Source of the DNA: an uncultured cyanobacterium
Lineage (GTDB): Bacteria > Cyanobacteriota > Cyanobacteriia > Cyanobacteriales > CAWCAG01
Assembly: GCA_963803805.1 (NCBI GenBank)
Contig: CAWDOD010000003.1
Location: 1-64,000 of the forward strand
Length of the DNA stretch: 64,000 nucleotides
Direction of reading: 5' to 3'
Shown here: positions 1 through 64,000 of the stretch, piece after piece
Layout: each line of letters starts with the position of its first letter
How positions within the stretch are numbered: position 1 is the stretch's first letter
Made by a program: the position numbers and the translations under genes
Notes under the pieces: generated by a model
The model's input: only the letters and a program-made list of their open reading frames with translations
Databases searched by the model: none
Told to the model about the DNA's origin: nothing

Positions 1-2
1 AT

Positions 3-3000
3 GAATTTGGCTCCATTAGTGGCTCATTTAAGCTACCTAAAAATGGGCTGAATGGTAATTATACATTGGTGGCCGAAGAAGATTATGAGGAAAGCAGAAA
101 ATTCTATGACAAAGAGATAGATGACTTCCAATACAGTAGTGTATCCTTCTCGGTAGAGGAATACAAACGCCCCACCTTTGAAGTTGTTTTTGACCCGATA
201 ACGGCTAGCTACAGCCTGAACGACAGCATTGTGGCCAGCGGTTCTGCGACCGCTTTTAGTGGCGCCACTTTAAGCAATGCAAAGGTTAGCTATGCTGTAA
301 CACGCAAAACGCAATATCAGCCTTGGTACTATGGCGGCTACTCAAGGCCTAACTACAGCACGAAAACTCAAGAAATTGCTTCCGGTAGTACCACCACCAA
401 TGCGAGCGGTAAGTTTGTTATTCATTTCAAAGCCATTCCCGAGGCTGATTCAAGCCCTGCCAATCAGCCTGTTTTTGTATTTGAGGTAAAAGCTCAGGTG
501 ACCGACATCAATGGTGAAAGTAGGAGCAGCACAATTGAAATAAAGCTGGGCTACCATAGGTTGCAAGCATCTATTGAATTGCCCGAAAAGGTAAATCGCA
601 CGGAGAAGGAAATTGAAGTAAAACTCAAAATTACGAATCTGAATGACCAGCCTGTTAATGTTGCAGGGACTTTACGAATTGTTAAAGTGGAGGGTCCAGT
701 CAAGCTTCAGTTGGAAAGAAAATGGGCATTCCCTGATTTGCCCACCATCAGCGAGGCTGACTACGATAAATACTTCCCATATGAAAGCAGGAAGGCACCA
801 ACAGATTTTCAAGAATGGCCAATGGCGGATACCGTACTCACTAAAGATTTCAACACAAACCAAAAATCAGTAATCACTTTAGCACCCAAAAAGAGCTGGC
901 TTTTGGGTAAATATGTGGCAATTCTTTCTACTCAGGATAGTCTCGGGAATGCAGTTGAGGCCAGGAAATATTTTGATCTGTTTGATTCGAAAGCTAAGCA
1001 GCTGGCTATTCCGGAACTATTAATGATTGAAACTGATAAAAGCACTTATCAGATGGATGAAAAAGTAAAAGTGAGGATAGGCAGTAGCTCACCGGATATC
1101 AGCATTGCTTTGGACATTAACAGAAACAATGCAATTGTAGAAACGAGAATCATCCGGCTATCCGATGAAATTAAAACCGTAGAAATACCAGTTAAGAATA
1201 CGGACAAAGATGGTTTTGCCCTATTATACCAGTACGTGAATTTAAATCAGCAGGGACAGGGAACACTTAACTTGCAAATTGCGAAAGCACTGCCAAAACT
1301 TGAGGTGAATACCACCACTTTCCGCGACAAACTATTGCCCGGAGCAGAAGAAACCTGGAGCTTTCAAGTATTGGGCGAAAATAAAAAGGCTGCGGAAGCA
1401 GAAATGCTAGCTTCCATGTATGATGCCTCTTTGGATCAGTTCAAACCACATCAATGGTCGTTTACTCCTTTTACCGGCAATTCTTATAATGCATACAATA
1501 CTAGCAGACCACAGGGTTTCGATTTGCAGAATTTTTCAGTAAGAAACCTGAATAGGAATTATTACCGCTATCCTACCGTACAATACGATGATTTTAACTG
1601 GTTTGGCTTTAGCTTTAGCGGAAACAACTACTTAAATAGGCAATACCTGAGCCGCCTACGCTCAGTCTTTTTTACGCAAGATGATTTGACTATCACCAGC
1701 ACTCAAGATAAATCTAAACCGGCAGGTTTCATATACGGGCAGATTATGACCGAGAATGGAGAGCCGCTGCCGGGTGTAAATGTATTAGTGAAAGGCACAA
1801 AGTTTGGTGCTACTACAGATTTAGACGGATTCTATCGCATAGCTGCAAAAAAAGGTGAGGAATTATTGATCGCCTACATTGGCATGGAAAGCACCGAAAT
1901 AATGATTAAAGACCAGAATACGATTGATGTTGTTTTAAAGATGGACTTGAAACAGCTCTCTGAAGTAGTGGTGATAGGATATGGTGAGAGAAGGACAAGT
2001 AGCTATATGAAACTAGATGCTAATATATCTGAGGATACTCAAATAGAAAATATGGTTTTTCAAGAGCTTGCTGATGAAGAGCTACTAGACGTTCGCTTAC
2101 AAGGAGGAACTTCAGGTGTTGATATAGATTGGAAACCAAGTAATACTGCTGGTGATGGATGGAATTGGACTGACGATAACAAAATTATTATCAGAGGAAA
2201 TGGTTCCATATCTAGCGGCGACCAACCACTCTATATTGTAGACGGCAAAATAGCCACCAACCAAGAGTTAACAGCTGATCAAATTGCCTCCATGGAAATA
2301 CTTAAAGGTGCTGCGGCCACCGATCTATACGGAGCACGAGCGGCAAATGGAGTCATCATTATTACTACCAAAAAAGGGCAGGCTCAAATAGATAAGATGT
2401 TGTCACAAGTGCAAGCCAGAACGGACCTGCGAGAAACAGCTTTCTTCTACCCGCAGCTAAAAACAGATGCTGAAGGCAATGTTAGCTTTAGCTTTGACAC
2501 ACCCGAAGCCCTCACCCGCTGGAAAATGCAATTATTGGCACACAATAAAAGTTTGGCAGTCGGCTATAAAAGTTTGCAAACTGTTACGCAGAAAGAACTC
2601 ATGGTGAGCCCCAATGCACCACGCTTTTTAAGAAAAGGAGATGTATTGCAGCTATCGGCTAAAATTAGCAACCTGAGCACAGAAGCGTTGAATGGCACGG
2701 TAGCGCTGGTATTGACGGATGCCATCAGCGGGCAAGCAGTTGATGCAATTTTTAAGAACACGAACAGCCAACAGAATTTTAATGTAGGAGCCAGCAATAC
2801 CACAGAAGTGAGCTGGCAAATTGAAGTACCGGACGATTGTGAGGCCCTGCAGTATAAAGTGATTGCCACTACCGGCAACTTTAGCGATGGCGAGCAAAAC
2901 ATCATTCCTATTTTGCCAAGCAAAGATTTGGTGACCGAGAGCCTGCCTTTTACCATGAGAAATGCGGGTACCGAAATCTTCACTTTCGATCGACTCAAAA

Positions 3001-4775
3001 ACAATCAGTCGACCTCATTACAGCACCACCAGCTCACTTTTGAATTAACTACAAATCCTATCTGGTATGCCATAAAGGCTATGCCTTATTTAATGGAATA
3101 TCCGTTTGAATGCTCCGAGCAAACCTTCTCCCGCTACTTTGCCAACAGGTTAGGTTCGCATATTATAGCGCAGCATCCTACCATTAAAGCGGTTTTTGAG
3201 AAATGGCAAGCTGCCGGTAATTTCGAAAGCAAGCTGGAGCAGAATGCTGAACTAAAAAACATCCTCATACAGGAAACACCTTGGCTACGTGACGCACAGA
3301 GTGAAGCAGAACAGCAAAAAAGAATAGCGCTTTTATTCGATCTCGAAAAAATGGAGGAGCAATTTGAAGCCTCCCTTAGCAAACTAGCAGAAATGCAGTT
3401 AGATAATGGTGGCTTTCCTTGGTTTAGCGGCAGCGGCAGAGCCAATAGGTACATTACGCAATACATACTGATGGGCCTTGGGCAGCTACAGCAAATTGAT
3501 ACCGAAACATCAAGTATACAACTGCAGAAAATCATAAGCAATGGCACGCAGTACCTTGACCAGCAAATTGCGGAAGACTACCGTGATTTGTTAAAGGCGA
3601 GCAAGGCTGAGGATTCCAATATTGATTTGAGCAAGCAGCAGTTAAGTAATTTGCAAGTCCAATTACTCTACGCACGCAGCTTTTACCGAGAGGAAATACC
3701 TGCATCTGCACAAAAGGCGTATACCTATTACCACGATCAGGCTAAGACTTATTGGAAGCAATTTGATTTGAAACTGAGAGGCATGATTGCCCTAACGCTT
3801 TTCAGAAGCAATGAATCTGCCACAGCTTTCAAAATAATAGCTTCTTTGCGCGAAAAAAGCATTACCTCAGCAGAAATGGGTATGTACTGGAAAGCCAATA
3901 CAAGCGGCTATTACTGGACGCAGTCGCCCATTGAAACACAGGCCATGCTCATTGGCTTATTCAACGGGATAGGCGCTGAAATGCCAGATTTGAGCGCAGA
4001 ACATTTAGCCACAGATATAGAGAATATGAAAGTATGGTTACTGCGCAACAAACAAATCAATAAATGGCCTACCACCAAAGCCACTACACAGGCCATTTAT
4101 GCGCTTCTGCTCGATAATGGTGAGCAGCTAATACAGACTGATGAAGTCGCAGTGAAAATAGGCAGCCAAACCATCGAAACTGGCCAACAGTCGATAGGTG
4201 CCGGCTATCTTAAAGAATCTTGGGTCGGTGAAGTGATAGATGAAACCATGGCCAATATTCAGGTGACTAAGCAGCAGGATGGGCTGGCCTTCGGAGCAGT
4301 GTACTGGCAATATTTTGAGTCATTAGATAAAATCACGGGCAATTCATCGGGTCCTTTATCGCTCACGAAAAAAGTGTTTAAACTTAGCAGAGATGCCACG
4401 GGAGAAATATTGCAAGCTGTAACGGATACCACCAAGCTCCAGCTAGGTGACCACGTGCGGATCAGAATTGTGTTGCAGGCAGATAGGAAGATGGAATTTT
4501 TACACATGAAAGACCAGCGTGCAGCAGGCTTGGAGCCGGTAGCGGTAATTTCCGAATACAAATGGCAAGATGGGCTCGGCTATTACCAATCTACCAAAGA
4601 TGCCAGCACGAATTTCTTCTTTGATGAAGTACAGAAAGGCGTGTATGTATTTGAATATGATTTAGTGGTGAACAATGCCGGCACTTTTTTGAACGGGATA
4701 ACCACCATTGAAAGCATGTATGCGCCAGAATTCAAGAGCCATAGTGAGGGAATAAAATTGGAGCTGGTGAAGTAA
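3..4775 (+). CDS. Alpha-2-macroglobulin family protein with inserted carboxypeptidase-regulatory-like and TonB-plug-like domains (5' end outside window)
   Basis: Frame is open from position 3. EEYKRPTFEV, RETAFFYPQL, PEALTRW, YPFECSEQ and ESMYAPEF are bacterial A2M motifs; GEPLPGVNVLVKGT and LYGARAANGVIIITTK are Bacteroidota SusC-like segments. Confidence 0.88.
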   Translation, partial: EFGSISGSFKLPKNGLNGNYTLVAEEDYEESRKFYDKEIDDFQYSSVSFSVEEYKRPTFEVVFDPITASYSLNDSIVASGSATAFSGATLSNAKVSYAVTRKTQYQPWYYGGYSRPNYSTKTQEIASGSTTTNASGKFVIHFKAIPEADSSPANQPVFVFEVKAQVTDINGESRSSTIEIKLGYHRLQASIELPEKVNRTEKEIEVKLKITNLNDQPVNVAGTLRIVKVEGPVKLQLERKWAFPDLPTISEADYDKYFPYESRKAPTDFQEWPMADTVLTKDFNTNQKSVITLAPKKSWLLGKYVAILSTQDSLGNAVEARKYFDLFDSKAKQLAIPELLMIETDKSTYQMDEKVKVRIGSSSPDISIALDINRNNAIVETRIIRLSDEIKTVEIPVKNTDKDGFALLYQYVNLNQQGQGTLNLQIAKALPKLEVNTTTFRDKLLPGAEETWSFQVLGENKKAAEAEMLASMYDASLDQFKPHQWSFTPFTGNSYNAYNTSRPQGFDLQNFSVRNLNRNYYRYPTVQYDDFNWFGFSFSGNNYLNRQYLSRLRSVFFTQDDLTITSTQDKSKPAGFIYGQIMTENGEPLPGVNVLVKGTKFGATTDLDGFYRIAAKKGEELLIAYIGMESTEIMIKDQNTIDVVLKMDLKQLSEVVVIGYGERRTSSYMKLDANISEDTQIENMVFQELADEELLDVRLQGGTSGVDIDWKPSNTAGDGWNWTDDNKIIIRGNGSISSGDQPLYIVDGKIATNQELTADQIASMEILKGAAATDLYGARAANGVIIITTKKGQAQIDKMLSQVQARTDLRETAFFYPQLKTDAEGNVSFSFDTPEALTRWKMQLLAHNKSLAVGYKSLQTVTQKELMVSPNAPRFLRKGDVLQLSAKISNLSTEALNGTVALVLTDAISGQAVDAIFKNTNSQQNFNVGASNTTEVSWQIEVPDDCEALQYKVIATTGNFSDGEQNIIPILPSKDLVTESLPFTMRNAGTEIFTFDRLKNNQSTSLQHHQLTFELTTNPIWYAIKAMPYLMEYPFECSEQTFSRYFANRLGSHIIAQHPTIKAVFEKWQAAGNFESKLEQNAELKNILIQETPWLRDAQSEAEQQKRIALLFDLEKMEEQFEASLSKLAEMQLDNGGFPWFSGSGRANRYITQYILMGLGQLQQIDTETSSIQLQKIISNGTQYLDQQIAEDYRDLLKASKAEDSNIDLSKQQLSNLQVQLLYARSFYREEIPASAQKAYTYYHDQAKTYWKQFDLKLRGMIALTLFRSNESATAFKIIASLREKSITSAEMGMYWKANTSGYYWTQSPIETQAMLIGLFNGIGAEMPDLSAEHLATDIENMKVWLLRNKQINKWPTTKATTQAIYALLLDNGEQLIQTDEVAVKIGSQTIETGQQSIGAGYLKESWVGEVIDETMANIQVTKQQDGLAFGAVYWQYFESLDKITGNSSGPLSLTKKVFKLSRDATGEILQAVTDTTKLQLGDHVRIRIVLQADRKMEFLHMKDQRAAGLEPVAVISEYKWQDGLGYYQSTKDASTNFFFDEVQKGVYVFEYDLVVNNAGTFLNGITTIESMYAPEFKSHSEGIKLELVK

Positions 4776-4925
4776 GCCAAGCACTTCCGCAAATTATTTC
4801 TTATACTTTTATGATGATAGAGTAATTTTATAAGTAGGTGGGTCGTTAGCTACATATCAATTATCTAATTTCTCGTTGAACTTGACTCACCATGAAAAGC
4901 CCATTACTCATTAGCTCAATATTTT

Positions 4926-5417
4926 TTGTTCTTTTTCCTTTGCGCTACATCAGTAGCACAAGCGCAATGGAAGCTATCTACACAGTTAGGAGGAGCCAAT
5001 TTTCTGGGTGCAACCCTTAATGTAGGTTACGAATATAACTTAGCAAGTAAAATACCAAGTAGCTTAGAAGCACAAGTAGGCTATGGTTTCTTGCTTCCGT
5101 CCCATGGACCAAATACAATCATTAACACACAACTTAAATACAAATTAAAGCAGTATGGCTTGGGCTTGGAGGCGGCCTTCTTCCATAAAAAACCTTTTTA
5201 TAAAGAAGGTTTTGACCAATCCGATTTTCTTGACTTATTGCTCTATCCTAACTTCAGCTATACCCTGCCGGTATTAAAGTCATTTTTTATAAATTTTTCA
5301 GCCGGATGTTATTTAGCTTTTAGCAGGGAAAGCATTGACTATTTTACTGAAGGTAAATTGGTTTTTGAAGGCGATCCTATCCCCGGGGCAGGTCTTACCT
5401 TCGGCTATATATTTTAA
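4926..5417 (+). CDS. Hypothetical secreted/outer-membrane beta-strand protein
   Basis: Signal-peptide-like start and C-terminal GLTFGYIF. An upstream ATG at 4892 is out of frame by one base across a T-run, so the true start is uncertain. Confidence 0.55.
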   Translation: MFFFLCATSVAQAQWKLSTQLGGANFLGATLNVGYEYNLASKIPSSLEAQVGYGFLLPSHGPNTIINTQLKYKLKQYGLGLEAAFFHKKPFYKEGFDQSDFLDLLLYPNFSYTLPVLKSFFINFSAGCYLAFSRESIDYFTEGKLVFEGDPIPGAGLTFGYIF

Positions 5418-5549
5418 AGAAAGGGCTTTCATGTACAATTCTGCAAGCCATTACACATTTGAAATTTTGATTTTATCTTTTCGATTTACCTGAGTGCTTA
5501 ATTTCAGTTACTCTGAGCGTGACATTATTGCAGAACTGCAAACGGCCAC

Positions 5550-6962
5550 CTACTTGGCTTCAGTAGGATAAATAAAAACCGAAGTAGGCACGGCAGTTTC
5601 TTTAATTGCTTTGATGCCGCCAGCCACTTCTACGAAGTTGTGGTATCCTCTGGATTTTAAGATGGACGCACTAATCATGGAGCGGTAGCCACTTTGGCAA
5701 TGGATATGATAGGTTGTGTCTTGCTCGAGCTGAGCCATTTGCTCACTGATAAAATCAAGCGGCAAATTCTGAGCCTGCTCTACATGCTCTGCTTCAAACT
5801 CTGACGGTTTCCGCACATCTACCACCTTCAAATCTTTTTCATGATAGACTTTGGCAAAGTCTGTTGCAGGAATGGAAGTAACATTATCAGTCTGCTTGCC
5901 TGCTGCTTTCCAAGCTTCAAGTCCTCCATCCAAATATCCTAAGGTGTTGTCATACCCCACGCGCGATAAGCGGGTTACTACTTCCTCTTCTCTTCCGGCA
6001 TCCGCCACAAAAATAATCGGTTGCTGCAGGTCAGGAATCAAAGCGCCCACCCAGGGTGCAAAACCGCCATCGATGCCAATAAAAATAGCATTAGGAATAT
6101 GAGCTGCTGCGAAATCTTTTTGGTTGCGTGTATCTAGCACCAGTGCACCTTCATGATTGGCATAAGCCTCAAAAGCCTTTGGCGATAGTGCCACCTTACC
6201 GGTAGCTAAAACCTTTTCTAATCCTGCTGTATGAGCCGATTTATTCATGGCTACATTTGCGGCAAAGTATTGAGGAGGAGGAAGCAAACCATCCGTAAGT
6301 TCCTTTATAAACTCTTCTTTGCTCATGTCCGCCCGCAGCGCATAATTAGTTTTTTTCTGATTGCCGAGCAAATCGGTAGTCTCTTTGCTCATGTTTTTGC
6401 CACAAGCAGAACCTGCACCATGAGCCGGGTAAACTACTACATCATCGGGTAACGTCATTATTTTTGAGCGCAGGCTTTCGTACAACATTCCGGCTAAATC
6501 TTCCTGTGTAACATCACCCTTCTGTGCCAAATCAGGGCGGCCAACATCGCCAATAAAAAGTGTATCACCACTAAAAATAGCTTGTTCTTTCCCTGCTTCA
6601 TCTAACAATAAATAAGTGGTGCTTTCCATGGTGTGTCCCGGTGTATGCAAAGCTTTTATTGTAATTTTACCGATGGAAAAAGTTTCGCCATCTGATGCTA
6701 TATGACTAATAAATTCCGTTTTAGCGGTGGGACCATAAACAATGGTAGCGCCAGTTTTTTTGGCTAAGTCCACATGGCCGGAGACAAAATCGGCATGAAA
6801 ATGCGTTTCAAAAATGTATTTAATGGTGGCATTTCTCTTCTTAGCCCTATCCAAATAAGGCTTGCTCTCGCGTAAAGGGTCAATAATAACGGCTTCTCCC
6901 TCGCTTTCAACATAATAAGCCCCTTGTGCAAGGCAACCGGTGTATATTTGCTCTATATGCAT
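5550..6962 (-). CDS. MBL-fold metallo-hydrolase with tandem rhodanese domains (persulfide dioxygenase-like)
   Basis: THFHADFVSGH, HTPGHT and GDTLFIGDVGRPDL motifs; C-terminal rhodanese HCQSGYRS. Confidence 0.9.
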   Translation of the reverse strand: MHIEQIYTGCLAQGAYYVESEGEAVIIDPLRESKPYLDRAKKRNATIKYIFETHFHADFVSGHVDLAKKTGATIVYGPTAKTEFISHIASDGETFSIGKITIKALHTPGHTMESTTYLLLDEAGKEQAIFSGDTLFIGDVGRPDLAQKGDVTQEDLAGMLYESLRSKIMTLPDDVVVYPAHGAGSACGKNMSKETTDLLGNQKKTNYALRADMSKEEFIKELTDGLLPPPQYFAANVAMNKSAHTAGLEKVLATGKVALSPKAFEAYANHEGALVLDTRNQKDFAAAHIPNAIFIGIDGGFAPWVGALIPDLQQPIIFVADAGREEEVVTRLSRVGYDNTLGYLDGGLEAWKAAGKQTDNVTSIPATDFAKVYHEKDLKVVDVRKPSEFEAEHVEQAQNLPLDFISEQMAQLEQDTTYHIHCQSGYRSMISASILKSRGYHNFVEVAGGIKAIKETAVPTSVFIYPTEAK

Positions 6963-7045
6963 TGTTTTAAATTTATTTTTAACAAAGCTAAAAATCCCTG
7001 AAAAGTTTTGGCAGTAAAATACTAGAATTTACTAGGCAGTCAATT

Positions 7046-7570
7046 TTAAAAACGGATAAACTCGATAGCTTGCTCCGTTAACAATTCATTATACAGCGCA
7101 TCGGTTATTTCTTCTCCATCAAAATTAGCTTCAATATTGGCCAACTTAGGTTTTAGCGCCAGCACATGCATGCCCAAATAATTGAAAATATCCGTCATGT
7201 GGCTCAATGCCAAGCCACCGCCCTGCACCCCTGATGAAATCCCAACCAACGCGCACTTTTTGCCTTTAAAACTATTCGGGTATTCCAGCCCATCTATAAA
7301 TGCCTTTAGCACCCCGGGGAAAGAACCGTTGTATTCCGGTATTATAAATACGAACTTATCGGAAGCCGTAACTTGTTCCCTAAAAGGATTGAATTGCACA
7401 TTTTTACCCGAGTTTTCATACAAAGCCGTAGCAACAAAATCAGCCGGTAACTGTGCCAAATCAATAATAGCAACTTCTTGGCCTTCTGCCTTCAGAAGAT
7501 CGGCATAGAGAGAGGCTACTTGCGAGGAAACTGAATTTTTACGGTTGGTGCCGGCAATAATTGAGATCAT
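7046..7570 (-). CDS. NAD(P)H-dependent FMN reductase
   Basis: GTNRKNS and PEYNGSFPGVLKAFID flavodoxin-like motifs. Confidence 0.88.
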   Translation of the reverse strand: MISIIAGTNRKNSVSSQVASLYADLLKAEGQEVAIIDLAQLPADFVATALYENSGKNVQFNPFREQVTASDKFVFIIPEYNGSFPGVLKAFIDGLEYPNSFKGKKCALVGISSGVQGGGLALSHMTDIFNYLGMHVLALKPKLANIEANFDGEEITDALYNELLTEQAIEFIRF

Positions 7571-7638
7571 GCTTAGATTTTTTCTAAAACAAAAATAGGG
7601 ACTAATAGTCCCTATCTCATCATGTATTATAAATTTTA

Positions 7639-8229
7639 TTACTTGGTAGAAAGCAATAGGTCGATTTTAAAATCATCGTAAATCATTTTGTCTCCTAAAC
7701 CATCGAAAAATGAGCCTGAACCGTATCTGATATCCCATTTGGTTCTGTCTAGGTCAAATTTAGCCGTAGCATTTACTTTGCTACCCACCATACTTACCGC
7801 AGCCGGGAAAGTAATTTTATTGGTTTTACCTTTAATAGTTAAGTCTCCGGCAATAAAATGTGTGGCACCTTCTTGCTTACTCTCGTTTACGGAAGTGATT
7901 TTGAAAGTAGCTGTTGGATGCTTCTCCACACTAAAGAAATCATCGGAACGTAAATGACCCATCAATTTACCTTTAGTGTCTCCACTTAAATCCTGCACAT
8001 CAATGGTAGTCATGTCAATAACAAAATTGCCTCCCGTAATTTGATCGCCATCAACTTCCAGTCCGCCCGATTTAATTTTGACCACGCCATTGTGCTCACC
8101 GGTAACTTTTTCGCCAACCCATTCTATTTTGCTGGCATCCGTATCAATGGCTAGCTCCTTTTTTATTACTGTAAATGCTGAAAGCAATACTGCAATACTT
8201 AATCCGATTGTAAAAATTGATTTTCTCAT
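7639..8229 (-). CDS. YceI family lipid/polyisoprenoid-binding protein
   Basis: Likely start MRKSIF (ATG at 8229) with signal peptide; HLRSDDFF, GDLTIKG and DRTKWDI motifs. Confidence 0.88.
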   Translation of the reverse strand: MRKSIFTIGLSIAVLLSAFTVIKKELAIDTDASKIEWVGEKVTGEHNGVVKIKSGGLEVDGDQITGGNFVIDMTTIDVQDLSGDTKGKLMGHLRSDDFFSVEKHPTATFKITSVNESKQEGATHFIAGDLTIKGKTNKITFPAAVSMVGSKVNATAKFDLDRTKWDIRYGSGSFFDGLGDKMIYDDFKIDLLLSTK

Positions 8230-8370
8230 GTTTTTATATTTAATGTTTAAATTATATGTACCTACATCTAATTTTGATGTAAACTTAATTTTTGTTGTTA
8301 GGTTGCAAAAATTTACTAAAAGTTTTTGCACTCCTGTATAATACACTGAAATTGGTCTAAAGTTTAAAAT

Positions 8371-9192
8371 ATGCATATTAGTTTATCACAGATACAAGAA
8401 GCAGTAGCTTATATACAATCAGAAACAGCCTTTAAACCCGAAGTAGGCATCATACTAGGCACAGGCTTGGGCGCACTCGTGCATGATATTGAGGTAGAGG
8501 CCGCTATCAGTTATGATGACATACCTAACTTCCCTATCTCCACTGTGGAAACGCATTCAGGCAAATTAATATTTGGCACATTAAGCGGTAAAAATGTAGT
8601 GGCCATGCAAGGTCGCTTCCATTATTACGAGGGCTACAGCATGGAGCAGGTAATTATGCCGGTGCGTGTTATGAAACTCTTAGGCATTGAGAAGCTATTT
8701 ATTTCTAATGCGGCAGGCGGGCTGAATGAGTCTTTTCAAACCAGCGATTTGATGGTTGTTGAAGACCACATCGACTTATTCCCAGAAAATCCGCTAAGAG
8801 GGGAGAACATGGATATTTTTGGTGGCCGCTTCCCTGATATGTGGCAAGCTTATGACCACAAATTGATAGCTTTAGCAAAAACGGTGGCCAAAGAACAAGG
8901 AATTGATTTAAAGCAAGGAGTTTACGCAGGAGTTACCGGGCCTAATTTGGAAACCCCTGCGGAGTATCGTTACCTCTCAACCATTGGTGCCGATGCTGTT
9001 GGTATGAGTACCATTCCGGAGACCATTGCCGCACGCCATATGGGTATGCCTGTATTTGCCGTTTCGGTAATTACCGATTTATGCTATCCCGGCAAACTAA
9101 AGCAGGTATCCATCCCTGAAATAATTAGTGCTGCCATGCGCGCTGAGCCTAAAATGACGGCCATATTTAAAGGATTGTTGGTGAAAATGTAG
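8371..9192 (+). CDS. punA: Purine-nucleoside phosphorylase
   Basis: GIILGTGLG, MQGRFHYYEGY, GPNLETPAE and GADAVGMST motifs. Confidence 0.92.
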   Translation: MHISLSQIQEAVAYIQSETAFKPEVGIILGTGLGALVHDIEVEAAISYDDIPNFPISTVETHSGKLIFGTLSGKNVVAMQGRFHYYEGYSMEQVIMPVRVMKLLGIEKLFISNAAGGLNESFQTSDLMVVEDHIDLFPENPLRGENMDIFGGRFPDMWQAYDHKLIALAKTVAKEQGIDLKQGVYAGVTGPNLETPAEYRYLSTIGADAVGMSTIPETIAARHMGMPVFAVSVITDLCYPGKLKQVSIPEIISAAMRAEPKMTAIFKGLLVKM

Positions 9193-9500
9193 ATTTTTAC
9201 GTGATGAGTAAGAAATGGATGGTTTTAAAATATGCCGAATGAGGCCTGAAAGCAAATGGCTTAAGAATGGTGGTAAATCATTGTTAACATTTTTTATACT
9301 GTTAGTTCCTAATTTTTCCTCCCCACTTTCTTACACCTTTTTCTTGAATCTTATATGAATGTCGTTTAGATAAGACCTTAACTCCTTCTGTTGAGGAGAA
9401 GGATTAGAGATGAGGTCATGAATACAAGCTTAACTAAATGACATTGAATCTTATATTTAAAAAATCGATTCGTTAAGCTAATTTCCATCAGTTCAATATG

Positions 9501-9887
9501 TTATTTTAAAAACTCACTACCCATGTAATCTTGCCAACGTACTAAGGTAAATTTTGCGATTCCTTTCGGGTCGGTAAAGGCTAAAAAGCCATATTCGTAG
9601 CAAAATAAGTACACCTGCCCTTGCTTATTTTTCCAGTAGTGTGTAAAAAATAAGGGGTTAAAGCCATCGGTCATGAGCGCTTCTTTCCTAATAGTTGCTT
9701 TCCCCGCCTTGTTGTAGTTTTTAAGAATTCTGCGATTAATTTTTAACTGCTTATCTATATTTCTGTACAAGCTGCTTTCTTTCTGCTTATTGCGCTCATA
9801 GTGGTAGTTTGATTTACAATAGGCTGTGCAAAATTTCTTCCCCAGCCTACCTATTATTTCTTCCCCACAATTAGGACATGGCTTCAT
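9501..9887 (-). CDS. Zn-ribbon hypothetical protein, divergent from the recombinase
   Basis: CPNC...KKFCTAYC zinc ligands, NRRILK and YLFCYEYGF. Confidence 0.7.
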   Translation of the reverse strand: MKPCPNCGEEIIGRLGKKFCTAYCKSNYHYERNKQKESSLYRNIDKQLKINRRILKNYNKAGKATIRKEALMTDGFNPLFFTHYWKNKQGQVYLFCYEYGFLAFTDPKGIAKFTLVRWQDYMGSEFLK

Positions 9888-9987
9888 TAGTGTAGATTTT
9901 GACGTTTATTATACGTTTAAATCTACGTTTAATTTTGTCTATATCACAGATTATTTGGTTGTTTATTTCCTCATAATAAATTAACTA

Positions 9988-11121
9988 ATGGAAAAGCTAC
10001 AGAAAATGATCAGCCTACGGCATCTGGAGGTAAATGGCAAGCGGATGATCGGCCTCAAATTTTATCCTGATAAGGTGATACAGGCCTTGGTAAAAACGCT
10101 ACCCACACCCAAATGGCATAAGCAATATCAGATGGCCTACATTAGCAATAACAAGTTGAATTACGCACAATTGTTGAATACATTTAAAGGAGTGGCCTGG
10201 CTAGATATGCGCTACTTCAGCAAGAAAGGCTGGATGGGTTGTGATGACCCTAGTCTGGTGATTGAGGCATTCAAAAAACGAGAAGTAACGGCTGGCTATA
10301 TAAGATGCCCGGAAAGCTTTCTGGATGAGTTAGAACAACGGAAATATGCAGTTAATACGGTGAGGGTCTATGTAAATTGCTTTGAGAAATTTATCAATTT
10401 TTACCCAAAGACACCTACTGAACACTTAGCCGAAGCTGAAATAAAGGTATTTATACAGAATTTAATAAAAAACAAAGCAAGTGAATCCTACATCAACCAA
10501 CACATAAATGCGATAAAATTCTATTTTGAAATTGTACATAAAATGCCCAATAGGTTCTACGACTTTCCAAGACCACTTAAAGCTGAAAAACTACCGGAAG
10601 TTCTGAGCAAAAAAGAAGTATTGAAGATGATTGACATCACTTTCAACCTAAAACACCAGTGCATTATTAGCACGTTATATTCAGCCGGCCTGAGAAGGAG
10701 CGAGCTTATTGCGCTCAAGATTACAGATATAGATAGCCAGCGAATGATTATTAAGGTAAGAGGTGCAAAGGGAAATAAAGACCGACTCAGTTTATTAAGT
10801 GAACGCTTACTTTTAAAGCTCAGGCTATATTTTAGGAATTACAAGCCCCGGGTTTACTTATTTGAAGGCTTTCCGGGAGAAGTTTACAGCGCTACCAGTG
10901 TGAGCAATATTGTTAAAAAAGCTGCAAAAAAAGCGTGTATCCCTAAAAATGTTACTCCGCATACATTGCGACATTCTTTTGCCACGCATTTACTGGAGAG
11001 TGGAACGGATTTACGCTATATACAAACCCTACTCGGCCACAATAGTAGTAAAACCACAGAAATTTATACCCATGTGGCCACAAATGTTTTCAAAGAAATA
11101 AATAATCCGTTAGATTGCTAA
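9988..11121 (+). CDS. Tyrosine recombinase with N-terminal SAM-like domain; candidate cassette integrase
   Basis: Full catalytic set: YSAGLRRSE (R), KGNKDR (K), HTLRHSFATH (HxxR), LLGH and TTEIYTHV (Y). It lies immediately upstream of the cassette array. Confidence 0.92.
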   Translation: MEKLQKMISLRHLEVNGKRMIGLKFYPDKVIQALVKTLPTPKWHKQYQMAYISNNKLNYAQLLNTFKGVAWLDMRYFSKKGWMGCDDPSLVIEAFKKREVTAGYIRCPESFLDELEQRKYAVNTVRVYVNCFEKFINFYPKTPTEHLAEAEIKVFIQNLIKNKASESYINQHINAIKFYFEIVHKMPNRFYDFPRPLKAEKLPEVLSKKEVLKMIDITFNLKHQCIISTLYSAGLRRSELIALKITDIDSQRMIIKVRGAKGNKDRLSLLSERLLLKLRLYFRNYKPRVYLFEGFPGEVYSATSVSNIVKKAAKKACIPKNVTPHTLRHSFATHLLESGTDLRYIQTLLGHNSSKTTEIYTHVATNVFKEINNPLDC

Positions 11122-11124
11122 AGA

Positions 11125-11174
11125 TACAGCGGAACTATCAACCACCAGTGGTTGATAGTCGGTTGTTGTACACC
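11125..11174 (+). other. Candidate primary (attI-like) recombination site
   Basis: Just after the recombinase stop: TACAGC-gga-ACTATCAACCAC-ca-GTGGTTGATAGT-cggtt-GTTGTACACC. This is a perfect 12-bp inverted repeat followed 5 nt later by the first GTT core (11165). Confidence 0.6.
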
Positions 11175-11192
11175 ATTTAAGAAAACGCAGAA

Positions 11193-11804
11193 TTGAATCA
11201 AGAAATAAAAATATCACGTTCGGACTTAATCGCAAAATGCGACCAATATCTGAATGGAGAAATTATAGAAAAGGATTTTGAAAATTATGCGTGGAATCTA
11301 ATAACCGAAGAACATATTGATTGGGACGATGATGTAATATCTGACATCATTTATCAATGGGACAGTCCAGAAATTAACTTTCCGATTACGAAACAAAACA
11401 TAATACTTTGGAAACATCAATTGGAAACTGATGAGGATTTATTGGCGGATTACAATATGTGGAACGCACATATCGACCGACAGAAAAAGATTTGTGAAAA
11501 GTTTGGTTCTAAATGGAATCCAATCAATAAAAAACTGAAAATCGGAGTGGGTTCTGATTTGAATGCCGACCCAATTCACGCATTGAGGCATCCAAAGGAA
11601 AAAGGAACTACAGGTTGGTACATTTGGACAGGAGAATATTCGGAATCTGATGATTTTTTCCAGCCAATGTGTGCTGAACATTTGCTTCAAATCCGACCTG
11701 AATTAATCAAATATTTCGGACTTGATGTTGGTTATCGATTTTTAATTGATAAAAACGAATACGAAGATGTTTGGTATGACGTAAATCTAAAAAATGTGGA
11801 ATAA
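11193..11804 (+). CDS. Cassette 1: Imm33-like immunity-domain protein
   Basis: C-terminal HALRHP..GTTGWYIWTGEYS..DFFQPMCAEHL resembles Imm33-type domains (recognised by eye). Confidence 0.55.
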   Translation: MNQEIKISRSDLIAKCDQYLNGEIIEKDFENYAWNLITEEHIDWDDDVISDIIYQWDSPEINFPITKQNIILWKHQLETDEDLLADYNMWNAHIDRQKKICEKFGSKWNPINKKLKIGVGSDLNADPIHALRHPKEKGTTGWYIWTGEYSESDDFFQPMCAEHLLQIRPELIKYFGLDVGYRFLIDKNEYEDVWYDVNLKNVE

Positions 11805-11808
11805 AAAC

Positions 11809-11871
11809 GGTGTACAACAAAGGGTATAGTGCATGCCCTGCGGGACACGCACCATACCCAAACCGTTAGCG
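11809..11871 (+). repeat. attC-like site 1
   Basis: GGTGTACAAC-aaa-GGGTATAGTGCATG...CACGCACCATACCC-aaacc-GTT. Confidence 0.85.
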
Positions 11872-12207
11872 GCAATACCTTAGTAATAAAGAAATTGGTT
11901 CATTGAAAATCTTGAATTGTAGGATTGACCTGATATTTGGTTTTGTCCTCTCAACCGAAGTACAGTTGGACTTCTCTTGGATTATAAACATGGTTCCATT
12001 TATAACAATTATGAATATGAAAAAAGTAGCAAGAACTCTGGAAATGGTTAAAACATTAATAGTTTTATGTGCAATTGGGGCAGGAACACTTCTGGGGAAG
12101 TCCAAGTACTTCGGTTGCAAGAGAATATTCCAAGCTCAACTTTCCTACAGAAATTCAAGAGTAAGTGTCGGGGGAGAAATCCCCCCTTCCCCACCAAATA
12201 TAATCTC

Positions 12208-13104
12208 ATGAAAAAATCTCCAATTGATGTCTTATTTTACGAGCTATTTGGTTTCTATCCTAATAAGGCTGGGAGTGCTTACGAAATTTTAACCGCTGCT
12301 GCTATAAGAATAATTACTGGTGAAGAAGTGGAATTAGACCAGCGAGTTATGGGCAACTATAGTGATACAATTTATCAAGTGGACGGGGTAACGAAGAGCC
12401 AGTCACACGAATCGATGATTGAGGCTAAAGACTATACAATTCAGAATAAGAAAGTCGGACGAGGAGACATTCAAAAATTGCAGGGAGCATTGAGCGATTT
12501 GCGTTTTAAAGAAGGATTATTTACTTCGGCTACTGACTTTACAAAACCAGCAAAGAAATATGCTGAATCTTCCTTTCTCAATCCTAGTCAAAAACCAGTA
12601 CAATTATATCAGATAAGACCCTCTACCGAGGAAGATGAAAAAGGGCGAATCAAAAAATTTGAGATCACAATGGTTATGGTTCTTCCAAATTTTGAAAAAG
12701 CTAAGTACAAATATGCTTGGACAGAAGAGGCAGTTGAAAAATTCAAAAAGAATGGATTAGCAAACAAACAAATTTCAATTAAGGTCGAGACTCTTTACGA
12801 GGATAATGGAAGTTTTGCCACTAGTATTCAAGATTTCACACATGATAACCAACCAATATTGATGGATATTGATGAAGAATTAGCTAAAGGTTGTTGGATC
12901 TTTCGAGGGCTTTGTATTAAGCATGAAAACGAATATTATGGACTAAAGGGAATTGATTACGAAATCCCTTATTATCGCTTTTCAAGTACGTTTACAATAG
13001 AATCAGAAGGGAAGCCTAAAATATACGTGGCATCTGAAAATGGAGATGTAAACAAACTTATTACGGATAAACAGCTAAGAGAAATGATACGAATCAAAAA
13101 ATAA
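12208..13104 (+). CDS. Cassette 2: Mrr-like PD-(D/E)xK restriction endonuclease domain protein
   Basis: YE...QVDG...IEAKDY motif. Likely ATG at 12208 (MKKSPIDV), after a ~340 bp leader. Confidence 0.7.
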   Translation: MKKSPIDVLFYELFGFYPNKAGSAYEILTAAAIRIITGEEVELDQRVMGNYSDTIYQVDGVTKSQSHESMIEAKDYTIQNKKVGRGDIQKLQGALSDLRFKEGLFTSATDFTKPAKKYAESSFLNPSQKPVQLYQIRPSTEEDEKGRIKKFEITMVMVLPNFEKAKYKYAWTEEAVEKFKKNGLANKQISIKVETLYEDNGSFATSIQDFTHDNQPILMDIDEELAKGCWIFRGLCIKHENEYYGLKGIDYEIPYYRFSSTFTIESEGKPKIYVASENGDVNKLITDKQLREMIRIKK

Positions 13105-13106
13105 AA

Positions 13107-13303
13107 GCCGCTAACATTCTGTATGAAATCATGGCTGGTCAGTGGTATACGGAACTTTAGCTCTTTGTAGAAAGCCCGTCAATCCGCAGGATTGACTTAG
13201 TGTATTGAGAAAAATTAGCAAGCCAATCCTGCGGATTGCCTAGTTAGTAACTTGAAACTTTTGTACTTTTAAATCAGCCACGCTTCATACAGTGGCGTTG
13301 GGC
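13107..13303 (+). repeat. attC-like site 2 (family B, ~195 bp)
   Basis: GCCGCTAAC-att-CTGTATGAAATCATGGCTG...CAGCCACGCTTCATACAG-tggc-GTT. Confidence 0.85.
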
Positions 13304-13337
13304 ACAATTTAAACGAACGACAGTAACAATATAAAAT

Positions 13338-15863
13338 ATGGTTGACTTTAAGAAAAGATTGAACAAATCTGCAATCGACAAGAAAACAGACCCGATTGAA
13401 ATATATGATTCTTTAGATAGGAGAAGTATTGCAGGTCCTTTAAGACCAGCACAGAATAAAATTCTTAAGGAATGGTATAATTCTCAGTCAACCAAAAAAG
13501 ACTTAATTATTAAACTTCATACGGGAGAGGGAAAAACATTAATTGGTTTATTAATTCTTCAATCCAAAATTAACGCAGACCAAGGCCCTTGTTTATATGT
13601 TTGCCCTAATAAATATCTTGTTCAGCAAGCTAAAAAAGATGCCAAAAAGTTTGGTATAAGTTATTGCTCTATTGAACCTGATGGTTCAGTTCCAAATGAA
13701 TTTATAGACGGTAAAAAAATATTGATAACACACGTTCAAAAAGTATTTAACGGTAAAACTGTATTTGGCATTGGGAATGATTACATACCAGTAGAAAATA
13801 TAGTTTTGGACGATTCACACGCTTGTATTGATTCTATAAGAGATTCTTTCACGATTAACCTTGACAAAGACCACCAGATTTATAAAAAATTGAGGGAATT
13901 ATTCAAAGATAGTTTGTCAGACCAAGGTCAGGGAACATTTTTGGAAATTGAGAATGGAGACTATAACTCGTTTTTGCCAATACCATATTGGAGTTGGATA
14001 GATAAGTCTGAAGAATTACTAAGTATTCTTTCAGAGTATCGAGAGGAAACAGAGTTAGCTTTTGCTTGGCCATTTATTAAAGACAACATTAAAAACTGTC
14101 AAGCATTCATATCAGGACAGAATATTGAAATCACACCAATTCACATACCTATTGAAAAGTTTACATTCTTTGATAATGCTAAACAAAGAATTTTGATGTC
14201 TGCTACAACGCAGGACGATTCCTTTTTTATAAAGGGTTTGGGTTTTAATATTGATGCTGTAAAATCACCTTTAACCAATCCCGAACAGATTTGGTCAGGA
14301 GAAAAAATGTTATTGATTCCCTCTTTAATAGATGAAAAACTTGACCGCATCACAATTGTTAATGCATTAGCCTCACCTTCTGCAAAGAACTATGGAGTAG
14401 TATCATTAGTTTCCTCGTTTTCAAAATCTGAAATTTACCATTCACTTGGTGCAATTGTTCCTAAATCAGAACAGATTGGTCAAGTAGTTGACCATTTAAA
14501 AAAAGGGAATTACAAAGAGACTGTTGTCTTTGCAAATAGGTATGACGGTATTGATTTGCCTGATGAAACTTGTCGTATTCTCGTACTTGATGGTAAACCA
14601 TTCTTTTATTCATTATCTGATAGATATGAAGAAGCCAATCGTGTAAATAGTGATTCAATTAATATCAAAATCGCGCAAAAAATAGAACAAGGTTTAGGTA
14701 GAAGTGTAAGAGGTGAGAAAGACTACTGCATTATCTTCTTGATTGGTGCAGACCTTGTAAAATTCATAAAAAGTAGCAGAACAAATAAATATTTCTCATC
14801 TCAGACAAAAAAACAACTTGAAATAGGACTTGAAATTGCTGAAATGGCAGTTGAAGAACTCTCCGACAAGAATCAACCAATGGATGCAATGAAGTCTTTA
14901 ATGAAACAACTTTTACAAAGAGACGAAGGTTGGAAAGAATTCTACAAAGAAGAAATGAATAAAATAGTATCAGAACAAAATAACAGTTCTATATATGAAA
15001 CATTGGTATTAGAGCGTAAAGCAGCAGTTTCAAACTATTCCGGAGACTATGAAAAAGCTTGTGATTCAATCCAAAAAATAGTCGACAATTACTGCAATAA
15101 TGAAAGTGAGCGAGGTTGGTACTTACAATTATTGGCTAGATACAAATATTTAGACTCAAAAGTAGAGGCTAATTCATTACAAAAATCTGCTTTTTTAAAA
15201 AACCACGAATTACTTAAACCAAGTGAAGGAATAAATTATAAAAAATTAGAATATATAAATGAAAATAGAGTTCAGAGAATTTTAAGCTACATAAAAAACT
15301 TCCAAAGCTATCAAGAGCTTATGATAAGCATTGAAGGTGTTTTAAGTGACCTAGAATTTGGAACTTCATCAGAAAAATTTGAATCTGCTTTGAAAGAACT
15401 TGGTTTAATGCTTGGCTTTTTAAGTGAACGCCCTGATAAGGAGTTTAAAAAAGGTCCTGACAATTTATGGTGCGGTGTCAGCAATCAATATTTCATTTTT
15501 GAATGCAAAAGTGAAGTAAACATTGAAAGACAAGAGATTAACAAAAATGAAGCAGGACAAATGAATACACATTGTGCTTGGTTTGAAAGTCAATATGGAG
15601 AATCTCAAGTCAAAAGAATTTTAATCATACCAACTAAAAATCTTTCTTATCACGGAGATTTTGGACGTGATGTTGAAATTATGCGAAGAGGGACACTCAA
15701 AAGTTTGCGTACCAATGTCAAATCATTTTTTAAGGAGTTTAGTAAATACGAAATTCAGTCTTTAACTGATGAAAAAATACAGGAATTTATAAACGCACAC
15801 AAACTAGACATTGAATCATTAAAAACCTTATACTCAGAAAAATACTATAAGAAAACAAATTAA
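13338..15863 (+). CDS. Cassette 3: SF2 (DinG/XPD-like) helicase with C-terminal PD-(D/E)xK nuclease-like domain (Hna-like architecture)
   Basis: HTGEGKT Walker A, LDDSH, SAT and QGLGRSVR motifs; C-terminal GPDNLW...FECKS. Confidence 0.75.
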   Translation: MVDFKKRLNKSAIDKKTDPIEIYDSLDRRSIAGPLRPAQNKILKEWYNSQSTKKDLIIKLHTGEGKTLIGLLILQSKINADQGPCLYVCPNKYLVQQAKKDAKKFGISYCSIEPDGSVPNEFIDGKKILITHVQKVFNGKTVFGIGNDYIPVENIVLDDSHACIDSIRDSFTINLDKDHQIYKKLRELFKDSLSDQGQGTFLEIENGDYNSFLPIPYWSWIDKSEELLSILSEYREETELAFAWPFIKDNIKNCQAFISGQNIEITPIHIPIEKFTFFDNAKQRILMSATTQDDSFFIKGLGFNIDAVKSPLTNPEQIWSGEKMLLIPSLIDEKLDRITIVNALASPSAKNYGVVSLVSSFSKSEIYHSLGAIVPKSEQIGQVVDHLKKGNYKETVVFANRYDGIDLPDETCRILVLDGKPFFYSLSDRYEEANRVNSDSINIKIAQKIEQGLGRSVRGEKDYCIIFLIGADLVKFIKSSRTNKYFSSQTKKQLEIGLEIAEMAVEELSDKNQPMDAMKSLMKQLLQRDEGWKEFYKEEMNKIVSEQNNSSIYETLVLERKAAVSNYSGDYEKACDSIQKIVDNYCNNESERGWYLQLLARYKYLDSKVEANSLQKSAFLKNHELLKPSEGINYKKLEYINENRVQRILSYIKNFQSYQELMISIEGVLSDLEFGTSSEKFESALKELGLMLGFLSERPDKEFKKGPDNLWCGVSNQYFIFECKSEVNIERQEINKNEAGQMNTHCAWFESQYGESQVKRILIIPTKNLSYHGDFGRDVEIMRRGTLKSLRTNVKSFFKEFSKYEIQSLTDEKIQEFINAHKLDIESLKTLYSEKYYKKTN

Positions 15864-15867
15864 AAAC

Positions 15868-16001
15868 TGTGCCCAACAATGTATATAAAAAATAGTCGAA
15901 ATAGTAGTAAAATCAAGGCTTTTGACTCGTATCAAAGTTCGTGCTTAACCGAAAGTTTTGTGCTTCGAAATCGCCTACTTTTCATATACTAACCGTTAAG
16001 C
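15868..16001 (+). repeat. attC-like site 3 (family A, ~130 bp)
   Basis: TGTGCCCAAC-aat-GTATATAAAAAATAG...CTACTTTTCATATAC-taacc-GTT. Confidence 0.85.
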
Positions 16002-16240
16002 GGCAATAAGTAAGTGCTTCTCATCGGTGGATGGTGGTAGCGAGATTTATGCTGCGCTTCGCAATACAATTAGTCGAAGAAATTTGCCCGTAGAAGCTCT
16101 GCTGCTCCACCGCCAGCTACTGCCTCGCGTCATAAAGTGAGGACTGACGTTCTAAGCCGCCATCGCTATATTTGTGTTGGCCGATAAAGTAGTCTTTCTT
16201 ATGGGCGACAGTGAATGATTAATTAAATTAAGAGGACAAC

Positions 16241-16375
16241 TGCCGCTAACAAAAGCTATACACCAGCAGGCGGGGGAAGTGGTCAGCCGCACCCGCAGTG
16301 CCTTCTGCTACTCTTGCTGTTGGCCGATAGTTGCGGGGTGATACGCCTGCCGGTGCATAGCTAAATACGTTGTGT
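16241..16375 (+). repeat. attC-like site 4
   Basis: TGCCGCTAAC-aaa-AGCTATACACCAGCAGGCG...CGCCTGCCGGTGCATAGCT-aaatac-GTT. Confidence 0.85.
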
Positions 16376-16397
16376 GTAATGTCGACTTAACGATAAG

Positions 16398-17198
16398 ATG
16401 AAGAATTTAGAAAAATATAAAGAAGATTTAGAGAATCTGATTTCGGAAGGCGACAGCTTACATATGTCTATGCAATTTGAGTGTTATCCAAAAGAATTTG
16501 AGGAACAATTAAAGCCGAGGTTAAAAGAAAAGTATGCTGATTATGTGAAAAAACTAAAGCCGTTTAAGCAAGACTATCAAACTTGGTATTCAGAATCTTT
16601 AGTTTTACTAAGGCAGTTATTGCCAGATAGAGTTGCTGACTTCACTAAACTCTATGAAAAACCACGGACGAGAAAAGTTATTGAATATGGCAATTATGTC
16701 ATTGAAGACTATCTTCAAAACCTGACCGTTACAAGAGGTTATGAAACTAAAGTTAAACCTGAAGCTGCAATAAGTCAATTTGAACAGCAAATTGCAATAG
16801 TTAAATCAATTAAGAAAAGATTTGAAAGCAGATTATTTGATATAAAGCAATTGACACAAGCTGACATATTTGATTCGGAATTGGATGCAGCAAGAGAGTT
16901 AAACAAAAAAGGATTTGTGAGAGGAGCTGGAGCAATTGCTGGTGTTGTATTGGAAAAGCACCTCGCTCAAGTGTGTGAAAATCATAAAATAAAAATAACT
17001 AAAAAAAATTCTTCAATCTCTGATTACAATGATAAACTCAAGACGTCAGAAATAATTGAAACAAAAGATTGGAGAAGGATTCAACATCTTGGAGATATTA
17101 GAAATCTTTGTGACCACAACAAGGAAAAAGAACCAAAGGAAGAAGATGCAGTGGATTTAATAGATGGAGTGGAAAAATTAATAAAAACGGTCTACTAA
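16398..17198 (+). CDS. Cassette 5a: protein with C-terminal HEPN-like domain
   Basis: AGAIAGVVLEKHL helix and RNLCDH (Rx4H) motif. Confidence 0.6.
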   Translation: MKNLEKYKEDLENLISEGDSLHMSMQFECYPKEFEEQLKPRLKEKYADYVKKLKPFKQDYQTWYSESLVLLRQLLPDRVADFTKLYEKPRTRKVIEYGNYVIEDYLQNLTVTRGYETKVKPEAAISQFEQQIAIVKSIKKRFESRLFDIKQLTQADIFDSELDAARELNKKGFVRGAGAIAGVVLEKHLAQVCENHKIKITKKNSSISDYNDKLKTSEIIETKDWRRIQHLGDIRNLCDHNKEKEPKEEDAVDLIDGVEKLIKTVY

Positions 17199-17221
17199 AA
17201 ACACTACGAACAACAATAAGT

Positions 17222-17788
17222 GTGATCTTAATGCAATTAGAAATATCAAAAATAATAGCAGATTTCATTGAGAATCGAATTTCAGCAAAGGAATTTGAAT
17301 CATGGGTTTATTCAAACCAACATCTTGAGGATGAATTGGGAATGGAACTCTATACAGAATTGATTTCAATTAATTTCAAGGATAGTTCTGCTAGAATAGC
17401 GGTTAAAAAACTTCTCGATTCTGAAATTGATTACAGAACGCTACATCGAACTCAATTAATACAGTTAATTGAAGAAATCGAGTTCAAAAAAAAAGATTTG
17501 TTAGATGGAATTAGGGAATTATACGAATGGGCGGACAAGGGATATGCATTTTTAGGAAGAATTAATTCAGTCGGAAATTTTGGCGAGCAAGGAAAGTCTG
17601 TAATTCTTATTGTAGACAAGGATTTGTCAAATGAGGAAAAATGGAATGTAATTTTGAGAGATGATCCTCATCTCCTTACAGATCTCAAGACTATTCGTAT
17701 GAAAATCGAACAGAATGAAATTCTAATAACAGGTGAAATAGAAACAGTTAAGTTTTTAGGAAGACAATACAAATATTTAGAAAAATAA
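17222..17788 (+). CDS. Cassette 5b: hypothetical protein
   Basis: 188-aa ORF ending directly before ACACACAAC. Confidence 0.6.
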   Translation: MILMQLEISKIIADFIENRISAKEFESWVYSNQHLEDELGMELYTELISINFKDSSARIAVKKLLDSEIDYRTLHRTQLIQLIEEIEFKKKDLLDGIRELYEWADKGYAFLGRINSVGNFGEQGKSVILIVDKDLSNEEKWNVILRDDPHLLTDLKTIRMKIEQNEILITGEIETVKFLGRQYKYLEK

Positions 17789-17789
17789 A

Positions 17790-17858
17790 ACACACAACAC
17801 TGTATATGAAATCATGGCACCCTGCGGGATGCCACGCTTCATATACTTAACGTTAGCA
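17790..17858 (+). repeat. attC-like site 5 (short)
   Basis: ACACACAAC-act-GTATATGAAATCATGGCA-ccctgcggga-TGCCACGCTTCATATAC-ttaac-GTT. Confidence 0.85.
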
Positions 17859-18853
17859 ACAACTCCCCTTCCATTCAAAAAACTCACTTAATAATCAATC
17901 AGTCTGCCCCTATTGTTGTACCTAAAACTTTGGCTACGCTCGGACTCGCCTTATCGATAATGTAAGTAGCGGACTGATAGGCATTCGGCAAACCTCTTTC
18001 CGCACGGCTACCTGCTTAGTTACTTATGCGGACTACTCAGCAGGCTGTGGAGAAAGCATGGTCTGGAACTGAATTCACAGCAACTTTCCCTCCCACCGGG
18101 ACGAGTAGGTATCTGCCAGCAGTGTAGCCTAGCGTGGGGACGATTTGAGATGCAGTTGCTAACACAATGTAAAAACCATGCGCTTACCCACCTTGTGGAC
18201 AGTTTATCAGTCAATCCCGCAATTTTGGCGAGCAGCGCAAAATAGTAAAAGGCCACCAGCCACCATAAATGGATAGGGGCAATTGACAGTAATCATAAAA
18301 TTGCTAACTTAACCTGCAAAATATACCGTGGCGCAAGGTTTTTACACGCGCCCGTTAGCAACAACTCCCTTTCCATTCAAAAACTCGCTGAATAATCCAT
18401 CAGTCTGCCACTAATACTGTATCTAAAACTTTTGCTACGTTCGGACGCGCCTTACCGACAATGTAACTAGCGGACTGATAGGCATTCGGCAAACCTCACT
18501 CCGAACGGCTACCCAATTAGTTATCTATGCGGACTGCTCAGCAGGCTGTGGAGAAAGCATAGTGGAACTGAATTCACAGCAACTTTCGCTCTCACCGGGA
18601 CGAGTAAGTATCTGCCAGCAGTGTAGCCTAGCGTGGGGACAATATGAGATGCAGTTGCTAACACAATGTAAAAACCATGCGCTTACCCACCTTGTGGACA
18701 ATTTATCAGTCAATCCCGCAATTTTGGCGAGCAGCGCAAAACAGTAAAAAGTCACCAGCAGCTATAAATGGACAGGGGCAATCGGCAGTAGCCATAAAAT
18801 TGCGAACTTAACCTGCAAAATATACCGTGGCGCACGGATTTTTACACGCGCCC
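17852..18853 (+). repeat. Cassettes 6 and 7: tandem diverged ~500-bp ORF-less cassettes with att sites 6 (18155-18360) and 7 (18654-18860)
   Basis: Two copies (17852-18353 and 18354-18853), each GTTAGCAAC...GTTGCTAAC followed by TGTAAAAACCATGCGC...GCGCA..TTTTTACA-cgcgccc-GTT. Confidence 0.85.
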
Positions 18854-18887
18854 GTTAGGTGTCATTAAATAAAACTGTACTGCATAA

Positions 18888-19998
18888 ATGAAACAATTAA
18901 CATACATAAAAGCTAAACAGTTAATTTGGGAAGAAAAGGCTGAACCTCAAATAATTTTGAGTGACGATGCTCTAGTAAGGCCATTTATTGTAGCTAGATG
19001 TGATTTAGATGCTGCATTTCTTTTTAGAAATGCTTATAAATATGTTTCAGTAGGTAGACTATTTGGACAATTAGATAAAAAAATAGGTGAAATTGTGCGT
19101 CCAGACTTGTTTGTAGAGGACCCTTCCCCTTTTGGTCACGAATGTGTAGCTGAAATCGTTGAATTAGGAAAAGACATAAAAAATTTTAGGATTGGTCAAA
19201 AAGTTATTATTCCATTTCAAATATCTTGTGGCGTCTGTCCAATTTGTTCATCTGGATTGACAAGTCAATGTGAAAAAACAGGCAGTTTTAATATGTTTAG
19301 CGGTATAGGAAAACACGTTTCTAACGGAGGAACGATGTCCGAGATCTGAAAAATTCCTTTCGCTAATAAAATGCTATTCCTATTCCGGAGGGCCTGAATA
19401 TCGAAGGGTTGGGTAGCGCAAGCGACAATTTGCCAGATGCTTGGTCGAGAGTAGCACCATTTTTATTAAATAAACCCAATCAGGAAGTTCTCATAATTGG
19501 AGGAACGGCCAAAAGTGTTGGACTTTATGCATCTGGATTTGCTGTCAAGATGCACGCCAAACAAGTTGACGATATTGACACTTCAAAGGAAAGAATCGAT
19601 ATCGCTAGGAAAATTGGAGCAAATGTCATCCATAAGAATTTCCAAAGAGCATTCTGAAAGTTATGACTTAATAGTTAATGCTTCAAGCTTAACCAAGGCA
19701 ATTGATTATGGAATGAATCACTTAAAACCAGGAGGAATTTTATCTTCGGCAATGATATACTTAAATAAAGAAAATCAACATACCTTATTTTCAAATGTAT
19801 GCCAAGAATCTCACCTTAAAAACGGGACTGGCAAATCCAATGTCAGATATACCACAGATGTTAAACTTCATAAATGAAAATAAGATTCAGCCTGAAATAG
19901 TTACAACACATCTTAGTAATTGGGAAAATGCAGCAACCGACTTACTCAAGCAGACAACGAAAGTAATCATTAAGAGAAATCCTATTAAGAATGAATAA
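18888..19998 (+). pseudogene. Cassette 8: Zn-dependent alcohol dehydrogenase-like gene, fragmented into four ORFs
   Basis: GHEC and CGVCPIC...C motifs in the first fragment; reading continues in shifted frames to 19998. Confidence 0.75.
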
Positions 19999-19999
19999 C

Positions 20000-20133
20000 G
20001 ACACCTAACAATGTATATAAAAAATAGGCGAAACAGTAGTAAATCCAAAGATTTTAGCTCGTTTCTAACTTTTTGCTTAAATGAAAGTTTAGTGCTTCGA
20101 AATCGCCTACTTTTCATATACCAAACGTTAGCG
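20000..20133 (+). repeat. attC-like site 8 (family A)
   Basis: GACACCTAAC-aat-GTATATAAAAAATAGGCGA...TCGCCTACTTTTCATATAC-caaac-GTT. Confidence 0.85.
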
Positions 20134-21555
20134 GCAATACCTTAGTAATAAAGAAATTGGTTCATTGAAAATCTTGAATTGTAGGATTGACCTGATATTT
20201 GGTTTTGTCCTCTCAACCGAAGTACAGTTGGACTTCTCTTGGATTATAAACATGGTTCCATTTATAACAATTATGAATATGAAAAAAGTAGCAAGAACTC
20301 TGGAAATGGTTAAAACATTAATAGTTTTATGTGCAATTGGGCAGGAACACTTCTGGGGAAGTCCAAGTACTTCGGTTGCAAGAGAATATTCCAAGCTCAA
20401 CTTTCCTACAGAAATTCAAGAGTAAGTGTCGGGGGAGAAATCCCCCCTTCCCCACCAAATATAATCTCATGAAAAAATCTCCAATTGATGTCTTATTTTA
20501 CGAGCTATTTGGTTTCTATCCTAATAAGGCTGGGAGTGTTACGAAATTTTAACCGCTGCTGCTATAAGAATAATTACTGGTGAAGAAGTGGAATTAGACC
20601 AGCGAGTTATGGGCAACTATAGTGATACAATTTATCAAGTGGACGGGGTAACGAAGAGCCAGTCACACGAATCGATGATGAGGCTAAAGACGATACAATT
20701 CAGAATAAGAAAGTCGGACGAGGAGACATTCAAAAATTGCAGGGAGCATTGAGCGATTTGCGTTTTAAAGAAGGATTATTTACTTCGGCTACTGACTTTA
20801 CAAAACCAGCAAAGAAATATGCTGAATCTTCCTTTCTCAATCCTAGTCAAAAACCAGTACAATCATATCAGATAAGACCCTCTACCGAGGAAGATGAAAA
20901 AGGGCGAATCAAAAAATTTGAGATCACAACGGTTATGGTTCTTCCAAATTTTGAAAAAGCTAAGTACAAATATGCTTGGACAGAAGAGGCAGTTGAAAAA
21001 TTCAAAAAGAATGGATTAGCAAACAAACAAATTTCAATTAAGGTCGAGACTCTTTACGAGGATAATGGAAGTTTTGCCACGAGTATTCAAGATTTCACAC
21101 ATGATAACCAACCAATATTGATGGATATTGATGAAGAATTAGCTAAAGGTTGTTGGATCTTTCGAGGGCTTTGTATTAAGCATGAAAACGAATATTATGG
21201 ACTAAAGGGAATTGATTACGAAATCCCTTATTATCGCTTTTCAAGTACGTTTACAATAGAATCAGAAGGGAAGCCTAAAATATACGTGGCATCTGAAAAT
21301 GGAGATGTAAACAAACTTATTACGGATAAACAGCTAAGAGAAATGATACGAATCAAAAAATAAAAGCCGCTAACATTCTGTATGAAATCATGGCTGGTCA
21401 GTGGTATACGGAACTTTAGCTCTTTGTAGAAGCCCGTCAATCCGCAGGATTGACTTAGTGTATTGAGAAAAATTAGCAAGCCAATCCTGCGGATTGCCTA
21501 GTCAGTAACTCGAAACTTTTGTACTTTTAAATCAGCCACGCTTCATACAGTGGCG
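20127..21555 (+). pseudogene. Cassette 9: near-identical copy of cassette 2 (Mrr-like nuclease) with frameshifts, including att site 9 (21366-21561)
   Basis: Matches 11865-13297 from GTT to GTT; 1-nt deletions near 20538 and 20679 break the ORF. Confidence 0.9.
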
Positions 21556-21589
21556 TTGTAGTGCATTAAAAAAGAAACCTCAGTTAAGC

Positions 21590-22063
21590 TTGACAGATTC
21601 GAGACTACATATAGAAAAGTTAGAAGAGAACAGCGACATCCCTTATGATCTACTTGAATTAGCGGATCCATCGAGAATTCAGATAAATGAATATTTAAAA
21701 ACGGGAACTTGTTATTTGGCGAAAGTTGACTCTAGAGTGGTTGGAGTTTTGGTTCTTAACCAAATCGACTCTACAAGTATTGAAGTGAAAAACATAGCCG
21801 TTGACGCACGTGAACAAGGTAAAGGTTTTGGTAAGGCATTACTTAGATATTCGGAATTAGTAAGTCGAGAATTAGGATTTGATAAATTGATAATTGGGAC
21901 AGGAAATTCAAGTCTTGACCAACTTGCGCTTTATCAGAAAGTGGGCTTTGAGATGCTTGAAATTCAAAAAGACTATTTCATAAAGAATTACACCGAACCT
22001 ATTTTTGAGAACGGAATCCAGTGTAAGCATATGGTCATTTTAGAAAAGAATGTAAGAAAATAA
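21590..22063 (+). CDS. Cassette 10: GNAT acetyltransferase
   Basis: NIAV..EQGKGFGKALL and GTGNSSLDQLALYQKVGF motifs. Confidence 0.85.
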   Translation: MTDSRLHIEKLEENSDIPYDLLELADPSRIQINEYLKTGTCYLAKVDSRVVGVLVLNQIDSTSIEVKNIAVDAREQGKGFGKALLRYSELVSRELGFDKLIIGTGNSSLDQLALYQKVGFEMLEIQKDYFIKNYTEPIFENGIQCKHMVILEKNVRK

Positions 22064-22069
22064 AATAAC

Positions 22070-22201
22070 GCACTACAACAATCGCGAAGAAAACATGGGG
22101 CGACACAAACTGAAATCGAGCAATAATCTTCGCAGTTTAGTCCGTCACAGCTGGACAGACAAGAACTCTGAAATCCCACGTTTCTTAGCTTAGCGTTATA
22201 T
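22070..22201 (+). repeat. attC-like site 10 (family C variant)
   Basis: GCACTACAAC...AAGAAAACATGGG...CCCACGTTTCTT...GTT. Confidence 0.8.
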
Positions 22202-22230
22202 TGAATTAGGAATCACCTACCAAAGTCAAC

Positions 22231-23757
22231 TTGAACCTCGTAGAAAAACATTTCAGAAAAACAGAGAAACTTCTCAAGCTGATTGATAAGAACAGAATTT
22301 CGAACTGGCTTCTGAACGATGGCTACTTCCCAGAACAATATGTTTTACCTCCAACTTTTAGGGTTGACAAATTCAAGCTGAAGTCTAAACCCGAATTCAA
22401 GGATATTAATGATCTGCCAAGATTCGAGATAAACTCTATCTCCTATCCAAAATCATCTTTAACTTCTAGAGAGTTCGGTATTCAACACCCAAGAAACTAT
22501 CACGACATAGTATTTTGGCTGAATCAAGAATGGGAGTTTATTCTTAAACATCTCTTTCCTAAGAAACTCAAAATTTTCTCATACAGCATGCCAATTCCCG
22601 TTAACTCAAGATCAATTGGGAAACTAGGTAAGCTGCGTTCAGGAAGATTAATTTATGAGTGGATAACAATGACTGAAAAAGACCTTGTTGCTGAAGCGAG
22701 CAAGTATAAATTAATCGTCCGCTCGGATATTACGAACTTTTATAATTCAATATATACTCACAGTATTGGATGGGCGCTTCACGGACAAGAGAAAGCCTTC
22801 AAAGACAAGAAAAGTAGTTTACTAGGAAATAAGATTGATAAGTTGGTTCAATATGCCAACTATGGCCGAACTAATGGTTTACCAGTTGGATCAGCTTTAA
22901 GTAATTTAATCGCGGAACTGATACTCACCAAGGTAGATTTGAACGTATCAAAAAAACTAAAATCAGTTGACTTTCTAGCTACAAGATTTAAAGATGACTA
23001 TCGAATCCTATGCCATAATGATGATGATGCAAAACACATTCTCAAAGTGCTTGCAGATGAATTAAGAGAGTTCAATTTGCTAATTAATGAATCCAAAACA
23101 GCAATCCTCGAACTTCCTACTGGACTGTACAGACAGCACGATAGAGACTTCCATCCATTCTCTGTTAAGCGCAAGAAAAGTATAGGTTTTAAAACCTTTG
23201 AACTCACATTGCTCAAAGTTCTTGATATTCACCGTGAATATCCAGGAACCAGCATTATTGAAAAATACTTCAGCGAACTATTTGACAAGGACTATATACT
23301 CAAAATCAAATTCTCAAATCACACAGCATCAAAAAAGAAACAGATTTATAGTGCACTCAGTCTTCTCCTATTAACAAAACGAGAATCAGAAAAATCTATG
23401 AGCGCAATTCTTTCACTAATTGAGGTAATATACCTTGATAACCGATCAACATCTTTAAAAGAGCATCTGAAGGAACTTATCATGGCAGAAATTAAACTTG
23501 CTAATGAGAAGAAATCTGCATTTGACTTAGCTTGGCTAATCTTCTTCTCAAGGTATTTGTCATTGGGAATTAATGAGGTTTGGATAAGATGTAACGTTAA
23601 CTCAGAACTAAGAAAGAACTCATTTGTGGCTTCCATATTTTTAAGCAAACAGAAGATATTTACTGATTCGAAAGTGGATCTTTTTCAAAAACCCAAAGAC
23701 TGCAAAGACATATCACTTGCCAAAAGATTGGCAGTTTTCGAGCGAGACAAAACGTAA
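22231..23757 (+). CDS. Cassette 11: reverse transcriptase of Abi/UG (defence-associated) type
   Basis: DITNFYNSIYTHSIGWALHG, GLPVGSALS and catalytic RFKDDY; helical C-terminal extension. Confidence 0.82.
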   Translation: MNLVEKHFRKTEKLLKLIDKNRISNWLLNDGYFPEQYVLPPTFRVDKFKLKSKPEFKDINDLPRFEINSISYPKSSLTSREFGIQHPRNYHDIVFWLNQEWEFILKHLFPKKLKIFSYSMPIPVNSRSIGKLGKLRSGRLIYEWITMTEKDLVAEASKYKLIVRSDITNFYNSIYTHSIGWALHGQEKAFKDKKSSLLGNKIDKLVQYANYGRTNGLPVGSALSNLIAELILTKVDLNVSKKLKSVDFLATRFKDDYRILCHNDDDAKHILKVLADELREFNLLINESKTAILELPTGLYRQHDRDFHPFSVKRKKSIGFKTFELTLLKVLDIHREYPGTSIIEKYFSELFDKDYILKIKFSNHTASKKKQIYSALSLLLLTKRESEKSMSAILSLIEVIYLDNRSTSLKEHLKELIMAEIKLANEKKSAFDLAWLIFFSRYLSLGINEVWIRCNVNSELRKNSFVASIFLSKQKIFTDSKVDLFQKPKDCKDISLAKRLAVFERDKT

Positions 23758-23760
23758 AAC

Positions 23761-23880
23761 TCAATATAACAAACACTATCATCCATAAGCTTACAGAGCT
23801 ATTTGCAAAGGCTGGTGCTATAAGATACTTTTATAGAAATTTGAAAAGTCTAGCTTACGGATGATAGTTGGGCGTTGGCG
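23761..23880 (+). repeat. attC-like site 11
   Basis: TCAATATAAC-aaac-ACTATCATCCATAAGCT...AGCTTACGGATGATAGT-tgggc-GTT. Confidence 0.85.
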
Positions 23881-23908
23881 GTAATTTGAGAAAAACGAAA
23901 AAAACAAT

Positions 23909-24641
23909 ATGAATATTAAACGATTAGCATTCGGACTTCTGACAATTGGACTTATAAGTTGCAATTCGACACCGAAAGAAAAGAACACAAAAGAAACAGA
24001 AACCTATCCCGACATTAAAATTGTAGGTGCAATGAAAAACGTGATGTGGAAAGGCGAATTAGGAAGTAGCATTGATCTTGACACTATTTCGGAGAAAAAT
24101 GGACTTTATGGACTTGGACCTGTAAGTTTCTTGACAGGCGAATTGCTGATTAATAACGGAAAGAGTTATGTGTCAAAAGTTACTTCTGATTCAACAATGA
24201 AAGTTGAAAAAACCTTTAATACATCAGCACCATTCTTTGTTTATGGAAACGTAACTGAATGGAACGAAATAGATTTGCCTTCTAACGTTAAAACAATTCA
24301 AGATTTAGAAAAATTCATTGTCGACAAAACAACTGAATTCAAAAGACCTTTCACCTTTAAAATAATTGGACAGGTTTCAAGTGCGATTATCCATATTCAG
24401 AATTTACCCGAAGGAACAAAAGTGTCATCGCCAGATGAAGCACATCAAGGTCTAGACAAATTACAATATTGGAAAAGAAGATGCTGAAATAATCGGATTT
24501 TTCTCGACCGAACACAAAGGAGTTTTTACACATCACGACTCATTTTTGCATCTGCACTTGATAACAAAAGACGAAAGCAAAATGGGACATTTAGACGAAT
24601 TAGAAATCGGAAAAATGAAACGATATCTACCGAAAAAATAA
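23909..24641 (+). pseudogene. Cassette 12: alpha-acetolactate decarboxylase-like lipoprotein, frameshifted near 24450
   Basis: LYGLGP..LTGE motif; the shifted frame continues IGFFSTEHKGVFTHHDSFLHLHLI. Confidence 0.7.
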
Positions 24642-24646
24642 AAAAA

Positions 24647-24778
24647 TACCGCCAACAATGTATATAAAAAATAGGCAAAACAGTAGTAAATTCAAGGCTT
24701 TTGGCTCGTCAAACTTTGTGCTTAACCGAAAGTTTAGTACTTCGAAATTGCCTACTTTTCATATACTAAAAGTTATAA
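24647..24778 (+). repeat. attC-like site 12 (family A)
   Basis: TACCGCCAAC...family A stem...GTT. Confidence 0.85.
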
Positions 24779-24792
24779 GCAATGATAACTGC

Positions 24793-25215
24793 ATGAAGAA
24801 AATATTAATAATAGCCGCTGTAGTGATAATTGGTGTGATTCTTTATCTGAATTACCTAGTTAAGGAACACGACTTAAGGCCATTACATAAATATGAAGAC
24901 ATTCAAATACCTGTAGGTCTTGATTGTTCTTCTGTCCGATTAGGGAATTTTGAAACTGAGAAATCATATATTGAAAGAACAGAAAGCAAACAAATTCAAA
25001 CGAACAAAGCAACCGGTGACAAGAAGGAATTTTACATGGATTGGAAAAGCAATTGTGAATATGTTCTGACATCAGTAAATGATGAATCTGAAGTGATAAG
25101 AATTAAAATTACTGCAGTTAACCCTGACAACTATGGCTGCTATGTGATTTCTGATAAATATGCGGACAATTACCCAAATTTTTTATCAATTACGCGTGTT
25201 AAAAAAAGCTTATAA
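24793..25215 (+). CDS. Cassette 13: hypothetical membrane-anchored protein
   Basis: MKKILIIAAVV start; the TAA stop lies inside GCTTATAAC. Confidence 0.65.
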   Translation: MKKILIIAAVVIIGVILYLNYLVKEHDLRPLHKYEDIQIPVGLDCSSVRLGNFETEKSYIERTESKQIQTNKATGDKKEFYMDWKSNCEYVLTSVNDESEVIRIKITAVNPDNYGCYVISDKYADNYPNFLSITRVKKSL

Positions 25216-25404
25216 CATTCTGTATGAAATCATGGCTGGTCAGTGCTAGACGCGACTTTGGTGCTTCGTGGCTAGCCCGTCAATCCGCAGGATTGACTTA
25301 CTGTGTTGAAATAATTTAGCAAGCCAATCCTGCGGATTGACTCGGTGGTAAACCGAAACTTTTGTACTTTTAAATCAGCCACGATTCATACAGTGGCGTT
25401 ACCT
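25208..25404 (+). repeat. attC-like site 13 (family B)
   Basis: GCTTATAAC-att-CTGTATGAAATCATGGCTG...CAGCCACGATTCATACAG-tggc-GTT. Confidence 0.85.
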
Positions 25405-25431
25405 TTCATAAAAGAGCAAATTACAGAGCAC

Positions 25432-25956
25432 ATGAAAATAATCCTTTTTACCATCATCTTCTTTGTCTCACTTTCAATTAACGGACAAGGCTTTCATGAT
25501 CGTCATCCAGAACTATCAAAGTTTGCTAAAAATATTGATGACCAATTAGAATCATACAAATCAGTTATACTTGAAAACGAGGCGTTTCTTGATAATATGA
25601 CGGACGGAGGAGGAATTCTAAAAGGCTATTTTTCAGGGGACAAAATCGTTAAAATTGAACTTTGGGCTGGAGTTTCGAACGGCAAACATGAATTTGACTA
25701 CTATTTTAAAGAATCTGAACTGTTCTATATAGTAGAGTCATTCAAGCGATATTCTTATGACGTGAACTCTGACACGTGGGACTACTCTAAACTGGTACAG
25801 TCATTCCAAGGAGACTACCTTTTCTTACCTACTTTTGACTACGAAACACTAGGACACAATAGATTCGAAAATGATGAGTTTGACCCCGAAGAGACATTGG
25901 CTGAGGAAGTAGAAGAGTATGTTAAACTTCTGAACGAGAAAAGAAACGAAAGGTAA
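25432..25956 (+). CDS. Cassette 14: secreted hypothetical protein
   Basis: Signal peptide MKIILFTIIFF; stop lies inside GAAAGGTAAC. Confidence 0.65.
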   Translation: MKIILFTIIFFVSLSINGQGFHDRHPELSKFAKNIDDQLESYKSVILENEAFLDNMTDGGGILKGYFSGDKIVKIELWAGVSNGKHEFDYYFKESELFYIVESFKRYSYDVNSDTWDYSKLVQSFQGDYLFLPTFDYETLGHNRFENDEFDPEETLAEEVEEYVKLLNEKRNER

Positions 25957-26144
25957 CATTCTGTATAAATCATGGCTGTTAGTAGGTTATTGTTCCTTTA
26001 GCTCTTTGTAGAAAGCCCGGCAATTTGCAGGATTGACTTATTGGTGAATATTAATTTAATAAGCCAATCCTGCGGATTGCCTCGGTAGTTCACTGAAATT
26101 TTTATACTTTTAATCAGCCACGAATTTATACAGTGGCGTTAGCT
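25948..26144 (+). repeat. attC-like site 14 (family B)
   Basis: GAAAGGTAAC-att-CTGTATAAATCATGGCTG...CAGCCACGAATTTATACAG-tggc-GTT. Confidence 0.85.
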
Positions 26145-26166
26145 GTTATTAAATAATGAGAAGATT

Positions 26167-27006
26167 ATGATTGACCCTGTAACTGGATTGACAATTTTAG
26201 GAGGAGCCTTCGGGGGAGCAAAAGTTCTTGAAAAAATATTAGGCCCTACCTCTGAATATATTGGTGACCAAATAAAGGAATGGACAAAAAAGAAAGTTGA
26301 AAATACTTCCAATATTTTCAAAAATGCAGAGAAAAAACTTGGTGATAAGATTAAGAATGATGGCCAGGTTCCTCCAAAGGTTCTAAAAGGAATATTAGAA
26401 GATGGTGCCTGGTGCGAAGAAGATCTGCAGGTAGAATATTTTGGAGGCGCTCTTGCTTCTTCCAGATCAGGTGTATCCAGAGATGATAGAGGTGCTTATT
26501 TTGTGTCCTTAATTGCAAGATTAACTACGTATCAATTAAGAACTCACTATCTATTTTATCATTTAATAAAGAAGCACTTTGATGGTCAAGATATAAACAT
26601 CAATGATGGTAATAATTGGAGAAACCTTGAAATTTTCCTGCCTTTCGAAACATTTTACCACGCTATGGATTTTACGGAAGATGAAGCCAACGATTGGTCG
26701 AACATCCTTTCCCATGCGGTTTGGGGATTGAACAAAGAAGAACTTTTGACTGGTTTTAGCTGGGGGCCAAAAGATCATGTCCAGAAGAAATTCAAACTTG
26801 CGGACACGGATGGAATAATCTTTCAACCTACAAAATCTGGTGTAGAATTATTTATGTGGGCATACGGTCATGGACAAGATTCAGTAAACAACTTCTTTAG
26901 TTCTGAACTCATATTCCCTAACGATCAAGCAATCAAAATTGGCAGCTCTGTTTCGACAAAAGAGGAAAAAGAAATGGAGCAAGAAAAAAAGAAAAACAAC
27001 AGCTAA
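26167..27006 (+). CDS. Cassette 15: hypothetical protein, possibly Abi-alpha-like
   Basis: VPPKVLKGILEDG..EEDLQVEYFGGALASS pattern; family guess is tentative. Confidence 0.5.
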   Translation: MIDPVTGLTILGGAFGGAKVLEKILGPTSEYIGDQIKEWTKKKVENTSNIFKNAEKKLGDKIKNDGQVPPKVLKGILEDGAWCEEDLQVEYFGGALASSRSGVSRDDRGAYFVSLIARLTTYQLRTHYLFYHLIKKHFDGQDININDGNNWRNLEIFLPFETFYHAMDFTEDEANDWSNILSHAVWGLNKEELLTGFSWGPKDHVQKKFKLADTDGIIFQPTKSGVELFMWAYGHGQDSVNNFFSSELIFPNDQAIKIGSSVSTKEEKEMEQEKKKNNS

Positions 27007-27052
27007 CAAAACCTAAACTGCATTAAAACGCAGTTTAGCCAAACCGTTGTGC
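26998..27052 (+). repeat. attC-like site 15 (minimal, 55 bp)
   Basis: AACAGCTAAC-aaaac-CTAAACTGC-attaaaac-GCAGTTTAG-ccaaacc-GTT. Confidence 0.85.
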
Positions 27053-27076
27053 GTCATTTAAAAATGAAACTTTGAA

Positions 27077-27700
27077 ATGCAAATTAAACCTGAAGAATTA
27101 GATAATAATGGGTACGTCCTAATAGACAGTTTAGGACATAAGGAACTTATTCCATTTGTGAGAACATACTTAAAAAAGCGGACAAAAATTTCATCATTTT
27201 ACACAGTCTCTAATATAATTATAGTTGTTGCAATAATATTTTGTTTTTGGCAAAATTATGGAATTGGTGATTTTAGTTTGGGTAGTGGAATTACATATTT
27301 TACTTATGGAATGGCTATTGCATTTGGACTGATACCATTACACGAATTTATCCACGTTTTAGCTTATAAATCTCAAGGTGCTGAAAAAACATCCTATGGG
27401 GCGAATTTAAAAAAATTTCATTTTATGGCAATTGCTGATAAGTTTGTTGCCAACAAAAAAGAATTTCAAGTTGTTGCCCTTGCACCATTTATAGTCATAT
27501 CTATTATTTTGGGAATTCTTCTATTTTTTGTTTCAAATCTATGGGATTTTACAATTCTAGGAATATTGCTCACTCATACGGCTTTTTCTTCAGGAGATTT
27601 TGGTTTATTAAGCTACTTTGAATTTAACAATGACAGAGAAATTATAACCTACGATGATAAAGAAAATAACATTTCATATTTTTATGGAAAGATTAAGTAA
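27077..27700 (+). CDS. Cassette 16: DUF3267-like membrane zinc metallopeptidase
   Basis: LHEFIH (HExxH), ALAPF and SSGDF motifs; transmembrane segments. Confidence 0.75.
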   Translation: MQIKPEELDNNGYVLIDSLGHKELIPFVRTYLKKRTKISSFYTVSNIIIVVAIIFCFWQNYGIGDFSLGSGITYFTYGMAIAFGLIPLHEFIHVLAYKSQGAEKTSYGANLKKFHFMAIADKFVANKKEFQVVALAPFIVISIILGILLFFVSNLWDFTILGILLTHTAFSSGDFGLLSYFEFNNDREIITYDDKENNISYFYGKIK

Positions 27701-27709
27701 AAAAAACGA

Positions 27710-27842
27710 ACGCACAACAATGTATATAAAAAATAGGCGAAACAGTACTAGATTCAAGGCTTTTGGCTCGCCTCAAAGTTGGTACTTAACCGAAAGTTTG
27801 GTACTTCGAAATCGCCTACTTTTCATATACTCAACGTTGTAT
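27710..27842 (+). repeat. attC-like site 16 (family A)
   Basis: ACGCACAAC...family A stem...GTT. Confidence 0.85.
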
Positions 27843-27895
27843 GTAATTAAACCTTACCGTACAAAGACAGTCTAAGAAGTAAAATCGTTGTTCTT

Positions 27896-28924
27896 ATGAA
27901 AAGTAATTTAATATTGTTTTTACCAATCATACTATTCTGCATCTCCTGCGGAAAAGATTCCGTCACCCCAATAAATGAAGAAATAAGCACTGCCAGTACT
28001 TTTTCAGGAATAATTTGTTTGGTTACTAATGCACAAGCAGATCCCGCATTTACTTTTGACATGCCTTATATTGATGGGGTTAAACTTCGTCTTGGATGGA
28101 GAAATATTGAGCAATCTAATAATGTTTATGATTGGTCTTTAATAGATAGCTATGTTGAGGAAGCAAGAACAAGAGATAAGGATTTAAGTATTAGTATTGC
28201 AGGTGGGTCAGCTTCGCCTCAATGGTTAATTGCCATGCTTGAACCAAGTGAGTATGTTATTGCCAGAGGTAACATCGTTCCAAATCTTTGGAATGAAACT
28301 TATGTAACGGAGTATATTCAGTTTATAGAAGCTTTTGGTGCAAGGTATGTCAATGAAAAATATGTTTCTCACATCACAGTATCAGGAATAGGATACACAA
28401 ATGAACCCGTTATTCCGCCACCTTTTGGATTGGAAGTGCTTGAAGAATGGTCTATATCAAGTAATCGTATAATTGATGCTTACATTGCTAACTTTCCAGC
28501 AAAGGCTATTTCCATACCTGTTCATACTCAAATATCTACAGAAGACACTTGGGATTTTTTCAAAGAGCACGTGCTAAACCCTACTTACCTTAAATCAGAA
28601 AATATTGGTTTAGAATATCATGGTCTTGATGCAACAGCTTCATCCATTGAAGGAACGATAGCCGACAACTATTATCAGGAAATAAAGGATATTGCCGAAT
28701 TTAGAACAACGGGCTATCAATTTGTATGTTCGACTATTGGGAACAGTGTGTGTGATCCAGCCTGGGTAAATGGTTCATCTCAAAATACGGATAATCTATT
28801 ACAAAGAACATTAGAAGCTGGCGTGATAAACGGAGCAGATTTTATAGAAGTATATGCTAATGATGCTTCAGATCCTACAAATCTTGAACTTTTTAAAAGT
28901 ATTTCAACCCTATTGAAGGAATGA
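27896..28924 (+). CDS. Cassette 17: lipoprotein with glycoside-hydrolase-like TIM barrel
   Basis: Lipobox ISC; RLGWRNIE...YDWSLID and SPQWL resemble beta-galactosidase-like GH-A proteins. Confidence 0.55.
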   Translation: MKSNLILFLPIILFCISCGKDSVTPINEEISTASTFSGIICLVTNAQADPAFTFDMPYIDGVKLRLGWRNIEQSNNVYDWSLIDSYVEEARTRDKDLSISIAGGSASPQWLIAMLEPSEYVIARGNIVPNLWNETYVTEYIQFIEAFGARYVNEKYVSHITVSGIGYTNEPVIPPPFGLEVLEEWSISSNRIIDAYIANFPAKAISIPVHTQISTEDTWDFFKEHVLNPTYLKSENIGLEYHGLDATASSIEGTIADNYYQEIKDIAEFRTTGYQFVCSTIGNSVCDPAWVNGSSQNTDNLLQRTLEAGVINGADFIEVYANDASDPTNLELFKSISTLLKE

Positions 28925-28928
28925 AAAC

Positions 28929-29062
28929 TACATACAACAAAGTATATAAAAAATAGGCGAAATAGTAGTGAAATCAATACTTTTGGCTCGTTTCAAACTT
29001 TATGTTTTACCGAAAGTTTAGTTCTTCCTAACTGCCTACTTTTCATATACTAAACGTTGTAG
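28929..29062 (+). repeat. attC-like site 17 (family A)
   Basis: TACATACAAC...family A stem...GTT. Confidence 0.85.
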
Positions 29063-29084
29063 TGCATTAAAATACCTTGTTTAC

Positions 29085-29363
29085 ATGAAATCTGAGATTG
29101 AATCAATTCTTACAAAGTATCGAGGGAAATTATCAATTTGCTCATGTACTAAAAATGAATTGACTAATCTGTTAGAATTCGACCATCATGTTGTGAAAAT
29201 TAATGGTGAGAAGGGTGTACTAATTACATATCATTTAATAGGTACAAAAATGGAATGCGATTTTTATGAAGTAATAGTTGTTCATGAATACGTCATTAGT
29301 CATCCTTCGGTACCCGACCATGTCAATCAAATTATAGATAAAATGGATTGGGAAAGAAAATGA
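29085..29363 (+). CDS. Cassette 18: small hypothetical protein
   Basis: 92-aa ORF filling the cassette between GTTGTAGTGC and GCACTACAAC. Confidence 0.6.
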   Translation: MKSEIESILTKYRGKLSICSCTKNELTNLLEFDHHVVKINGEKGVLITYHLIGTKMECDFYEVIVVHEYVISHPSVPDHVNQIIDKMDWERK

Positions 29364-29367
29364 AACC

Positions 29368-29500
29368 GCACTACAACAACACATATAGCTTATGGCGGGT
29401 GAACAGCTACCAGCAAGGGTTTCGCTCCGTAGCCAGCCTTGGTTTCAATGGACAGGAAAGTGCGTCGAAAGCGCCACAAGCCATATGCAAACCGTTAGCG
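29368..29500 (+). repeat. attC-like site 18
   Basis: GCACTACAAC-aaca-CATATAGCTTATGGCG...CGCCACAAGCCATATG-caaacc-GTT. Confidence 0.85.
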
Positions 29501-29672
29501 CCAATAACGCTTATCTCTCTTTCACAGTAGCAATAAAGCTCGCATAAATTAGAGATTACTTCGTAAAAAATAATCCAATCGCAATTTAACAATCTCGTAG
29601 AGTAGAATTCATTCAGGAATTATTCTTTTGAGATACGAAAAAGTATCAATACAAAAATAAAACACATCTTAT

Positions 29673-29720
29673 ATGACAGGGTTGTCATTTATTTCATTAC
29701 ATTTGTGACAGGGTTGTCAT
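29673..29720 (+). promoter_or_regulatory. Tandem TetR-type operators flanking a Bacteroidota -7 promoter element
   Basis: ATGACAGGGTTGTCAT (29673-29688), TACATTTG (29698-29705, matches TAnnTTTG) and TGACAGGGTTGTCAT (29706-29720). Confidence 0.75.
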
Positions 29721-29733
29721 TAATGTAATAAAT

Positions 29734-30387
29734 ATGCCAAGTAAAACATTTTTAAATCTGCCAAAAGACAAACGAGAATCCTTTATTCAAATTTCTTTGA
29801 AAGAGTTCTCTGATAATAATTTCGAAACGGCAAGTGTAAATAGAATCATAAAAGAACTTGATATTTCACGTGGAAGCGTGTATCAATACTTCACAGATAA
29901 ACTAGATCTTTGGCTGTATTTAAAAGAATATGCTGAAAAAACTAAAATGGAGAATGTTCAATCTGTTAACAGAGAAGACTTCGACACCTTTTGGGATTAT
30001 TTTCGCGAATTATATATCAAAGGAGCTGATTTTGACCTTTTAAACCCTCTTTGCAGCAAATTTCTTTATAAAATATATTATAAAGAAACCAGTAAAGAAG
30101 TAGATAAATACAGTAACAATTGGAAGGTTCAAGCAGACGAACAATTTCGACAATGGGTTCAATTTGAGCAGTCAAATGGAAGTTTCAATAAAGACATATC
30201 ACTTGATATGATCGTCCATTTTATGGTTACAATTAGCACAAGTTTAGTGGAGTTATTGCAAAACAAATTCTTAGTTGATTTTGATCAGAACTTAGAAAAT
30301 AACAAGAGTTTGTTATCAGATAATATTTTAGCTTATTCCAAAGCCGTTGACGAAATTATCTCTCTCCTTTCAAAAGCATTAAAATAA
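29734..30387 (+). CDS. Cassette 19: TetR family regulator
   Basis: N-terminal HTH ASVNRIIKELDISRGSVYQYF. Confidence 0.88.
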   Translation: MPSKTFLNLPKDKRESFIQISLKEFSDNNFETASVNRIIKELDISRGSVYQYFTDKLDLWLYLKEYAEKTKMENVQSVNREDFDTFWDYFRELYIKGADFDLLNPLCSKFLYKIYYKETSKEVDKYSNNWKVQADEQFRQWVQFEQSNGSFNKDISLDMIVHFMVTISTSLVELLQNKFLVDFDQNLENNKSLLSDNILAYSKAVDEIISLLSKALK

Positions 30388-30392
30388 AGAAA

Positions 30393-31238
30393 ATGATACA
30401 CGTAAATGATTTAAAATTCTGTTACACCCCAGAAGGAACAGAAACAATAAAGGGAATTACCTTTACGATAGGAAAAGGACAAATATTTGGACTTTTAGGA
30501 CCTAGTGGTTCTGGAAAATCGACCACACAAAAAATTTTATACAAACTTCTTTCAGGATATGAAGGAAGTGCAAAAATTAAAAATAAAGAAGTTTCTGAAT
30601 GGGGAAAAGAGCTATACGAACAAATTGGTGTCGGGTTTGAATTGCCAAACCACTATTTGAAATTATCTGCCATAGAAAACCTGAAGTTTTTCCAATCATT
30701 TTATGGAAAAAATCATGATCCAATGGAACTGCTCAAAATGGTTGGGCTGGAGAAGGATGCTGACAAAAAGGTGAGTGAATTTTCTAAAGGAATGAAAATG
30801 CGATTAAATTTTGTAAGAGCTTTCGCTCACGATCCGGAAGTCCTTTTTTTAGATGAGCCCACTTCTGGACTAGACCCGACTAATAGCAGAATCATTAAAG
30901 ACATTATTTTAAGTTTAAAAAAGGAAGGCAAAACAATTTTAATTACAACCCACCACATGGAAGACGCAGAAGAACTTTGCGATCAAGTTGCCTTTCTGGC
31001 AGATGGTGAAATTAAAACCTTAGATTCTCCTCAAAACTTGAAATTAGAACACGGAAAAAATACAGTAGAAGTATTAATGCAAGCGAATGCTGAGCCAGTT
31101 ACATTTGATTTAAAAACATTGAAAGATAATAGTGAGTTCTTAGATTTAATAAAGACTGGAGAGATAAAAACAATTCATTCAAAAGAGGCAAATCTAAACG
31201 ATATTTTCATTGAAGTAACGGGTCAAAAATTAAAGTAA
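30393..31238 (+). CDS. Cassette 19: ABC exporter ATP-binding protein
   Basis: GPSGSGKST, FSKGMK and LDEPTSGLDP motifs. Confidence 0.9.
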   Translation: MIHVNDLKFCYTPEGTETIKGITFTIGKGQIFGLLGPSGSGKSTTQKILYKLLSGYEGSAKIKNKEVSEWGKELYEQIGVGFELPNHYLKLSAIENLKFFQSFYGKNHDPMELLKMVGLEKDADKKVSEFSKGMKMRLNFVRAFAHDPEVLFLDEPTSGLDPTNSRIIKDIILSLKKEGKTILITTHHMEDAEELCDQVAFLADGEIKTLDSPQNLKLEHGKNTVEVLMQANAEPVTFDLKTLKDNSEFLDLIKTGEIKTIHSKEANLNDIFIEVTGQKLK

Positions 31239-31930
31239 TGAAACAGCTATTGAGATTAATTAAACACGATTTTCTAATCCTAAATCGAAACCGCATAATC
31301 ACTTTATCGCTTCTTGTTTCGGCACTTTACATTGGAGCGTTTCTGGCATTATCTGGCTTTGATCAAATCGAAAAGTTACTTATTCTAGTCATTTATAACG
31401 ACCCTGCGCTATTGGGAGTTTTATTCACTGGAGTTTTAGTCCTTTTTGAGAAGAACGAGAACACACTCCAAGCTATTTCGGTTAGTCCAATCAAGGTCTC
31501 AAACTATATCTTATCAAAGTCTATTGCATTAACCGTTGTTGCATTACTATGCAGTTACTTAATGGCATTTTCGGGGCATGGCTTTCATTTTAATTACCTC
31601 CATTTTGGCTTGGGAGTTGCATTAAGCACCATGACTTTTTCTTTTATCGGATTTTCTATCGTTGCTACACAAGACACATTCAATAAATATATGATTGTAG
31701 CCGTTGGAGTTATAGTGCTATTTTTGCTCCCCTTTATAGGTTTTTTTAACCTAACTTCTGATGCACTATTTTGGATTTTCCCCACTCAACCTGGCATAAA
31801 AATACTGTCAGCTTCTTTTGGACAGTTAGACACTTTGGAAATTATAATCTCTTATGCATTAGCAATAATATGGTGCACTCTATTTTATAAACTTGCAGTA
31901 AAAAGAATCACTCAAAAACTAAAATCATAA
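31238..31930 (+). CDS. Cassette 19: ABC-2 type permease (fluoroquinolone-exporter-like)
   Basis: Six TM segments and EKNENTLQAISVSP; translationally coupled to the ATPase. Confidence 0.8.
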   Translation: MKQLLRLIKHDFLILNRNRIITLSLLVSALYIGAFLALSGFDQIEKLLILVIYNDPALLGVLFTGVLVLFEKNENTLQAISVSPIKVSNYILSKSIALTVVALLCSYLMAFSGHGFHFNYLHFGLGVALSTMTFSFIGFSIVATQDTFNKYMIVAVGVIVLFLLPFIGFFNLTSDALFWIFPTQPGIKILSASFGQLDTLEIIISYALAIIWCTLFYKLAVKRITQKLKS

Positions 31931-32646
31931 TGAAAAAACTAGCGAAACTCATAGAAAGTGATTTAAAACTAATTTACAGAGATAAAACATTATCGAGCTT
32001 TTTAATATTACCAATAATCTTAATTTTTGTATTCAAATTTCTCACCCCCTTACTCATTGAAAAAATTCCAATACTTGAAGATTACCGAACTTTGATAGCC
32101 ATGTTTGCCAGTATTCAAACAGCCATAATGTTTGGTTTTGTTACCTCTTTCCTCATATTAGATGAAAAGGATGAAAATGTGATGCAAGTGATTCGTGTAT
32201 TGCCCATATCCAGTTCGTATTTTATTCTATACAGATTATTGTTTGCGACTGTTTTCTCTTCAACTGCAGCATTTTTCATGATTACCTATACTGGAATTGC
32301 TAATCCGGGAATATTTAATGCACTATTACTTTCAATACTTTATGGTTTAACGGCACCCACAATTTCATTAATCATTGCGACTTATGCTAAAAACAAAGTA
32401 GAAGGAATGGCCTATTTTAAAGGTGTTGACTTATTATTAATGTTACCGCTAGCCAGCTTTTTTGTAGGGTCTAGCATCTCTCTTGTCTTTTCAATATTAC
32501 CAACGTATTGGACATTTAAGTTCTATGATCATTCATTTAATGGAGAACCCTCACTCAATTATTTTATTATTGGTGCGCTCTTTTTTATCTCTCTTATTTC
32601 AATACTAATTATTCAATTTAAAAAGCGAGTTTTTGGTCGGTCGTGA
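31930..32646 (+). CDS. Cassette 19: second ABC-2 type permease
   Basis: DEKDENVMQVIRVLP and AKNKVEGMA motifs. Confidence 0.8.
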   Translation: MKKLAKLIESDLKLIYRDKTLSSFLILPIILIFVFKFLTPLLIEKIPILEDYRTLIAMFASIQTAIMFGFVTSFLILDEKDENVMQVIRVLPISSSYFILYRLLFATVFSSTAAFFMITYTGIANPGIFNALLLSILYGLTAPTISLIIATYAKNKVEGMAYFKGVDLLLMLPLASFFVGSSISLVFSILPTYWTFKFYDHSFNGEPSLNYFIIGALFFISLISILIIQFKKRVFGRS

Positions 32647-32677
32647 TTCTCATAATAATTTATTGGTTATTAAAACA

Positions 32678-32750
32678 GGCGCTAACAACGTGTAAATTTC
32701 ATAGCTGTTTCGTACCTTACAGCAACGTAAATTTACACTAAACGTTGTGG
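32678..32750 (+). repeat. attC-like site 19
   Basis: GGCGCTAAC-aac-GTGTAAATTT...AAATTTACAC-taaac-GTT. Confidence 0.85.
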
Positions 32751-33350
32751 CTAATACGAAACAAAATCATCGTATACCTTAAGTCCCTTTTGACTCAAAT
32801 AATTTTTTAATAACTGATTAACAGTTTTACAATATTCTGTTTTATTGTACTGAGAGGTAGGCAACAATTGGAAATAGGATGAACGAATACTGCCGCTCAA
32901 AAACATAAGATACATGAAGTCATCCTCAATAAGTGAATCAATTAAAAACCCTTCAGCATAAAGTTTTTTTAACAGTTTCAGCCAAATCTGCTTTCTCTCG
33001 TCTTGTGACATGACCATTTTTGAGTAAACCCTCGGAAAATTTCGTTTAATCTCGACAAAATCTACTGTAAAAAATAGGTACTTGAGGCTAATATCATAAC
33101 TCATTAGAGGTAATGTCAAAAAGTATGTTAGTAAATTTTCATAAGCTGCAGGCGACTGTAAATCGGTTAATTCAACATTCATTTCTTTATAGATTTCCAA
33201 CACTAAATCTTCCTTAGTAGGATAATGGTAGGTTAAATTACCATAGCTTCTTTTCAACTCCTTACCAACATCACGAAGGCTTACATTGGTGACTCCGCTT
33301 TGATTGAAAAGTATTCTACTTTTCTCTTTTATCATTTTTTTTGTACTCAT
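32751..33350 (-). CDS. Cassette 20: TetR family regulator (antisense to the array)
   Basis: VSLRDVGKELKRSYGNLTYHY HTH; the stop codon overlaps the GTTGTGGCTA core. Confidence 0.85.
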   Translation of the reverse strand: MSTKKMIKEKSRILFNQSGVTNVSLRDVGKELKRSYGNLTYHYPTKEDLVLEIYKEMNVELTDLQSPAAYENLLTYFLTLPLMSYDISLKYLFFTVDFVEIKRNFPRVYSKMVMSQDERKQIWLKLLKKLYAEGFLIDSLIEDDFMYLMFLSGSIRSSYFQLLPTSQYNKTEYCKTVNQLLKNYLSQKGLKVYDDFVSY

Positions 33351-33386
33351 ATTGCAAATTTAGTCCAAATGACCTAAATTTGCAAT
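33351..33386. promoter_or_regulatory. Divergent promoter/operator palindrome
   Basis: ATTGCAAATTTAG-10 nt-CTAAATTTGCAAT; each arm contains TAAATTTG (Bacteroidota -7 element) on opposite strands. Confidence 0.7.
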
Positions 33387-33405
33387 TAAATTATAATTCA
33401 ATTGA

Positions 33406-34269
33406 ATGAAAAGCATATATAAAACACCCAAGGATAAGGAAAGTGTACTTGCACTTTACGATCAAAAATTGAAAAGCCTTAATTTTCCTTTTATAGAAAA
33501 AGATGTTGAAACAGCTTTCGGTAGGACAAGAGTGCTAATCTCAGGTAATGAGAAGGGTAAAAAAATTGTACTTTTTCATGGAATACATGCTGGCTCGCCA
33601 CTTAGCCTTGAAAGCATCAAGAATCTGCAGAAATTCTATGAAATTTATGCGATAGATACGATTGGTCAGGCCACGAAAAGTGCAGAAACTACCATTAATA
33701 TAAAAGATAATTCTTTTGCGCTATGGGCAGATGAAGTTTTAATCAAGTTGTCGATTGCACAGGCAGATTTTATAGGTGTCTCTTATGGTTCTTATATCCT
33801 TCAAAAATTAATTACACATCGACCGCAAAAAGTTGGAAAATGCATTTTTATAGTTCCAAGTGGTTTAGCCAACGGGGAACTATGGACATCTTTTAAAAAC
33901 CTTTCATTACCATTAATAAGATTTCAAATCACTAAGAAGGATGAAGACTTGAGAAAATTTGTTCGTCACTTTATACCAAATGATGATGATTATATGTTCG
34001 CTTTTCAACGAGCCATTTTAACAGGGCTTCACATGGACTATAGAAGACCTCAAATTCTACAAAAAAAAGATGTTGAACATTTTACTAACCCTGTATATAT
34101 TATAGCTGCAGATGATGATATATTCTTCCCTGCAGACAAATCAATTGCAAGAGCTAAAAAAGTGTTTAATAATTTGAAAGAAGTACATCTTTTAAAAAAC
34201 TGTAAACATATGCCTGATAAATCTCATTTTATAGAAATTGAGGATAAATTAAAAAAATGGATAAATTAA
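33406..34269 (+). CDS. Cassette 20: alpha/beta hydrolase
   Basis: GVSYG nucleophile elbow, plus HG and CKH motifs. Confidence 0.85.
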   Translation: MKSIYKTPKDKESVLALYDQKLKSLNFPFIEKDVETAFGRTRVLISGNEKGKKIVLFHGIHAGSPLSLESIKNLQKFYEIYAIDTIGQATKSAETTINIKDNSFALWADEVLIKLSIAQADFIGVSYGSYILQKLITHRPQKVGKCIFIVPSGLANGELWTSFKNLSLPLIRFQITKKDEDLRKFVRHFIPNDDDYMFAFQRAILTGLHMDYRRPQILQKKDVEHFTNPVYIIAADDDIFFPADKSIARAKKVFNNLKEVHLLKNCKHMPDKSHFIEIEDKLKKWIN

Positions 34270-34279
34270 GAAGTATAAA

Positions 34280-34798
34280 ATGATTCTAGAAACCAAACGC
34301 TTAAAAATTATTCAGTGTGATGTAGAGATTTTAGAAGAAGCTGTAAAAGGCAATTCCAATATTGCTACTAAATTGGATGTGAAAGTGCCAGTGAATTGGA
34401 CAGAATTTGGCAAAGAAGCCTTAGAATATGTGATTAATAAGTTGGATGAGGATCCCTCTGAAAGAGGATGGTGGACGTATTTACCAATACACAAATCTGA
34501 AAACAAATTAATAGGAAGTGGAGGATATAAAGGCAAGCCAACACAAGGAGATGAAATAGAAATTGGCTACGAAATTGCTCCAGAATATAGAAATCAAGGC
34601 TTTGCCACAGAATTCACTATAGCATTAATTGAAAATGCTTTTAAAGATAACTGCGTAAAGCTAATCTCTGCGCATACGCTAGGAGAATTTAATCCATCTA
34701 CAAAAGTGTTAATGAAATGTGGATTTGAAAAAGTTGCCGAACTAAATGATCCAGATGAAGGAACCATTTGGAAATGGGAGTTAAAAAAAATACATTAA
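34280..34798 (+). CDS. Cassette 20: RimJ/RimL-type GNAT acetyltransferase
   Basis: EIGYEIAPEYRNQGFATE motif. Confidence 0.85.
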   Translation: MILETKRLKIIQCDVEILEEAVKGNSNIATKLDVKVPVNWTEFGKEALEYVINKLDEDPSERGWWTYLPIHKSENKLIGSGGYKGKPTQGDEIEIGYEIAPEYRNQGFATEFTIALIENAFKDNCVKLISAHTLGEFNPSTKVLMKCGFEKVAELNDPDEGTIWKWELKKIH

Positions 34799-34801
34799 AT
34801 T

Positions 34802-34969
34802 ATGAACACTAAATCCAATTATTTTTTACTTGCAGGGCTTATATTAATTTTCTTTCTCGTAGTTCAATATACAGATATCTATGGGAATTCTACTTGGTTT
34901 AAAGCGTTTTTATTAATATTAGTTATCTCACTTATTGGAGGTGGGATATCACATAAGCCAAAAAGTTGA
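34802..34969 (+). CDS. Cassette 20: small two-TM protein (55 aa)
   Basis: MNTKSNYFLLAGLILIFFLVVQ...FKAFLLILVISLIGGG; fills the operon gap and is absent from the supplied ORF track. Confidence 0.5.
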   Translation: MNTKSNYFLLAGLILIFFLVVQYTDIYGNSTWFKAFLLILVISLIGGGISHKPKS

Positions 34970-34993
34970 AATGAATTCTAAAATGAAGAACTT

Positions 34994-35521
34994 GTGATAA
35001 AAACAAAAAGAACCTTAATAAGACCTATCAATCAAGAAGACGCAAACGCAGTTTTTAATTATAGATCTGATTCTAAAACAAACCAATTTCAGGGTTGGAT
35101 TCCAAAGACTTTAGAAGATGTAAACGAAATTATACTTAAAAACCCTGCTGAGTTTAATGTTCCTGAAACTTGGTTTCAACTTGTAATTATTGAAACTAAT
35201 TCTGATAAAATAATTGGAGATATTGGCATTCACTTTTCTGATGAAAGAAATTTACAATGTGAAATTGGATGTACTTTGAATAAAGCGTATCAAAAAAAGG
35301 GATTTGCGTCAGAAACACTTCAAGCTGTGATAGATCATTTGTTCACAAAATTAGAGAAGCATAGGATTTTCGCTTCATTAGATCCTAAAAATGAAAATTC
35401 TGTTAACCTATTAGAAAGGCTTGGATTTAGAAAGGAAGCACACTTCAAACAAAGTTTGTGGTTTAGAGGAAAATGGGTTGATGATATGGTATTTGCCATA
35501 TTAAAAATCGAATGGAAATAA
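34994..35521 (+). CDS. Cassette 20: RimJ/RimL-type GNAT acetyltransferase
   Basis: IIGDIG, YQKKGFASE and LLERLGFRKEAHF motifs. Confidence 0.85.
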   Translation: MIKTKRTLIRPINQEDANAVFNYRSDSKTNQFQGWIPKTLEDVNEIILKNPAEFNVPETWFQLVIIETNSDKIIGDIGIHFSDERNLQCEIGCTLNKAYQKKGFASETLQAVIDHLFTKLEKHRIFASLDPKNENSVNLLERLGFRKEAHFKQSLWFRGKWVDDMVFAILKIEWK

Positions 35522-35528
35522 AAAGTAC

Positions 35529-35661
35529 TAGCCACAACATTGGCTAAGAAAACATAGGGCAGTAATTACTTTCAGAAAGGTTAGTTCATTTAGCAAGCTT
35601 TAGTTTCGGTGGATAAATAATCACTCCGAAAGCCCAACGTTTCTTAGCCTAAAGGTTGGCA
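35529..35661 (+). repeat. attC-like site 20 (family C)
   Basis: TAGCCACAAC-att-GGCTAAGAAAACATAGGGC...GCCCAACGTTTCTTAGCC-taaag-GTT. Confidence 0.85.
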
Positions 35662-35667
35662 ATAATT

Positions 35668-36924
35668 ATGAAGAAAATGACGAATAAAGTATTCTACCTT
35701 ACAATTTTCATATTGAGTTTTCTTTCTTGCAAAACAGAAATGAAACCTAAAACTGAGATTCTTGAAAGCGAAAAAGCTGAAAAAATTGATATTCTCGCAA
35801 ACCGCTATCTTGATTTAGGTCGTTTCAGTGGAGTTGTTTTGGTAACCAAAGGCGATACAATTCTTTACGAAAATAGTTTTGGTTTAGCGGATTATGAAAA
35901 CAATAGATCCTTTTCTAATAAAACCACTTTTAAAATTGGGGAAATTTCCGAAATAGTTACTGCGAATATTGTTAAAGAAATGGCTAAAAAGGAGAAATTC
36001 AAATTAACAGACAAAATTTCGAATTACATTCCAGAATTCAAATCAGACTTCACAATTAATGATTTGCTAAATCATAAAACTAATTTACCAAGCTTGCAAA
36101 CTATTCAAGAACAAAATCCAGAGCTGGAATATTCAACTATCGATTATGCGAACTTAGCACTTCAATCATCTGAAAAAACTAAACGAAGTGATTTAAACTA
36201 TAATATTTTGGGATTGCTGATAGAAAAAATAAGCGGTAAAACCTTTCAAGAAAATATAGAAAATTATAGCAAGGAATTGAGTTTAGAAAACACATATTTT
36301 CAAAAAACTGATTCATCCTTGGCAGTTGGCTATCTATATCATAACCATCAAGGCAATGGACTTGAATTACAAAAAGCACCTGTTTCTAATGATGATATTA
36401 CATTTAGTAGCAAAGGAATAAAATCAACAGCAAATGATTTGGCAAAAATCATAAGTTCAAATTTCTCGGATAAATTAGAAATTGATGGCTATTATGACGG
36501 TTTTAGTTATTCGGTAGTTAATAATTCACAGACCCAAATTGCAATTGTTGTTCTATCAAATCGCAGACATCCAGTTGCAAAGGAAATTTCAAATAGTATT
36601 GAATCGATACTTGAAAATAAAGAATACTCACTTCCTTTGGCAAGAGAACAAATTGGCATTGACAAAAATTTGTTAAAGGATTATTCGGGATTCTATTCTC
36701 TAAACGAAAATATGAATTTAGAAGTCATCAATGAAAATGATAGTCTATTTGTAATGATGGGGCCAAATAAAATACATTTATTGCCTCAATCGGAAAACCA
36801 ATTTTATATGAAACAAACAGATGGGGCTATGCGGTTTTTGAGAGATACAGATAATAAGGTAAAGGAAGTTGAATTATTAGATGGATTTTTAGAAGGCAAT
36901 AAAATTAAACGCGTGGAAAAATAA
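35668..36924 (+). CDS. Cassette 21: serine hydrolase (beta-lactamase-like) lipoprotein, probably non-catalytic
   Basis: FSGVVLV, DLLNHKT and YNILGLLIEK motifs; SxxK appears replaced by GEISE. Confidence 0.7.
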   Translation: MKKMTNKVFYLTIFILSFLSCKTEMKPKTEILESEKAEKIDILANRYLDLGRFSGVVLVTKGDTILYENSFGLADYENNRSFSNKTTFKIGEISEIVTANIVKEMAKKEKFKLTDKISNYIPEFKSDFTINDLLNHKTNLPSLQTIQEQNPELEYSTIDYANLALQSSEKTKRSDLNYNILGLLIEKISGKTFQENIENYSKELSLENTYFQKTDSSLAVGYLYHNHQGNGLELQKAPVSNDDITFSSKGIKSTANDLAKIISSNFSDKLEIDGYYDGFSYSVVNNSQTQIAIVVLSNRRHPVAKEISNSIESILENKEYSLPLAREQIGIDKNLLKDYSGFYSLNENMNLEVINENDSLFVMMGPNKIHLLPQSENQFYMKQTDGAMRFLRDTDNKVKEVELLDGFLEGNKIKRVEK

Positions 36925-36925
36925 C

Positions 36926-37059
36926 TATTGCCAACAACGGCTATAAGCAATTGGGGTTTAGGTGCTTAACCTAAAATTAAAATATAAAACAAAGGTCTGT
37001 GCTAAACTGAAAAGTAAGAGCAAAAAATCCCCAACTGCTCATAGCCACGACCGTTAGCG
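36926..37059 (+). repeat. attC-like site 21
   Basis: TATTGCCAAC-aac-GGCTATAAGCAATTGGGG...CCCCAACTGCTCATAGCC-acgacc-GTT. Confidence 0.85.
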
Positions 37060-37086
37060 GTCAGCTAAAAAACATTACGGTAAACA

Positions 37087-38077
37087 ATGAAAGTAGAAGA
37101 CATAAAATCATTTGACGGACAACATTGCGAGACAACAGCGACAGGAACATTGTTGCGACAACTCGACATTGAACTTTCCGAACCAATGCTTTTTGGTTTA
37201 GGTGAAGGACTTGGGTTCATCTTTTGGAATATGAAGACAATGGACTTTCCATTTATTGGTGGACGAGTAAAAACCGACCTTGTAACACAAAATATCGCAA
37301 GAAATCTGAACCTTGAATTGACCGTTAAGGAAACTTCATCAGTAAAAAAGGCTTGGGACAGCGTAAAAAAACTAATTAACAATGGAAAAGTAGTCGGTTT
37401 AAAATTGGACTGTTACCATTTGCAATATTTTTCTCGACCATTTCATTTTGCAGGACATTATGTTGCAATTTACAACTATGACAACGAAAATGCTTTTTTG
37501 GTGGACACCAAACAGCAAGGCGGACAAGTAAAAACAAGTTTGAAAAGTTTGGAGTTGGCAAGAGCAGAAAAAGGACCAATGTCCTCTAAAAATTTGTTTT
37601 ACACAATTAACAAGACTGACAAAGACTTTGCCCTGAAAGAAGCGATTATTACAGCAATAAGAAATAACGCAACTGATTATTTAAATCCACCAATTACAAA
37701 TATTGGTTATAAAGGGATTTTAAAAACAAGCAAAGAAATAATCAAGTGGTTTAATACCAGTAAAGACATTGAAAACGAATTTAGCGCTTCTGCAATGATT
37801 ATGGAAAAAGCAGGAACAGGCGGAGCGCTATAGAAACTTGTACAGAGACTTTTTAAAAGAAAGTTGCGACTTGCTTAAACTTGACGAACTAAAATCAGGA
37901 CACAAAGCATTTATTGAAATTGCTACACTTTGGACTACAGTTGCAGAACTCTTTGAGAAGGTGAGTAAAACGAATGACTTTAAGTATGTTCAACAAGCAG
38001 CAGACATTTTAAAAACAATATCTGACAAAGAAAAAAAGGCAATGGAAATGTTGAGTAAAATAAAGCCGAACCGCTAA
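37087..38077 (+). pseudogene. Cassette 22: BtrH-N/DUF4872-like protein, frameshifted near 37831
   Basis: GQHCETTATG, LSEPMLFGLGEGLGF and HFAGHYV motifs; continuation ORF 37838-38077. Confidence 0.7.
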
Positions 38078-38201
38078 CAATGTGTATAAAAATAGGCGAA
38101 ACAGTAATAAATTCAAGGCTTATGGCTCGTATCAAAGTTTGTGCTTCACCGAAAGTTTAGTGCTTCAAAATCGCCTACTTTTCATATATTAAACGTTGTG
38201 G
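38070..38201 (+). repeat. attC-like site 22 (family A)
   Basis: ACCGCTAAC...TCGCCTACTTTTCATATAT-taaac-GTT. Confidence 0.85.
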
Positions 38202-38240
38202 CTAATACAAAACAGACATTCAACTAAAGAGACAGACTTT

Positions 38241-38786
38241 ATGAAAAAGATAATTTATTATGTAGCGAGTTCATTAGATGGATATATCGCAGGAGAAAAT
38301 GACGATATAAGCAAGTTTATTTTGCAGGGCAAAGGAGTTGAAAAATATCAATCCGATCTTGCAAACTTCGGAACAGTTATTATGGGGCGAAAAACTTATG
38401 AATTTGGTTTTCAATATGGACTTGAACCAGGACAACCTGCCTACCCGAATATGGAACATCACATTTTTTCCAATTCACTAAAAATCGATAACCTATCTGA
38501 ATCTGTGAAAATTGAAAAACTTAGCATTGAAAAAGTGAATAATATCCGACAAAATGCTAAGACAGACATTTATTTATGTGGTGGCGGCCAGTTAGCAGGT
38601 TGGCTATTAGAGAACGGACTGATTGACCAATTAAAACTTAAATTAAACCCAATAGTACTCGGAAAAGGAACGAAATTATTTGGTTTTTCAACTGCAAATG
38701 AAAATTGGGAACTAACTGAGACAGAATCCTTTTCAGATGGACTTCTAATATTGACTTACGACAAGAAAAAAATAAATAGTTACTAG
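38241..38786 (+). CDS. Cassette 23: dihydrofolate reductase/RibD C-terminal domain protein
   Basis: ASSLDGYIA, MGRKTYE, CGGGQLA and PIVLGKG motifs. Confidence 0.85.
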   Translation: MKKIIYYVASSLDGYIAGENDDISKFILQGKGVEKYQSDLANFGTVIMGRKTYEFGFQYGLEPGQPAYPNMEHHIFSNSLKIDNLSESVKIEKLSIEKVNNIRQNAKTDIYLCGGGQLAGWLLENGLIDQLKLKLNPIVLGKGTKLFGFSTANENWELTETESFSDGLLILTYDKKKINSY

Positions 38787-38916
38787 CCACAACAATGGCT
38801 AAGAAAACATAGGGCAGATAAGGCTTTCAGAAAGGTTCGTGCACTTAACAAACTTCAGTTTCGGTGGACAGTAAAATCGCTTCGAAAGCCCTACGTTCCT
38901 TAGCCAAGCGTTAGCG
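38784..38916 (+). repeat. attC-like site 23 (family C)
   Basis: TAGCCACAAC-aat-GGCTAAGAAAACATAGGGC...GCCCTACGTTCCTTAGCC-aagc-GTT. Confidence 0.85.
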
Positions 38917-38930
38917 GCAATGATATTACC

Positions 38931-40021
38931 ATGAATAAAGCCAATTTTCTACTACTAATAATTGCAATTCTTTTTGGCCATACGTCAAAAGCACAGGAGA
39001 GATATTTAAAATTGGATTCCCTTCTAACCACTCGATATCAAAATCAAGAATTTTCAGGTGTTGTGATTGTTGCTGAAGGAGATGAAATTACCTATGCAAA
39101 TGCACTTGGATATGCAGATTATGAACAAAGAATTCCATTGAACCTTTCTACCCAGTTTGATCTATCATCCGGATCAAAACTTTTCACAGCCGTTGCAATA
39201 GCTCAACTGGTCGAACAAAATAAATTATCTTTTCATACAAAAGTCTCGGAATTTTTCCCGAACTATCTTTTGCTTCCAAGGTGGATGTACATCAGTTAAT
39301 GACCCATTCTTCTGGACTGGGAAACTTTCAAACGGTCAAAGGCTTCAGTTATCAAAATATTAATTCATGTATTGACGCCTTGCCATTTATAAAAGACGAA
39401 CTATTACTCTACGAACCAGGCGACAGTGCATATTATGCTACTTCCAACCTGCTGGTACTGGGGGCAATGGTTGAAAAAATCTCAGGACTTCCTTTTCCAG
39501 AATATGTCAAGAAAAACATCTCGGAAAAACTCGGTCTTGACAGAACAACCTTTGATACATACTTCTACATTCAGGATTATGCAGGACGCGATGGGCGATT
39601 TGCTAAGGGATATATTAAAAATGAAGAGGGGCAAATAGTCGAAAAGAACAGATACGAAAATGAAAGGACTCACTTAACTCTATCAGCCGGTGGAATGTGG
39701 GCGAGTGCCGCAGATTTGTTCAAATTTGACAGAGCTATCTTTTCAGGTAACTTATTTAATAAAGAACTCCTTAAACCGATGACTGCCCATCATGTTTTTA
39801 CCGGATGGGAAGGCACTTATTTCGGCTATGTTTTTAATATCATCAATGTGAAGACGCACAAGGAGGGTGTTGGTCATGCAGGAAATAGTTCGGGGCATCA
39901 CAGCTTTAACTTTCACTATGAAAACAAGGATACAACACTAATTATTTTGACCAACTATGGATTCATTGACATTTTTGAATTAGCACATAGCCAAATTGAA
40001 CCCATACTATTTGACGAATAA
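38931..40021 (+). pseudogene. Cassette 24: serine hydrolase (beta-lactamase/PBP-like), split by a frameshift near 39280
   Basis: SGSK (SxxK) in the first ORF; LMTHSSG and GHAG in the second. Confidence 0.75.
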
Positions 40022-40022
40022 A

Positions 40023-40141
40023 GCCGCTAACAAACGATATAGCATATGCCTCTATGAAGTTACTTGAAACTGTTCTGCAAAACCGCTAGATTGTAGATGT
40101 TAAAATAGTTCAGAGGCACATACCATATCTGGTCATTAGAG
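40023..40141 (+). repeat. attC-like site 24 (ATT instead of GTT core)
   Basis: GCCGCTAAC-aaac-GATATAGCATATGCCTCT...AGAGGCACATACCATATC-tggtc-ATT. Confidence 0.78.
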
Positions 40142-40149
40142 CCAATACC

Positions 40150-40719
40150 ATGATTCGATATTTTCTACTAATTATCATAATGTCTGCATGCTCTCCTACT
40201 AACGAGGATTGTTTAGAAAAACTGAACAGCGAGCTTGGCTCTAAGTATTCTGAGCCTCTTGACGAGTTGACCCATGAATTCGAACGTATTGTGATGAAAT
40301 CAGACGGTTCAAGTTTCCCAGATAAATGTAGGAATTTCCTAAAACCTCTTGCATCTGGGAAGGATCAAGAATTCTTCTCAAAAATTGTCAAGAGAGAAGA
40401 GCTTGTGAACGCTGTTAGTGGATTGGACACTATGATTTTCAAGTATGAATACTATAAAACGGATAGCCTCTCAACTAAGAAATATATTTCGAACAAATGG
40501 AACGGTAACTTTATCAAAGCGCTATCAACCTTAACGGAATGTGACGAATTGATTTCCGGATATGTAGAAACTATAGTGGAAACTGGGGGAATAGGACCTG
40601 TTCTAGTGGCGAATGGAGCAATTGTTAATTACAGTGATGAAGAATTCAACAACCCAATTGTCAAGCGAATACTGGCAGTGGAAGTTCTTCTACCTTACTT
40701 GACATATTCTCCTGACTAA
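40150..40719 (+). CDS. Cassette 25: hypothetical lipoprotein
   Basis: Lipobox MSAC. Confidence 0.65.
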   Translation: MIRYFLLIIIMSACSPTNEDCLEKLNSELGSKYSEPLDELTHEFERIVMKSDGSSFPDKCRNFLKPLASGKDQEFFSKIVKREELVNAVSGLDTMIFKYEYYKTDSLSTKKYISNKWNGNFIKALSTLTECDELISGYVETIVETGGIGPVLVANGAIVNYSDEEFNNPIVKRILAVEVLLPYLTYSPD

Positions 40720-40723
40720 AAAA

Positions 40724-40939
40724 GGCTCTAACATTACCTAAAAATGCATTTGCTTACTGCTTCTAGCAAGTTGAGCATATAATTCTCCACAAAGCCAATC
40801 ACTTATCTTCCTTTAAAAAGAGGGTTGTCGAAGTGCTTCTCTCCTTTTACTGCTTTGCAATTGTAGTTACGGTTTGGCTTTGCTACTTTAGTACTTCGTC
40901 AGCGAATTGCGGCAAACGCATTTTAGCCGGGCGTTGTAG
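40724..40939 (+). repeat. attC-like site 25 (~215 bp)
   Basis: GGCTCTAAC...CTAAAAATGCATTTGC...GCAAACGCATTTTAG-ccgggc-GTT. Confidence 0.82.
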
Positions 40940-41012
40940 CACATTTCTGAAAACTGCTTCATTTGAAATTTTGTAACTTGGAACCAACTAACAACCAACC
41001 GACTACATCAAT

Positions 41013-42008
41013 ATGAAACGATTTATTAGCTCAAAACCAATAATTAGCTATCTACTAATCGCATATTTAATCACATTCTCATTCTGGTTTGCACCAAATA
41101 TATTTGAAGTAACTACAGACATTAGATTTGGACTTTTTACTATTGGAGGATGTGGACCTTTAATTGCAGCATATCTGGTTATGCTCATTCAATCTGAAAG
41201 GAAAATTGAAATACCATCTTTGAAAATCTTCTTTCTCTTCTTCTTTCTCTCATTATTTTCTATCACTGCCCTAATGTACTCTATAGATTTAGGAAATATA
41301 AATGAAGAAGGCTTCACACCAAGATTACAGAATGTTAGTATCCTAGGTTGGCTACTAGTATTATTGTTTTGTTTTATTACCGGACTTAACGCTAGTAATG
41401 CAGCAAACACAAAATTAAAAGAGAATTATCTGAAAACATTCTTGTTTGAAAATCAAAAATTAAAATGGTACGCTATTGCCCTTTTAATATTCCCTACACT
41501 TTCAATGCTTGGGTATTTTCTCGGGGATTTTCTTGGATTCAAGTTGACTGATTTTTTTATAAAATATGAACCTTTTTGGCTGTTGACATTTCTGGGTACT
41601 TTCCTATACTTTGGCGGAAACGAGGAATTTGGATGGAGAGGATTTATGCAAAAGGAACTACAAAAGAAATACAGTCCATTAATTAGTGCTTTACTTATAA
41701 GTGTAGCTTGGAACTTTTGGCATCTACCAATGCATTATAATGGAATTTATTCAACAGGCGGGATTGCAGACCTTCTTCCAAGATTTTTATTGATAGTACC
41801 TCATACTATAATGCTAACTTGGTTATTCAATAAGTCAAAATATTCATTACTTGCCGTAGTTCTTTTACATACAATGCATAATAGTTTCACCAGTATATTT
41901 GGTGGAGCAAGAGAAAGTCTATTCATTCTTCAAATGCTATTTTGTGTCATTGTAATAATAAAAGAAAAAATGTGGAAAAAAATAGACTACAGTAAGGTAA
42001 TTGATTAA
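41013..42008 (+). CDS. Cassette 26: CPBP (CAAX/Abi) family intramembrane metalloprotease
   Basis: EEFGWRG, WHLP and HTMHN motifs. Confidence 0.88.
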   Translation: MKRFISSKPIISYLLIAYLITFSFWFAPNIFEVTTDIRFGLFTIGGCGPLIAAYLVMLIQSERKIEIPSLKIFFLFFFLSLFSITALMYSIDLGNINEEGFTPRLQNVSILGWLLVLLFCFITGLNASNAANTKLKENYLKTFLFENQKLKWYAIALLIFPTLSMLGYFLGDFLGFKLTDFFIKYEPFWLLTFLGTFLYFGGNEEFGWRGFMQKELQKKYSPLISALLISVAWNFWHLPMHYNGIYSTGGIADLLPRFLLIVPHTIMLTWLFNKSKYSLLAVVLLHTMHNSFTSIFGGARESLFILQMLFCVIVIIKEKMWKKIDYSKVID

Positions 42009-42016
42009 TAAAAAAC

Positions 42017-42151
42017 GTGCTACAACAATGTATAACCGCAATTACGGCGGATTCGACTGCGTCCGAATCCACTCGGAATTGCTAAGCCAGTGTTCAACCG
42101 AAAAAACAGTAACTTTAAACCCGTAACTGACGGTTATACCAACCGTTGGGC
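42017..42151 (+). repeat. attC-like site 26
   Basis: GTGCTACAAC-aat-GTATAACCGCAATTACGG...CCGTAACTGACGGTTATAC-caacc-GTT. Confidence 0.85.
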
Positions 42152-42229
42152 ACAATTAAAACCGACTTCCGATTAAACCTTTTCAATTTTTGTGCATCTA
42201 ATTCTATATTGAACTTATAAACAGAAAAA

Positions 42230-44215
42230 ATGAAAAAAGTGTACCTCACAATTATAACCACTTTCTTAACGCTTGGAATTACTGCTCAAACTATTCAACA
42301 ACTCATAGATTCGGCAGCAACCTTTCCGCCTATGCCAAGGGGCACAGCAGATATGATTCCATTTGTTCAGGGCTTTCCAACTTTCGCTTCAGGAGCACCT
42401 TTCAACGATTTGGATTTTACACTTCTTGACACAGACTATATGGATGGCGAGAATAGTGGTGGAGATGTTTTTATGCCTGTTGACCCTTCAGACCAATTCC
42501 CAGGAGCCGATAAAGTAAAATATATCCGTTGCATTTTAAACACGGATTTAAATCAAGCCTATGGTAGTGCAGATATTGATAGAGTAATTCTTGGAACTCA
42601 CGAAATTAGCGTACCCTTTTTTTTACGTGGCGCTGACGGCATCGACAACGATTATGCTGTTATTCAGCACCTCGATTTTGAAGCGGGATATATTCAGCTT
42701 AAAGGTTCTGCCAATGACTACGATTTGGTATATTGTACTTTAGCTGATGGCTGCCAAACAGAAGGGTGGTATTTATTTTATACTGCCAATAACAGTATAG
42801 ACCTTATTGCATTCATCTATCCTTGCTGGGATATTGAACCTTCTGTAAGTGGTAATCCACCAAATAATCCCAACCCTATTTGTAACTCAGATAGTACCTT
42901 GAGCTTAACTAATCCTACTCATTTCAAATACGCCCAGCCCATTAACACGAATATCACTTTGACAAATGGGATTGCTCAATTTGGAAGCAATGGAAAAGAA
43001 GTCATTGGTGGAATGACAGTCGATAGCCAGGGCAATACATATTTATTTGGACTTACAGACGGCAACTTAGATGGGAATACTGATGCTGACAATGAAATCT
43101 TTGTCATCAAACTTGACATTAACGGAAACCGACAATGGGTGACAGAACTTCCAATGGCAGAAGGAACAATTTTGAAAGACGGAATTACAGACAATCAATT
43201 TTTGTATGTCTGTGGACGGACTTTGGGAAATTTGCCAGGCTTTACGAATGCAGGAAGATGGGACGGCATTATTTTAAAACTTGACCTCTCAAACGGACAA
43301 ATTATAGCGTCAGACCAATGGGGAAATGCAGGAATTGACGGTTATGGAAACATAGAACAAGACGATAACGGAAATATTTTTGTTTCAGCGCAAGGCTCGC
43401 CCGTTGGACAAGGCGGAACAGATGATGTGTATTTGGTTGCCAAACACAGCAAATCTGACCTATCCAACATTTGGCGTGAATTGAATGCACCGAACGCCAC
43501 AGGTTTTATTGCCTCTGCCGAAGCGTGGGGCGGTCTTACTTATGTTCCAAACCAAACCCCAGGTGATGGTAGGCTCATTGCTGGTGGTTGGTATTTTTCG
43601 AATTTAGGAGCTAATGCATTCGTTTCCGTATATGAAAATCTTAACTCTGCCAATCCTACTCGACCACATTCCGAAATAATCAATACACAAGGAATAAGAG
43701 CCGATTGGGTATTAGATAATGCGGTAGACAGTCAAGGAAATATATATGTAGCAGGTTTTACTACAGGCAATTTAGGTTCAACACCACTTGGCGAAGGAGA
43801 TGCCTATATTATCAAGTATTCCCCTCAACTGACAAATCCTGTTTATCTGCAATTTGGAACCAACAAATCAGACCTAATTAGGAAGTTGATTATTCAAAAT
43901 GACACACTCTACACTGTCGGCTACACTTATGGAAACTATATTGGGAATAATGCCGACCCAAATCTACTTTCAGGAGATGTATTTATTCAAAAGTTAGATG
44001 CTAACTTGAACCTTTTAAACGGAATTCAATTCGGAACACCACACGAAGACCGTGGCTTTGGTTATTTAAGAGATACGAATCTATGGATTGGCGGAATGAC
44101 CGAAGGCTATATGTCAGGAAACAATCTTGGTTCTTTTGACGGGTTTCTTGCTGCGGTAAATACGACAGACCTTTCATTGAATAACCGATTGAATAAGAAA
44201 ATTATAAAAGAATAA
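42230..44215 (+). CDS. Cassette 27: secreted beta-propeller (SBBP-repeat-like) protein
   Basis: Signal peptide; repeated VDSQGNxYxxGxTxGNL units. Confidence 0.75.
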   Translation: MKKVYLTIITTFLTLGITAQTIQQLIDSAATFPPMPRGTADMIPFVQGFPTFASGAPFNDLDFTLLDTDYMDGENSGGDVFMPVDPSDQFPGADKVKYIRCILNTDLNQAYGSADIDRVILGTHEISVPFFLRGADGIDNDYAVIQHLDFEAGYIQLKGSANDYDLVYCTLADGCQTEGWYLFYTANNSIDLIAFIYPCWDIEPSVSGNPPNNPNPICNSDSTLSLTNPTHFKYAQPINTNITLTNGIAQFGSNGKEVIGGMTVDSQGNTYLFGLTDGNLDGNTDADNEIFVIKLDINGNRQWVTELPMAEGTILKDGITDNQFLYVCGRTLGNLPGFTNAGRWDGIILKLDLSNGQIIASDQWGNAGIDGYGNIEQDDNGNIFVSAQGSPVGQGGTDDVYLVAKHSKSDLSNIWRELNAPNATGFIASAEAWGGLTYVPNQTPGDGRLIAGGWYFSNLGANAFVSVYENLNSANPTRPHSEIINTQGIRADWVLDNAVDSQGNIYVAGFTTGNLGSTPLGEGDAYIIKYSPQLTNPVYLQFGTNKSDLIRKLIIQNDTLYTVGYTYGNYIGNNADPNLLSGDVFIQKLDANLNLLNGIQFGTPHEDRGFGYLRDTNLWIGGMTEGYMSGNNLGSFDGFLAAVNTTDLSLNNRLNKKIIKE

Positions 44216-44529
44216 CTGTGCCCAACAACTAAGCATTCGTGTGGTCGGTACGACCCAACATAGCCTGTCCCGCAATTCGGGAAATGCAGTGTTGAGCGAA
44301 TCAGTAGCTTGCTAGAAGTGCTGCACCCTTATGGGTAAACCGAAATGATTGAGTTTAATGTCAGGGCTTAAAAGTGTTTACTTTTAAGCTGGAAGGAGTA
44401 GTCAAATCAAGTATTTTAAGGCTTTATCATATGACTTTTAATATTTTCATTGATTGAGGAGCTATTTTTTCCTCATTTTAGCACATTTTGAGCGTAGTTT
44501 TTCCATTACGCCCATTGCCGTTTCATTTT

Positions 44530-45669
44530 TTAGTGTCCTTTTAGTTTATTGAGCCAATGAAGAGGTGGTCCCCTTTGATCAAAGACTGCCACGGTTTGAA
44601 GTTTTCCTTTTTTGCAGGTTGGGCAGATGCCCAAGCAGGTAGCGATTGATTCAGCAATAATAATTTCAAGCTTACCTATTTGGCTCTCTATTATCGCCTT
44701 ACATGCTTTTTTACGGCTGCCCGATAAAATACCAAAATGCCTGATTCGAGTAACACCTTTTGGCAGGATATGCATGGCAAACCTTCTGATAAATTCCTTT
44801 GTCTTTAAAGTCACCACATGCTTTTTGCCACCTCTCCTGTACTCTTTGGCAGAGAAGCTGACCCCGTCCTTGTCCACATCGATCAGCCGGTGGTTGCTGA
44901 TGGCCACTTTATGGGTATACCTGCCTAGCCCCGATAGCTATCGGGGCCACTACTTGAGTAGGTCCATAAAATTGTTGCTTGCAATAGATCACCCAGTTCT
45001 TTTTAAACAACAGTTGGCCCTCCTGCTTGGTCAGCAGTTCTTCTTTTCTTAATGCGGCCACCATCTTTGCTCTAAATACTTTGCTCATGGCCTTTACAGG
45101 GAAAAGATATTTGCCCTTTCCCTTACCCTCTTTCCATTTTCCCGATCGGGTCAATCCCCCTGAAGGAATGATACAGTGAAGATGTGGGTGCAGGCTCAGG
45201 TTCTGCCCCCATGTATGGAGCACGGCAATCATGCCGTTGTGGGCGCCCATCAACTTGGGGTTAGCCGCAAAATCCTTTACCACTTGCCAAGCTGTTTTGA
45301 ACAATAGCGCATATAGCAATCCAGGCTGTTCCAAGGCCAAACCATTGAGGGTATCGGGCAGGGAAAACACCGTATGAAAATAGGAGGTGTTGAGTAAATC
45401 CTTTTCCCTTTCCTGCACCCACTTTTGCTGTAGGTGCCCTTGATCCCGATAGCTATCGGGAGGCAGTGCCTGTTGCGGCAGCTATTGTAGCTGAGGTGCA
45501 ATTTATTGCATTTAGGATTATCACAGCGATCAAGGTGACCTCCCATGGCAGACGTCCTGCATTTTGCCAATGCATACAGCGTCCTGCGCTTCCAGCTATT
45601 GCCGATAAGACTTGGCAGTTCATGTAGCTGTTGTTGCAGGATTTGCTGTACTTCAAAAGTGGGCTTCAT
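44530..45669 (-). pseudogene. IS91-family (Y2) transposase, broken into three frames
   Basis: CRT..MGGH, YNSCRNRHC, HTWGQNLSLHPHLH (HUH) and FIRRFAMHILPKG motifs. Confidence 0.85.
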
Positions 45670-46526
45670 GACCGGTAGAGTTTCTCTAAAGGAGAAAAAG
45701 GCAGTTGCCTGCCCACCCTTGCCACATGCAGGTAGCCCAAGGTGGTCTGGATGTCACCATGCCCGAGCAGATCTTTGAGGGTGATGATATCGGTGCCCAT
45801 TTCCAGCAGATGGGTGGCGTAGCTGTGACGAAGGGTATGGGCTGTGATTTGCTTCTTGATACCTGAGCGTTGCCTGGCTTCACGCATCACCCATTGCACT
45901 CCTCTGGTGGAAAGCCCGGTATATCCTCCTTCTTCATCGGATTGCCCGTTGAAAAGAAATTCAACAGGTTTTTCCGCTTCAAGATAGGTTTCAACGCCAC
46001 GGATCAGTAAGTCACAAAGCGGAACATAGCGGTCTTTCTTTCCTTTTCCCTCCCTCACATGGAGCTGTTTCCTGATTAAATCAAGATCAACAATTTTAAG
46101 CTTGCACAACTCGAAGTTCCTCAGCCCACAGCCATAGAGCAACGCCATCATTAATCGGTGCTTCAGTAGTTTTGGAGTCTTTAAAAGTAAGCGTACTTCT
46201 TGCTGACTTAATACAACGGGTAGTGCCTTCTGCCTTCCAATGGAGGGTAATATCACCCTGCTTTCTGTGCGGTCAAATATCCTGTAGAGGTAGCGAAGTC
46301 CGTAAACGGTGTGCTTGAAGAAGCTATCAGAAGGCGTCTTCCTTTTGGACTTTAACATGTGCAGATAATCCAGGATTTGCTCGTCATCCAGTTCCAGCAA
46401 ATCACATTGCAAGTGCAGACCCATATGTGCCAAACACCTCCCATAATTAGTGAGTGTGCTCTGGCTTTTGCCGGCAATATCAATACTTCTTCTTAGCCTT
46501 TTGTACTGTAGGCCGAAGCCTGGCAC
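45666..46526 (-). CDS. Tyrosine recombinase of the IS91-associated type
   Basis: YGCGLRNFE, KGKKDR, HTLRHSYATH, LLGH and TTLGYLH motifs. The natural ATG (46569) is out of frame across an A8 run. Confidence 0.88.
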   Translation of the reverse strand: MPGFGLQYKRLRRSIDIAGKSQSTLTNYGRCLAHMGLHLQCDLLELDDEQILDYLHMLKSKRKTPSDSFFKHTVYGLRYLYRIFDRTESRVILPSIGRQKALPVVLSQQEVRLLLKTPKLLKHRLMMALLYGCGLRNFELCKLKIVDLDLIRKQLHVREGKGKKDRYVPLCDLLIRGVETYLEAEKPVEFLFNGQSDEEGGYTGLSTRGVQWVMREARQRSGIKKQITAHTLRHSYATHLLEMGTDIITLKDLLGHGDIQTTLGYLHVARVGRQLPFSPLEKLYRS

Positions 46527-46655
46527 AGCTTGACAGGCTTTTTCAATTAGGGTATTACTTTTTTTTCATAACTTATAATTTAATGAATGAATACTCAACC
46601 TAAGTTACGGAAGTCTGAACAAATTGTCAGGCTTCCGCCCTTAGGCGGATTCGTT

Positions 46656-46782
46656 CAACAATGTATATAAAAAATAGGCGATTTAGTAATAAATTCAAGG
46701 TTTTTGCTCATATCAAACTTTGTGTTTAACCGAGAGTTCAGTGATTCGATATCGCCTACTTTTCATATACTAAACGTTAGCG
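46656..46782 (+). repeat. Right part of attC-like site 27 (family A)
   Basis: CAAC-aat-GTATATAAAAAATAGGCGA...TCGCCTACTTTTCATATAC-taaac-GTT. Confidence 0.85.
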
Positions 46783-46833
46783 GTAATGCAAAAAACACTC
46801 TACAAGAAAACAAAAATTCTAAAATAGAAAGAA

Positions 46834-47322
46834 ATGACAGAGTTAGAAGACAAATTTGAAATTTACGAATTGGCGTATAAGTTTGCTGATGCGGCCAATC
46901 GAAAAGACGGAAAAATGTTTCAATCCCTTTGGGCAGACGAAGGTGCTGAATGGATTATTGGAAAACCCATAAATAAAGAATTTAAAGGAAAAGAAAATAT
47001 GGGTGGGTATGTAACGCAAATGCTCGGGCTTTGGGAATTTTTTGTGCAGATGGTTACTGGCGGAGTTGTAATACTAAAAGGAAATGAGGCATATGCACGT
47101 TTTTATGTTCAAGAAATTGCAAATGGAAAGAATGAAACAGGGAACCATAACCTGAGTATGTACGAGGACGAATTGATAAAAAATGATGGTCTTTGGTACT
47201 TTAAAAAAAGAACATATCATACCATATTTCAATCAACGGAAAGACAAAAGGGAGAAGTTATACAAGTTCCAGATTTACCAGAATGGAGTAAAGAAAAATC
47301 GTTGAACACTAGAGCACAATAG
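46834..47322 (+). CDS. Cassette 28: SnoaL/NTF2-like protein
   Basis: IYELAYKFADAAN...YEDELIK..GLWYFKKR pattern. Confidence 0.75.
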   Translation: MTELEDKFEIYELAYKFADAANRKDGKMFQSLWADEGAEWIIGKPINKEFKGKENMGGYVTQMLGLWEFFVQMVTGGVVILKGNEAYARFYVQEIANGKNETGNHNLSMYEDELIKNDGLWYFKKRTYHTIFQSTERQKGEVIQVPDLPEWSKEKSLNTRAQ

Positions 47323-47348
47323 TCAATATAAACAAAAATTCTAAAAAT

Positions 47349-48068
47349 ATGAAAAAAGTTATTCATAAAGCAGAAACGAGAGGACACGCAAATCACGGCT
47401 GGTTAGACAGTTATCACACTTTTAGTTTTGCAAATTATCACAATCTTGAGCGAATGAATTTTGGTGTTTTAAGAGTTTTAAATGACGACACCGTATCTGG
47501 AGGAATGGGATTTGGGAAACATCCACATAGAGATATGGAAATAATAAGCATACCGCTTGAAGGAACTCTAAAACACGAAGATAGTATGGGTACGAAAAGT
47601 ATCATTGAAAGCGGTGATGTTCAAGTAATGAGTGCTGGTACAGGAGTAACACACAGCGAAAAAAATGCAAGTCAAACTGAAACCGTAAAATTTCTACAAA
47701 TATGGATTATTCCGAAAAAGTTGGGATTGGAACCACGCTATGGTGAAATCAACTTATCTGATGGTGCAAAACCCAACGATTTTCAACAGATAGTTTCACC
47801 CAATAAAGACGATGCCGGAACTTGGATTAATCAAGATGCTTGGCTCAACCTTGCTAATTTCGACAAAGGAACCACCAAAGAGTATTGTATTCAAAAGAAC
47901 ACAAATGGCATCTATGTTTTCATAATTGAGGGTAAGGCAAAAATAAATAATCAATTATTGGAAAAGCGTGACGGTTTAGGCATTTCAGAAACACAATCTT
48001 TCAAAGTTGAGGCGATAGAAAATTCACAGATACTTTTAATTGAAGTACCTATGGAATTGCCCGAATAA
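47349..48068 (+). CDS. Cassette 28: pirin family protein
   Basis: HGWLDSYHTFSF, HPHRDMEI and MSAGTGVTHSE motifs. Confidence 0.9.
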   Translation: MKKVIHKAETRGHANHGWLDSYHTFSFANYHNLERMNFGVLRVLNDDTVSGGMGFGKHPHRDMEIISIPLEGTLKHEDSMGTKSIIESGDVQVMSAGTGVTHSEKNASQTETVKFLQIWIIPKKLGLEPRYGEINLSDGAKPNDFQQIVSPNKDDAGTWINQDAWLNLANFDKGTTKEYCIQKNTNGIYVFIIEGKAKINNQLLEKRDGLGISETQSFKVEAIENSQILLIEVPMELPE

Positions 48069-48077
48069 ATTAAAATT

Positions 48078-49006
48078 ATGAAAAACTCAAGTAAACTAAA
48101 AACACTCCTCTACAAAGGAAACGAAAAAAGCAAATTGACCTTGCATCTGTTTTTGCAGATTATCGGCAAGATACGAATGAATAAAACCGAACGTAAAAAC
48201 CATTGGTGGTATATCACAGAATATATCGATACTAAAGGGATTTCATCGGGTGCTATTCCATACGATAACGGAAATAATACCTTCAAAATTACCATTAACG
48301 TTTTACAACACCTTTAGAAGTCGAAAACTCAAAAGGCGGTTTCAATTCTTTTGAATTATCATCAAGCTTGACCGTTGCAGAATTCTTCAAAAAAATATCC
48401 AATATTTTGAAAGAGCAAAACATCCCTTTTACAATTTTTGACAAACCGTTTGACTTAAGTATTGATAGCAAATTTGGACAGATTAATGATTTACATCATT
48501 ATGATAAAGACTATGTTTTTGAGCTTTGGAAAGCCTTGCTTTGGGTAGATACTGTATTTAAAGAATTTAGTGGCAGGTTTTACGGTAAAACCTGTCCAGT
48601 TCATTTATATTGGCACTCAATGGATTTAACGGTAACACGATTTTCTGGCAAAAAAGCACCACCAATGCCAAACGATGCAAGAATTTCCGATAAGGATGCC
48701 TATTCGCACGAGGTCATCAGTTTTGGTTTTTGGCCAGGCGATGAAAATGTACAGGAACCAGCCTTTTATTCTTACACATATCCTTCACCAAAAGGTATAG
48801 ACAAAGAGATTATTTTACCCCAACAAGCTAAGTGGGTCGAAGTCAACAACAGCCCGATGGCGATATTGAAATATAATGATTTAGTGAATGAAAAGAACCC
48901 ACGGAAATCATTGTTGGAATTTTTACAAACCACTTATCATGCAGGTGCTAAATTAGCAAAGTGGGATATAAAAGGTTTTGAAGTTCCAGACTTAAATAAA
49001 TTATAA
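48078..49006 (+). pseudogene. Cassette 28: DUF5996-like protein, frameshifted near 48312
   Basis: TLHLFLQIIGK...NHWW in the first ORF; PVHLYWHSMDL, AYSHEVISFGFWPG and FYSYTYPSP in the second. Confidence 0.7.
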
Positions 49007-49018
49007 GAAGAAACAATT

Positions 49019-49083
49019 ATGGTTAAAATTGACATCGAAAATAACGGTAAGAAAGGTCGTTTTGCAATTTACGAAGATGATAT
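49019..49083 (+). pseudogene. Truncated start of a YjdJ-like small GNAT at the sequence junction
   Basis: MVKIDIENNGKKGRFAIYEDD resembles the N-terminus of small Bacteroidota GNATs; similarity appears to end here. Confidence 0.45.
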
Positions 49084-49270
49084 AGAAACTGCTCAAAAAA
49101 GAAAACTTCAGAGTTCAAAACTCAGAGTTACTACAATAGCATTGAGTATAGGTACGGCATATAGAGGGAACTGCTATAAGCAAAAAATCAGGGTTATGTA
49201 TCTAAATCTTATATTTTCAAAACCAAGATGCTAGTACCGCCGTAAACATAAATAGTACGGGGTCAAAAGA

Positions 49271-49843
49271 ATGAGCACCAGTATGACAAAAGCACTGTTA
49301 ATATTAGGCGAACTTAATAACGATGATTTAGACTGGATAATTCAAAAAAGTAGAAAAGAAACTATCTTAGCTGGAGATACTTTAATCTACGAAGGACAAA
49401 AAATCAATGCTCTCTACATAGTTTTGAGCGGTACTTTCAGCGTTATTATCCAATCTTTAGGTAATCGGGAACTAGCTAAAATATCTAGTGGAGAGGTAGT
49501 AGGAGAAATTTCTTTTGTGGATATTCGTCCTCCTGTTGCTACTGTTAAAGCATTAGAAGATTCTACAATACTTGCTATTCCCAGATTACAATTAACCACT
49601 AAACTCGAACAAGATACAGGTTTTGCTTCACGATTTTTTCATGGTATTTCCCTTTGTTTAGCAAATCGGATGCGAGGAACAGTCAGACGTTTGGGTTATG
49701 GTATTGAACTAGAAAGGACTCAAGAAGAAAAGCAATCTTTTGCAGGGAAAGACGAACTTAATCCTAGAGCATTAGAACATTCTGAACTAGCTCAAACTCG
49801 ATTCAATTGGCTTAAACATATGTCCCATGAGTCTAAGGTTTAA
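49271..49843 (+). CDS. Cyclic nucleotide-binding domain protein (cyanobacterial type)
   Basis: LYIVLSG and GEVVGEISFVDIRPPVATV motifs. Confidence 0.85.
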   Translation: MSTSMTKALLILGELNNDDLDWIIQKSRKETILAGDTLIYEGQKINALYIVLSGTFSVIIQSLGNRELAKISSGEVVGEISFVDIRPPVATVKALEDSTILAIPRLQLTTKLEQDTGFASRFFHGISLCLANRMRGTVRRLGYGIELERTQEEKQSFAGKDELNPRALEHSELAQTRFNWLKHMSHESKV

Positions 49844-49918
49844 ATTATGAATTAGAAGAGGAGGAAATTTTCTCGCGATGAGTAATTGCTTCCTCGAAAC
49901 AAGAAATTATAAATATTA

Positions 49919-51223
49919 CTAATTTCTTATTTCGCCATAGAGTTTTTTCTTACTAAAAGAAGCTTGAGATATACCTAATAAAGCAGTTAATACAATCCAG
50001 ACAAAAGTATTAGCTCGAAAATCAAATAAACTGACATCAAATAAGTTAAATAAAACGCAGCTACTAAAAGCAACTAAATAAGTAAAAATAATTAATCTGT
50101 CTTGAGGTGGAAGATGATTATTAGAGTATGTTGTGAGTAAAAAAGTTGCTCTAGCCATAATCCAGCCAACTAGAGTACAGAACAAAATAGTAACAGGAAA
50201 ACCAGCCTCTGCTGCCAACATCAAAAAGAAATTATGGGGATGTCCCAACCAATATTGAGTTTGGGCTTCATAAAGAGGGGTAAAGTTACGCAGCCCCCAA
50301 CCACTCCAAGGGCGTTTTAGGGCTAAATCCCAAGCAAATTGCCATTGAGTTGCCCTCAAGGTGGGTAGGGGACGATTTGTAATAACTTGATCTGACAGTC
50401 TTCCCCAGATATAAAATGGGACAATTTGACGCAAAAACTTCTGTCCCCAAATGGGAACCCAAGAAGCCCAAGCTACTATAGTAGCGGCGGTTGTTGTTGC
50501 CAAAACTAACCAACGCCAACCCAGATATACAGCAAAAGCCAAAAAACTAATTCCCGCAATGCCCCAAGCGTTACGAGAATGGGTCAGAATAATGGCGATT
50601 CCATTGAAAATGAGTACAATAGTTAGAAACCCCAACTGTTTCCCTTGCCTTCTTTTGTACCAAACCTGAAAGGCTTCTACCCACAAACCCAAGTTGAGGT
50701 TGAAAACAATCAAAAGATAAATAGCTAGGATATTGGCGTACATAAATACAGAAGCCATTCTCCCGGTTGGATTGCCTTTAGTGGCTAACGTCCAACCTAC
50801 TATAGCTGAGAATTGTTCTGGGGTAGACCAACCGAAGAATAACTGTCCTAAACCTAAAATCCCGACGGGCAAAGAGGGAATCACCATCAACCAAGCCAAA
50901 CGACGCAACCGGTCTGGGGTTTTAATCAAAGTACTACAGGCAGCTAACAATAGGAAATAGGGAATTATATTAGCTAAACCGAGGAAAGCTTCTAGGGGTT
51001 GGTTAGCTAAGCAACAGCTAACTATTAATCCTAAAGTTAGGACAATGAGTCCCCAATTGAGACGACTGTATTTAATTTGGGGAAAATTATGCCATAAGCT
51101 ACCTAGCAAACTAATCCCAATGGCCACAACTCCTACAACAGGAATTAAAGGGAAGATTAGTACCCCTAGTTGCAGCGATCGCCAAAGCCACTCATACCAT
51201 TTTTTTTTAGTCATGGTTAACAA
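49919..51223 (-). CDS. O-antigen ligase family membrane protein
   Basis: THSRNAW, RPWSGWG and HPHN motifs; multiple TM segments. Confidence 0.82.
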   Translation of the reverse strand: MLTMTKKKWYEWLWRSLQLGVLIFPLIPVVGVVAIGISLLGSLWHNFPQIKYSRLNWGLIVLTLGLIVSCCLANQPLEAFLGLANIIPYFLLLAACSTLIKTPDRLRRLAWLMVIPSLPVGILGLGQLFFGWSTPEQFSAIVGWTLATKGNPTGRMASVFMYANILAIYLLIVFNLNLGLWVEAFQVWYKRRQGKQLGFLTIVLIFNGIAIILTHSRNAWGIAGISFLAFAVYLGWRWLVLATTTAATIVAWASWVPIWGQKFLRQIVPFYIWGRLSDQVITNRPLPTLRATQWQFAWDLALKRPWSGWGLRNFTPLYEAQTQYWLGHPHNFFLMLAAEAGFPVTILFCTLVGWIMARATFLLTTYSNNHLPPQDRLIIFTYLVAFSSCVLFNLFDVSLFDFRANTFVWIVLTALLGISQASFSKKKLYGEIRN

Positions 51224-51269
51224 AGAAAGCGGAGTAATTAGCAGTTAGCCACTAGCAGTTAGCCATTCC

Positions 51270-52691
51270 CTACCTTTTCAACCAATCTTTCCCTAACTGA
51301 ATTGTCACATCAGAACGTAGAGATCCTGTACTTTCCACCCGGATCTCCCCTATATCCAAATCAGCCTTAACCACCGCGGCCCCAGCATTATCACCGTTTT
51401 GAGCAATAATACGAGTCACTTTTAAAGGTTCCGGCCAATCTTTATCAATATAAACATCGTTATAACCTAATTCTTGTAGTTCTTCTACTAGTCTTCTTAC
51501 CGCCCTGGAACTACCAGTAGAATCCTGAATTGCTACAGTAATATTGGCAGGATCTGTAGTATTTTCTTTTTCGTTTTCTTCCTCATCCCTGTCCCTATCA
51601 CGATCAAAATATTGAGTCGCTAAATCTCTAATCTCATTTTCGTGGGGAATCCAGTAACTAACTCCCTCTCTCCCTGTACCATTAAACTCTCCTGGTAACA
51701 TCATCATTTGTACCTTGGAACGGTCTGTTTGGGAAGCAAAACCTGTTAAAGCTACTAATTCTTCTACACTCAAATTAGTATCAATGTGAGACTTAATTAC
51801 CTCAATAATCTTTGGGACTCTAACTATTACCCCAGGATTAAGACTTTGTTCTACAATTGCCCGCATTAAGGTTTGTTGCCTTTGTACCCTACCGATATCT
51901 CCATATTCATCGTAGCGGAAGCGGAGAAACTGCATCGCTTCTTCCCCATCCAAATGCTGTTTCCCTTTTTTTAGGTTAATGTAGAGGTGTTGACTATCAT
52001 CTTGATACTTCATATCCTTGGGGACATAAACTGTCACTCCTCCCAAGGCATCAATCAGCTTTTCTACCCCTTGAACGTTGACCCTGATATAGCGGTCAAT
52101 CTCGACTCCTCCAACTAGTTCGCTAATAGCTTTTGCGGCTAAAGCTGGGCCACCATGATAATTCGCTTCATTAATTTTCGTCGTGCCATGATCTTCAATA
52201 TAAGCGCGAGTATCACGGGGAATTGATAAGACAGTGAGGTTTTCTTCCTTGGGGTCAAACCTCAACAAAAGCATGGTATCCGATAGCCCATCAAAAGAAT
52301 TAACTAAAGCGTGGTAGCCTTCTTTTTCTTCTGGAGGTTCATCTAAATCTGAGGTTAGCACTTTAGTACCCAGCAGCAAGATATTAACTGGCCGCGTCAA
52401 CTCCGGCAAGCGCAAACTCTTGCGAGAAATAGAGCCGCCTTTGCCAAAAATAGCCTCTTCCTCCGGAGTTAATTCAGTTTGTAGCAAAGGGGTAGCATTA
52501 ATCGAAACAGCCAAAATTGCTCCAGCAGTCGCTGAAAGCATGGCAACTCCTGTTAAACCAAGCCAAATCCACAACCAACGGGCTTTAGGAGGTTGCTTTC
52601 TTTTCACATAGTGAGTTGTTTTCTTGGCACGGGCGCTTCTCGGCGCTTTACCCGAAATCTTATTTGCTGGCACTGGCTTCCTCACACACAA
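51270..52691 (-). CDS. LCP (LytR-CpsA-Psr) family protein with LytR_C domain
   Basis: SDTMLL, SIPRDT, KINEA and LRFRYDEYGDIGRVQRQQ motifs. Confidence 0.9.
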   Translation of the reverse strand: MCVRKPVPANKISGKAPRSARAKKTTHYVKRKQPPKARWLWIWLGLTGVAMLSATAGAILAVSINATPLLQTELTPEEEAIFGKGGSISRKSLRLPELTRPVNILLLGTKVLTSDLDEPPEEKEGYHALVNSFDGLSDTMLLLRFDPKEENLTVLSIPRDTRAYIEDHGTTKINEANYHGGPALAAKAISELVGGVEIDRYIRVNVQGVEKLIDALGGVTVYVPKDMKYQDDSQHLYINLKKGKQHLDGEEAMQFLRFRYDEYGDIGRVQRQQTLMRAIVEQSLNPGVIVRVPKIIEVIKSHIDTNLSVEELVALTGFASQTDRSKVQMMMLPGEFNGTGREGVSYWIPHENEIRDLATQYFDRDRDRDEEENEKENTTDPANITVAIQDSTGSSRAVRRLVEELQELGYNDVYIDKDWPEPLKVTRIIAQNGDNAGAAVVKADLDIGEIRVESTGSLRSDVTIQLGKDWLKR

Positions 52692-52736
52692 AAATAAAGT
52701 TTGAAGGCGGTTGAGTCGTTAGGGGCAAAAGCATCC

Positions 52737-53117
52737 CTATGATGATAAATATTTACGGACAAAACCCTCAGCAATCCTACTAAAAAGAGGAAGGCGAGGA
52801 GATTTACGCTTCCACAGACGCACCATCAAACCCAGACATACCAAAAAGTAACCAGAGGTTAACATACTATTGATAAATAATAAACGCATTGTGGCAAATT
52901 CTGTCGTTTGGGCTGACCCTATCCATAACAAAGAGTAAGCAATGAGCCAACTTAAGGCTAAGGTTACAGATAAGCGACTAACTTTTTTTTGCTCCTTGCT
53001 TCCCTTGCTACTGTACAGTGTCCACAAAGAAGGTAGAAGACCTAGCACAGGGACTAAATAAATAAAGAGTTGTAATTGCTTGAGATTTTCTTCTTGAAAA
53101 GGGTCTTTATCTGCCAT
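52737..53117 (-). CDS. Hypothetical membrane protein
   Basis: 126-aa ORF with three hydrophobic segments. Confidence 0.65.
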   Translation of the reverse strand: MADKDPFQEENLKQLQLFIYLVPVLGLLPSLWTLYSSKGSKEQKKVSRLSVTLALSWLIAYSLLWIGSAQTTEFATMRLLFINSMLTSGYFLVCLGLMVRLWKRKSPRLPLFSRIAEGFVRKYLSS

Positions 53118-53210
53118 AGTTGATCAAAGGTCAAAGGCTGGCTAACCAAAGTCTAGCAACTAAGGGGCAAAATCGTCTCTATCCAGTTCAAATTTCCCTG
53201 ATCTGCCATT

Positions 53211-53819
53211 ATGGAATCTCCATTAGTCCCCTCTCTTACTGCTCTAATTTTAGCTGGAGGGAAAAGTTCTCGTTTGGGTCAAGATAAAGCTCTTCTCCTT
53301 GTAGATAATGAACCAATGTTGCACTGCATTTGTCAGGTTGCTAAGGGATGTAGTCATCAAGTTTATGTGGTTACTTCTCGGCCAGAAAAATACCAAGAAA
53401 TTGTTCCAGAAGATTGTGATTTTATTCAAGAAAAATCTCCCGATGGCCCTTTGGTTGCCTTTGGACAAGCTTTGCCCCAAGTAAAGACGGATTGGGTGTT
53501 GGTACTTGCCTGTGATCTCCCTAAATTAACAGCAACAATATTAAATAAATGGGCTACCAATTTAACTAGTATCTCCTCAGAAATAATTGCCTTTCTCCCG
53601 CGATATAACAAGGGTTGGCAACCTTTAAGCGGTTTTTATCGTTCTAGCTGTTTGCCTGGGCTACAAGCTTATTTACAAGCAGGTGGGAGGTCTTTTCAAG
53701 GTTGGTTGGAGCAGCATCCTGTTCAAGAAATACCTGTTGAGGATAGTGAAGTTTTATTCAACTGCAACACTCCCGAAGATTTAGCCAACTTAAGGAAGGG
53801 GCAATGTCTCGAACTCTAG
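53211..53819 (+). CDS. mobA: Molybdenum cofactor guanylyltransferase
   Basis: [20 protein letters not shown] and FNCNTPEDL motifs. Confidence 0.9.
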
Positions 53820-54910
53820 TAGTTAAAATTGGTACATCTAGCCTAACTCATCCAGACACAGGACAATTAGCCCTAGCTACCATCGGTTCATTAGTAGAAA
53901 CCCTAAGTCATTTGCGCTCAGCAGGGGACCGCCTTATCCTAGTTTCTTCCGGGGCAGTGGGGGTTGGTTGCACCCGTCTCGGACTAAAAGAAAGACCAAA
54001 AACAATGGCTGTTAAGCAAGCTGTAGCTGCCGTAGGACAAGGAAGGCTAATGCGAGTATACGATGATTTGTTCACCACCTTGCAACAACCCATTGCTCAA
54101 GTTCTACTCACTCGCCGCGATTTTATAGATAGAAGTTGTTATGTTAATGCTCGCAATACTTTTCAAGAATTGCTGCAATTAGGGGTGATTCCCATTGTTA
54201 ATGAAAACGATACAGTCGCTGTAGAAGAGCTTAAATTTGGCGATAACGACACCCTCTCAGCATTGGTTGCTAGCTTAGTAGAAGCAGATTGGCTCTTTCT
54301 TCTAACTGATGTTGACGGACTTTACGCTGCTGATCCCCGTCAATTTCCTCAAGCCCTTCCTATTAGCTTAGTTAGTGCAGAAGAATTAGCTCAGTTAAAA
54401 GTAGAGGTGGGTTCTAGCGGCTCCCAATGGGGAACTGGAGGGATGGTAACTAAATTAGCAGCAGCCCGCATTGCTACTGGTACAGGAGTAAGAACAGTAA
54501 TTACTAAAGGTTCTCGCCCTCACCAAATTGCTCAAATTTTGCAAGGTAACCTCATCGGCACTCAATTTGAGCCTCAACCCCGTAATGAAAAAGCTCGTAA
54601 GCGCTGGATTGCCCATGGTTTAGTACCTGTAGGCAAACTTTACCTCGACTCAGGAGCGGTAAAAGCTATTTGCCAAGGTGGGAAGTCTTTACTAGCCCCA
54701 GGAGTCACCCAAGTAGAAGGGGATTTCCAAGCTTCCGAGGCAGTACAGTTAATTAACGGGCAAAATCAAGAAATTGCCAGAGGCATTGTTAATTATAGTA
54801 GTGCAGAAATTAAACTTATTAAAGGACATCGTTCCGAAGAAATCCCCGAAATTCTGGGTTATGTAGGAGCAGAAACCGTAATTCACCGCGATAATCTGGT
54901 GGTAGGTTAA
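53804..54910 (+). CDS. proB: Glutamate 5-kinase
   Basis: [35 protein letters not shown] and a PUA domain. Confidence 0.95.
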
Positions 54911-55068
54911 AAGATTTAGTTAGGGAGATTTAGTTAGGGAGATTGAGAAATTAAGGAGCAAATGTTAGTAGGAACAATAACTATCAAGGTGGTTAACAAC
55001 AGAAACACAGTCATCAATAATAAAAACAATCTTTTCTCTCTTTTTACCCTAACCTCACCTTCAACTAA

Positions 55069-56017
55069 TTAAAATCCTCTTAAAGTTTCTGGCGGTGCAA
55101 CATTGGTTTCCGGTTCAGGGGTAGTATTGCTATACCTTGAAGAAGAAGATATAGATTCTTCTGAAGTGGTGGAAATATCTGGTTCTACAGAAACATTAGA
55201 AGCTCCTTGGTTGCCCATCCAAGCTAAACCTCCTAAAGAACCCGCCACCATAGCAGTGTAGCCGATATAAAGGTGAGCTAATTTAATATCCATTCCCGAA
55301 CCAGACTTAGAGCAGTTCCAAGAAGGAAGAACGGAATCCTCTTTTGGTTCTGGTAAAGAGGAAACAAGCTTAACTCCATTTAAACCTAAAGCATTACCAA
55401 GGCGGCGCACAAAACCCCGAACATAAATATCCTCTGCTGGGTTATGAGCTATCCCTGCTTCAATTGCTTCAATTTGATGGATAGGAACTAAGGTTTGGTT
55501 GTTTAGCTGTCTAATAGAAATAGACTGGGCTTGGCGAGTTTCTTTTAAAAGATGACCGACTTTGCGGAACTGTTGCTCTCTGTTTTGTATTTCTTCTTGT
55601 CTTGCCAATTTCTTTACTTTGGTATGTTTTTTCGGTAAAGGTATGGTTGCGCCAATCAGGCCTTTCTAAGCGTTTAGTTGACGCATTTGATTCCTCTGAA
55701 AAGGATGGTTCAGAAGGAAATAAAGATACCGGCGCTTCAGGAATTTGGCTAGGAGAAGTTTCTTGAGCCAAAGTTTGACTCTGGGCCGCGACTTGCTTGA
55801 TAGTCAGCTTAATTGCCTCTCGCCCTACCGTTTGAACCACGGTTTCGGCTAGTTGGCTATTTTTACCAAATAGAGGTTTTAACTTAGCTATCGCTTGGCG
55901 ACAAACTTCACTTTCTAGCAGTTGGGATTCTATTTTGTTCAGGATTGAGAGCAATCCTGTCTCAGGGATGGCTATTTTTGATGTTTGGTTCATTTTGACA
56001 AAAGACGATGAGTACAA
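55069..56017 (-). CDS. RodZ-like HTH protein, apparently frameshifted (ORFs 55511-56017 and 55069-55608)
   Basis: HTH with IEAIEAG...YVRGFVRRLGNALGL followed by a TM helix. Confidence 0.6.
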
Positions 56018-56211
56018 ATCCCATAGCTTTCTGTTGTTAACACCAGCTTAGGTGTGTCCGATACTCTTTCCTGGGATAGGGGAAACATTCCGGATCGATA
56101 GACTAGAGATTAGCTTTTTTTACTGGCATTTCCTGGTTATTACTTAATTTACTTCAACAAAAATGCGCCTTGCATCAGTAAAAGCAAAGCGCATCCAGTA
56201 TTTATAAGTAA

Positions 56212-56606
56212 TGGAGCCGAGCAGAGTCGAACTGCTGTCCAAATTGGCTATTGACTTTCTATTCGTTCACAGGCTTAGCCCTTTTAACCCTTAAGGCGGG
56301 GATCGACCTTTATCCCGGACGATAGGATTCTCTAGTAAGTTCTTAGGTTTTTACTTGACCAGAGGCAGAGTAAAAACAGCATCCGTTGGGGTTATATCCG
56401 CAGCCCTTAACGGAGTCAGACTACAGATGCTCGGACCTATAAGAGGTTTTTTTTAGGCAACAGCAACAGCAGTTGTCTTACGAGCAAAAGGAACGATGTT
56501 GTTCGCATTTACATTGTTTTTGAATCTTGTATTTACGAGAGGAGATTCACTCTCGACCTGAATCACAGATAAGTTTTCACCAACTTGTCGAAACCGTGAC
56601 GGCCCC
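56212..56606 (-). ncRNA. ssrA: tmRNA
   Basis: 5' GGGGCCGTCACGGTTTCGAC and 3' GTTCGACTCTGCTCGGCTCCA. The tag frame 56506-56453 encodes ANNIVPFARKTTAVAVA*, a cyanobacterial-type tag. Confidence 0.95.
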
Positions 56607-56752
56607 TTGGGTAGGTTGTGCTTACTAGTATAACAAGATTATTTGTTAGTGAACTTTGTTCCCGACTCCAAAATTAGCAAATGTTTCAACACAAAACCTA
56701 TAATTGAAACTCAGTAGTAAAATAGAACTCAGAATTTAAACAATCCGGTGTT

Positions 56753-57622
56753 GTGGAGGGAAAAACGTTGGATGAACTCAGACCCGCGCTGGAATTAGGC
56801 ACTGAAGAAGAATTACAACAGCTTACCCATATTCTTTTCTGTCGTAAATTTAATCCCCTCGATTATTTCCAGAGCGTAGATCCTTTAGATGTCCAGAGCA
56901 AGGATAGAGAAATTTGGTTAGACAGCCTAGAACAGCGATTTCGCTACTTAGCTGCTGACGGCTTGACTGTTTTGCGAGGGCAAGCCCAAGAAGTCAGTTA
57001 TAGACAAATACTTATTCAAGTTTGTCGTTACCTAAAAATTCCCTATTCTGAACAATTATCTACTACAGATATTGAAGCAGAAATATTTTTACATTTAGTG
57101 GGTAAAGCTTGGCAAAAATTACCACCACAGGAGAAGCGTTGTTTAACAGCTAAGGTACAGAAATCCTTAGCTCAGTCTAAGTTCCCTGAACCTCTACCTA
57201 TACAATTGCAACATAACCCCATTAATATTTTCCTCAAAGGTAGTAGTGTTGTCGCTGTTAGTTCAGTGCTTAAACCTTTGATACTACAGCAAATCGCCCG
57301 CCAGTTTGCCATCCATTTTGCTAGTTATCAAGTGGCTAGGAACGCTATGATTAAAGGCGGTGCGGCTGCGACTGCTCAGTTTCAGAGCCATCTAGCGATG
57401 CAAGCAGCAAGGAGAGGTATGGCTATAACCACAGCCCGCCACGCAGCAATGAGAGGAGTTTTTGCCATGGTAGGGCCTTTGTTATGGGGCTGTTTTATGG
57501 CTGATTTAGGCTGGCGGGCGATCGCCACTAATTATGGGCGGATTATTCCGACTATTTTCGCCTTAGCACAAATACGTTTGATTCGCGGCGCTGCTTGGGA
57601 AACAGTAGATGTGCTTTGCTGA
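56753..57622 (+). CDS. YaaW-like cyanobacterial protein
   Basis: DELRPALEL, RFRYLAADG and ATNYGRIIPTIFALAQIR motifs. Confidence 0.7.
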   Translation: MEGKTLDELRPALELGTEEELQQLTHILFCRKFNPLDYFQSVDPLDVQSKDREIWLDSLEQRFRYLAADGLTVLRGQAQEVSYRQILIQVCRYLKIPYSEQLSTTDIEAEIFLHLVGKAWQKLPPQEKRCLTAKVQKSLAQSKFPEPLPIQLQHNPINIFLKGSSVVAVSSVLKPLILQQIARQFAIHFASYQVARNAMIKGGAAATAQFQSHLAMQAARRGMAITTARHAAMRGVFAMVGPLLWGCFMADLGWRAIATNYGRIIPTIFALAQIRLIRGAAWETVDVLC

Positions 57623-57714
57623 TCAATGATGCTTAAAGGCAACGGTAAAGCCGTACAGTTATCAGTTATTATCTGTTTCTACGGCGACTGGCAATAGTTA
57701 TCGGCTTTTTAATA

Positions 57715-58539
57715 ATGACTTCTTCAGCTTCGTTTCCTAACTTAAACCAACAGATTCTCACTTCTCAAAATGGTCTACCGACGATGTACGATCTTCCGAG
57801 TGAAAATCCAGAGGAACCCGGTTTGCCTGACGAATTTCATTTCTTCCAACCCCTACTACTTTATTTAACCTTTCTCCCCACCACTTGGGCTAAAGATTCA
57901 ATCTACAGTGCCACAGATATGAATCTTTACTACGATCTTCAGCATACTCAATGGTACAAACGCCCTGACTGGTTTGGGGTTGTGGGTGTGTCGAGATTGT
58001 ATAAAGGGGAAGATATGCGCTTAAGTTATGTAACTTGGCAAGAGGAAGCTAACCCCTTGGTGGTAGTAGAATTGTTATCTCCTGGTACAGAAGCTGAAGA
58101 TTTAGGAGAAACGACTAGTAAACGAGGGGAACCACCCACAAAATGGGAAGTATACGAACAGATATTACAAGTTCCTTACTACATCGTCTTTAGCCGTTAT
58201 ACAAACCAAATTAAAGCCTTTCAACTTAGGGAAGGAAAATACCAGGAAGTTGACTTAAACCAAGGGCGTTTAGTTGTACCAGAGTTGGGTTTAAGTTTGG
58301 GTACTTGGCGAGGAGAATTTAGGGGCATAGAAAGGTTATGGCTACGCTGGTTGACCTGGGAAGGAGAGTTGATTCCTGTACCCACAGAAGAGATAATTGA
58401 GGCTCAACAAGAGGCGATCGAGGCGCGACAGGAAGCTTTTGAAGCTAAACAGAGAGCCTTTGAAGCCCAATTAAAAGCAGAACAATTCGCTGCTAAATTA
58501 AGGGAGTTGGGAATAGATCCTGATAAGCTGAATTTATAA
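57715..58539 (+). CDS. Uma2 family endonuclease
   Basis: LPTMYDLPSE, PDWFGV and VVELLSPGT motifs; C-terminal AAKLRELGIDP. Confidence 0.9.
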   Translation: MTSSASFPNLNQQILTSQNGLPTMYDLPSENPEEPGLPDEFHFFQPLLLYLTFLPTTWAKDSIYSATDMNLYYDLQHTQWYKRPDWFGVVGVSRLYKGEDMRLSYVTWQEEANPLVVVELLSPGTEAEDLGETTSKRGEPPTKWEVYEQILQVPYYIVFSRYTNQIKAFQLREGKYQEVDLNQGRLVVPELGLSLGTWRGEFRGIERLWLRWLTWEGELIPVPTEEIIEAQQEAIEARQEAFEAKQRAFEAQLKAEQFAAKLRELGIDPDKLNL

Positions 58540-58575
58540 GTACAAGAGTATTCCTGGCAGGTTAGTATTATTCCT

Positions 58576-60279
58576 ATGATTAATTCCGATCAACCCCTTG
58601 GTTCAGTAATTCAAGGTTCCCTTAGCCAGGGCTTAGAAATACGCTTGCACCCAGATGTATTGGTAGAAGATATGCGGGTGGGTAAATTCCTGGTTGTACA
58701 GGGGATGCGATCGAGGTTTTTTTGTCTCCTTACCGATGTTACTTTAGGAACTGCCAGTCAAAGGATCATGGCAAATCCTCCCAGTCCCCAAGATGACTTT
58801 TTGCGGGAAGTTTTAGCAGGTAGTGGAACCTATGGCATGGTGAATCTTTCGCCGATGTTGATGTTTACTCCCACCACAGGCAATTCTCAAGCAACACCAA
58901 TAGATACCTCTCTAGCTTCCTTTCAAGCCCAAACCAGCAGCGAAATAGAATTACTACCAGTTAAAACTATCCCCAGCCATTTTAGTCAAGTTTATGAAGC
59001 TAGTGAAGGGGACTTTCGGGCTGTTTTTGGTTGGGAAGATGACCCTACCAGGAAAAACTTCTCCATTGGCAAACCTTTAGACATGGATGTGCCAGTTTGT
59101 TTAGATTTAGACCGTTTTATTGAGCGTAGTAACGGAGTTTTTGGTAAATCTGGTACGGGTAAATCCTTCCTCACTCGCCTGTTAATTTCCGGCATCATTC
59201 GCAAGCAAGCAGCAGTTAATTTGATGTTTGATATGCACTCGGAATATGGTTGGGAGGCCGTTAGTGAAGGGAAGCAATTTAGTACTGTTAAGGGGTTGCG
59301 ACAGCTTTTTCCAGGACAGGTAGAAATTTATACCTTAGACCCGGAAGCTACCAAAAGGCGAGGAGTGAGAGATGCTCAAGAACTTTATCTTGGTTACGAT
59401 CAAATTGAACTTGAAGATCTACGATTAGTTAGTCGTGAGCTAAGTTTATCCGATGCTAGTATCGACAATGCGAATATTCTCCTGGCAGAATATGGTAAAC
59501 ATTGGATTATTAGCCTCTTGAATATGACCAATGAGGATATTGAGATGTTTTGTGAGGAAAAGCAAGGACATAAAGGTTCGATCATGGCACTGCAACGTAA
59601 GTTGATGCGCCTCGATAGTTTGAAGTATCTGCGTTCGAGTTGTCCTCGTAATTACATTGATCAAATCCTGCAATCCCTTGATGCTGGGAAGCACGTTGTG
59701 GTTGAGTTTGGTTCCCAATCCAATCTGCTTTCTTATATGTTAGTCACCAATATGATGACTAGGCGCATTCATTACAATTACGTTAGGAAAGCAGACAAAT
59801 TTCTCCAAAGCAAGAATCCTCAAGATCGTCCTCGCCCTTTAGTAATTACCATTGAAGAAGCCCATCGTTTCCTCGATTCAGCGATTGTTAACCAAACTAT
59901 CTTTGGTACTATTGCTAGGGAAATGCGTAAATATTTTGTCACCCTGTTAATTGTAGATCAGCGTCCTTCTGGTATTGATAATGAGGTGATGTCCCAAGTA
60001 GGTACTCGCATCACCTGTTTGCTTAATGATGATAAAGACATTGATGCTATCTTCACAGGAGTTTCCGGGGCTAGTAGTTTGCGTTCTGTGTTAGCTAAAC
60101 TTGATTCTAAGCAACAGGCTTTAGTATTGGGTCATGCTGTCCCCATGCCAGTTGTGGTACGCACCCGTCCTTATGACCAAACTTTTTACGCTGAAATTGG
60201 TGATACAGATTGGGGAGAAATGCCGGATGAGGAAGTTTTTGCAGCCGCTGAAATAGGTAAGGCAGATTTAGGATTTTAG
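58576..60279 (+). CDS. HerA/DUF87-like ATPase
   Basis: GKSGTGKS, FDMHSEY, IEEAHRF, IAREMRK and DQRPS motifs. Confidence 0.85.
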   Translation: MINSDQPLGSVIQGSLSQGLEIRLHPDVLVEDMRVGKFLVVQGMRSRFFCLLTDVTLGTASQRIMANPPSPQDDFLREVLAGSGTYGMVNLSPMLMFTPTTGNSQATPIDTSLASFQAQTSSEIELLPVKTIPSHFSQVYEASEGDFRAVFGWEDDPTRKNFSIGKPLDMDVPVCLDLDRFIERSNGVFGKSGTGKSFLTRLLISGIIRKQAAVNLMFDMHSEYGWEAVSEGKQFSTVKGLRQLFPGQVEIYTLDPEATKRRGVRDAQELYLGYDQIELEDLRLVSRELSLSDASIDNANILLAEYGKHWIISLLNMTNEDIEMFCEEKQGHKGSIMALQRKLMRLDSLKYLRSSCPRNYIDQILQSLDAGKHVVVEFGSQSNLLSYMLVTNMMTRRIHYNYVRKADKFLQSKNPQDRPRPLVITIEEAHRFLDSAIVNQTIFGTIAREMRKYFVTLLIVDQRPSGIDNEVMSQVGTRITCLLNDDKDIDAIFTGVSGASSLRSVLAKLDSKQQALVLGHAVPMPVVVRTRPYDQTFYAEIGDTDWGEMPDEEVFAAAEIGKADLGF

Positions 60280-60390
60280 TTATTAGACATCTCCACCCTA
60301 TTTTTCTCTTTTAACTATTCAAGTTAATTAATCTACCACCAATGAAAAAGTTTGACTTTCTAGGAAGTTAGTGTTAGATTGCTATGACAC

Positions 60391-60443
60391 AAAAAAAGGA
60401 GAGCCACTTACGTAACTCTCCCAGTCATCAGGGTGCATCTACT
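60391..60443 (-). ncRNA. Candidate small RNA with intrinsic terminator
   Basis: Minus strand: TATTAT -10 box, then AGTAGATGCACCCTGATGACTG-GGAGAG-loop-CTCTCC-T7. Confidence 0.45.
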
Positions 60444-60558
60444 AAAATACATAATATCATAGGGGGAGAGGTATGTCACCCCCTATGTGCATTTTTAACT
60501 AAGTTTTTTAGGAAGAAAAAGAAAGTAATAGTTCTAAGGCTGCGTAAATTCTAGTAGT

Positions 60559-61380
60559 TCAGAGATTTTTACTTGTAGAACTTTCGTGCCATTCCCCTAA
60601 TAAAAAATCTGATAATTTGGTCAAAATCACAAAAATGAGAATACCAAGGGTGGCAATCATCACCAAAGCAGCAAACATACGAGGAATTTGTAAGTTATAG
60701 CTAGCGATTAAGATTTGGTAGGCAATTCCTGAATTTGCCCCCCCAGTCCCCGCTACAAATTCCGCGACTACCGCCCCAATTAAAGCTAAACTACCGCTAA
60801 TCCTTAATCCTGATAGGAAATAGGGTAAAGCACTTGGTAAGCGTAGATAGAACATAGTTTGCCAGGGAGAGGCTTTATAGAGACGGAAGAGATCCTTGAG
60901 GTTAGGATCAAGACTATTTAAGCCAAAGGTAGTGTTAGAGATGATGGGAAATAGGGCGACAATCCAGGCACAGAGAACTAATGCACCGAAAGTATTATTC
61001 TTAAACCAAATAACAATTAAAGGGGCGATCGCAGCGATGGGTGTGGTTTGTAAGACGATGGCATAGGGATAAAGGCTTTTTTCAATCCATTTGCTTTGAG
61101 CCATCAAAATTGCTAGGACTAATCCTGATATAGTTGCAATGAGGAAAGCGGCGACGGTAATTTTTAAGGTGATTAATAAGGCAGGAAAAAGGAGCGAGAA
61201 ATCCTCGATTAAAGTTTTAGCAATTAAGGAAGGAGTTGGTAAAAGATAAGCTGGGGTATGGGTGAGGCGTACTGCTATTTCCCAAACCAGTAAGACGAAA
61301 ATTCCCACGGCAAGAGGGGCAAGGGTATCGATGGATAATAAACTCTTTTGTTGCAGCTTGGTTTTCTGTTTCATAATCAA
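60559..61380 (-). CDS. ABC transporter permease (NitT/TauT family)
   Basis: LLPTPS and LRLPSALPYFLSGLR...AVVAEF motifs. Confidence 0.88.
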   Translation of the reverse strand: MIMKQKTKLQQKSLLSIDTLAPLAVGIFVLLVWEIAVRLTHTPAYLLPTPSLIAKTLIEDFSLLFPALLITLKITVAAFLIATISGLVLAILMAQSKWIEKSLYPYAIVLQTTPIAAIAPLIVIWFKNNTFGALVLCAWIVALFPIISNTTFGLNSLDPNLKDLFRLYKASPWQTMFYLRLPSALPYFLSGLRISGSLALIGAVVAEFVAGTGGANSGIAYQILIASYNLQIPRMFAALVMIATLGILIFVILTKLSDFLLGEWHESSTSKNL

Positions 61381-61389
61381 CGATCAATT

Positions 61390-62181
61390 TTACATAAAGG
61401 TCATGGCTTTTGATAATTGCTGAGCAACTTGACGATAATATTTGCTATATAGAGGAGAAGAACGAAACTTTTCTGTACGTGGGTATGGTTCTGGGATGGG
61501 AACCTCAGCTACTACTCTACCTGGATTAGCACCCATCACAACAACTCGATGGGAGAGGTATACTGCTTCATAAATGTTGTGAGTCACAAAAACTACTGTC
61601 CAATGTTTTTGCTTCCATAAAGCAAGTAAGTCATCATTGAGTTGGTTACGGGTGATGTCATCTAAAGCCCCGAATGGCTCATCCATAAGCAACACTTGAG
61701 GATTAGTAACTAATGCCCTAGCAATGGAAACACGCATTTTCATGCCACCAGAGAGTTGCCGGGGATAGGAATCAGAAAAACTTGCTAAGTTTACTAAATC
61801 CAGGACTTCTTTAATAGTTTCCTCAGCTTTTCTTTTTGATTTGCCGGCAAGTTTTAGAGGTAAATAAATATTGTCTTTAACATTAGCCCAAGGCATCAAA
61901 GCTGGTTCTTGAAAAACGAAGGCAATATCTTTTTCTAAGCTGGGATTGTGCCATTGTATGTTTCCTGAACTTAAGCTACTCAATCCGGCTATGAGTCGCA
62001 ATACAGTACTTTTACCACATCCAGAGGGGCCAACTAAACTGACAAATTCTGATTCAGCAACCCGAAGGCTAAAATCTCTTAAGGCGATAGTACCATTGTC
62101 AAAAGTTTTATTAATATGGCTAAGGTTAATAGCCTGTTTGAGATGATTGCTCATACTTAAATAATGGGGAGTAGTAATCAA
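61390..62181 (-). CDS. ABC transporter ATP-binding protein (NitT/TauT family)
   Basis: GPSGCGKST, LSGGMKMR and MDEPFGALD motifs. Confidence 0.9.
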   Translation of the reverse strand: MITTPHYLSMSNHLKQAINLSHINKTFDNGTIALRDFSLRVAESEFVSLVGPSGCGKSTVLRLIAGLSSLSSGNIQWHNPSLEKDIAFVFQEPALMPWANVKDNIYLPLKLAGKSKRKAEETIKEVLDLVNLASFSDSYPRQLSGGMKMRVSIARALVTNPQVLLMDEPFGALDDITRNQLNDDLLALWKQKHWTVVFVTHNIYEAVYLSHRVVVMGANPGRVVAEVPIPEPYPRTEKFRSSPLYSKYYRQVAQQLSKAMTFM

Positions 62182-62264
62182 AATATAGCGGTTCCCAAGC
62201 TGCTGAGATTTGTTTCAATTAGCCATTAGCCATTAACTATTAGCAAAAACCTGATTACTTCTTA

Positions 62265-63833
62265 CTAAATCTGCCTCCCCAGACATTGCCCCACAGCAGT
62301 TAAAGCAGAATAACTTACTCCTGCTGTTCCTTCACCAGGATGGGTAGAGTCTCCTACTAACCAAAGGTTATTAATGGGAGTGCGATTGGCAAAACCGAAA
62401 GGGCCAAAGGTAGAAACTCGTTGCCCAATTCCTCCGACGTAGCCTTGTTCGCGGACAGTAAAATTAGCAAAGGTGCGGGGTGTGGCAGCTTCGGTATGGA
62501 TAATGGTTTCAGGAGTGAGGTGAAAATATTCTCCTAAATGGGCGATCGCCTCTTTTGTAAACTGTTGTTTTAGCTGTTCGTATTCTTCCTGGCTTCCTTG
62601 CCACCAAGGAGAAGTTTCTACAAAGGAAGAAGCAATAATGGTTGCTTGACCTTTAGGGGCCCTACCATCCCCTGGTTTGCTGACAGAAACGAATAAGGAG
62701 TTGTTCTCGCCAATGGAATCATCATAGTTGTAGAGGAATTGGAGGTGGGGAGGGCAGTGAGGGGGAATTGCTTGGCTATCTACTCCTAAATAAACGACAA
62801 AAGCCCCAGAAGGGTTTGGTAGTTTCTGAACACGCTTTTGATAATTTTTCATGCCTAGTAGGGAGGTAGGGTTTTGTAAGGCTTTAGACAGAGGAGGTTT
62901 AGACTGTTGTTGCGGTAGTAACTTAACTAGGTTGTGAACCGTTACATTAGCAAAAATATCATCAGCGACTTCGGTATGTACTTTCCCAGTTTTTTGGTTG
63001 CGTACTTTAACTCCAATCACTCTTCCTGCTTCGGTACAAATTTCTTCTACACTATGGCGCATCAATAATTTACCGCCATATTTTTCTAACCCCGTTACCA
63101 AGCGATCGCTTAATACTTGCATACTGCCTTGGAGGTGAAATAAACCTTGGGGTTCTTGAGAAACTCCTAGTGCTGTAGCAGCGTAGAGTAAGGCCGTTTC
63201 TTCGGCGTTAACTTGAGAATATAGTTTAAGTTGTAAGTCTAAAAAGGTTCGCAAACGCTTATCTTCAGCGATGCCGTACAACCGTAGGGCATCCCCTACC
63301 GTCATGAAGGTAAAAGGAAAGGTAATTAGAGTATCAGGGCGTAAGGCAGATAGTAGTTTCCCTAAATCCCATAAATTGCGCGGTGGTAAGACAGGTTCAC
63401 GGGCTTGAAATTTCCAACTCGCTTTAAAAAGCTTCCCCAACAATTGCCAAAAAGGTTCGCTTCCAGGGAACTGTTTTTGCCTTTCTTTTACCCATTTTTG
63501 AGGATCACGCCAAACGTTAATGGGTTCTTTTTCTCCAGGTAAAAACACAGCACAAGCTGGATCGCAAGGGGTAGCTGCGGGGATATCTATTTCTAAATAA
63601 TCAAAGATTTTTTTATGAATGCCCCCAGATTCTAAACCAGCTACCTGGGTTGCCCCCACATCGAAGGTAAATCCTCGTCTTTTGAAAGTGGAAGCACAAC
63701 CTCCAGGGACTAATGCTTGGTCAAAGATTAATACTTCGCAACCTTGACAGGCTAATAATGCCCCGGCTGTTAAGCCGCCAATGCCTGCACCAATAACTAT
63801 TACTCGCCTGGTTTTTCTGAGGCTACTTGCCAT
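62265..63833 (-). CDS. crtD: Carotenoid C-3',4' desaturase (CrtD-like)
   Basis: GAGIGG FAD motif, FDVGATQVAGLE and GDSTHPGEGTAGVSYSA. Confidence 0.8.
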   Translation of the reverse strand: MASSLRKTRRVIVIGAGIGGLTAGALLACQGCEVLIFDQALVPGGCASTFKRRGFTFDVGATQVAGLESGGIHKKIFDYLEIDIPAATPCDPACAVFLPGEKEPINVWRDPQKWVKERQKQFPGSEPFWQLLGKLFKASWKFQAREPVLPPRNLWDLGKLLSALRPDTLITFPFTFMTVGDALRLYGIAEDKRLRTFLDLQLKLYSQVNAEETALLYAATALGVSQEPQGLFHLQGSMQVLSDRLVTGLEKYGGKLLMRHSVEEICTEAGRVIGVKVRNQKTGKVHTEVADDIFANVTVHNLVKLLPQQQSKPPLSKALQNPTSLLGMKNYQKRVQKLPNPSGAFVVYLGVDSQAIPPHCPPHLQFLYNYDDSIGENNSLFVSVSKPGDGRAPKGQATIIASSFVETSPWWQGSQEEYEQLKQQFTKEAIAHLGEYFHLTPETIIHTEAATPRTFANFTVREQGYVGGIGQRVSTFGPFGFANRTPINNLWLVGDSTHPGEGTAGVSYSALTAVGQCLGRQI

Positions 63834-64000
63834 GGTTGGGTTGAAGGTAAAGATTAAGAAACATTAATCTATTGTAAACTTTTGTTGTGAAAAATTGCCA
63901 ATCCCTAACGCAAAGTTGTTATGTTTGTTTTGTATTCAAGTTCTTGCTTCGATGGTTTGGATACAAAATAAAAAGTTTTTATTTGCTCAATATTTCACCA

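Follow-up and report, generated by a model that had tools for sequence, protein, structure and literature searches.

A probable integron-like gene-cassette platform behind a tyrosine recombinase in a marine Bacteroidota chromosome

We analysed a stretch of 64,000 nucleotides (the window) of a marine Bacteroidota chromosome, in which a tyrosine recombinase gene is followed on its 3' side by 27 cassettes in the same orientation, a single IS91-type insertion and a final unit that is truncated. The region is probably a chromosomal integron-like gene-cassette platform, whose head recombinase would insert and excise circular cassettes between G and TT of the GTT in long imperfect palindromes. Unit starts were mapped at the G of GTT (n=29, from 11165 to 46776), together with 28 inverse cores. 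The right edge of the array lies at 49083, as in the initial annotation, and is exactly where 92-93% identity and synteny with a sister species (G001) begins; in genome comparison the array region was missing from that species. The count of 28 co-oriented units given in the initial annotation holds for 27 cassettes. Its 'unit 28' (44227-46659) is not a cassette but an IS91-type element that interrupts the site of cassette 27, and the array closes with a truncated unit. The features are listed here by position and strand.

9988-11121, plus: tyrosine recombinase, 377 aa; Pfam PF13495 and PF00589
11122-11167, plus: presumed attI, read from sequence; 43 nt between the recombinase stop codon and the first GTT, where cassette 1 begins; 12-bp perfect inverted repeat
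11165-11864, plus: cassette 1, Imm33-like protein (11193-11804); 66-nt site
11865-13296, plus: cassette 2, Mrr_cat restriction-endonuclease-like protein (12067-13104); 201-nt site
13297-15994, plus: cassette 3, 841-aa helicase, PADLOC candidate defence protein PDC-S28; 137-nt site
15995-16368, plus: cassette 4, 374 nt, no ORF of at least 50 aa; core with a 1-nt indel
16369-17851, plus: cassette 5, two ORFs (266 and 188 aa), no Pfam family; 73-nt site
17852-18353 and 18354-18853, plus: cassettes 6 and 7, tandem pair, 90.6% identical, no convincing ORF; sites of about 210 nt
18854-20126, plus: cassette 8, several short ORFs, the first (18888-19349) with an ADH_N match, 19497-19877 and 19795-19998 without Pfam family
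20127-21554, plus: cassette 9, near-identical to cassette 2, with only a 208-aa ORF (20737-21363) open versus 345 aa in cassette 2
21555-22194, plus: cassette 10, GNAT acetyltransferase (21590-22063)
22195-23873, plus: cassette 11, 508-aa defence-type reverse transcriptase (RT_UG14, 656.7 bits)
23874-24771, plus: cassette 12, acetolactate-decarboxylase-like ORF (23909-24487)
24772-25397 and 25398-26137, plus: cassettes 13 and 14, one ORF each, no Pfam family; 200-nt site family
26138-27045, plus: cassette 15, 279-aa ORF
27046-27835, plus: cassette 16, DUF3267
27836-29055, plus: cassette 17, 342-aa ORF
29056-29493, plus: cassette 18, 92-aa ORF
29494-32743, plus: cassette 19, four genes (TetR, ABC ATPase, permease, 238-aa ORF)
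32744-35654, plus: cassette 20, TetR (minus strand), alpha/beta hydrolase, two GNATs, small ORF
35655-37052, plus: cassette 21, 422-aa protein of the serine beta-lactamase family (PF00144)
37053-38194, plus: cassette 22, BtrH_N/DUF4872 in two ORFs
38195-38909, plus: cassette 23, RibD_C
38910-40134, plus: cassette 24, PF00144 gene in two ORFs
40135-40932, plus: cassette 25, starts with ATT; 189-aa ORF
40933-42144, plus: cassette 26, Rce1-like CAAX protease
42145-44226, plus: cassette 27, 661-aa beta-propeller-repeat protein, up to the inverse core TGTGCCCAAC
44227-46659, minus: IS91-type element, 2433 nt, within the site of cassette 27; assigned by Pfam domains
46660-46775, plus: distal part of the cassette 27 site; 136-nt site family
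46776-49082, plus: last unit, no inverse core; SnoaL-like, pirin, DUF5996 in two ORFs

One more ORF of the last unit starts at 49019 and crosses the boundary at 49083. Several cassettes have a decayed look (the ORFs of 8, 9, 22 and 24 are all short or split) and the final unit is truncated, so the array may be largely sedentary.

The insert in the site of cassette 27 carries a tyrosine recombinase gene (45666-46526), and its transposase ORFs (Zn_Tnp_IS91, Y2_Tnp) are broken up. After its in-script removal, the site is identical to that of cassette 3 at 118 of 137 positions. The combination of Y2_Tnp, Zn_Tnp_IS91 and a tyrosine recombinase resembles that of IS91-family elements with an upstream tyrosine recombinase, as does the abutment of one end on a short tetranucleotide-type target. 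The insert differs from them in its fragmented transposase ORFs and in lying within the recombination site of a cassette, immediately behind the inverse core.

The units are defined by complementarity between their start and their own far end. Six or seven of the seven variable bases after GTT match the own far end in all 28 units (all seven in 16), and a match of six across the adjacent hairpin was found in only one of 28, the tandem duplicate pair 6/7. This confirms the pairing pattern described in the initial annotation, in which the core matches the unit's own far end and usually not the core across the adjacent hairpin; all six 10-nt pairs that it quoted are exact reverse complements, and the 1-nt deviations that it reported are an indel in unit 4 and ATT for GTT in unit 25. 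The window contains 27 exact pairs of a GTT-10-mer and its complement, compared to 3 to 16 in 20 shuffles. The real pairs link head to tail in a run of 22, and 30 shuffles of a 20-kb locus yielded no chains of at least three. Own-end complementarity would be explained by crossover at GTT, because the 5' end of each cassette would then retain the outer half of that cassette's core. An excerpt of PMC2727003 describes such complementarity, 9-11 nt long, for attC sites. Position 4 is a purine in all 29 cores, and only five fit GTTRRRY, in line with the earlier remark that many cores break this consensus.

Movement of the cassettes as units can be demonstrated. Within the array, cassettes 2 and 9 share 99.2% identity over 1443 nt, and their homology stops at the GTT cores. 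The array was also compared with Logan contigs (not raw reads) of four runs from four studies, where at most 0.21 of the words of 11100-21000 were shared in any run. Single cassettes occur in these contigs of other public samples, and the sequences diverge at GTT. Cassette 3 was found in contigs of X1, X2 and X3, in pieces starting at 13296/13297, and a contig of X6 (record 26) contains the whole of cassette 5 (16369-17854) with six differences and unlike flanks. In an X1 contig cassette 1 lies behind a different upstream sequence, with divergence exactly at 11165, and loose ends of foreign contigs map to 11165, 15997, 27046/27048, 27837 and 29496/29497. The cassette-precise duplicate and the foreign contigs whose homology ends at GTT support the integron cassette signature and the shuffling proposed initially. 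Many of the sites can also be folded as terminator-like hairpins, as expected if the region consisted of non-mobile, co-oriented ordinary genes separated by intergenic palindromic repeats or terminators. That view is scarcely credible, since it is contradicted by the own-end complementarity of every unit, the precise duplicate, the single cassettes in foreign contexts and the lack of the region in the sister species.

The recombination sites share the ground plan of attC: an inverse core ending in AAC, 2-4 unpaired nucleotides, a long stem, a variable loop, about five unpaired nucleotides and the GTT core. C immediately precedes GTT in 25 of the 28 sites, so that AAC is followed by G on the bottom strand, as reported for attC in part of PMC2727003. 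The bottom strand folds better than the top strand in 24 of 28 sites (Wilcoxon p 0.0003), a count and p-value that overstate independence because the sites belong to a small number of related families. There are 69 G.T pairs on the bottom and 26 on the top strand, and in the 136-nt site family, which also adjoins recombinases only 41-51% identical, two G.T pairs are kept in 8/8 and 7/8 copies, one copy being from another organism. Stem pairing is maintained across site families of quite different sequence, and the first 12 stem pairs are free of extrahelical bases in 14 of 28 sites. Conservation of the presumed attI across 10 loci is weak (38% mean column identity).

We propose that the head recombinase, co-oriented with the array, would insert and excise circular cassettes by site-specific recombination at the conserved GTT, between G and TT. 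The folded bottom strand would be the substrate, as in integrons, the adjacent recombinase the probable cognate enzyme, and its conserved N-terminal domain, in place of the I2 insertion of IntI, may aid recognition of folded DNA. Alternatively, the same platform and enzyme could use a classical double-stranded Xer-type reaction between L'-spacer-R' sites, with the palindromes as paired binding sites. Such a reaction would suit the half of the sites without an extrahelical base and an enzyme without the I2 insertion, which is credited in part of PMC7790495 with the shift from double- to single-strand recombination. However, the G.T asymmetry and the more stable bottom strand, the long stems kept in unrelated site families, and the own-end pairing over 9-10 nt, relevant only if the site is folded or excised, make this unlikely.

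Judged from its sequence, the recombinase is Xer/IntI-like, but not a canonical IntI. An additional N-terminal domain (residues 1-108) precedes its SAM-like core-binding domain and catalytic domain, and the IntI-specific insertion is missing: the alignment to VchIntIA (2a3v) is split, with 23 recombinase residues against 66 IntI residues in the gap. The initial annotation took a strong IntI-HMM match as the mark of an ordinary integron; TIGR02249 matches in two stretches with 196.1 bits, below its cut-off of 265, and NCBIfam XerA with 212.9 bits against a cut-off of 220. To call the enzyme 'not IntI-like', as was done there, is correct in that it is not a canonical IntI, but overstated, since the core is roughly as close to IntI as to XerA/XerD. 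The catalytic residues R236, K261, H325, R328, H351 and Y360 are invariant in 23 homologues, among which the N-terminal domain is also conserved; this domain bears a weak likeness to structure-specific DNA-binding domains (Z 4.2-6.4). In the phylogeny, the backbone of which is unresolved, the recombinase clade is separate from the canonical Bacteroidota IntI clade. The genome (97% complete) has only four PF00589 matches, and no canonical IntI was found in it.

Similar arrays follow relatives of the recombinase in other Bacteroidota genomes, in metagenome contigs and on one plasmid, from Chryseobacterium, where a homologue heads the array. Among loci of homologues with the N-terminal domain, units are present in all six with at least 3 kb downstream (L001, L010, L016, L018, L024, G111) and in five of nine loci with 0.9-2.5 kb, so that the pairing of recombinase and array recurs; no unit was seen in four loci with 1.0-1.5 kb. 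Chance accounts for some of the automatic chain links, such as those starting upstream of the recombinase in L001 and L024.

Canonical IntI genes occur in 22 of the 401 Bacteroidota genomes sampled, the same order included, and a canonical enzyme in an ancestor or acting in trans is therefore conceivable. The array could then be an ordinary one of the CALIN type, made by a canonical IntI since lost or acting elsewhere, next to an unrelated Xer-like gene, and the attC ground plan of the sites would agree with this. We consider such an origin very unlikely. Not only this genome but also the array-bearing G111 yielded no canonical IntI, and the I2-less recombinase stands at the array head, co-oriented, in every locus with enough flank. 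Matches to the site families of the array were confined to loci with the I2-less enzyme (L010, L001, L016), with none in 20 others (L097-L116), which comprise 12 short loci at canonical IntI genes and eight flank loci of four of those genomes. In four canonical-IntI loci of complete genomes the longest chain was three at most.

A literature search found no publication describing this type of array. It resembles sedentary chromosomal integrons, especially the 'inverted integrase' group, in the tyrosine recombinase heading promoterless-looking, co-oriented cassettes, in the AAC...GTT cores, unpaired spacer, stem, variable loop and bottom-strand bias, in the mixed cargo (defence genes, acetyltransferases, unknowns), and in the repetition of site families within one array. 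It differs in the recombinase, which has an additional N-terminal domain but no IntI-specific insertion, does not reach the IntI cut-off and forms its own clade, and in the absence of a bulge from the first 12 stem pairs in half of the sites and the poor fit to GTTRRRY. Treponema is an example of the 'inverted integrase' group of integrons. In this group of sedentary chromosomal integrons, intI is co-oriented with the cassettes (PMC4889954, in part). Xer/dif systems (XerC/XerD, archaeal XerA) provide some of the best sequence and fold matches (XerA, 4a8e and 5hxy; XerD), with the same core length and no insertion, but the recombinase described here is not a conserved housekeeping gene (0/30 relatives, 3/400 genomes of the phylum sample), possesses the additional N-terminal domain and is associated with a cassette array instead of a single dif site.

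If its attC model matches the sites, IntegronFinder would call the array a CALIN, because, going by an excerpt of PMC4889954, the neighbouring recombinase would not pass the intI_Cterm profile. In the part of that paper concerned, Cury et al. found recombinases without intI_Cterm only beside fewer than three attC sites and concluded that they are not IntI. In contrast, 27 cassettes are present here with a dedicated recombinase that recurs with such arrays. The cassette platform would be served by a recombinase without the extra domain thought to define integron integrases.

The array behind the recombinase gene is composed of co-oriented units, the two ends of which are complementary to each other. 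Inspection of the intergenic sequences located 29 starts of units and 28 inverse cores. All 28 inverse cores end in AAC, 28 of the 29 cores begin with GTT, and a purine occupies core position 4 in every core (29/29). In each of the 28 bounded units the far end of the same unit matches the core at 6 or 7 of the 7 variable bases following GTT, with a complete match in 16 units, which bears out the own-end complementarity claimed in the initial annotation; the six core pairs quoted there are all exactly complementary. Many cores were also said to break the GTTRRRY consensus, and only 5 out of 29 indeed fit it. The window contains 27 exact 10-mer pairs, compared with 3-16 in 20 shuffled sequences, and the real pairs form a head-to-tail chain of 22, while shuffling a 20-kb locus 30 times produced zero chains of at least three. 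Unit length ranges from 374 to 3250 nt (median 1177) and site length from 58 to 220 nt. Cassette ends are described as self-pairing over 9-11 nt (Bouvier et al. 2009, PMC2727003). The presence of a cassette array in the window is confirmed, and its earlier interpretation as integron-like is supported.

Like the attC sites of integrons, the recombination sites form imperfect palindromes, bounded by an inverse core that ends in AAC and a core that starts with GTT. On the top strand the order is inverse core (N7-AAC), 2-4 nt, stem arm, variable loop, second stem arm, about 5 nt, and GTT-N7. Folding of the bottom strand predicts an unpaired central bubble, one side of which measures 5 nt in 15 of 28 sites and the opposite side 3 nt in 18 of 28, giving a mode of 5 nt by 3 nt. 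A C directly precedes GTT in 25 of the 28 sites, so that the bottom strand carries a G after AAC, as described for most attC sites (Bouvier et al. 2009, PMC2727003). In 24 of 28 sites the bottom strand has the higher predicted stability, by a mean of 1.75 kcal/mol, and its minimum-energy folds contain 69 G.T pairs compared with 26 on the top strand; as the sites belong to a small number of families, the counts over sites are not independent of one another. Two G.T positions of the 136-nt family, a recurring site type with seven copies in its own genome, all of them in the array, are kept in 8/8 and 7/8 copies, one copy being from a TARA contig. Covariation inside this family is minimal, with a double change at 2 of 33 pairs, and support for the stem therefore comes from the comparison between families, the stems of which are entirely unlike in sequence with pairing still kept. 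According to Bouvier et al. 2009 (PMC2727003), extrahelical bases are shared by every known attC site; integron sites are expected to carry two or three of them on the R''-L'' arm. In the predicted minimum-free-energy folds, an unpaired base lies on the R''-L'' arm in 11 of 28 sites and 14 of 28 are free of bulges over the first 12 stem pairs, which suggests that extrahelical bases may not be a general feature of the window sites. An Rfam scan of the window at the gathering threshold returned a tmRNA as the sole match.

Two short motifs recur in and around the sites. One (TGCGGAT / CTGCGGGA-like) is present in the presumed attI regions of the window (11128-11140) and of two loci around related recombinases (L001:11130-11165 and L002:11165-11190), at the tips of sites 11809-11874 and 17789-17861, and in sites of the 200-nt family (e.g. 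13180-13240), in some sites at the tip or in an inner palindrome; it could be a protein-binding site. The other (AGTTYNGTGCTT-like) is found as 2-4 direct repeats in the variable loops of the 136-nt family (e.g. 15930-15975), and at L001:13400-13480 and L016:6200-6290; these repeats are candidate accessory ('arm-type') sites.

The cassettes carry the following cargo; cassettes 8, 9, 22 and 24 contain only short or split ORFs.

Cargo of the cassettes
Imm33-like protein
Mrr-like nuclease
PDC-S28 helicase (1097.2 bits)
UG14 defence reverse transcriptase (656.7 bits)
Three GNATs
Two PF00144 (beta-lactamase family) genes, one of them split in two ORFs
TetR/ABC transporter set
RibD_C protein
CAAX protease
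Many ORFs without an assigned family

One segment near the end of the array is an insertion:

44227-46659, minus strand: IS91-type insert with its own tyrosine recombinase, located directly behind the inverse core of cassette 27

The transposase ORFs of the insert are fragmented and encode the Y2/HUH and zinc-binding domains of IS91 elements; on the minus strand, PF04986 is matched by two pieces and PF14319 by one. Removal of 44227-46659 by script restores a 136-nt site identical to site 3 at 118 of 137 positions, and we therefore assign the insert to the IS91 type. A reading of 44291-46775 as a further cassette, the ends of which match with one mismatch, was rejected on the basis of this restoration; the apparent 84-nt site that it requires also has an atypical geometry. 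Thus, the array has 27 cassettes, and 'unit 28' is the IS91-type element within site 27.

The sister species (G001) lacks the recombinase, and synteny with it begins exactly at 49083, with 92-93% identity. The other flank in the sister species maps to a different contig of the genome studied here, which indicates a rearrangement, and no empty site could be defined from these flanks. The region upstream of the recombinase gene (1-9987) begins at the contig end, and positions 5000-9980, when searched, matched neither the sister species nor the sister genus. A tmRNA gene (56209-56606, minus strand, 125.3 bits) lies approximately 7 kb past the array end, inside the region of synteny with the sister species.

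The cassettes are mobile as units. Cassettes 2 and 9 lie 8 kb from each other and share 99.2% identity across 1443 nt, the homology stopping at the cores. Any single public run contains at most 0.21 of the sampled words of 11100-21000, and no RNA dataset is listed as containing the stretch. Logan contigs from four runs, each of a different study, were compared with 11100-31000 at a likeness of at least 90%; such contigs report on presence and boundaries, not on circles. Helicase cassette 3 was found in three runs (X1, X2 and X3), in pieces starting at 13296/13297, and a 2088-nt contig of a fourth (X6) contains the entire cassette 5 (16369-17854, 6 differences) between flanks unlike those of the window. 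Single cassettes such as 3 and 5 thus occur in foreign surroundings in other samples, with boundaries at the cores. Loose contig ends also cluster at GTT (11165, 15997, 27046/27048, 27837 and 29496/29497).

The 377-residue recombinase consists of a SAM-like core-binding domain and a catalytic domain, preceded by an N-terminal domain (residues 1-108). It scores 212.9 bits with the NCBIfam XerA model, just below the cut-off of 220. The initial annotation held that it is not IntI-like, which goes too far, since its core resembles IntI and XerA/XerD to a similar degree. With the IntI model (TIGR02249) the score is 196.1 bits, in two stretches, where the cut-off is 265, and profile positions 179-239 are unmatched. 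The alignment to VchIntIA (PDB 2a3v) is likewise broken, with residues 280-302 of the query opposite residues 179-244 of IntI. The additional domain specific to IntI, about 35 residues near patch III that include the I2 helix, is absent from the window recombinase. Accordingly, the K-box and the HxLRH motif are separated by 58 residues, compared with 100 in canonical Bacteroidota IntIs (measurable by pattern in 5 of 10). In a quick maximum-likelihood tree, built from 103 recombinases and with a backbone that is not resolved, the 10 canonical Bacteroidota IntIs group together in a single clade (SH-aLRT 99), and the window recombinase belongs to a separate clade of 38 rows (SH-aLRT 89), 36 of which have the N-terminal module.

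Across 23 homologues the catalytic residues are invariant, as are many positions in the N-terminal domain. This domain matches no Pfam family, even at E 10, and nothing in the PDB at E <= 0.001 with Foldseek; a protein atlas at 0.85 placed it in unnamed Bacteroidota clusters only. The predicted fold is beta-beta-alpha-beta-beta-alpha, with pLDDT >90 over residues 11-70. Its fold matches are middling, and include CASTOR (Z 6.4), the N-domain of T4 UvsW and the XPB damage-recognition domain (Z 6.0-6.2), and the HARP domain of SMARCAL1 (Z 4.2, Foldseek probability 0.69). They provide a lead, and only a lead, towards a possible structure-specific DNA-binding module. The module is present in one to three copies in related recombinases, with two tandem copies in L012 and L024 and three in L014 and L015.

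The distribution of the recombinase is patchy. Its own genome is 97.4% complete and encodes four PF00589 proteins, namely the window recombinase, the one inside the IS91-type insert and two distant ones, none of which passes the IntI model. At E <= 1e-60 the recombinase was found in none of 30 relatives, the same genus included, and it is present in 3 of 400 genomes of the phylum sample; in contrast to the Xer proteins of Xer/dif chromosome-dimer resolution, it is therefore not a conserved housekeeping gene. No phage record encodes it at E <= 1e-40. A word-based search of 5.8 billion proteins scored 8000 matches, every one of them significant. Leaving out the sequence of the window itself, the best 120 are 363-400 residues long and 53-76% identical, and the sources named among them are Marivirga, Aureibaculum, Aquimarina, Arenibacter, Pricia and other Bacteroidota.

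Arrays also adjoin related recombinases in other loci. Where a homologue with the N-terminal module is followed by at least 3 kb of sequence, units with own-end pairing lie directly behind the gene in all six loci:

Units behind recombinase homologues with the N-terminal module
L001, Crocinitomicaceae MAG, recombinase 53% identical: 5 units, read by eye
L010, recombinase 51% identical: 3 units, with recurrence of the 136-nt site family
L016: units behind the recombinase
L018: 2 units
L024: 1-2 units
G111, sampled genome: 6 units

With 0.9-2.5 kb of downstream sequence a unit is present in 5 of 9 loci, by exact 10-mers in L020 and L033 and by a 9/10 match in L002, L013 and L021; none was found in L012, L014, L015 and L037. 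An exact unit also lies behind a recombinase copy on a Chryseobacterium plasmid, and the 136-nt family recurs on a Chondrinema plasmid behind a 41%-identical recombinase, where the inverse core of the first unit was not found. The family is absent from 20 loci at and around canonical IntI genes (L097-L116). The combination of this recombinase type with an array is thus not unique to the window. A pattern-based search of genome contigs for related loci yielded three only, its peptide patterns being too specific, and a metagenome scan used generic patterns, so that most of its 80 loci hold short Xer-like genes without the N-terminal domain.

Both plasmid arrays contain a group II intron maturase gene (ltrA) on the minus strand (L117:18720-20036 and L118:8708-9988). 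The intron ends abut cassette-site sequence, in L118 that of a 136-nt family site, and the elements recall the group IIC introns of integrons (PMC7923331). At another locus (L065:5924-9656), a 280-residue recombinase of a different I2-less clade adjoins, in divergent orientation, a chain of five cassette-like units with AAC/GTT cores, so that the phenomenon may extend past the family with the N-terminal domain.

Canonical IntI genes do exist in the phylum. Of 401 Bacteroidota species genomes sampled, 22 have such a gene above the TIGR02249 cut-off (G019, G044, G062, G103, G144 and G286 among them), with up to 488 bits, and the 10 ORFs examined encode 309-344 residues. This count runs against the picture of an integron-free phylum; Bacteroidota have been listed among clades previously found without integrons (Darracq et al. 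2024). In four complete genomes the strict detector found no own-end chain of more than three units within approximately 18 kb of a canonical IntI gene, which, given that strictness, is weak evidence for In0 elements; at k=8 the detector was too noisy on these loci. The canonical Bacteroidota IntIs may therefore be cassette-less In0 elements. The IntegronFinder 2.0 preprint reports only In0 elements for Bacteroidetes, plus one complete integron in Salinibacter.

In its workings the window system resembles a sedentary chromosomal integron of co-oriented type, with which it shares a crossover in the core, a 5' end that pairs with its own inverse core, and an unpaired central spacer. It differs from integrons in the core consensus, and the recombinase departs from them in two defining properties, the IntI-specific domain and the score with the IntI model. 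A third property, the extrahelical bases of the sites, gives an ambiguous picture. The additional domain is treated as defining IntI (Ghaly et al. 2022), and I2 has been credited with the move to single-strand recombination (PMC7790495). Recombinases lacking intI_Cterm were reported to adjoin fewer than three attC sites and concluded not to be IntI (Cury et al. 2016, PMC4889954); Supplementary Figure S1 of that work shows four sequences that fall between IntI and Xer, which may bear on the present case. The insertion is 'not fully conserved' in an integron-like subgroup according to Smyshlyaev et al. 2021, who do not describe arrays. Searches of the full-text literature, with subscription journals outside it, turned up no account of an array with an I2-less recombinase at its head.

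We consider it highly probable that the cassettes are captured and excised at G|TT in the manner of integrons by the adjacent I2-less recombinase. Given such a mechanism, a folded bottom strand would be a reasonably likely substrate, for which its predicted stability and its excess of G.T pairs provide indirect support. More tentatively, and short of calling it probable, we speculate that the system represents a separate, possibly ancestral, integron lineage, widespread on Bacteroidota chromosomes and plasmids. It would combine an I2-less Xer-like integrase with folded single-stranded sites largely without extrahelical bases, and would use the conserved N-terminal module (one to three copies, with a fold weakly like UvsW-N, XPB-DRD and HARP) for structure recognition. 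If this reading is true, I2 is not required for integron-type recombination.

The I2-less arrays would offer a natural test of the need for I2 and extrahelical bases. The recurrence of an I2-less recombinase with large arrays would broaden the definition of the integron, and such a pairing would account for some 'integrase-less' arrays. It would also reveal a pool of cassettes in marine Bacteroidota and their plasmids, with anti-phage defence and beta-lactamase-family genes, which current integron detectors would not link to an integrase.

Follow-up and report, generated by a model that had tools for sequence, protein, structure and literature searches.

The window, the whole 64,000-nucleotide stretch of uncultured cyanobacterial DNA analyzed here, contains a tyrosine recombinase gene (9988..11121, + strand) at the head of a cassette array (11165..46778, + strand) with about 25 sites of attC-like type (AAC...GTT), and the encoded enzyme probably inserts and excises the cassettes of this array at G|TT. 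The 377-residue protein is related to IntI and XerA, lacks the insertion typical of IntI, and bears a HARP-like N-terminal domain that is predicted to recognize the folded sites. That this recombinase moves the cassettes is likely, the two being linked by position and by conservation.

The open reading frame, which includes KGNKDR...YFRNYKPRVYLFEGFPGEVYSATSVSNIVKKAAKKACIPKNVTPHTLRH and PKWHKQYQMAYI...WLD, encodes the HARP-like domain followed by a SAM-like core-binding domain and a catalytic domain. Pfam places SAM_4 at residues 109 through 184 and Phage_integrase at residues 205 through 365; no Pfam family is assigned to residues 1 through 108. The catalytic residues (R236, K261, H325, R328, H351, and Y360) are invariant among 62 homologs and, with the RKHRHY set complete, the protein is an intact tyrosine recombinase. 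The homologs align with the recombinase across its full length, with W43, F66, and F77 invariant in the N-terminal region; the extra N-terminal region of ~100 residues that an earlier note had pointed out spans residues 1 through ~108 and is a trait of the whole family. The AF2 model of the recombinase has a mean pLDDT of 84.8.

IntI enzymes carry an insertion of ~42 residues, with helix I2, between the KGxKxR and HxLRH motifs; as a family trait it measures ~35 to 45 residues and separates the β-hairpin from the HxxR helix. In the recombinase this interval (KGNKDR to HTLRH, residues 267 through 324; 10786..10959, + strand) comprises 58 residues, and it comprises 58 to 64 residues in 20/20 full-length family members, 63 in 5/5 XerC, and 65 to 66 in 5/5 XerD, vs. 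100 residues in 15/15 IntI sequences scored (lengths were taken by regular expression, and one further IntI row that the expression did not match is left out of the 15). The match to VchIntIA (Protein Data Bank [PDB]: 2a3v) falls into two blocks (recombinase residues 114 through 279 with chain residues 12 through 178, and 303 through 371 with 245 through 313), between which lie 23 residues in the recombinase and 66 in IntI. The alignments to XerA (PDB: 4a8e, E = 1.8e-38; 5hxy) and XerD (PDB: 1a0p) are uninterrupted, and the core length resembles that of XerA, XerC, and XerD. As judged from these alignments, none of which reveals an equivalent of I2, the IntI-specific insertion is absent from the recombinase, and the segment is as short and XerC/D-like as the earlier note had described it.

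The nearest relatives of the core include IntI. The top Foldseek match of the recombinase is VchIntIA (IntI4; E = 9.6e-18), also a tyrosine recombinase whose core-binding domain is of the SAM_4 type. In the tree the recombinase lies within a well-supported Bacteroidota clade marked 96 (29 rows), outside the IntI clade (marked 100, 16 rows) and outside both the XerC (98) and XerD (99) clades; the recombinase and IntI fall in one group with support 93, apart from XerC and XerD, and a sister grouping of IntI with the recombinase clade is not rejected (p-AU 0.475). The recombinase scores beneath every curated NCBIfam cut-off tried: the best-scoring model is XerA_Arch (NF040815; 212.9 vs. a cut-off of 220), followed by the integron integrase model TIGR02249 (196.1 bits vs. 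265, in two stretches), XerD (189.8 vs. 329.6), XerC (176.9 vs. 335.15), and PRK15417 (122 vs. 435). The earlier note had envisaged a convergent or deeply diverged cassette integrase; convergence is not supported, since in both sequence and fold the core comes nearest to VchIntIA and XerA, and it groups with IntI; a deeply diverged relative of IntI fits better. The recombinase differs from XerA, XerC, and XerD in its accessory distribution, its extra N-terminal domain, and its array context.

Next to the recombinase gene lies an attI-like site (11134..11174, + strand) formed by an 11-bp hairpin (11134 through 11144 with 11149 through 11159), a spacer, and G|TT (11165|11166); after this comes TTGTACACC, a sequence complementary to the R'' box of the first cassette itself. 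The first cassette boundary lies 44 nt past the recombinase stop codon. The hairpin, spacer, and TG|TT are conserved at L004, L005, L006, and L019 (five close loci in all). Attachment sites that follow on the + strand include 11816..11867, 13113..13299, 15875..15997, 16248..16371, and 17796..17854, and further along 20007..20129, 27716..27838, 36933..37055, 42024..42147, and 46657..46778. The integron cassette rule is obeyed at 24/25 array junctions, and about 30 chain links are found in the array vs. 0 to 1 in shuffled sequences.

The attC-like sites have two conserved boxes, 44 to 206 nt apart, that pair over about 19 bp. Of the cells in the alignment of these sites, 90.5% pair; 15/22 pairs change on both sides, a value reached by 0/500 shuffles, which indicates that the sites conserve fold rather than sequence. 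G.U is kept at three pairs, favoring the bottom strand; when strands were folded, one site of three folded better as the top strand. In a family of seven copies, examined pair by pair, the L stem of the bottom strand runs for 19 uninterrupted pairs, G.T wobbles among them, and an internal loop of 4–5 × 2 nt adjoins the R box. Taken by their sequence, the attI-like site, the folded attC-like sites, and G|TT identify the array as a true integron-type cassette array, sharing with IntI arrays cassettes bounded by folded imperfect palindromes, AAC/GTT cores, the G|TT crossover, and the cassette rule. It departs from IntI systems in having an attI-like site that forms a hairpin of its own. It may also differ from classical attC, in which extrahelical bases of the L stem set the choice of strand, as the main site family has the continuous, wobble-containing L stem with no evident extrahelical bases.

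Gene content follows the same polarity. Between 11.1 and 44.2 kb the + strand carries nearly all ORFs of at least 90 residues, with sites 3' of the ORFs, which bears out the earlier description of a recombinase upstream of the array and co-oriented with it. The gene orientation and the HARP-like N-terminal domain are further differences from IntI. Integrons with an inverted integrase, such as that of Treponema denticola, likewise have intI co-oriented with the cassettes, and their enzymes retain the IntI insertion. The GC content of the array region is low (0.32 to 0.38). The first cassette encodes an Imm33-like immunity protein, and the cargo as a whole is mixed, including a nuclease, a helicase, a reverse transcriptase, GNATs, β-lactamase-fold proteins, and a transporter.

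Single cassettes recur in other samples, breaking exactly at G|TT. A contig from run X6 matches 16369 through 17854, from GTT to GTT, with six differences and unrelated flanks; three runs begin cassette 3 at 13296/13297; and a contig from run X1 departs from the window sequence exactly at 11165, the G|TT of the attI-like site. Loose ends also fall at 15997 (X3, X6), 17854 (X6), and 20130 (X2), besides that at 11165 (X1).

The N-terminal extension (residues 1 through 108; 9988..10311, + strand) consists of a compact domain (residues ~7 through 73) and, after it, a linker that contains a single helix. Modeled alone, the domain has pLDDT values of 92 to 96 across residues 10 through 70 and a β-β-α-β-β-α-β topology. 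Its own sequence matches no Pfam family, even at E ≤ 10, and the isolated domain gives no Foldseek match in the PDB at E ≤ 0.001. A profile of the domain searched against 177,635 PDB sequences has a sole match below E = 1, the HARP domain of SMARCAL1 (PDB: 4o66; E = 5.4e-4). Pfam HARP (PF07443) matches 6/19 diverse members below its cut-off of 25 bits; among 87 proteins of at least 200 residues that contain the domain, 7 score above the cut-off, 5 of these within recombinases, and 54 have recombinase parts, without any other enzyme domain. A Pfam HARP search of 301 genomes of the phylum gives five weak matches, none in the recombinase's own genome. In a fold search the domain matches the N-terminal domain of T4 UvsW (Z 6.4), the damage-recognition domain of XPB (Z 6.0/5.7), and HARP (Z 4.2, rmsd 2.0 Å over 49 residues). 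Values of Z ~6 are common among small α/β folds, and CASTOR ACT domains score equally high against the domain.

Together, the profile and model comparisons suggest that the N-terminal domain is HARP-like, its own copy being too diverged for Pfam. SMARCAL1 carries HARP in tandem, and the relatives of the recombinase have one to three tandem copies of the domain (up to four in database representatives). The HARP of SMARCAL1 is fused to a helicase, whereas the domain described here is fused to a recombinase; a literature search found no paper linking HARP with a recombinase or integron.

IntI recognizes structure by means of helix I2 and extrahelical bases. The earlier note had proposed that an enzyme without I2 would need another structural route to the hairpins, perhaps through its N-terminal extension, and the HARP-like fold makes such a route concrete: we infer that the domain likely helps to read folded sites. 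The recombinase would bind the folded bottom strand through the AAC/GTT of the R box, the asymmetric internal loop, and the long L stem with its G.T wobbles, and would cleave between G and TT; the attI-like site and the site of a cassette would then exchange strands in the manner of IntI. The HARP-like module would replace I2 and extrahelical bases by recognizing the stem or a junction between single and double strands. The first cassettes may be expressed by transcription that runs on from the recombinase gene, which has the same orientation. A 272-residue relative without the N-terminal domain, at locus L037, lies divergently beside two covariance-model matches (E = 1.5e-5 and 0.013), and the domain may therefore not be required; HARP domains might alternatively target replication forks or serve regulation.

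A conserved partner gene lies directly upstream, where a 128-residue zinc-ribbon protein (9501..9887, − strand) is encoded divergently from the recombinase. It occupies this position in 9/19 full-length loci, with 30 to 58% identity and invariant C4, C7, G13, R14, C20, C24, N51, and R52; against Pfam it gives only weak matches to treble-clef/FCS zinc fingers. The divergent promoter region contains three operator-like direct repeats of ACGTTTA (9902..9931, + strand; copies at 9902, 9913, and 9925, spaced 11 to 12 nt apart), and similar repeats of the type TATACGnTTAA occur at L019, L006, L008, L004, and L021. The zinc-ribbon partner may regulate or assist the recombinase.

Homologous loci reproduce the arrangement. 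In nine full-length recombinase loci the sequence continues downstream for 1.5 kb or more; six of them (L004, L005, L006, L012, L019, and L032) have covariance-model matches downstream in the same polarity, the matches at L033 and L043 are weak, and none of the nine has a match upstream. Downstream chain links number four at L005 and six each at L006 and L019; L019 also has two chain links upstream. The contig ends within 1.8 kb downstream in 11/19 loci, vs. upstream in 3/19. At the Spirochaetota locus L033 there is one weak match (E = 0.008) with a few imperfect palindromes of 100 to 150 nt and no downstream chain link, and at L008, where the recombinase and zinc-ribbon partner are present, searches for sites and hairpin detected none. 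Homologs in several genera head such arrays at the 5' end in the same polarity, with the hairpin and G|TT right after the stop codon.

The recombinase gene is accessory rather than housekeeping: at E ≤ 1e-40 it is absent from all 25 relatives searched, including a same-genus species of 98% completeness, and the N-terminal domain is present in 14/401 genomes of the phylum. On this distribution we rejected a housekeeping identity for the recombinase. Such a XerC/XerD-type chromosome-dimer resolvase, lying beside an unrelated repeat array, could be argued from the annotation of homologs as "XerD" and from the total of only four Phage_integrase matches in the genome; it is exceedingly improbable, given also the XerC and XerD scores far below cut-off, the position outside both clades, and a separate Xer-like gene at C1:127003.

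Two other readings concern what the recombinase does. It may be the integrase or anchor of the whole 40-kb island, with the cassettes moved by another enzyme acting in trans or by the short recombinase at 45.7 kb. The latter is a 286-residue paralog (37% identical to the recombinase, without the N-terminal domain) on an IS91-type element with split Y2_Tnp and Zn_Tnp_IS91 ORFs (44530..46526, − strand), flanked by the R'' box at 44224 on one side and by the site that starts at 46657 on the other. That the last site adjoins another recombinase from the same superfamily, that the N-terminal domain is missing from the relative adjoining sites at L037, and that the whole region is accessory are in keeping with this: the left flank (4000 through 9950) has no match in a same-genus genome that lacks the recombinase, and the right flank shares DNA with it only from 49083 onward. 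Against it, the first cassette boundary lies within the conserved hairpin site next to the recombinase gene, full-length homologs head arrays with the same polarity at six or more loci of different genera, and the IS91-linked copy sits on a decayed element with its transposase split. Direct repeats and an empty site, sought in the same-genus genome, were not found (the DNA beside the right-flank match in G401 is unrelated). We consider this reading unlikely.

Equally unlikely, in our estimate, is action on the sites as duplex DNA in the Xer/dif manner, without hairpin folding, the N-terminal domain serving in fork targeting, regulation, or oligomerization. Duplex sites are the substrates of Xer enzymes, the core has a Xer-like length and no I2, and the HARP of SMARCAL1 is a fork-binding module (PDB: 4o66). 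Duplex recognition, however, needs none of the pairing between distant boxes or the two-sided changes seen in the sites; the conserved G.U pairs favor one strand, and the cassette rule agrees with single-strand integron chemistry. Recognition of folded sites by the recombinase that heads the array is the reading we prefer.

A system of this type is partly published. Ross et al. (bioRxiv 10.1101/471110) described rAID-1, the recombinase-associated acquired interbacterial defense clusters of Bacteroidales, which in the accessible parts of that preprint are defined by a 5' recombinase at least 44% identical to BF9343_RS08045, at least two co-directional downstream genes, GC of at most 41%, and repeated intergenic motifs; the array has the downstream genes, GC content, and intergenic motifs so defined. 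The link made here is one of shared clade and prevalence: Bacteroidales members fall in the same clade (96) as the recombinase, whose family is mostly Bacteroidota and occurs in 76/201 Bacteroidales species sampled (38%), compared with rAID-1 in 226/423 genomes; the first cassette here, moreover, encodes Imm33-like immunity. No B. fragilis label was found among the 120 matches listed. The systems differ in that rAID-1 cargo is mainly T6SS immunity and that here is mixed, and in that close rAID-1 recombinase homologs are, according to Ross et al., confined to Bacteroidales and the present host lies outside that order. The accessible parts of Ross et al. and of a 2025 follow-up (PMC12247911), in which how rAID clusters arise is described as an open question, do not analyze the cassette rule at G|TT, the folding of hairpins, the absence of the I2 insertion, or a HARP-like domain. 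A literature search, whose reach did not extend to motif Figure S4 and Tables S6–S7 of Ross et al., which may bear on the repeats, found no Xer-like integrons in Bacteroidota beyond rAID-1 and no published analysis of the recombinase architecture. Standard surveys, as represented in the portions of IntegronFinder 2.0 (PMC9024848) available to us, find integrons nearly absent from Bacteroidetes.

More tentatively, and with rather less confidence than in the preferred reading itself, we suggest a second class of integron, ancient in origin: a lineage sister to IntI in which I2 was never gained or was lost, one to four HARP-type junction-binding modules read the folded cassette sites, and a zinc-ribbon protein acts as helper. 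Such a class, common in Bacteroidota and present also in further phyla and in DPANN archaea, is predicted to escape any integron finder that depends on the IntI insertion.

The definition of an integron rests on IntI with the insertion that bears I2; here, an IntI relative without that insertion heads a true cassette platform. In the HARP-like module there is a discrete domain to delete or mutate, and the zinc-ribbon partner with the operator-like repeats gives a handle on regulation. If the recombinase does the work, the capture of cassettes as folded DNA would be independent of I2, the question of rAID biogenesis, as the follow-up states it in its accessible parts, would gain a concrete and testable model, and gene-capture platforms with defense, immunity, and detoxification cargo would be far commoner than has been counted.

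Direct repeats of ~140 nt recur at 15.8-46.8 kb of the window, in a stretch of low GC content (0.32-0.38 vs. ~0.42 outside). Reading of the intergenic regions gives ~25 attC-like sites of 44-206 nt, each starting with a variable box and AAC and ending with GTT and a variable box. In 24 of the 25 consecutive junctions, the sequence that follows G|TT is the reverse complement of the stretch preceding AAC in the cassette's own 3' site (for example, 11165 GTTGTACACC pairs with 11809 GGTGTACAAC); such complementarity is the hallmark of integron cassettes. A detector of this rule finds ~30 links in the window vs. 0-1 in three shuffles. When 15 sites of ~122 nt are aligned, compensatory change is abundant: 90.5% of cells pair (73.5% in shuffles), and both-sided change occurs at 15 of 22 pairs, a level reached by 0 of 500 shuffles; pairing falls to 37-50% when the partner is slid by 1-3 columns. 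Three of the 22 pairs consist mostly of G.U when the bottom strand folds, where the top strand would have A.C mismatches; of three sites folded, two fold better as the bottom strand. In the commonest site family, the bottom strand comprises an R box of 6 bp, an internal loop of 4 x 2 nt, a run of 19 continuous pairs, and a variable end.

The product of the first cassette (11193-11804) contains an Imm33-like immunity domain (E = 5.8e-41), tying the array to polyimmunity loci resembling the recombinase-associated defence clusters (rAID-1) of Bacteroidales. A Mrr_cat nuclease-like gene and its site form the same cassette twice (11853-13299 and 20115-21557; 98-100% identity), and two tandem ~500-bp units at 17866-18842, which are 85-93% identical and bear one site-like element apiece (links 18161, 18356, 18660, and 18856), are probably short duplicated cassettes. 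Possible defence cargo includes a 508-residue reverse transcriptase (RVT_1; cassette 22231-23757) and an 841-residue ResIII/DEAD helicase (13338-15863), whose cassette is also present in three other samples. A beta-lactamase-fold gene is broken into two overlapping ORFs of 122 and 246 residues (38931-40021); an intact 422-residue paralogue lies at 35656-36924. An IS91-type element (44530-46526, - strand; split Y2_Tnp and Zn_Tnp_IS91 ORFs), which carries a 286-residue short recombinase, sits in the 44224-46657 interval, bounded by an orphan R'' box on the left and by the last full site on the right. Beyond this site are SnoaL-like, pirin, and DUF5996 genes (46779-49083) with no further site, and 92% identity to a same-genus genome begins at 49083.

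At most 21% of the words of 11100-21000 are present in any public run; cassette mobility was judged from contigs, not reads, of four runs. A contig of run X6 corresponds, with 6 differences, to 16369-17854 (GTT to GTT); its flanks on either side are unrelated. Cassette 3 begins at 13296/13297 in runs X1, X2, and X3 (GTT = 13297-13299), loose contig ends fall at 15997 (X3, X6), 17854 (X6), and 20130 (X2), and an X1 contig has its loose end at 11165, the attI-like G|TT. These contigs place individual cassettes in different surroundings and break at the cores; the cassettes are units in populations. The breakpoints do not in themselves identify the enzyme that moves them; we infer that the recombinase acts on the sites.

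The recombinase gene (9988..11121, + strand) lies upstream of the array and co-oriented with it, as had been claimed, and the attI-like G|TT is located 44 bases past its stop codon, behind an 11-bp hairpin (11134-11159). The same succession of stop codon, perfect 9-12-bp hairpin, 3-5-nt spacer, and TG|TT is found in four loci carrying homologues (L004, L005, L006, and L019). A covariance model built from the window's sites was used to search 31 related loci; site positions were tallied in the nine full-length loci that extend at least 1.5 kb downstream. Matches at E<=1e-4 occur in six of these (L004, 1; L005, 4; L006, 6; L012, 1; L019, 6; L032, 4), all downstream of the recombinase and with the polarity seen in the window; L033 and L043 have weak matches, L008 has none, and upstream matches occur in 0/9. 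Downstream chain links number 4 in L005, 6 in L006, and 6 in L019, which also has 2 upstream. Of 19 full-length loci, 11 have a contig end no more than 1.8 kb downstream of the gene and 3 have one within that distance upstream, the pattern expected if assemblies break at repeats. L008 (9504-21110; Cryomorphaceae), in which the recombinase and a zinc-ribbon partner were detected and sites or an attI-like hairpin were not, is possibly an empty platform.

This partner is encoded directly upstream of the recombinase in the window as a divergent 128-residue protein (9501-9887, - strand), in which four cysteines are invariant and which matches no curated family. Nine of the 19 full-length loci, drawn from several families, have it upstream and divergent (30-58% identity); the next gene beyond it is not conserved. 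Its role may be regulatory or accessory. The shared divergent promoter region contains three ACGTTTA direct repeats (9902-9931; spacing 11-12 nt), a heptamer also found in the bottom-strand R'/spacer of array sites, and TATACGnTTAA-like repeats occupy the same place in five relatives (L019, L006, L008, L004, and L021).

The 377-residue product includes both peptide stretches quoted in the earlier note. Pfam assigns a SAM_4 core-binding domain (residues 109 through 184) and a Phage_integrase catalytic domain (residues 205 through 365); the extra ~100-residue region described ahead of the SAM-like domain is present, and residues 1 through 108 match no Pfam family even with E up to 10. Scores fall below the cut-offs of NCBIfam XerA_Arch (212.9 vs. 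220), XerD (189.8 vs. 329.6), and XerC (176.9 vs. 335), and of the TIGR02249 integron integrase model (196.1 vs. 265; match in two stretches). The interval from KGxKxR to HxLRH, counted in tool-derived sequences (5 further rows without one motif were left unscored), is 58 residues in the recombinase and 58-64 in 20/20 full-length family members vs. 100 in 15/15 integron integrases (IntI) scored, a sixteenth IntI row having failed the regular expression; it is 63 in 5/5 XerC and 65-66 in 5/5 XerD. XerA (4a8e, 5hxy) and XerD structures align without a break, and the VchIntIA (2a3v) alignment is split in two, with 23 recombinase residues opposite 66 of IntI. The short interval and split alignment therefore confirm that the IntI-specific insertion is absent. 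A fold search with the full model gives VchIntIA (E = 9.6e-18) and XerA as best matches (XerD, 1.7e-8). As R236, K261, H325, R328, H351, and Y360, the catalytic residues, are invariant across 62 homologues, the recombinase looks active.

In a tree of 82 rows (L072 and L075 dropped for cores <230 residues; L105 left out because its genome is flagged as unpublished), IntI forms a single clade (support 100), XerC (98) and XerD (99) stand together, and the recombinase sits outside IntI in a 29-row clade (96), almost all Bacteroidota. This clade, IntI, a proteobacterial short form, and CPR/archaeal forms compose a group of support 93, apart from XerC/XerD; the tree gives no firm branching order inside this group. 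Constraining IntI to join the 29-row clade lowers the log-likelihood by 0.84 units (p-AU 0.475), so the data accept a sister relation of the two without requiring it. A housekeeping Xer role was ruled out because the gene is accessory: at E<=1e-40 it is found in 0/25 relatives, among them the genus's sole other species (98% complete), and the N-terminal domain profile matches 14/401 sampled genomes of the phylum. Seven of the 14, the window's genome included, have a single N-terminal match; the other seven (family f36, e.g., G040:C8:18548-18979) have ORFs of ~175-217 residues, five with two tandem copies and none with a reported recombinase match, and one f36 ORF is matched by both Pfam HARP and the N-domain profile. 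The window's genome has four Phage_integrase matches.

With a three-module member as query, relatives appear in 76 of 201 sampled Bacteroidales species, and the system type is partly known: the Ross et al. preprint text (bioRxiv 10.1101/471110) reports rAID-1 clusters in 226 of 423 Bacteroidales genomes and describes close homologues as confined to that order. The main text of a 2025 follow-up (PMC12247911) treats how rAID clusters arise as an open question and does not contain "integron," "attC," or "hairpin." The text of IntegronFinder 2.0 (PMC9024848) notes that its authors' earlier survey had only In0 elements in Bacteroidetes and that there is now one complete integron (Salinibacter). In the article texts covered, we found no account of the absent I2 insertion, of a HARP-like module, of a cassette rule at folded sites, or of occurrence outside Bacteroidales; literature joining HARP with a recombinase or integron was likewise not found.

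The N-domain (residues 1 through 108) is conserved, with W43, F66, and F77 invariant across the family, and is recognisable in members from Gemmatimonadota and Spirochaetota. The structure prediction proposed earlier, N-terminal region included, gives a confident beta-beta-alpha-beta-beta-alpha-beta fold (AlphaFold pLDDT 92-96 at residues 10-70). HARP is the commonest weak Pfam match among 19 diverse N-domains (6/19, best E = 7e-4; DUF5710, 4/19), and a profile built from all 19 and run against 177,635 distinct PDB sequences has a sole match at E<1, the SMARCAL1 HARP domain (4o66; E = 5.4e-4). Foldseek returns nothing significant, its weak top rows including XPB damage-recognition domains and 4o66. 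An independent aligner gives Z scores of 6.4/6.1 for the T4 UvsW N-domain, 6.0/5.7 for XPB, and 4.2 for 4o66 (rmsd 2.0 Å over 49 residues); CASTOR ACT domains score equally high (6.5), and Z <8 can mean merely a common arrangement. Exhaustive HMMER searching yields 3,222 cluster representatives at E<=1e-3, of which 773 reach E<=1e-10; each has 1-4 matched stretches. Among 87 representatives of at least 200 residues scanned for other domains, 54 contain recombinase parts (39 Phage_integrase, 15 SAM_4 only) and none another enzyme domain; seven pass the Pfam HARP cut-off, five of them inside recombinases. Copy number is two in L009, L012, L021, and L024, three in L013 and L041, and one in L025 (Firmicutes MAG) and L031 (Undinarchaeales archaeon). 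We conclude that the N-domain is HARP-like, with DNA as its predicted target.

At locus L037 (1-10582), a 272-residue clade member without the N-domain is placed divergently next to two site-model matches (1312-1433, 3857-3950) and an IS110-type transposase, in a classical integron layout, and the window's 286-residue N-domain-less paralogue, on its decayed IS91-type element, also adjoins a site. Because these two adjoin sites, the N-domain may assist and not be required. The alternative structural route via the N-terminal extension is plausible, and the HARP-like fold supplies a concrete candidate for it, through which the recombinase would act on its folded sites.

Follow-up and report, generated by a model that had tools for sequence, protein, structure and literature searches.

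A structurally conserved hairpin and GTT beside a Xer-like recombinase gene: a probable docking site in an integron-like gene-capture system of unusual type

What defines an integron is IntI, whose extra domain is considered to permit recombination of attC sites that are folded from single-stranded DNA and of which, in their classical form, extrahelical bases are a hallmark. The classical attI is a double-stranded site with short L and R boxes, to which attI1 adds direct-repeat binding sites, and in integron crossover the cleavage position lies inside the GTT triplet. In the Xer/dif system, dif contains a fixed central region of 6-8 bp.

In Treponema, according to the account in PMC3607928, integrons have an intI gene whose transcription runs toward attI, and their IntI proteins keep the key integron-integrase residues. 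In an integron-like subgroup of tyrosine recombinases, according to PMC8138268, conservation of the insertion is incomplete. Bacteroidota are reported to possess hardly any integrons: the 2022 survey with IntegronFinder 2.0 counts a single complete one in Bacteroidetes, in Salinibacter ruber (PMC9024848). The titles and abstracts returned by a full-text literature search describe neither a Bacteroidota array headed by a recombinase such as the one analyzed here nor an attI of the hairpin type.

Here we analyze a stretch of 64,000 nucleotides (the window) in which a tyrosine recombinase gene is followed by a short palindrome and then by a long array of cassettes (Table 1). What the analysis adds is a conserved hairpin entry site together with metagenome evidence for the first cassette of the array, and it is at this site that cassettes probably dock in an integron-like gene-capture system of an unusual kind. 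As in an integron attI (for example, attI1 of class 1), there is a single site beside the recombinase gene at which the array begins, a crossover at a GTT core to the right of which the sequence belongs to the first cassette, and a one-sidedness by which the cassette side alone would be competent. Unlike the classical attI, however, the site is a palindrome that can form a hairpin and is laid out like an attC, and it is the structure rather than the sequence that is conserved.

Table 1. Positions in the window of the recombinase platform, its hairpin site and the cassette array
Feature	Position	Strand	Remarks
Small divergent ORF, 128 aa, CxxC...C motif	9501..9887	-	Upstream of recombinase, part of conserved platform
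Tyrosine recombinase, 377 aa	9988..11121	+	Pfam PF00589 + PF13495; N-terminal extension of ~108 aa, SAM-like core-binding domain, catalytic domain
AGA	11122-11124	+	Directly after stop codon
TACAGC, degenerate left core (R''-like)	11125-11130	+	5/6 complementary to GTTGTA at 11165-11170
GGA, left spacer (3 nt)	11131-11133	+	
Inverted repeat, L''/L' arms of attI-like site	11134-11159		Fold, uniqueness in genome, covariation of basal 9 pairs in 27 loci
Left arm ACTATCAACCAC	11134-11145	+	
Loop CA	11146-11147	+	
Right arm GTGGTTGATAGT	11148-11159	+	
CGGTT, 5-nt right spacer (right arm to GTT core)	11160-11164	+	
GTT core, first bases of cassette 1	11165-11167	+	
R' core GTTGTACACC	11165-11174	+	Exact reverse complement of 11809-11818; metagenome matches open here
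GTACACC, beginning of cassette 1	11168-11174	+	
Cassette 1 body (GTT...AAC), Imm33-like ORF at 11193-11804	11165..11818	+	Pfam PF24719, E 5.8e-41
First attC hairpin (AAC...GTT), 52 nt	11816..11867	+	Bottom strand folds better than top
27-cassette array, 33 kb	11165..44226	+	Last AAC core 44218-44226
Site 11 attC, arms ACTATCATCC / GGATGATAGT	23762..23876	+	9/10 bases as in attI-like arms; 5-nt spacer to GTT too
IS91-family transposase in three frame pieces (broken gene) and its own 286-aa tyrosine recombinase	44530..46526	-	Right after last attC-like core

The recombinase that heads the array has phage-integrase catalytic and SAM-like core-binding domains, which Pfam places from residue 109 on. 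In profile searches the protein came closest, among NCBIfam models, to XerA_Arch (NF040815; 212.9 bits, cut-off 220) and to the integron integrase model TIGR02249 (196.1 bits in two stretches, cut-off 265); it scored 122.4 bits against PRK15417 (cut-off 435), and with the Xer family models every score lay below its cut-off. The best match among solved structures was the XerC-like protein of 4a8e (E 1.8e-38, one stretch). The alignment to VchIntIA (2a3v) was split, with query residues 114-279 aligned to chain residues 12-178 and query residues 303-371 to chain residues 245-313; in between, 23 residues of the recombinase (280-302) stand opposite 66 of the chain (179-244), which leaves ~43 residues missing and indicates that the IntI-specific insert, the additional domain with the I2 helix region, is absent. 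When 18 homologues were aligned, the residues at the catalytic positions proved invariant. Judged by these sequence comparisons, the recombinase is Xer-like and without the IntI-specific insert, and the system is not a canonical integron; because the insert is absent, it falls outside the integron family as defined by IntI. The co-oriented layout of the recombinase gene resembles that of the Treponema integrons, whereas, in comparison with the Treponema IntI of PMC3607928, the recombinase here is without the ~43 insert residues, scores below the integron-integrase cut-off and carries an extra N-terminal domain.

The first 120 residues of the recombinase matched no Pfam family even at E 10. The predicted fold of the N-terminal ~108 residues (beta-beta-alpha-beta-beta-alpha-beta, mean pLDDT 78) found no match in Foldseek at E <= 0.001, and the best DNA-related look-alikes in VIA-align were the N-terminal domain of T4 UvsW (Z 6.1, rmsd 2.2, 61 residues aligned), the N-terminal domain of archaeal XPB (Z 5.7) and the HARP domain of SMARCAL1 (Z 4.1), all of them at Z scores that the tool classes as common. 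The model thus gives a weak hint that the domain may have a role in binding junctions. The small ORF that lies upstream matched no Pfam or NCBIfam family; by tblastn, 29 of 36 loci (counting the window) have a homologue of it in divergent orientation upstream of the recombinase gene. No cassette-type boundary (a complement of the left core) was found upstream of the recombinase gene within positions 7000-12000, and the possibility that this gene is a cassette in its own right was rejected on this ground.

The recombinase family is large. At E <= 1e-60 a homologue was present in 114 of the 201 genomes of the family that holds L004, a locus from a MAG labelled Crocinitomicaceae; at E 1e-40 to 1e-60, 40 relatives and 400 genomes each from the class and the order yielded none, in a search that does recover homologues in control genomes. 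This absence is unlike what would be expected of a housekeeping Xer protein. The catalytic and core-binding domains are most like those of XerA/XerC-like proteins. In contrast to Xer/dif, the recombinase scores below the XerA cut-off and heads a 33-kb cassette array, the center of the palindrome varies from 0 to 13 nt, and the crossover would lie outside the palindrome; the low scores and the variable center do not fit a system for chromosome-dimer resolution. A search of viral contigs with the recombinase gave no match.

The array is built by a simple rule, by which each cassette starts with GTT and six bases and carries their reverse complement with AAC at its own 3' end. The complementarity between cassette ends is exact in 24 of the 27 cassettes and near-exact by eye in 2 more. 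Specifically, GTTGTACACC and GGTGTACAAC (11809-11818) are exact reverse complements, and because these two pair, the first boundary of the array is the second GTT of GTTGTT (11165), which is the start of cassette 1. The hairpin sites between AAC and the next GTT are 44-206 nt long and share a layout of YAAC, 3 nt (sometimes more), a left arm that usually contains [G/C]TA[T/A]A, a variable loop, a right arm, ~5 nt and GTT; the AAC left core is present in all 27 attC sites of the window. Read from the sequence, this layout follows the logic of integron attC sites, and the array as a whole has the composition of an integron array, with GTT-crossover cassettes that are bounded by attC sites and whose 5' ends are complementary to their own R''. 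By eye, no extrahelical bases were seen in those stems of the window that were read. In 20 of 24 attC sites that were folded the bottom strand was the more stable, a difference that is small, appears for a perfect hairpin too and is too weak to carry a conclusion. The first three cassettes encode an Imm33-like protein, an Mrr-type nuclease and a helicase, and from these predicted products the arrays may be stores of defense and immunity genes. The last cassette abuts the IS91-family element, whose 286-aa tyrosine recombinase is 37% identical to that of the platform.

Between the recombinase gene and this array lies the palindrome, a perfect 12-bp inverted repeat (11134-11145 / 11148-11159) with arms that are 100% complementary and a 2-nt loop, the hairpin starting 12 nt past the stop codon of the recombinase gene. 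All of the elements that the sequence-only reading had listed, namely the perfect inverted repeat, the 5-nt spacing to GTT and the degenerate left core TACAGC, are present in the sequence. Folded as single-stranded DNA, the plus strand reaches -11.1 kcal/mol (z -3.67; 0 of 200 shuffles as good) and the minus strand -10.8 kcal/mol (z -3.19; 2 of 200 shuffles as good), and a search of the 5.3-Mb genome that tolerated up to 3 mismatches located the 26-nt palindrome at a single place; on both counts, the palindrome is more than chance. The site shares with attC the order of an R''-like box, a spacer, L'' and L' arms, a second spacer and GTT, as well as a compensatory stem, and its asymmetric spacers (left 3 nt, right 5 nt) are those of the attC sites in the array. 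It differs from them in its near-absent loop, its left core without AAC, its stem, which in the window is perfect, and its fixed position after the recombinase gene. A resemblance of its arm to that of site 11 had also been pointed out, and the two do agree at 9 of 10 bases, the single difference being compensated on the opposite arm.

For a comparison across orthologues we assembled 30 loci from the search of the family along with L004, L005 and L007, leaving out L109, L124 and L125, which have no full-length frame, L093, which is the same place as L006 cut at the end of a contig, and L091 and L092, which duplicate L004 and L005. The final set held 29 loci, including the window, each with at least 75 nt after the stop codon. 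A scan of metagenomes with very general peptide patterns yielded mostly shorter Xer-like relatives and few usable full-length ones.

The proposal that the palindrome belongs to the platform depended on its being conserved beside orthologous recombinase genes, and a hairpin in fixed register with GTT is found in 27 of the 29 loci, the site being absent from L121 and L122 (47% identity). Within 75 nt of the stop codon, the longest perfect stem is at least 6 bp in 24 of the 29 loci (29.6% of 2753 random windows drawn from the same orthologous loci and 31.5% of 1450 shuffles), at least 9 bp in 16 (1.4% and 0.8%) and at least 12 bp in 7 (0.3% and 0.1%). Where a stem of 6 bp or more is accompanied by a GTT within 40 nt (23 loci), the distance from the end of the stem to that GTT is 0-9 nt. 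Anchored on GTT, the sites give the consensus A[TC][CT]C-N4-GTT, with the A at -8 in 26 of 27 loci, and a MAFFT alignment of the 27 sites shows on the left the motif AYATAA, then G-rich bases and GRATAWA, and on the right TTATNC, 4 nt and GTT. At the position of the left core the orthologues have AYAYAA(T/G)-like motifs. Of the 27 attI-like sites, a single one has AAC at the canonical distance of 2-6 nt ahead of the stem, and the window, with TACAGC, has no R'' core that ends in AAC near the L'' arm; in 11 of the 27 loci AAC triplets lie 7-10 nt upstream of the stem and may represent a displaced left core. The description of the site as mismatch-free holds for the stem in the window. It does not hold in general, since 16 of the 29 orthologous sites have a perfect stem of at least 9 bp, nor is the site the only one of its kind in the array, where the attC at 26999-27048 has a likewise perfect 9-bp stem. 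By eye, several of the orthologous sequences have a bulge in the left arm.

Applied to the 27-site alignment, RNAalifold predicted no pairs. Nine basal pairs were named by hand from three rows of the same alignment and then counted, and 81.0% of the cells formed a standard pair (62.9 +/- 2.0 in shuffled alignments), 48 cells were changed on both sides (20.5 +/- 3.1) and the covariation score was 0.381 (0.119 +/- 0.020), with 0 of 500 shuffles reaching the observed value in each case. The structure was derived from the same sequences in which it was counted, a circularity that is addressed in part by controls in which the 3' partner was slid by 1-3 columns, where 28-60% of cells were paired. 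Two of the pairs hardly vary: T-A holds in 26 of 27 loci and A-T in 27 of 27. The loci are kin, and the counts are therefore not independent events. As in attC, then, these sites form an imperfect palindrome of which the pairing is kept and the sequence is not (fold z -3.67 in the window; covariation over 27 loci). Among homologues on plasmids (~40% identity) the layout is alike, and the rows downstream include IS110-family genes and a group II intron gene; no clear hairpin was found after these recombinases, and of the site only the right half, an ATCC- or ATAC-type box followed by 4 nt and GTT, is recognizable.

A palindrome in this position might instead be a double-stranded operator, bound by a dimer of the recombinase or of the product of the small ORF, that regulates or positions the recombinase while the adjacent half-site serves as the crossover. 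Indeed, 8 of the 29 sites, the window's among them, are perfect or near-perfect palindromes with a loop of 0-2 nt, which is how a duplex site bound by a dimer would look. However, the inner stems of the close relatives L106, L108, L116 and L123 are wholly different and still self-complementary, as would be expected of intrastrand pairing and not of a protein that reads sequence, and the loops, which span 0-13 nt where the stem is 6 bp or longer, are at odds with one fixed half-site spacing. We consider an operator of this type unlikely.

We regard as quite unlikely the explanation that the hairpin is only a transcription terminator, or a stabilizer of the 3' end of the recombinase mRNA, with the proximity of GTT being incidental. 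The short distance between stop codon and hairpin would suit such a role, the covariation of the hairpin fits selection at the level of RNA equally well, and a terminator scan flagged the site as terminator-like, with 11 pairs (4 GC) and the tail CGGTTGTTGT. The same scan, however, showed no enrichment of terminator-like sites (3 found, 2.2 expected); no more than 10 of 27 loci have a T-rich tail (5 or more T in 8), and the stems are AT-rich. Nor would a terminator account for the fixed register of stem and GTT with its conserved A at -8, for the attC spacing and attC-like TA core that are common to the site and the attCs of the array, or for arms that agree so closely with those of one attC. 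A dual role as terminator and recombination site is possible. Cassettes that enter here might be read through from the recombinase transcript, as the sequence-only reading had suggested. With respect to promoters, we found no sigma-70-like site pointing into the array near 11000-11170. The Bacteroidota-type promoter motif is TAnnTTTG; it is absent from -200 to +60 of GTT in the window; 14 of the 27 orthologous loci have it, 12 of them at 49-99 nt upstream of GTT.

The sequence-only reading had also asked whether the cassette downstream of the palindrome varies. It does: the five closest pairs with a conserved site fall to background after GTT (Table 2), the background being a mean identity of 0.59 over 325 pairs. 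Aligned without gaps, L114 and L117, as well as L115 and L119, are identical over the 12-14 nt that run through GTT and unrelated directly beyond. In a further pair that is equally close, L099 and L101 (gene 0.85), the site is less alike (0.69). The GTT next to the hairpin is the start of a cassette in 12 of the 27 loci, as judged by the exact six bases with AAC downstream; no exact match was found in 4 loci with 1.9-8.1 kb of downstream sequence, and in the remaining 11 the downstream sequence is 1134 nt or less. Exact matches alone were counted here, since chance matches rise with one mismatch. Where loci could be extended, chains of cassettes lie behind the site, with eight, for example, in L134.

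Table 2. Identity on either side of the hairpin-adjacent GTT in the five closest pairs of loci with a conserved site
Pair	Gene, final 150 nt	Site (stop to GTT)	60 nt after GTT
L114 / L117	0.91	0.92	0.62
L111 / L113	0.85	0.84	0.60
L115 / L119	0.83	0.84	0.55
L106 / L108	0.83	0.81	0.58
L108 / L120	0.82	0.76	0.60

These comparisons also bear on the weakest alternative, that the site is an ordinary, partly decayed attC left from an old cassette and without a special entry role: its attC architecture, its arms nearly identical to those of attC 11 and the presence of another short perfect attC in the array (26999-27048) are what such a relic would show, whereas a random leftover would not be retained directly past the stop codon in 27 of 29 loci, nor would it change in step with the recombinase gene (site 0.76-0.92 against 0.82-0.91 for the 3' end of the gene), so that we consider it very unlikely.

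Independent evidence on the junction comes from metagenomes. We compared four sequencing runs, from four studies and labelled algae, salt lake and ice (two), that contain parts of positions 10700-12000. Contigs from all four (X1-X4) match cassette 1 at ~97-98% identity, with 14-18 differences over ~650 nt (in X4 in shorter pieces). The match starts at 11165 in X1, at 11167 in X3 and X4 and at 11174 in X2, and it ends at 11819 in X1, X3 and X4 and at 11820 in X2. The sequence that precedes the match in X1, X3 and X4 is unlike the window and resembles the 3' ends of ordinary attC hairpin sites; the X2 contig starts at the match and has no preceding letters. Beyond 11819 the contigs carry other hairpins. 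Unexpectedly, the 52-nt hairpin (11815-11869) also occurs on its own in X2, X3 and X4 contigs, where the sequence on either side is unlike that of the window, so the hairpin travels apart from the gene body and homology breaks at AAC as well as at GTT. By these boundaries, cassette 1 is mobile and circulates as a unit, with the GTT beside the palindrome as its left edge in the window, and they are direct evidence of a recombination junction at 11165.

We therefore find it reasonably probable that the palindrome and GTT are the fixed recombination site of the platform, a counterpart of attI that is built like a minimal attC hairpin. That the site is fixed in the platform and that the array begins at its GTT, as the sequence-only reading had supposed, is borne out by the 27 of 29 loci, the covariation, the divergence after GTT and the boundaries in the metagenomes. 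Onto the observed anatomy, covarying conservation, point of divergence and mobility of cassette 1 we place the following proposal. The platform would consist of the small divergent ORF, the Xer-like recombinase with its extra N-terminal domain and the hairpin site, and the cassette array would grow from GTT at 11165. Because the site has attC geometry and a TA core like that of attC arms, the recombinase may recognize both kinds of site in the same way, by the stem (with the invariant TA/TA core in its arms), a spacer of 4-5 nt and GTT, with the DNA most likely folded as a hairpin or cruciform during recognition. Strand exchange with the hairpin site of a cassette would take place within GTT, the cleavage position being placed there by analogy, and new cassettes would enter preferentially at the attI-like site rather than at any attC. 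At the left core the platform would have lost the AAC that every attC of the array keeps; we propose that, as a result, only the cassette side crosses over and the recombinase gene is never excised, a loss that makes sense if the AAC and GTT edges of ordinary hairpins both cross over.

A fuller reading, which we offer tentatively and regard as possible but somewhat doubtful, joins these elements. According to it, the entry site in these Bacteroidota is itself a folded hairpin, so that both partners in integration would be folded DNA; the reaction would be carried out by a Xer-like recombinase without the IntI insert, perhaps aided by an N-terminal domain whose fold weakly resembles domains of UvsW, XPB and SMARCAL1-HARP that bind junctions; the AAC and GTT edges would both be crossover points, such that gene bodies (GTT...AAC) and hairpins (AAC...GTT) are shuffled separately; and the platform AAC would have been lost in order to keep the recombinase gene.

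What emerges is an array of 27 cassettes and 33 kb that is headed by a recombinase without the IntI domain, with a docking site that is structurally conserved in dozens of genomes and at least one cassette in circulation among metagenomes with the labels algae, salt lake and ice. If the proposal is true, a defined substrate of ~50 nt would be at hand for learning how a Xer-like enzyme handles folded DNA, and the platform would show how a gene-capture system protects its own recombinase gene. The signature of a stop codon, a hairpin, 4-5 nt and GTT would, moreover, find platforms that IntI-based tools may miss.

The putative integron-like platform of the window, which comprises a tyrosine recombinase gene, a small divergent ORF and an attI-like site, is located within a region (window ~5500 to ~49080; >43 kb) that is specific to the strain, as judged by sequence comparison with G001, a genome of the same genus. 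In particular, G001 matches the window (at 92–94%) only from ~49083 onward, and no match to window positions 5500–9450 was found in that genome. At its far end, the array of cassettes terminates in a truncated site that is adjoined by an IS91-family element, the transposase of which is split into three frame pieces; the element's own tyrosine recombinase (286 aa) is 37% identical to that of the platform.

The products encoded by cassettes 1–3 suggest that the cargo serves in defence or immunity. Two further features of the array are the presence of repeated cassettes and the sharing of an identical pair of ends by several different cassettes; for example, the cassettes at 11865, 20127 and 38910 all have the ends GTTAGCGGC...GCCGCTAAC.

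Features of the array and the region beyond it
Feature	Position	Strand	Details
Cassettes 1–3, products	11193–15863		Imm33-like domain protein; Mrr_cat restriction-endonuclease-like protein; 841-aa ResIII/DEAD helicase
Mrr-type nuclease cassette, copy 1	11865–13297		
Mrr-type nuclease cassette, copy 2	20127–21555		Frame broken
Tandemly repeated ~500-nt cassette	17852–18354; 18354–18854		No ORF
IS91-family element	44216–46526		Range includes the truncated last array site, which the element follows
tmRNA gene	56209–56606	-	Rfam RF00023, 125 bits; ~12 kb past array end

In L005, an orthologous locus in a metagenome-assembled genome, the attI-like site is present twice: ~750 nt downstream of the first site, inside the array, lies another (7880–7950) with the same AATGCGGRTATTTACTT-GTT motif. 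In 12 of the 27 orthologous loci (including L007, L098, L104, L105, L107 and L123), the 3' end of the recombinase gene contains a further motif, TA(A/T)ATTTG, positioned 49–99 nt upstream of the boundary GTT; the motif is absent from the corresponding place in the window. This motif, which resembles the −7 promoter element of Bacteroidota, could be a cassette promoter.

More distant homologues of the recombinase (~40% identity) are encoded by plasmids of Rufibacter, Pontibacter and Chondrinema (L088–L090), where they stand at the head of rows of small co-directional genes. Inside or beside these rows are genes for IS110-family transposases and a group II intron reverse transcriptase; relatives of both kinds of element are described as targeting the attC sites of classical integrons (PMC3001079, PMC11187229).

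In four metagenomes with contigs matching cassette 1, homology to the cassette ends at the AAC core (11819–11820), beyond which different hairpins follow. Moreover, the 52-nt hairpin (11815–11869) is also found elsewhere in metagenome contigs, with both flanks unlike those of the window. Because cassette homology stops at AAC and the hairpin recurs between other flanks, exchange seems to involve two kinds of module, gene bodies (GTT...AAC) on the one hand and hairpins (AAC...GTT) on the other. Thus, unlike the cassettes of classical integrons, which carry their own attC along with them, those of the window's array would apparently consist of a body and a hairpin that move separately.

Follow-up and report, generated by a model that had tools for sequence, protein, structure and literature searches.

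Position-fixed G-T mispairs in the AAC/GTT hairpin sites of a Bacteroidota-like, integron-like cassette array, a candidate mark for strand choice

The stretch of DNA analysed here (the window, 64,000 nucleotides) carries an integron-like cassette array that spans 11.1-42.2 kb, 3' of and co-directional with the gene for a tyrosine recombinase of 377 aa. Beyond the last complete site of the chain lies a truncated site box, followed 3' by a gene resembling Y2 transposases and then by a second recombinase gene on the minus strand. The features that frame the array are the following.

9988..11121, plus strand: tyrosine recombinase of 377 aa, a Xer-like core with a conserved N-terminal domain of about 108 aa, in the direction of the cassettes.
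11134..11171, plus strand: putative attI, a perfect 11-bp palindrome (11134-11159), 5 nt and the core GTTGTAC (11165-11171).
44216..44226, plus strand: truncated site box, R'' GCCCAAC, the reverse complement of the R' of site 26.
45666..46526, minus strand: second Xer-like recombinase of 286 aa, shorter than the first and 37% identical to it.

The 377-aa recombinase matches the Phage_integrase and SAM-like domains of Pfam, and its best NCBIfam match is XerA_Arch (212.9 bits, cut-off 220). Xer-type recombinases usually act on duplex core sites, and the part of integron integrases that holds the extrahelical bases of attC is the IntI-specific insertion, the I2 helix. This additional domain is missing from the 377-aa recombinase: its match to the IntI model TIGR02249 (196 bits, cut-off 265) is split at profile positions 6-178 and 240-313, and 23 residues stand in place of the 66 of IntI4 in the comparison with VchIntIA (2a3v). 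The 286-aa recombinase matches TIGR02249 in two stretches as well (profile positions 4-180 and 239-315) and is therefore also without the insertion. The N-terminal residues 1-111 of the 377-aa protein gave no Pfam match up to E = 5, the look-alikes of this domain in the Atlas scored only 0.84-0.86, which is under the meaningful level, and Foldseek with the model of the whole protein returned recombinase cores only.

Close homologues of the 377-aa recombinase were found in 14 of the 301 Bacteroidetes genomes (of the class) sampled, and arrays of the same layout lie in other genomes 3' of recombinases that are 47-56% identical to it. Homologue searches in 400 other genomes of the order of the window genome and in 400 of its phylum found none; the genome is apparently cyanobacterial and the array Bacteroidota-like, so that these searches sampled the wrong phylum and are uninformative. 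In a standard census that requires the IntI domain the Bacteroidetes are nearly integron-free (PMC9024848), and related clusters are given for 226 of 423 Bacteroidales in the part of Ross et al. 2019 (bioRxiv 10.1101/471110) used here.

Sites were detected with a scan for AAC..GTT hairpins, and four were added by eye. This led to 26 attC-type sites within 11812-42151 and a 27th at 46653-46782, with 131 nt between it and the start of the second recombinase gene; the sequence-only reading had placed all 27 within 11809..42151, which holds 26 of them. All 27 have the attC architecture R''(..AAC), L'', variable part, L', R'(GTT..). The sites form a chain: at 24 of the 25 junctions among the first 26, the R' box is the exact reverse complement of the R'' of the next site. 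The rule extends upstream, to GTTGTAC of the putative attI and the R'' of site 1, and downstream from site 26 to the box at 44220, for which a right half was looked for and not found. As in integrons, the variable part of R' thus belongs to the next cassette (24/25 junctions and attI to site 1). A hairpin followed by 4-5 nt and GTT recurs after the recombinase gene in 8 related loci. Single cassettes of the array were also found on contigs of two other metagenomes, and the breaks of such foreign contigs at 11165, 13296/13297, 15998 and 27713 are all cores; the cassette boundaries would point to cleavage within the GTT/AAC core. Six contig joints with sides of merely 20-23 letters were set aside as evidence. 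Two raw-read runs had 0 reads on the stretch and thus bear neither on excision nor on joints.

The cassette open reading frames are co-directional, all but one lying on the top strand, and G+C is 0.32-0.38 over most of the array versus 0.41-0.44 in the flanks. The first cassette encodes an Imm33-like immunity domain, the only one in the 35 open reading frames scanned. Anti-phage defence genes comprise a PDC-S28 helicase, a DRT reverse transcriptase and a Mrr-like nuclease, and further cassettes carry GNAT acetyltransferase, hydrolase and ABC transporter genes. A helicase protein from a cassette shares a cluster of at least 90% identity with a protein from another genus. We considered that the reverse transcriptase gene by site 10 might belong to a group II intron inserted in an attC and rejected this, as a match to intron RNA is absent and the protein is the defence-type RT_UG14. 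At Rfam gathering scores the sites match no family, the sole match in the window being a tmRNA.

For all 27 sites the left arm was compared with the reverse complement of the right arm by unbiased local alignment, and both strands were folded with DNA parameters. In the list below A/G means A in the left arm and G in the reverse complement of the right arm (other pairs likewise), positions are stem positions, and the last two values are the energies of the whole-site folds, top / bottom strand, in kcal/mol.

Site 1: 11812..11871, plus strand; 60 nt with boxes; A/G 7 and 12, C/T 15; -10.6 / -14.2.
Site 2: 13109..13303, plus strand; family B, long form; one extra left-arm base and A/G; -31.7 / -34.4.
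Site 3: 15871..16001, plus strand; family A; A/G 7 and 12, T/G 16; -6.9 / -11.8.
Site 4: 16244..16375, plus strand; A/G 7 and 12; -24.3 / -25.9.
Site 5: 17792..17858, plus strand; short, stem like family B; extra left-arm base, A/G, C/T; -11.4 / -13.5.
Site 6: 18157..18360, plus strand; the sole site free of wobbles; A/T 11; -28.7 / -31.8.
Site 7: 18656..18860, plus strand; sister of site 6; extra right-arm base, A/G 12; -22.5 / -24.2.
Site 8: 20003..20133, plus strand; family A; A/G 7 and 12; -12.6 / -15.9.
Site 9: 21368..21561, plus strand; family B; one extra left-arm base and A/G, as in site 2; -29.7 / -34.3.
Site 10: 22073..22203, plus strand; G/T 3, extra left-arm base, A/G 12; -11.3 / -13.4.
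Site 11: 23764..23880, plus strand; single A/G 11; -14.8 / -16.0.
Site 12: 24650..24778, plus strand; family A; A/G 7 and 12; -11.9 / -12.9.
Site 13: 25210..25404, plus strand; family B; extra left-arm base, A/G 13; -42.4 / -44.5.
Site 14: 25951..26144, plus strand; family B variant; extra right-arm bases, A/G 13; -31.3 / -31.1, top slightly favoured.
Site 15: 27001..27052, plus strand; the shortest; A/G 10; -7.7 / -8.8.
Site 16: 27712..27842, plus strand; family A; A/G 7 and 12; -16.8 / -19.2.
Site 17: 28932..29062, plus strand; family A; A/G 8 and 13; -16.5 / -15.7, top favoured (outer stem -7.3 / -9.2).
Site 18: 29371..29500, plus strand; A/G 6 and 11; -16.2 / -17.2.
Site 19: 32680..32750, plus strand; extra right-arm base, A/G 13, A/T 15; -12.6 / -14.0.
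Site 20: 35532..35661, plus strand; extra left-arm base, A/G 13, A/T 15; -20.4 / -17.8, top favoured (outer stem -11.2 / -11.4).
Site 21: 36929..37059, plus strand; A/G 7 and 12; -17.6 / -20.4.
Site 22: 38072..38202, plus strand; decayed family A copy; left arm minus one base, A/G 9.
Site 23: 38787..38916, plus strand; extra left-arm base, A/G 10 and 14; -17.9 / -17.0.
Site 24: 40025..40142, plus strand; R' core ATT instead of GTT; A/G 6 and 11, C/T 8; -10.3 / -9.8.
Site 25: 40726..40939, plus strand; long form; A/G 8 of the aligned stem; -20.0 / -23.1.
Site 26: 42020..42151, plus strand; last complete site of the chain; extra right-arm base, A/G 13; -21.0 / -22.1.
Site 27: 46653..46782, plus strand; family A copy; A/G 7 and 12; -13.4 / -14.7.

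Across the 27 sites the arms differ by 38 A/G, 3 C/T, no G/A and no T/C, that is 41 differences that place a wobble on the bottom strand versus none of the opposite type, besides 14 transversions and 14 one-base gaps (8 in the left arm, 6 in the right). At least one A/G is present in 26/27 sites, site 6 carrying an A/T instead. The mispair, which is fixed in position, is an A-C mismatch in the fold of the coding (top) strand and a G-T wobble in that of the bottom strand. The layout of AAC/GTT hairpins with strand-biased mismatches that had been read from the letters is thereby confirmed: the arms quoted then for sites 1, 4 and 21 and for family A match the sequence letter for letter, sites 11, 18 and 24 do show A-versus-G differences when aligned, and the single bulges proposed are an extra left-arm base in family B and an extra right-arm base in site 26. 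The description of the hairpins as unrelated in sequence holds for the stems, which differ; several sites are members of repeat families and the interior of the class of about 122 nt is conserved across genomes.

An automatic census of the window and its relatives kept 68 sites, of which 56 from 8 genomes are distinct, and captured 24 of the 27 window sites. In these 24 the bias is 34 vs 0 (binomial p = 1e-10), and in the 56 distinct sites 93 differences are of the bottom-wobble type (88 A/G and 5 C/T) vs 7 of the opposite type. Related copies are frequent among the sites and the genomes themselves are related, so that such p-values overstate the independence of the counts; the safest figure is the one that takes one representative per family in 18 families across the 8 genomes, 27 vs 1 (p = 2e-7). 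The opposite differences in the relatives, 6 T/C and 1 G/A, are top-strand wobbles, and five of the six T/C come from a single family in one genome, at nt 6. The strand-biased mismatch is real and far beyond chance.

The main wobble positions are nt 10 and nt 15/16 after AAC. The distal A/G lies 14-17 nt after AAC in 55/56 distinct sites, and the proximal one, at 9-11 nt, is present in just 21/56. Only 8/56 sites carry an additional left-arm base at nt 11, and 7 one-base bulges are on the right arm, the side opposite to the canonical extrahelical bases; the fixed features of these sites are G-T pairs, and not extrahelical bases on the bottom-strand L'' arm. In the 56 sites the arm-to-arm distance, or site length, ranges from 44 to 206 nt, and the most frequent spacer is 3 nt on the AAC side (29/56) and 5 nt on the GTT side (28/56). 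As a control we examined class 1 attC candidates from four plasmids: 9 of 12 have additional bases in the left arm, at stem positions 4 and 11, which given the 5-nt spacer are nt 9 and 16 after AAC. These lie close to the wobbles at nt 10 and 15/16, and with a recombinase that lacks the IntI insertion they support the analogy, suggested earlier, between the wobbles and the extrahelical bases of attC.

A bias of this type could come from mutation alone, if cytosine deamination on an often single-stranded bottom strand turned G-C into G-T pairs without selection. C-to-T changes on one strand always yield G-T in the hairpin of that strand, and every transition difference in the window is of that type. 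Deamination predicts such changes on both arms and at all positions, however, whereas 88 A/G are seen vs 5 C/T in the 56 sites, at two positions, and the differences have been kept in genomes with recombinases of only about 50% identity. This specificity of arm and position already contradicts the idea, which we regard as very improbable.

We then asked how far the stems themselves are held by pairing. In 34 distinct sites of about 122 nt from 8 genomes, 90.7% of cells pair vs 60.3% when shuffled, and 41-49% when the partners are slid. Seventeen of the 18 stem pairs covary, and the remaining one, the distal pair, is G-T/G-U in 29/34 sites and Watson-Crick in none. Covariation of this kind is what selection on pairing within a single strand leaves behind, and both results support the proposal that the sites are recognised by structure. 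The A and the G might otherwise be separate sequence requirements of two non-equivalent half-sites that are read as duplex, with no folded strand. The enzyme is a plain Xer-type recombinase, a type whose usual substrates are duplex core sites, and the bases beside the distal position are partly conserved: T follows A in 47/88 A/G cases, and TAT/TAA is conserved at stem positions 4-6. These conserved neighbours of the distal wobble leave room for a reading of sequence rather than of shape. The stems are otherwise free in sequence, as the covarying pairs show, the wide range of arm-to-arm distances does not fit a single duplex core site, and the whole architecture is that of attC, which is recombined in folded form according to the part of PMC2727003 considered here. 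A duplex reading therefore appears unlikely.

In the whole-site folds the bottom strand reaches the lower minimum free energy in 21/27 sites, and the top strand is equally or more stable in the other 6/27. When pairing was restricted to the outer 30 nt per side, the bottom strand was lower in 26/27 sites, by a mean of -1.9 kcal/mol (Wilcoxon p = 2e-5); site 22 is the only one that favours the top strand in both folds. This advantage is small vs the site totals of -7 to -44 kcal/mol, and for G-T pairs in DNA the nearest-neighbour parameters are approximate. Since the top strand is also able to fold (-6.9 to -42.4 kcal/mol), the earlier statement that only the bottom strand folds well was overstated; the asymmetry in favour of the bottom strand stands.

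The same asymmetry could have been selected in RNA: the A-C mismatches would weaken the hairpins of the sense transcripts and let transcription and translation through, and the bottom-strand G-T pairs would be a by-product of the DNA palindrome. With all cassette reading frames but one on the top strand, the sites are transcribed in the sense that carries A-C, the top-strand folds are the weaker ones in 21/27 sites, and the structure of attC in mRNA is known to influence how the cassettes of class 1 integrons are translated. A hairpin can be weakened at any position and on either arm, whereas the A is found on the 5' arm at nt 14-17 in 55/56 sites and is neither repaired nor moved; the destabilisation is merely about 2 kcal/mol, and the wobbles coincide in position with the extrahelical bases of canonical attC, which are protein contacts. 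We thus give selection on RNA little probability. The hairpins might also be terminators of antisense transcription in which G-U pairs are tolerated, and the short sites 1, 5 and 15 do fit a terminator-like pattern on the minus strand. Such matches number 17 vs 11.9 +/- 3.4 expected in 20 kb, and only three are on att sites, the three shortest, where the apparent T tail is the TTT of the spacer and the GTT core; the sites of 120-206 nt lack a T run, and the chain rule and the mobility of the cassettes would be left unexplained. Unsupported in this way, the terminator function is extremely unlikely.

Taken together, these results make it probable that the sites are attC-type recombination sites of a Bacteroidota-type integron-like cassette platform, with the wobble-marked bottom strand as the folded substrate. 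The platform would consist of a recombinase gene, an insertion site right behind it and cassettes that each end in an imperfect AAC/GTT hairpin, and the sites would act as folded single strands, as in integrons. We propose that the distal G-T pair, 15-16 nt from the core, marks the bottom strand as the likely substrate, and that the proximal wobble, which lies some 10 nt from the core and is often swapped for a one-base bulge, and the unequal central spacer of 3 nt and 5 nt add to this mark. The mark could have two effects: the L-box stem would be about 2 kcal/mol more stable on the bottom than on the top strand, and a locally distorted, easily opened T would be offered where canonical attC presents its extrahelical T. 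Strand choice would in turn set the orientation of cassette insertion, and a simple Xer-type recombinase would most likely be told by G-T mispairs which strand to fold and cut. More tentatively, the G-T wobble may take over the function of the extrahelical base, with a recombinase that lacks I2 possibly reading or flipping the wobble T, perhaps by means of its N-terminal domain.

In integrons strand choice sets the orientation, and hence the expression, of each captured gene, and the accepted explanation for it is that extrahelical bases are held by an integrase-specific helix. The array presents a large natural set of sites without the code of extrahelical bases and without the IntI helix, with a G-T pair where the extrahelical T would be; the wobble is a simple candidate code for strand choice in single-stranded DNA recombination, and the array offers a natural comparison for the evolution of integron integrases. 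If the proposal is true, the wobble code would represent integrons as they were before they acquired the I2 helix, or else a second, independent origin of cassette recombination through single strands, and in either case the I2 helix would be dispensable for a working integron. Among the papers listed by our literature search, none was seen to connect wobble or G-T pairs with attC or integron-like sites, and the consulted parts of PMC6393395 and PMC2727003 hold no mention of a wobble code; the logos in Fig. S4 of Ross et al. may show the positions without comment.

The closest counterpart is the integron attC/IntI system (class 1 attC; the Vibrio VCR; 2a3v). Shared with it are the order R''-L''...L'-R' with AAC/GTT cores and a central spacer that is unpaired and unequal, cassette boundaries within the GTT core, a reading frame on the top strand upstream of its own site, a variable site length (44 to 206 nt here) and strand marks that sit on the same arm at almost equal distances from the core (nt 9 and 16 for class 1 sites, nt 10 and 15/16 in the array). 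In canonical attC the strand is chosen through the extrahelical bases and the central spacer, as shown in the part of Bouvier 2009 (PMC2727003) used here. The array differs in that its marks are G-T wobbles whereas the canonical ones are unpaired bases, in its spacers (3/5 nt vs 5/6 nt), in a recombinase that lacks the IntI insertion and has an extra N-terminal domain of no known family, in a recombinase gene that is co-directional with the cassettes and in a putative attI that is a perfect hairpin beside GTT.

The array type has already been published as rAID-1, recombinase-associated acquired interbacterial defence clusters of Bacteroidales, which are defined in part by a 5' XerD-like recombinase more than 44% identical to that of the B. 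fragilis rAID-1 (Ross et al. 2019, bioRxiv 10.1101/471110, seen in part). The main text of that paper, as far as it was available, leaves hairpins, strand choice and mispairs unmentioned, and the words hairpin, attC and repeat occur 0 times each. As in rAID-1, the recombinase here is XerD-like, at least two co-directional 3' genes have a G+C of at most 41% (0.32-0.38 over most of the array) and the first cassette has an Imm33-like immunity domain. In contrast to rAID-1, whose arrays are made up of orphan immunity genes, the cassettes carry mostly defence, acetyltransferase, hydrolase and transporter genes and not immunity genes.

Dimer resolution by Xer/dif uses a single duplex dif per replicon, and differs from the 27 structured sites that are chained here directly behind the gene. 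A nearer mechanistic relative among Xer-type systems without the IntI insertion is the integration of folded single-stranded CTX phage DNA at dif by XerCD. It involves one phage attachment site and the host dif site, with no cassette arrays, and we know of no fixed G-T code in it; the likeness to the sites described here is that the hairpin is formed from one strand and that strand specificity comes from imperfections of the hairpin.

The window was scanned for hairpins bounded by AAC and GTT, and the scan was completed by eye. This identified 26 sites between 11809 and 42151 and one more at 46657-46778; the sequence-only reading had counted 27 within the first range. A co-directional ORF chain occupies 11.1-42.2 kb of the window, and the G+C content of the array is 0.32-0.38 versus 0.41-0.44 in the flanks. 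Each site begins and ends with a seven-letter box (R'' and R'), and at 24 of the 25 junctions the R' of one site matches the reverse complement of the following R'' exactly. The same exact complementarity links site 1 to GTTGTAC at 11165, and a truncated box at 44220 to site 26. Such box complementarity is the signature of integron cassettes with boundaries in the GTT core. The core of site 24 is ATT (40136-40138) where all other sites have GTT, and cassette 24 is probably locked to cassette 25. Site lengths in the window and its relatives fall into groups near 58-63, 120-127 and 185-187 nt that lie about 63 nt apart.

Features bordering the cassette array
9988-11121, same direction as the array and directly upstream of it: tyrosine recombinase, 377 aa
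11134-11171, just behind the recombinase gene: putative attI
44220: truncated last site of the chain, R'' only
44909-45418, minus strand, 3' of the truncated site: Y2 transposase-like gene
45666-46526, minus strand: second, shorter Xer-like recombinase
46597-46655: short hairpin site
46657-46778: full family A site (site 27)

The region 44216-46782 could represent a second platform of opposite orientation, or else an inserted element.

Single cassettes of the array were found in other contexts on contigs of two other metagenomes. Similarity to these contigs stops at 11165, 13296/13297, 15998 and 27713, all of which are cores; as the contigs are short assemblies, this is supportive only. One whole cassette, consisting of a Mrr-like nuclease gene and a family B site, is present twice in the array with 99.3% identity (11868-13299 and 20130-21557). 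As the ORF calls of the two copies are of different length (345 aa versus 208 aa), one of the copies is probably broken. The product of the first cassette has an Imm33-like immunity domain. A serine-hydrolase gene with the Pfam Beta-lactamase fold (38931-40021) is split into two overlapping ORFs, one of 122 aa matching profile positions 2-84 and one of 246 aa matching 96-309, and is probably a frameshifted cassette gene.

Anti-phage defence candidates in the array
12067-13104: Mrr-like nuclease
13338-15863: PDC-S28 helicase, 1097 bits
22231-23757: defence reverse transcriptase RT_UG14, 657 bits

The cassette proteins cluster with Cyclobacteriaceae, a T9SS-sorted protein and a helicase having at least 90% identity to Cyclobacteriaceae or Lunatibacter proteins, and the left flank encodes CarboxypepD_reg and Plug domains (66-4775). 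By these protein affinities the array and the left flank are Bacteroidota-like. From proB (53804-54910) onward the cluster partners are proteins of a Spirulinaceae cyanobacterium MAG, with at least 90% identity for the proteins encoded at 53.8 and 58.6 kb. The contig, of which the window is the first 64 kb, looks chimeric or marked by a very large transfer, with a change of origin at about 49.9-53.8 kb. The cyanobacterial-like part also carries a full-length tmRNA gene (56209-56606, minus strand, 125 bits). Homologues of the recombinase were found in none of 400 other genomes of the window genome's order and none of 400 of its phylum; as the genome appears to be cyanobacterial and the array is Bacteroidota-like, both searches were made in the wrong phylum. 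Of the 8000 candidates scored in the protein database, 7965 matched at E <= 1e-30. The best 120 of these are 363-400 aa long, those that are named belong to Bacteroidota, and the closest are from Marivirga (60-72% identity). A homologue at E <= 1e-90 is encoded by 14 of 301 genomes from the class of a Crocinitomicaceae MAG on which the search was centred, and the arrays found 3' of the relatives' recombinases share the layout, the box complementarity and the A/G differences of the window array.

To score these differences, the left arm of each site was aligned to the reverse complement of its right arm and all mismatches were scored alike. The arm sequences quoted in the sequence-only reading were all recovered, and the strand bias that it had observed was borne out: the 27 window sites hold 38 A/G and 3 C/T differences, none of the opposite types (G/A and T/C), 14 transversions and 14 one-base gaps. 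At least one A/G is present in 26 of the 27 sites, site 6 having A/T instead. Where a left-arm A faces a right-arm C, folding of the top strand yields an A-C mismatch, and the folded bottom strand has a T-G wobble at this place. The bias is not built in, because the sites were oriented by the recombinase gene and ORF direction and not by their mismatches.

The census was extended to the window plus ten related stretches, from eight genomes including that of the window. It gave 104 candidates, of which 68 passed a filter on geometry or chain and 36 were dropped, among them the true window site 1. The kept sites hold 101 A/G, 5 C/T, 1 G/A, 6 T/C and 25 transversions. Counting only the 56 distinct arm pairs leaves 93 differences of the bottom-wobble type against 7 of the top type, and when each of the 18 families is counted through a single representative the ratio is 27 to 1 (p = 2e-7). 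The only recurrent exception is one site family in a single related genome (L034), whose five sites (3184, 8113, 8474, 13647 and 14930) have a T/C at nt 6 after AAC, giving top-strand wobbles.

The wobbles are also fixed in position. A distal A/G lies 14-17 nt past AAC in 55 of the 56 distinct sites (at nt 15 in 42, at nt 16 in 11), a second lies at 9-11 nt in 21, and in 8 the left arm has one extra base, at nt 11. The spacer before GTT exceeds that after AAC in 54 of the 56. A deamination bias is a very improbable source of the asymmetry, as it leaves both the one arm and the one position unexplained. It is also unlikely that the mismatches serve to weaken hairpins in the sense RNA: this may be a side benefit, but it would need no fixed position.

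For the ~122-nt class, an alignment of 34 distinct sites, read on the bottom strand, covers 18 stem pairs. Paired cells amount to 90.7%, versus 60.3% after shuffling and 41-49% with slid partners. Both partners vary at all but one of the pairs (17 of 18); that last pair is G-U in 29 of the 34 sequences and G-C or A-U in none. One obligate wobble amid free pairs is hard to explain unless selection acts on the bottom strand in its folded form, or on whatever reads this spot. A reading of the sites as duplex, by two unlike half-sites, fits poorly with this covariation and with the spread of site lengths from 44 to 206 nt, and we consider it improbable. The same alignment revealed an interior motif conserved across genomes, and the hairpins are thus not wholly "of unrelated sequence", as had been stated, since this class shares its interior.

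Both strands of the 27 sites were folded with the DNA parameters of Mathews 2004. By whole-site minimum free energy the bottom strand is lower in 21 sites and not lower in 6, the variable interiors acting as noise. When pairing was limited to the outer 30 nt per side the bottom strand was favoured in 26 of 27 sites, the decayed site 22 being the sole exception, by a mean of 1.9 kcal/mol (Wilcoxon p = 2e-5). The asymmetry is thus real but modest. The earlier claim that only the bottom strand folds well had the right direction but overstated the degree, for the top strand folds too. That the hairpins are antisense transcription terminators is the least probable of the alternatives weighed here: the three shortest sites match a terminator pattern, but they are the only ones, and they do so only through the spacer and core.

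By sequence comparison the recombinase lacks the IntI-specific domain. Its nearest NCBIfam model is archaeal XerA (212.9 bits, cut-off 220), and it aligns end to end with Pyrococcus XerA (4a8e). With the integron-integrase model it reaches 196 bits, below the cut-off of 265, and the match is split over two stretches. Against VchIntIA (2a3v), residues 114-279 and 303-371 align with 12-178 and 245-313, which leaves 23 residues where the integrase has 66. A structure model built from 40 homologues (pLDDT 84.9) predicts an N-terminal alpha/beta domain at residues 1-105 (window 9988-10300; pLDDT about 87-93), with a compact beta-beta-alpha-beta-beta-alpha-beta domain conserved in the family at residues 6-75. 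Domain and look-alike searches returned no Pfam family for it and no convincing structural look-alike above chance. It is a candidate for the hairpin-reading part.

The putative attI is a perfect hairpin with 11-bp arms and a 4-nt loop, followed after 4-5 nt by the first GTT core. This layout is kept, with differing sequences, in eight related loci (including L003, L033, L034, L036, L037, L038 and L042). Canonical integrons differ here, as their attI sites are not known to form hairpins.

As a control, the same arm alignment was applied to four class 1 integrons from plasmids. In nine of 12 candidate sites the left arm has two extra bases; they occupy stem positions 4 and 11, which with the 5-nt spacer puts them at nt 9 and 16 after AAC. 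No positional wobble is seen. The wobbles described here, at nt 10 and 15/16, are thus at most one nucleotide away from the canonical extrahelical G and T, and the distal base is the same, A on the top and T on the bottom strand. A role of the IntI-specific domain in holding the extrahelical bases is established, as reported by MacDonald in 2006 and in Bouvier 2009 (PMC2727003). Smyshlyaev 2021 (PMC8138268) describes the insertion as 'not fully conserved' in its integron-like subgroup. The platform as such appears already published, as rAID-1, the recombinase-associated acquired interbacterial defence clusters of Bacteroidales (Ross et al. 2019, bioRxiv 10.1101/471110); neither hairpins nor attC nor mispairs are mentioned in the text examined. 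For Bacteroidetes, the IntegronFinder 2.0 census (PMC9024848) reports no more than In0 elements and a single complete integron, in Salinibacter. We found no account of a wobble code in the main texts searched. The substitution of wobbles for bulges, paired with a recombinase without the insertion, appears to be new and is directly testable.
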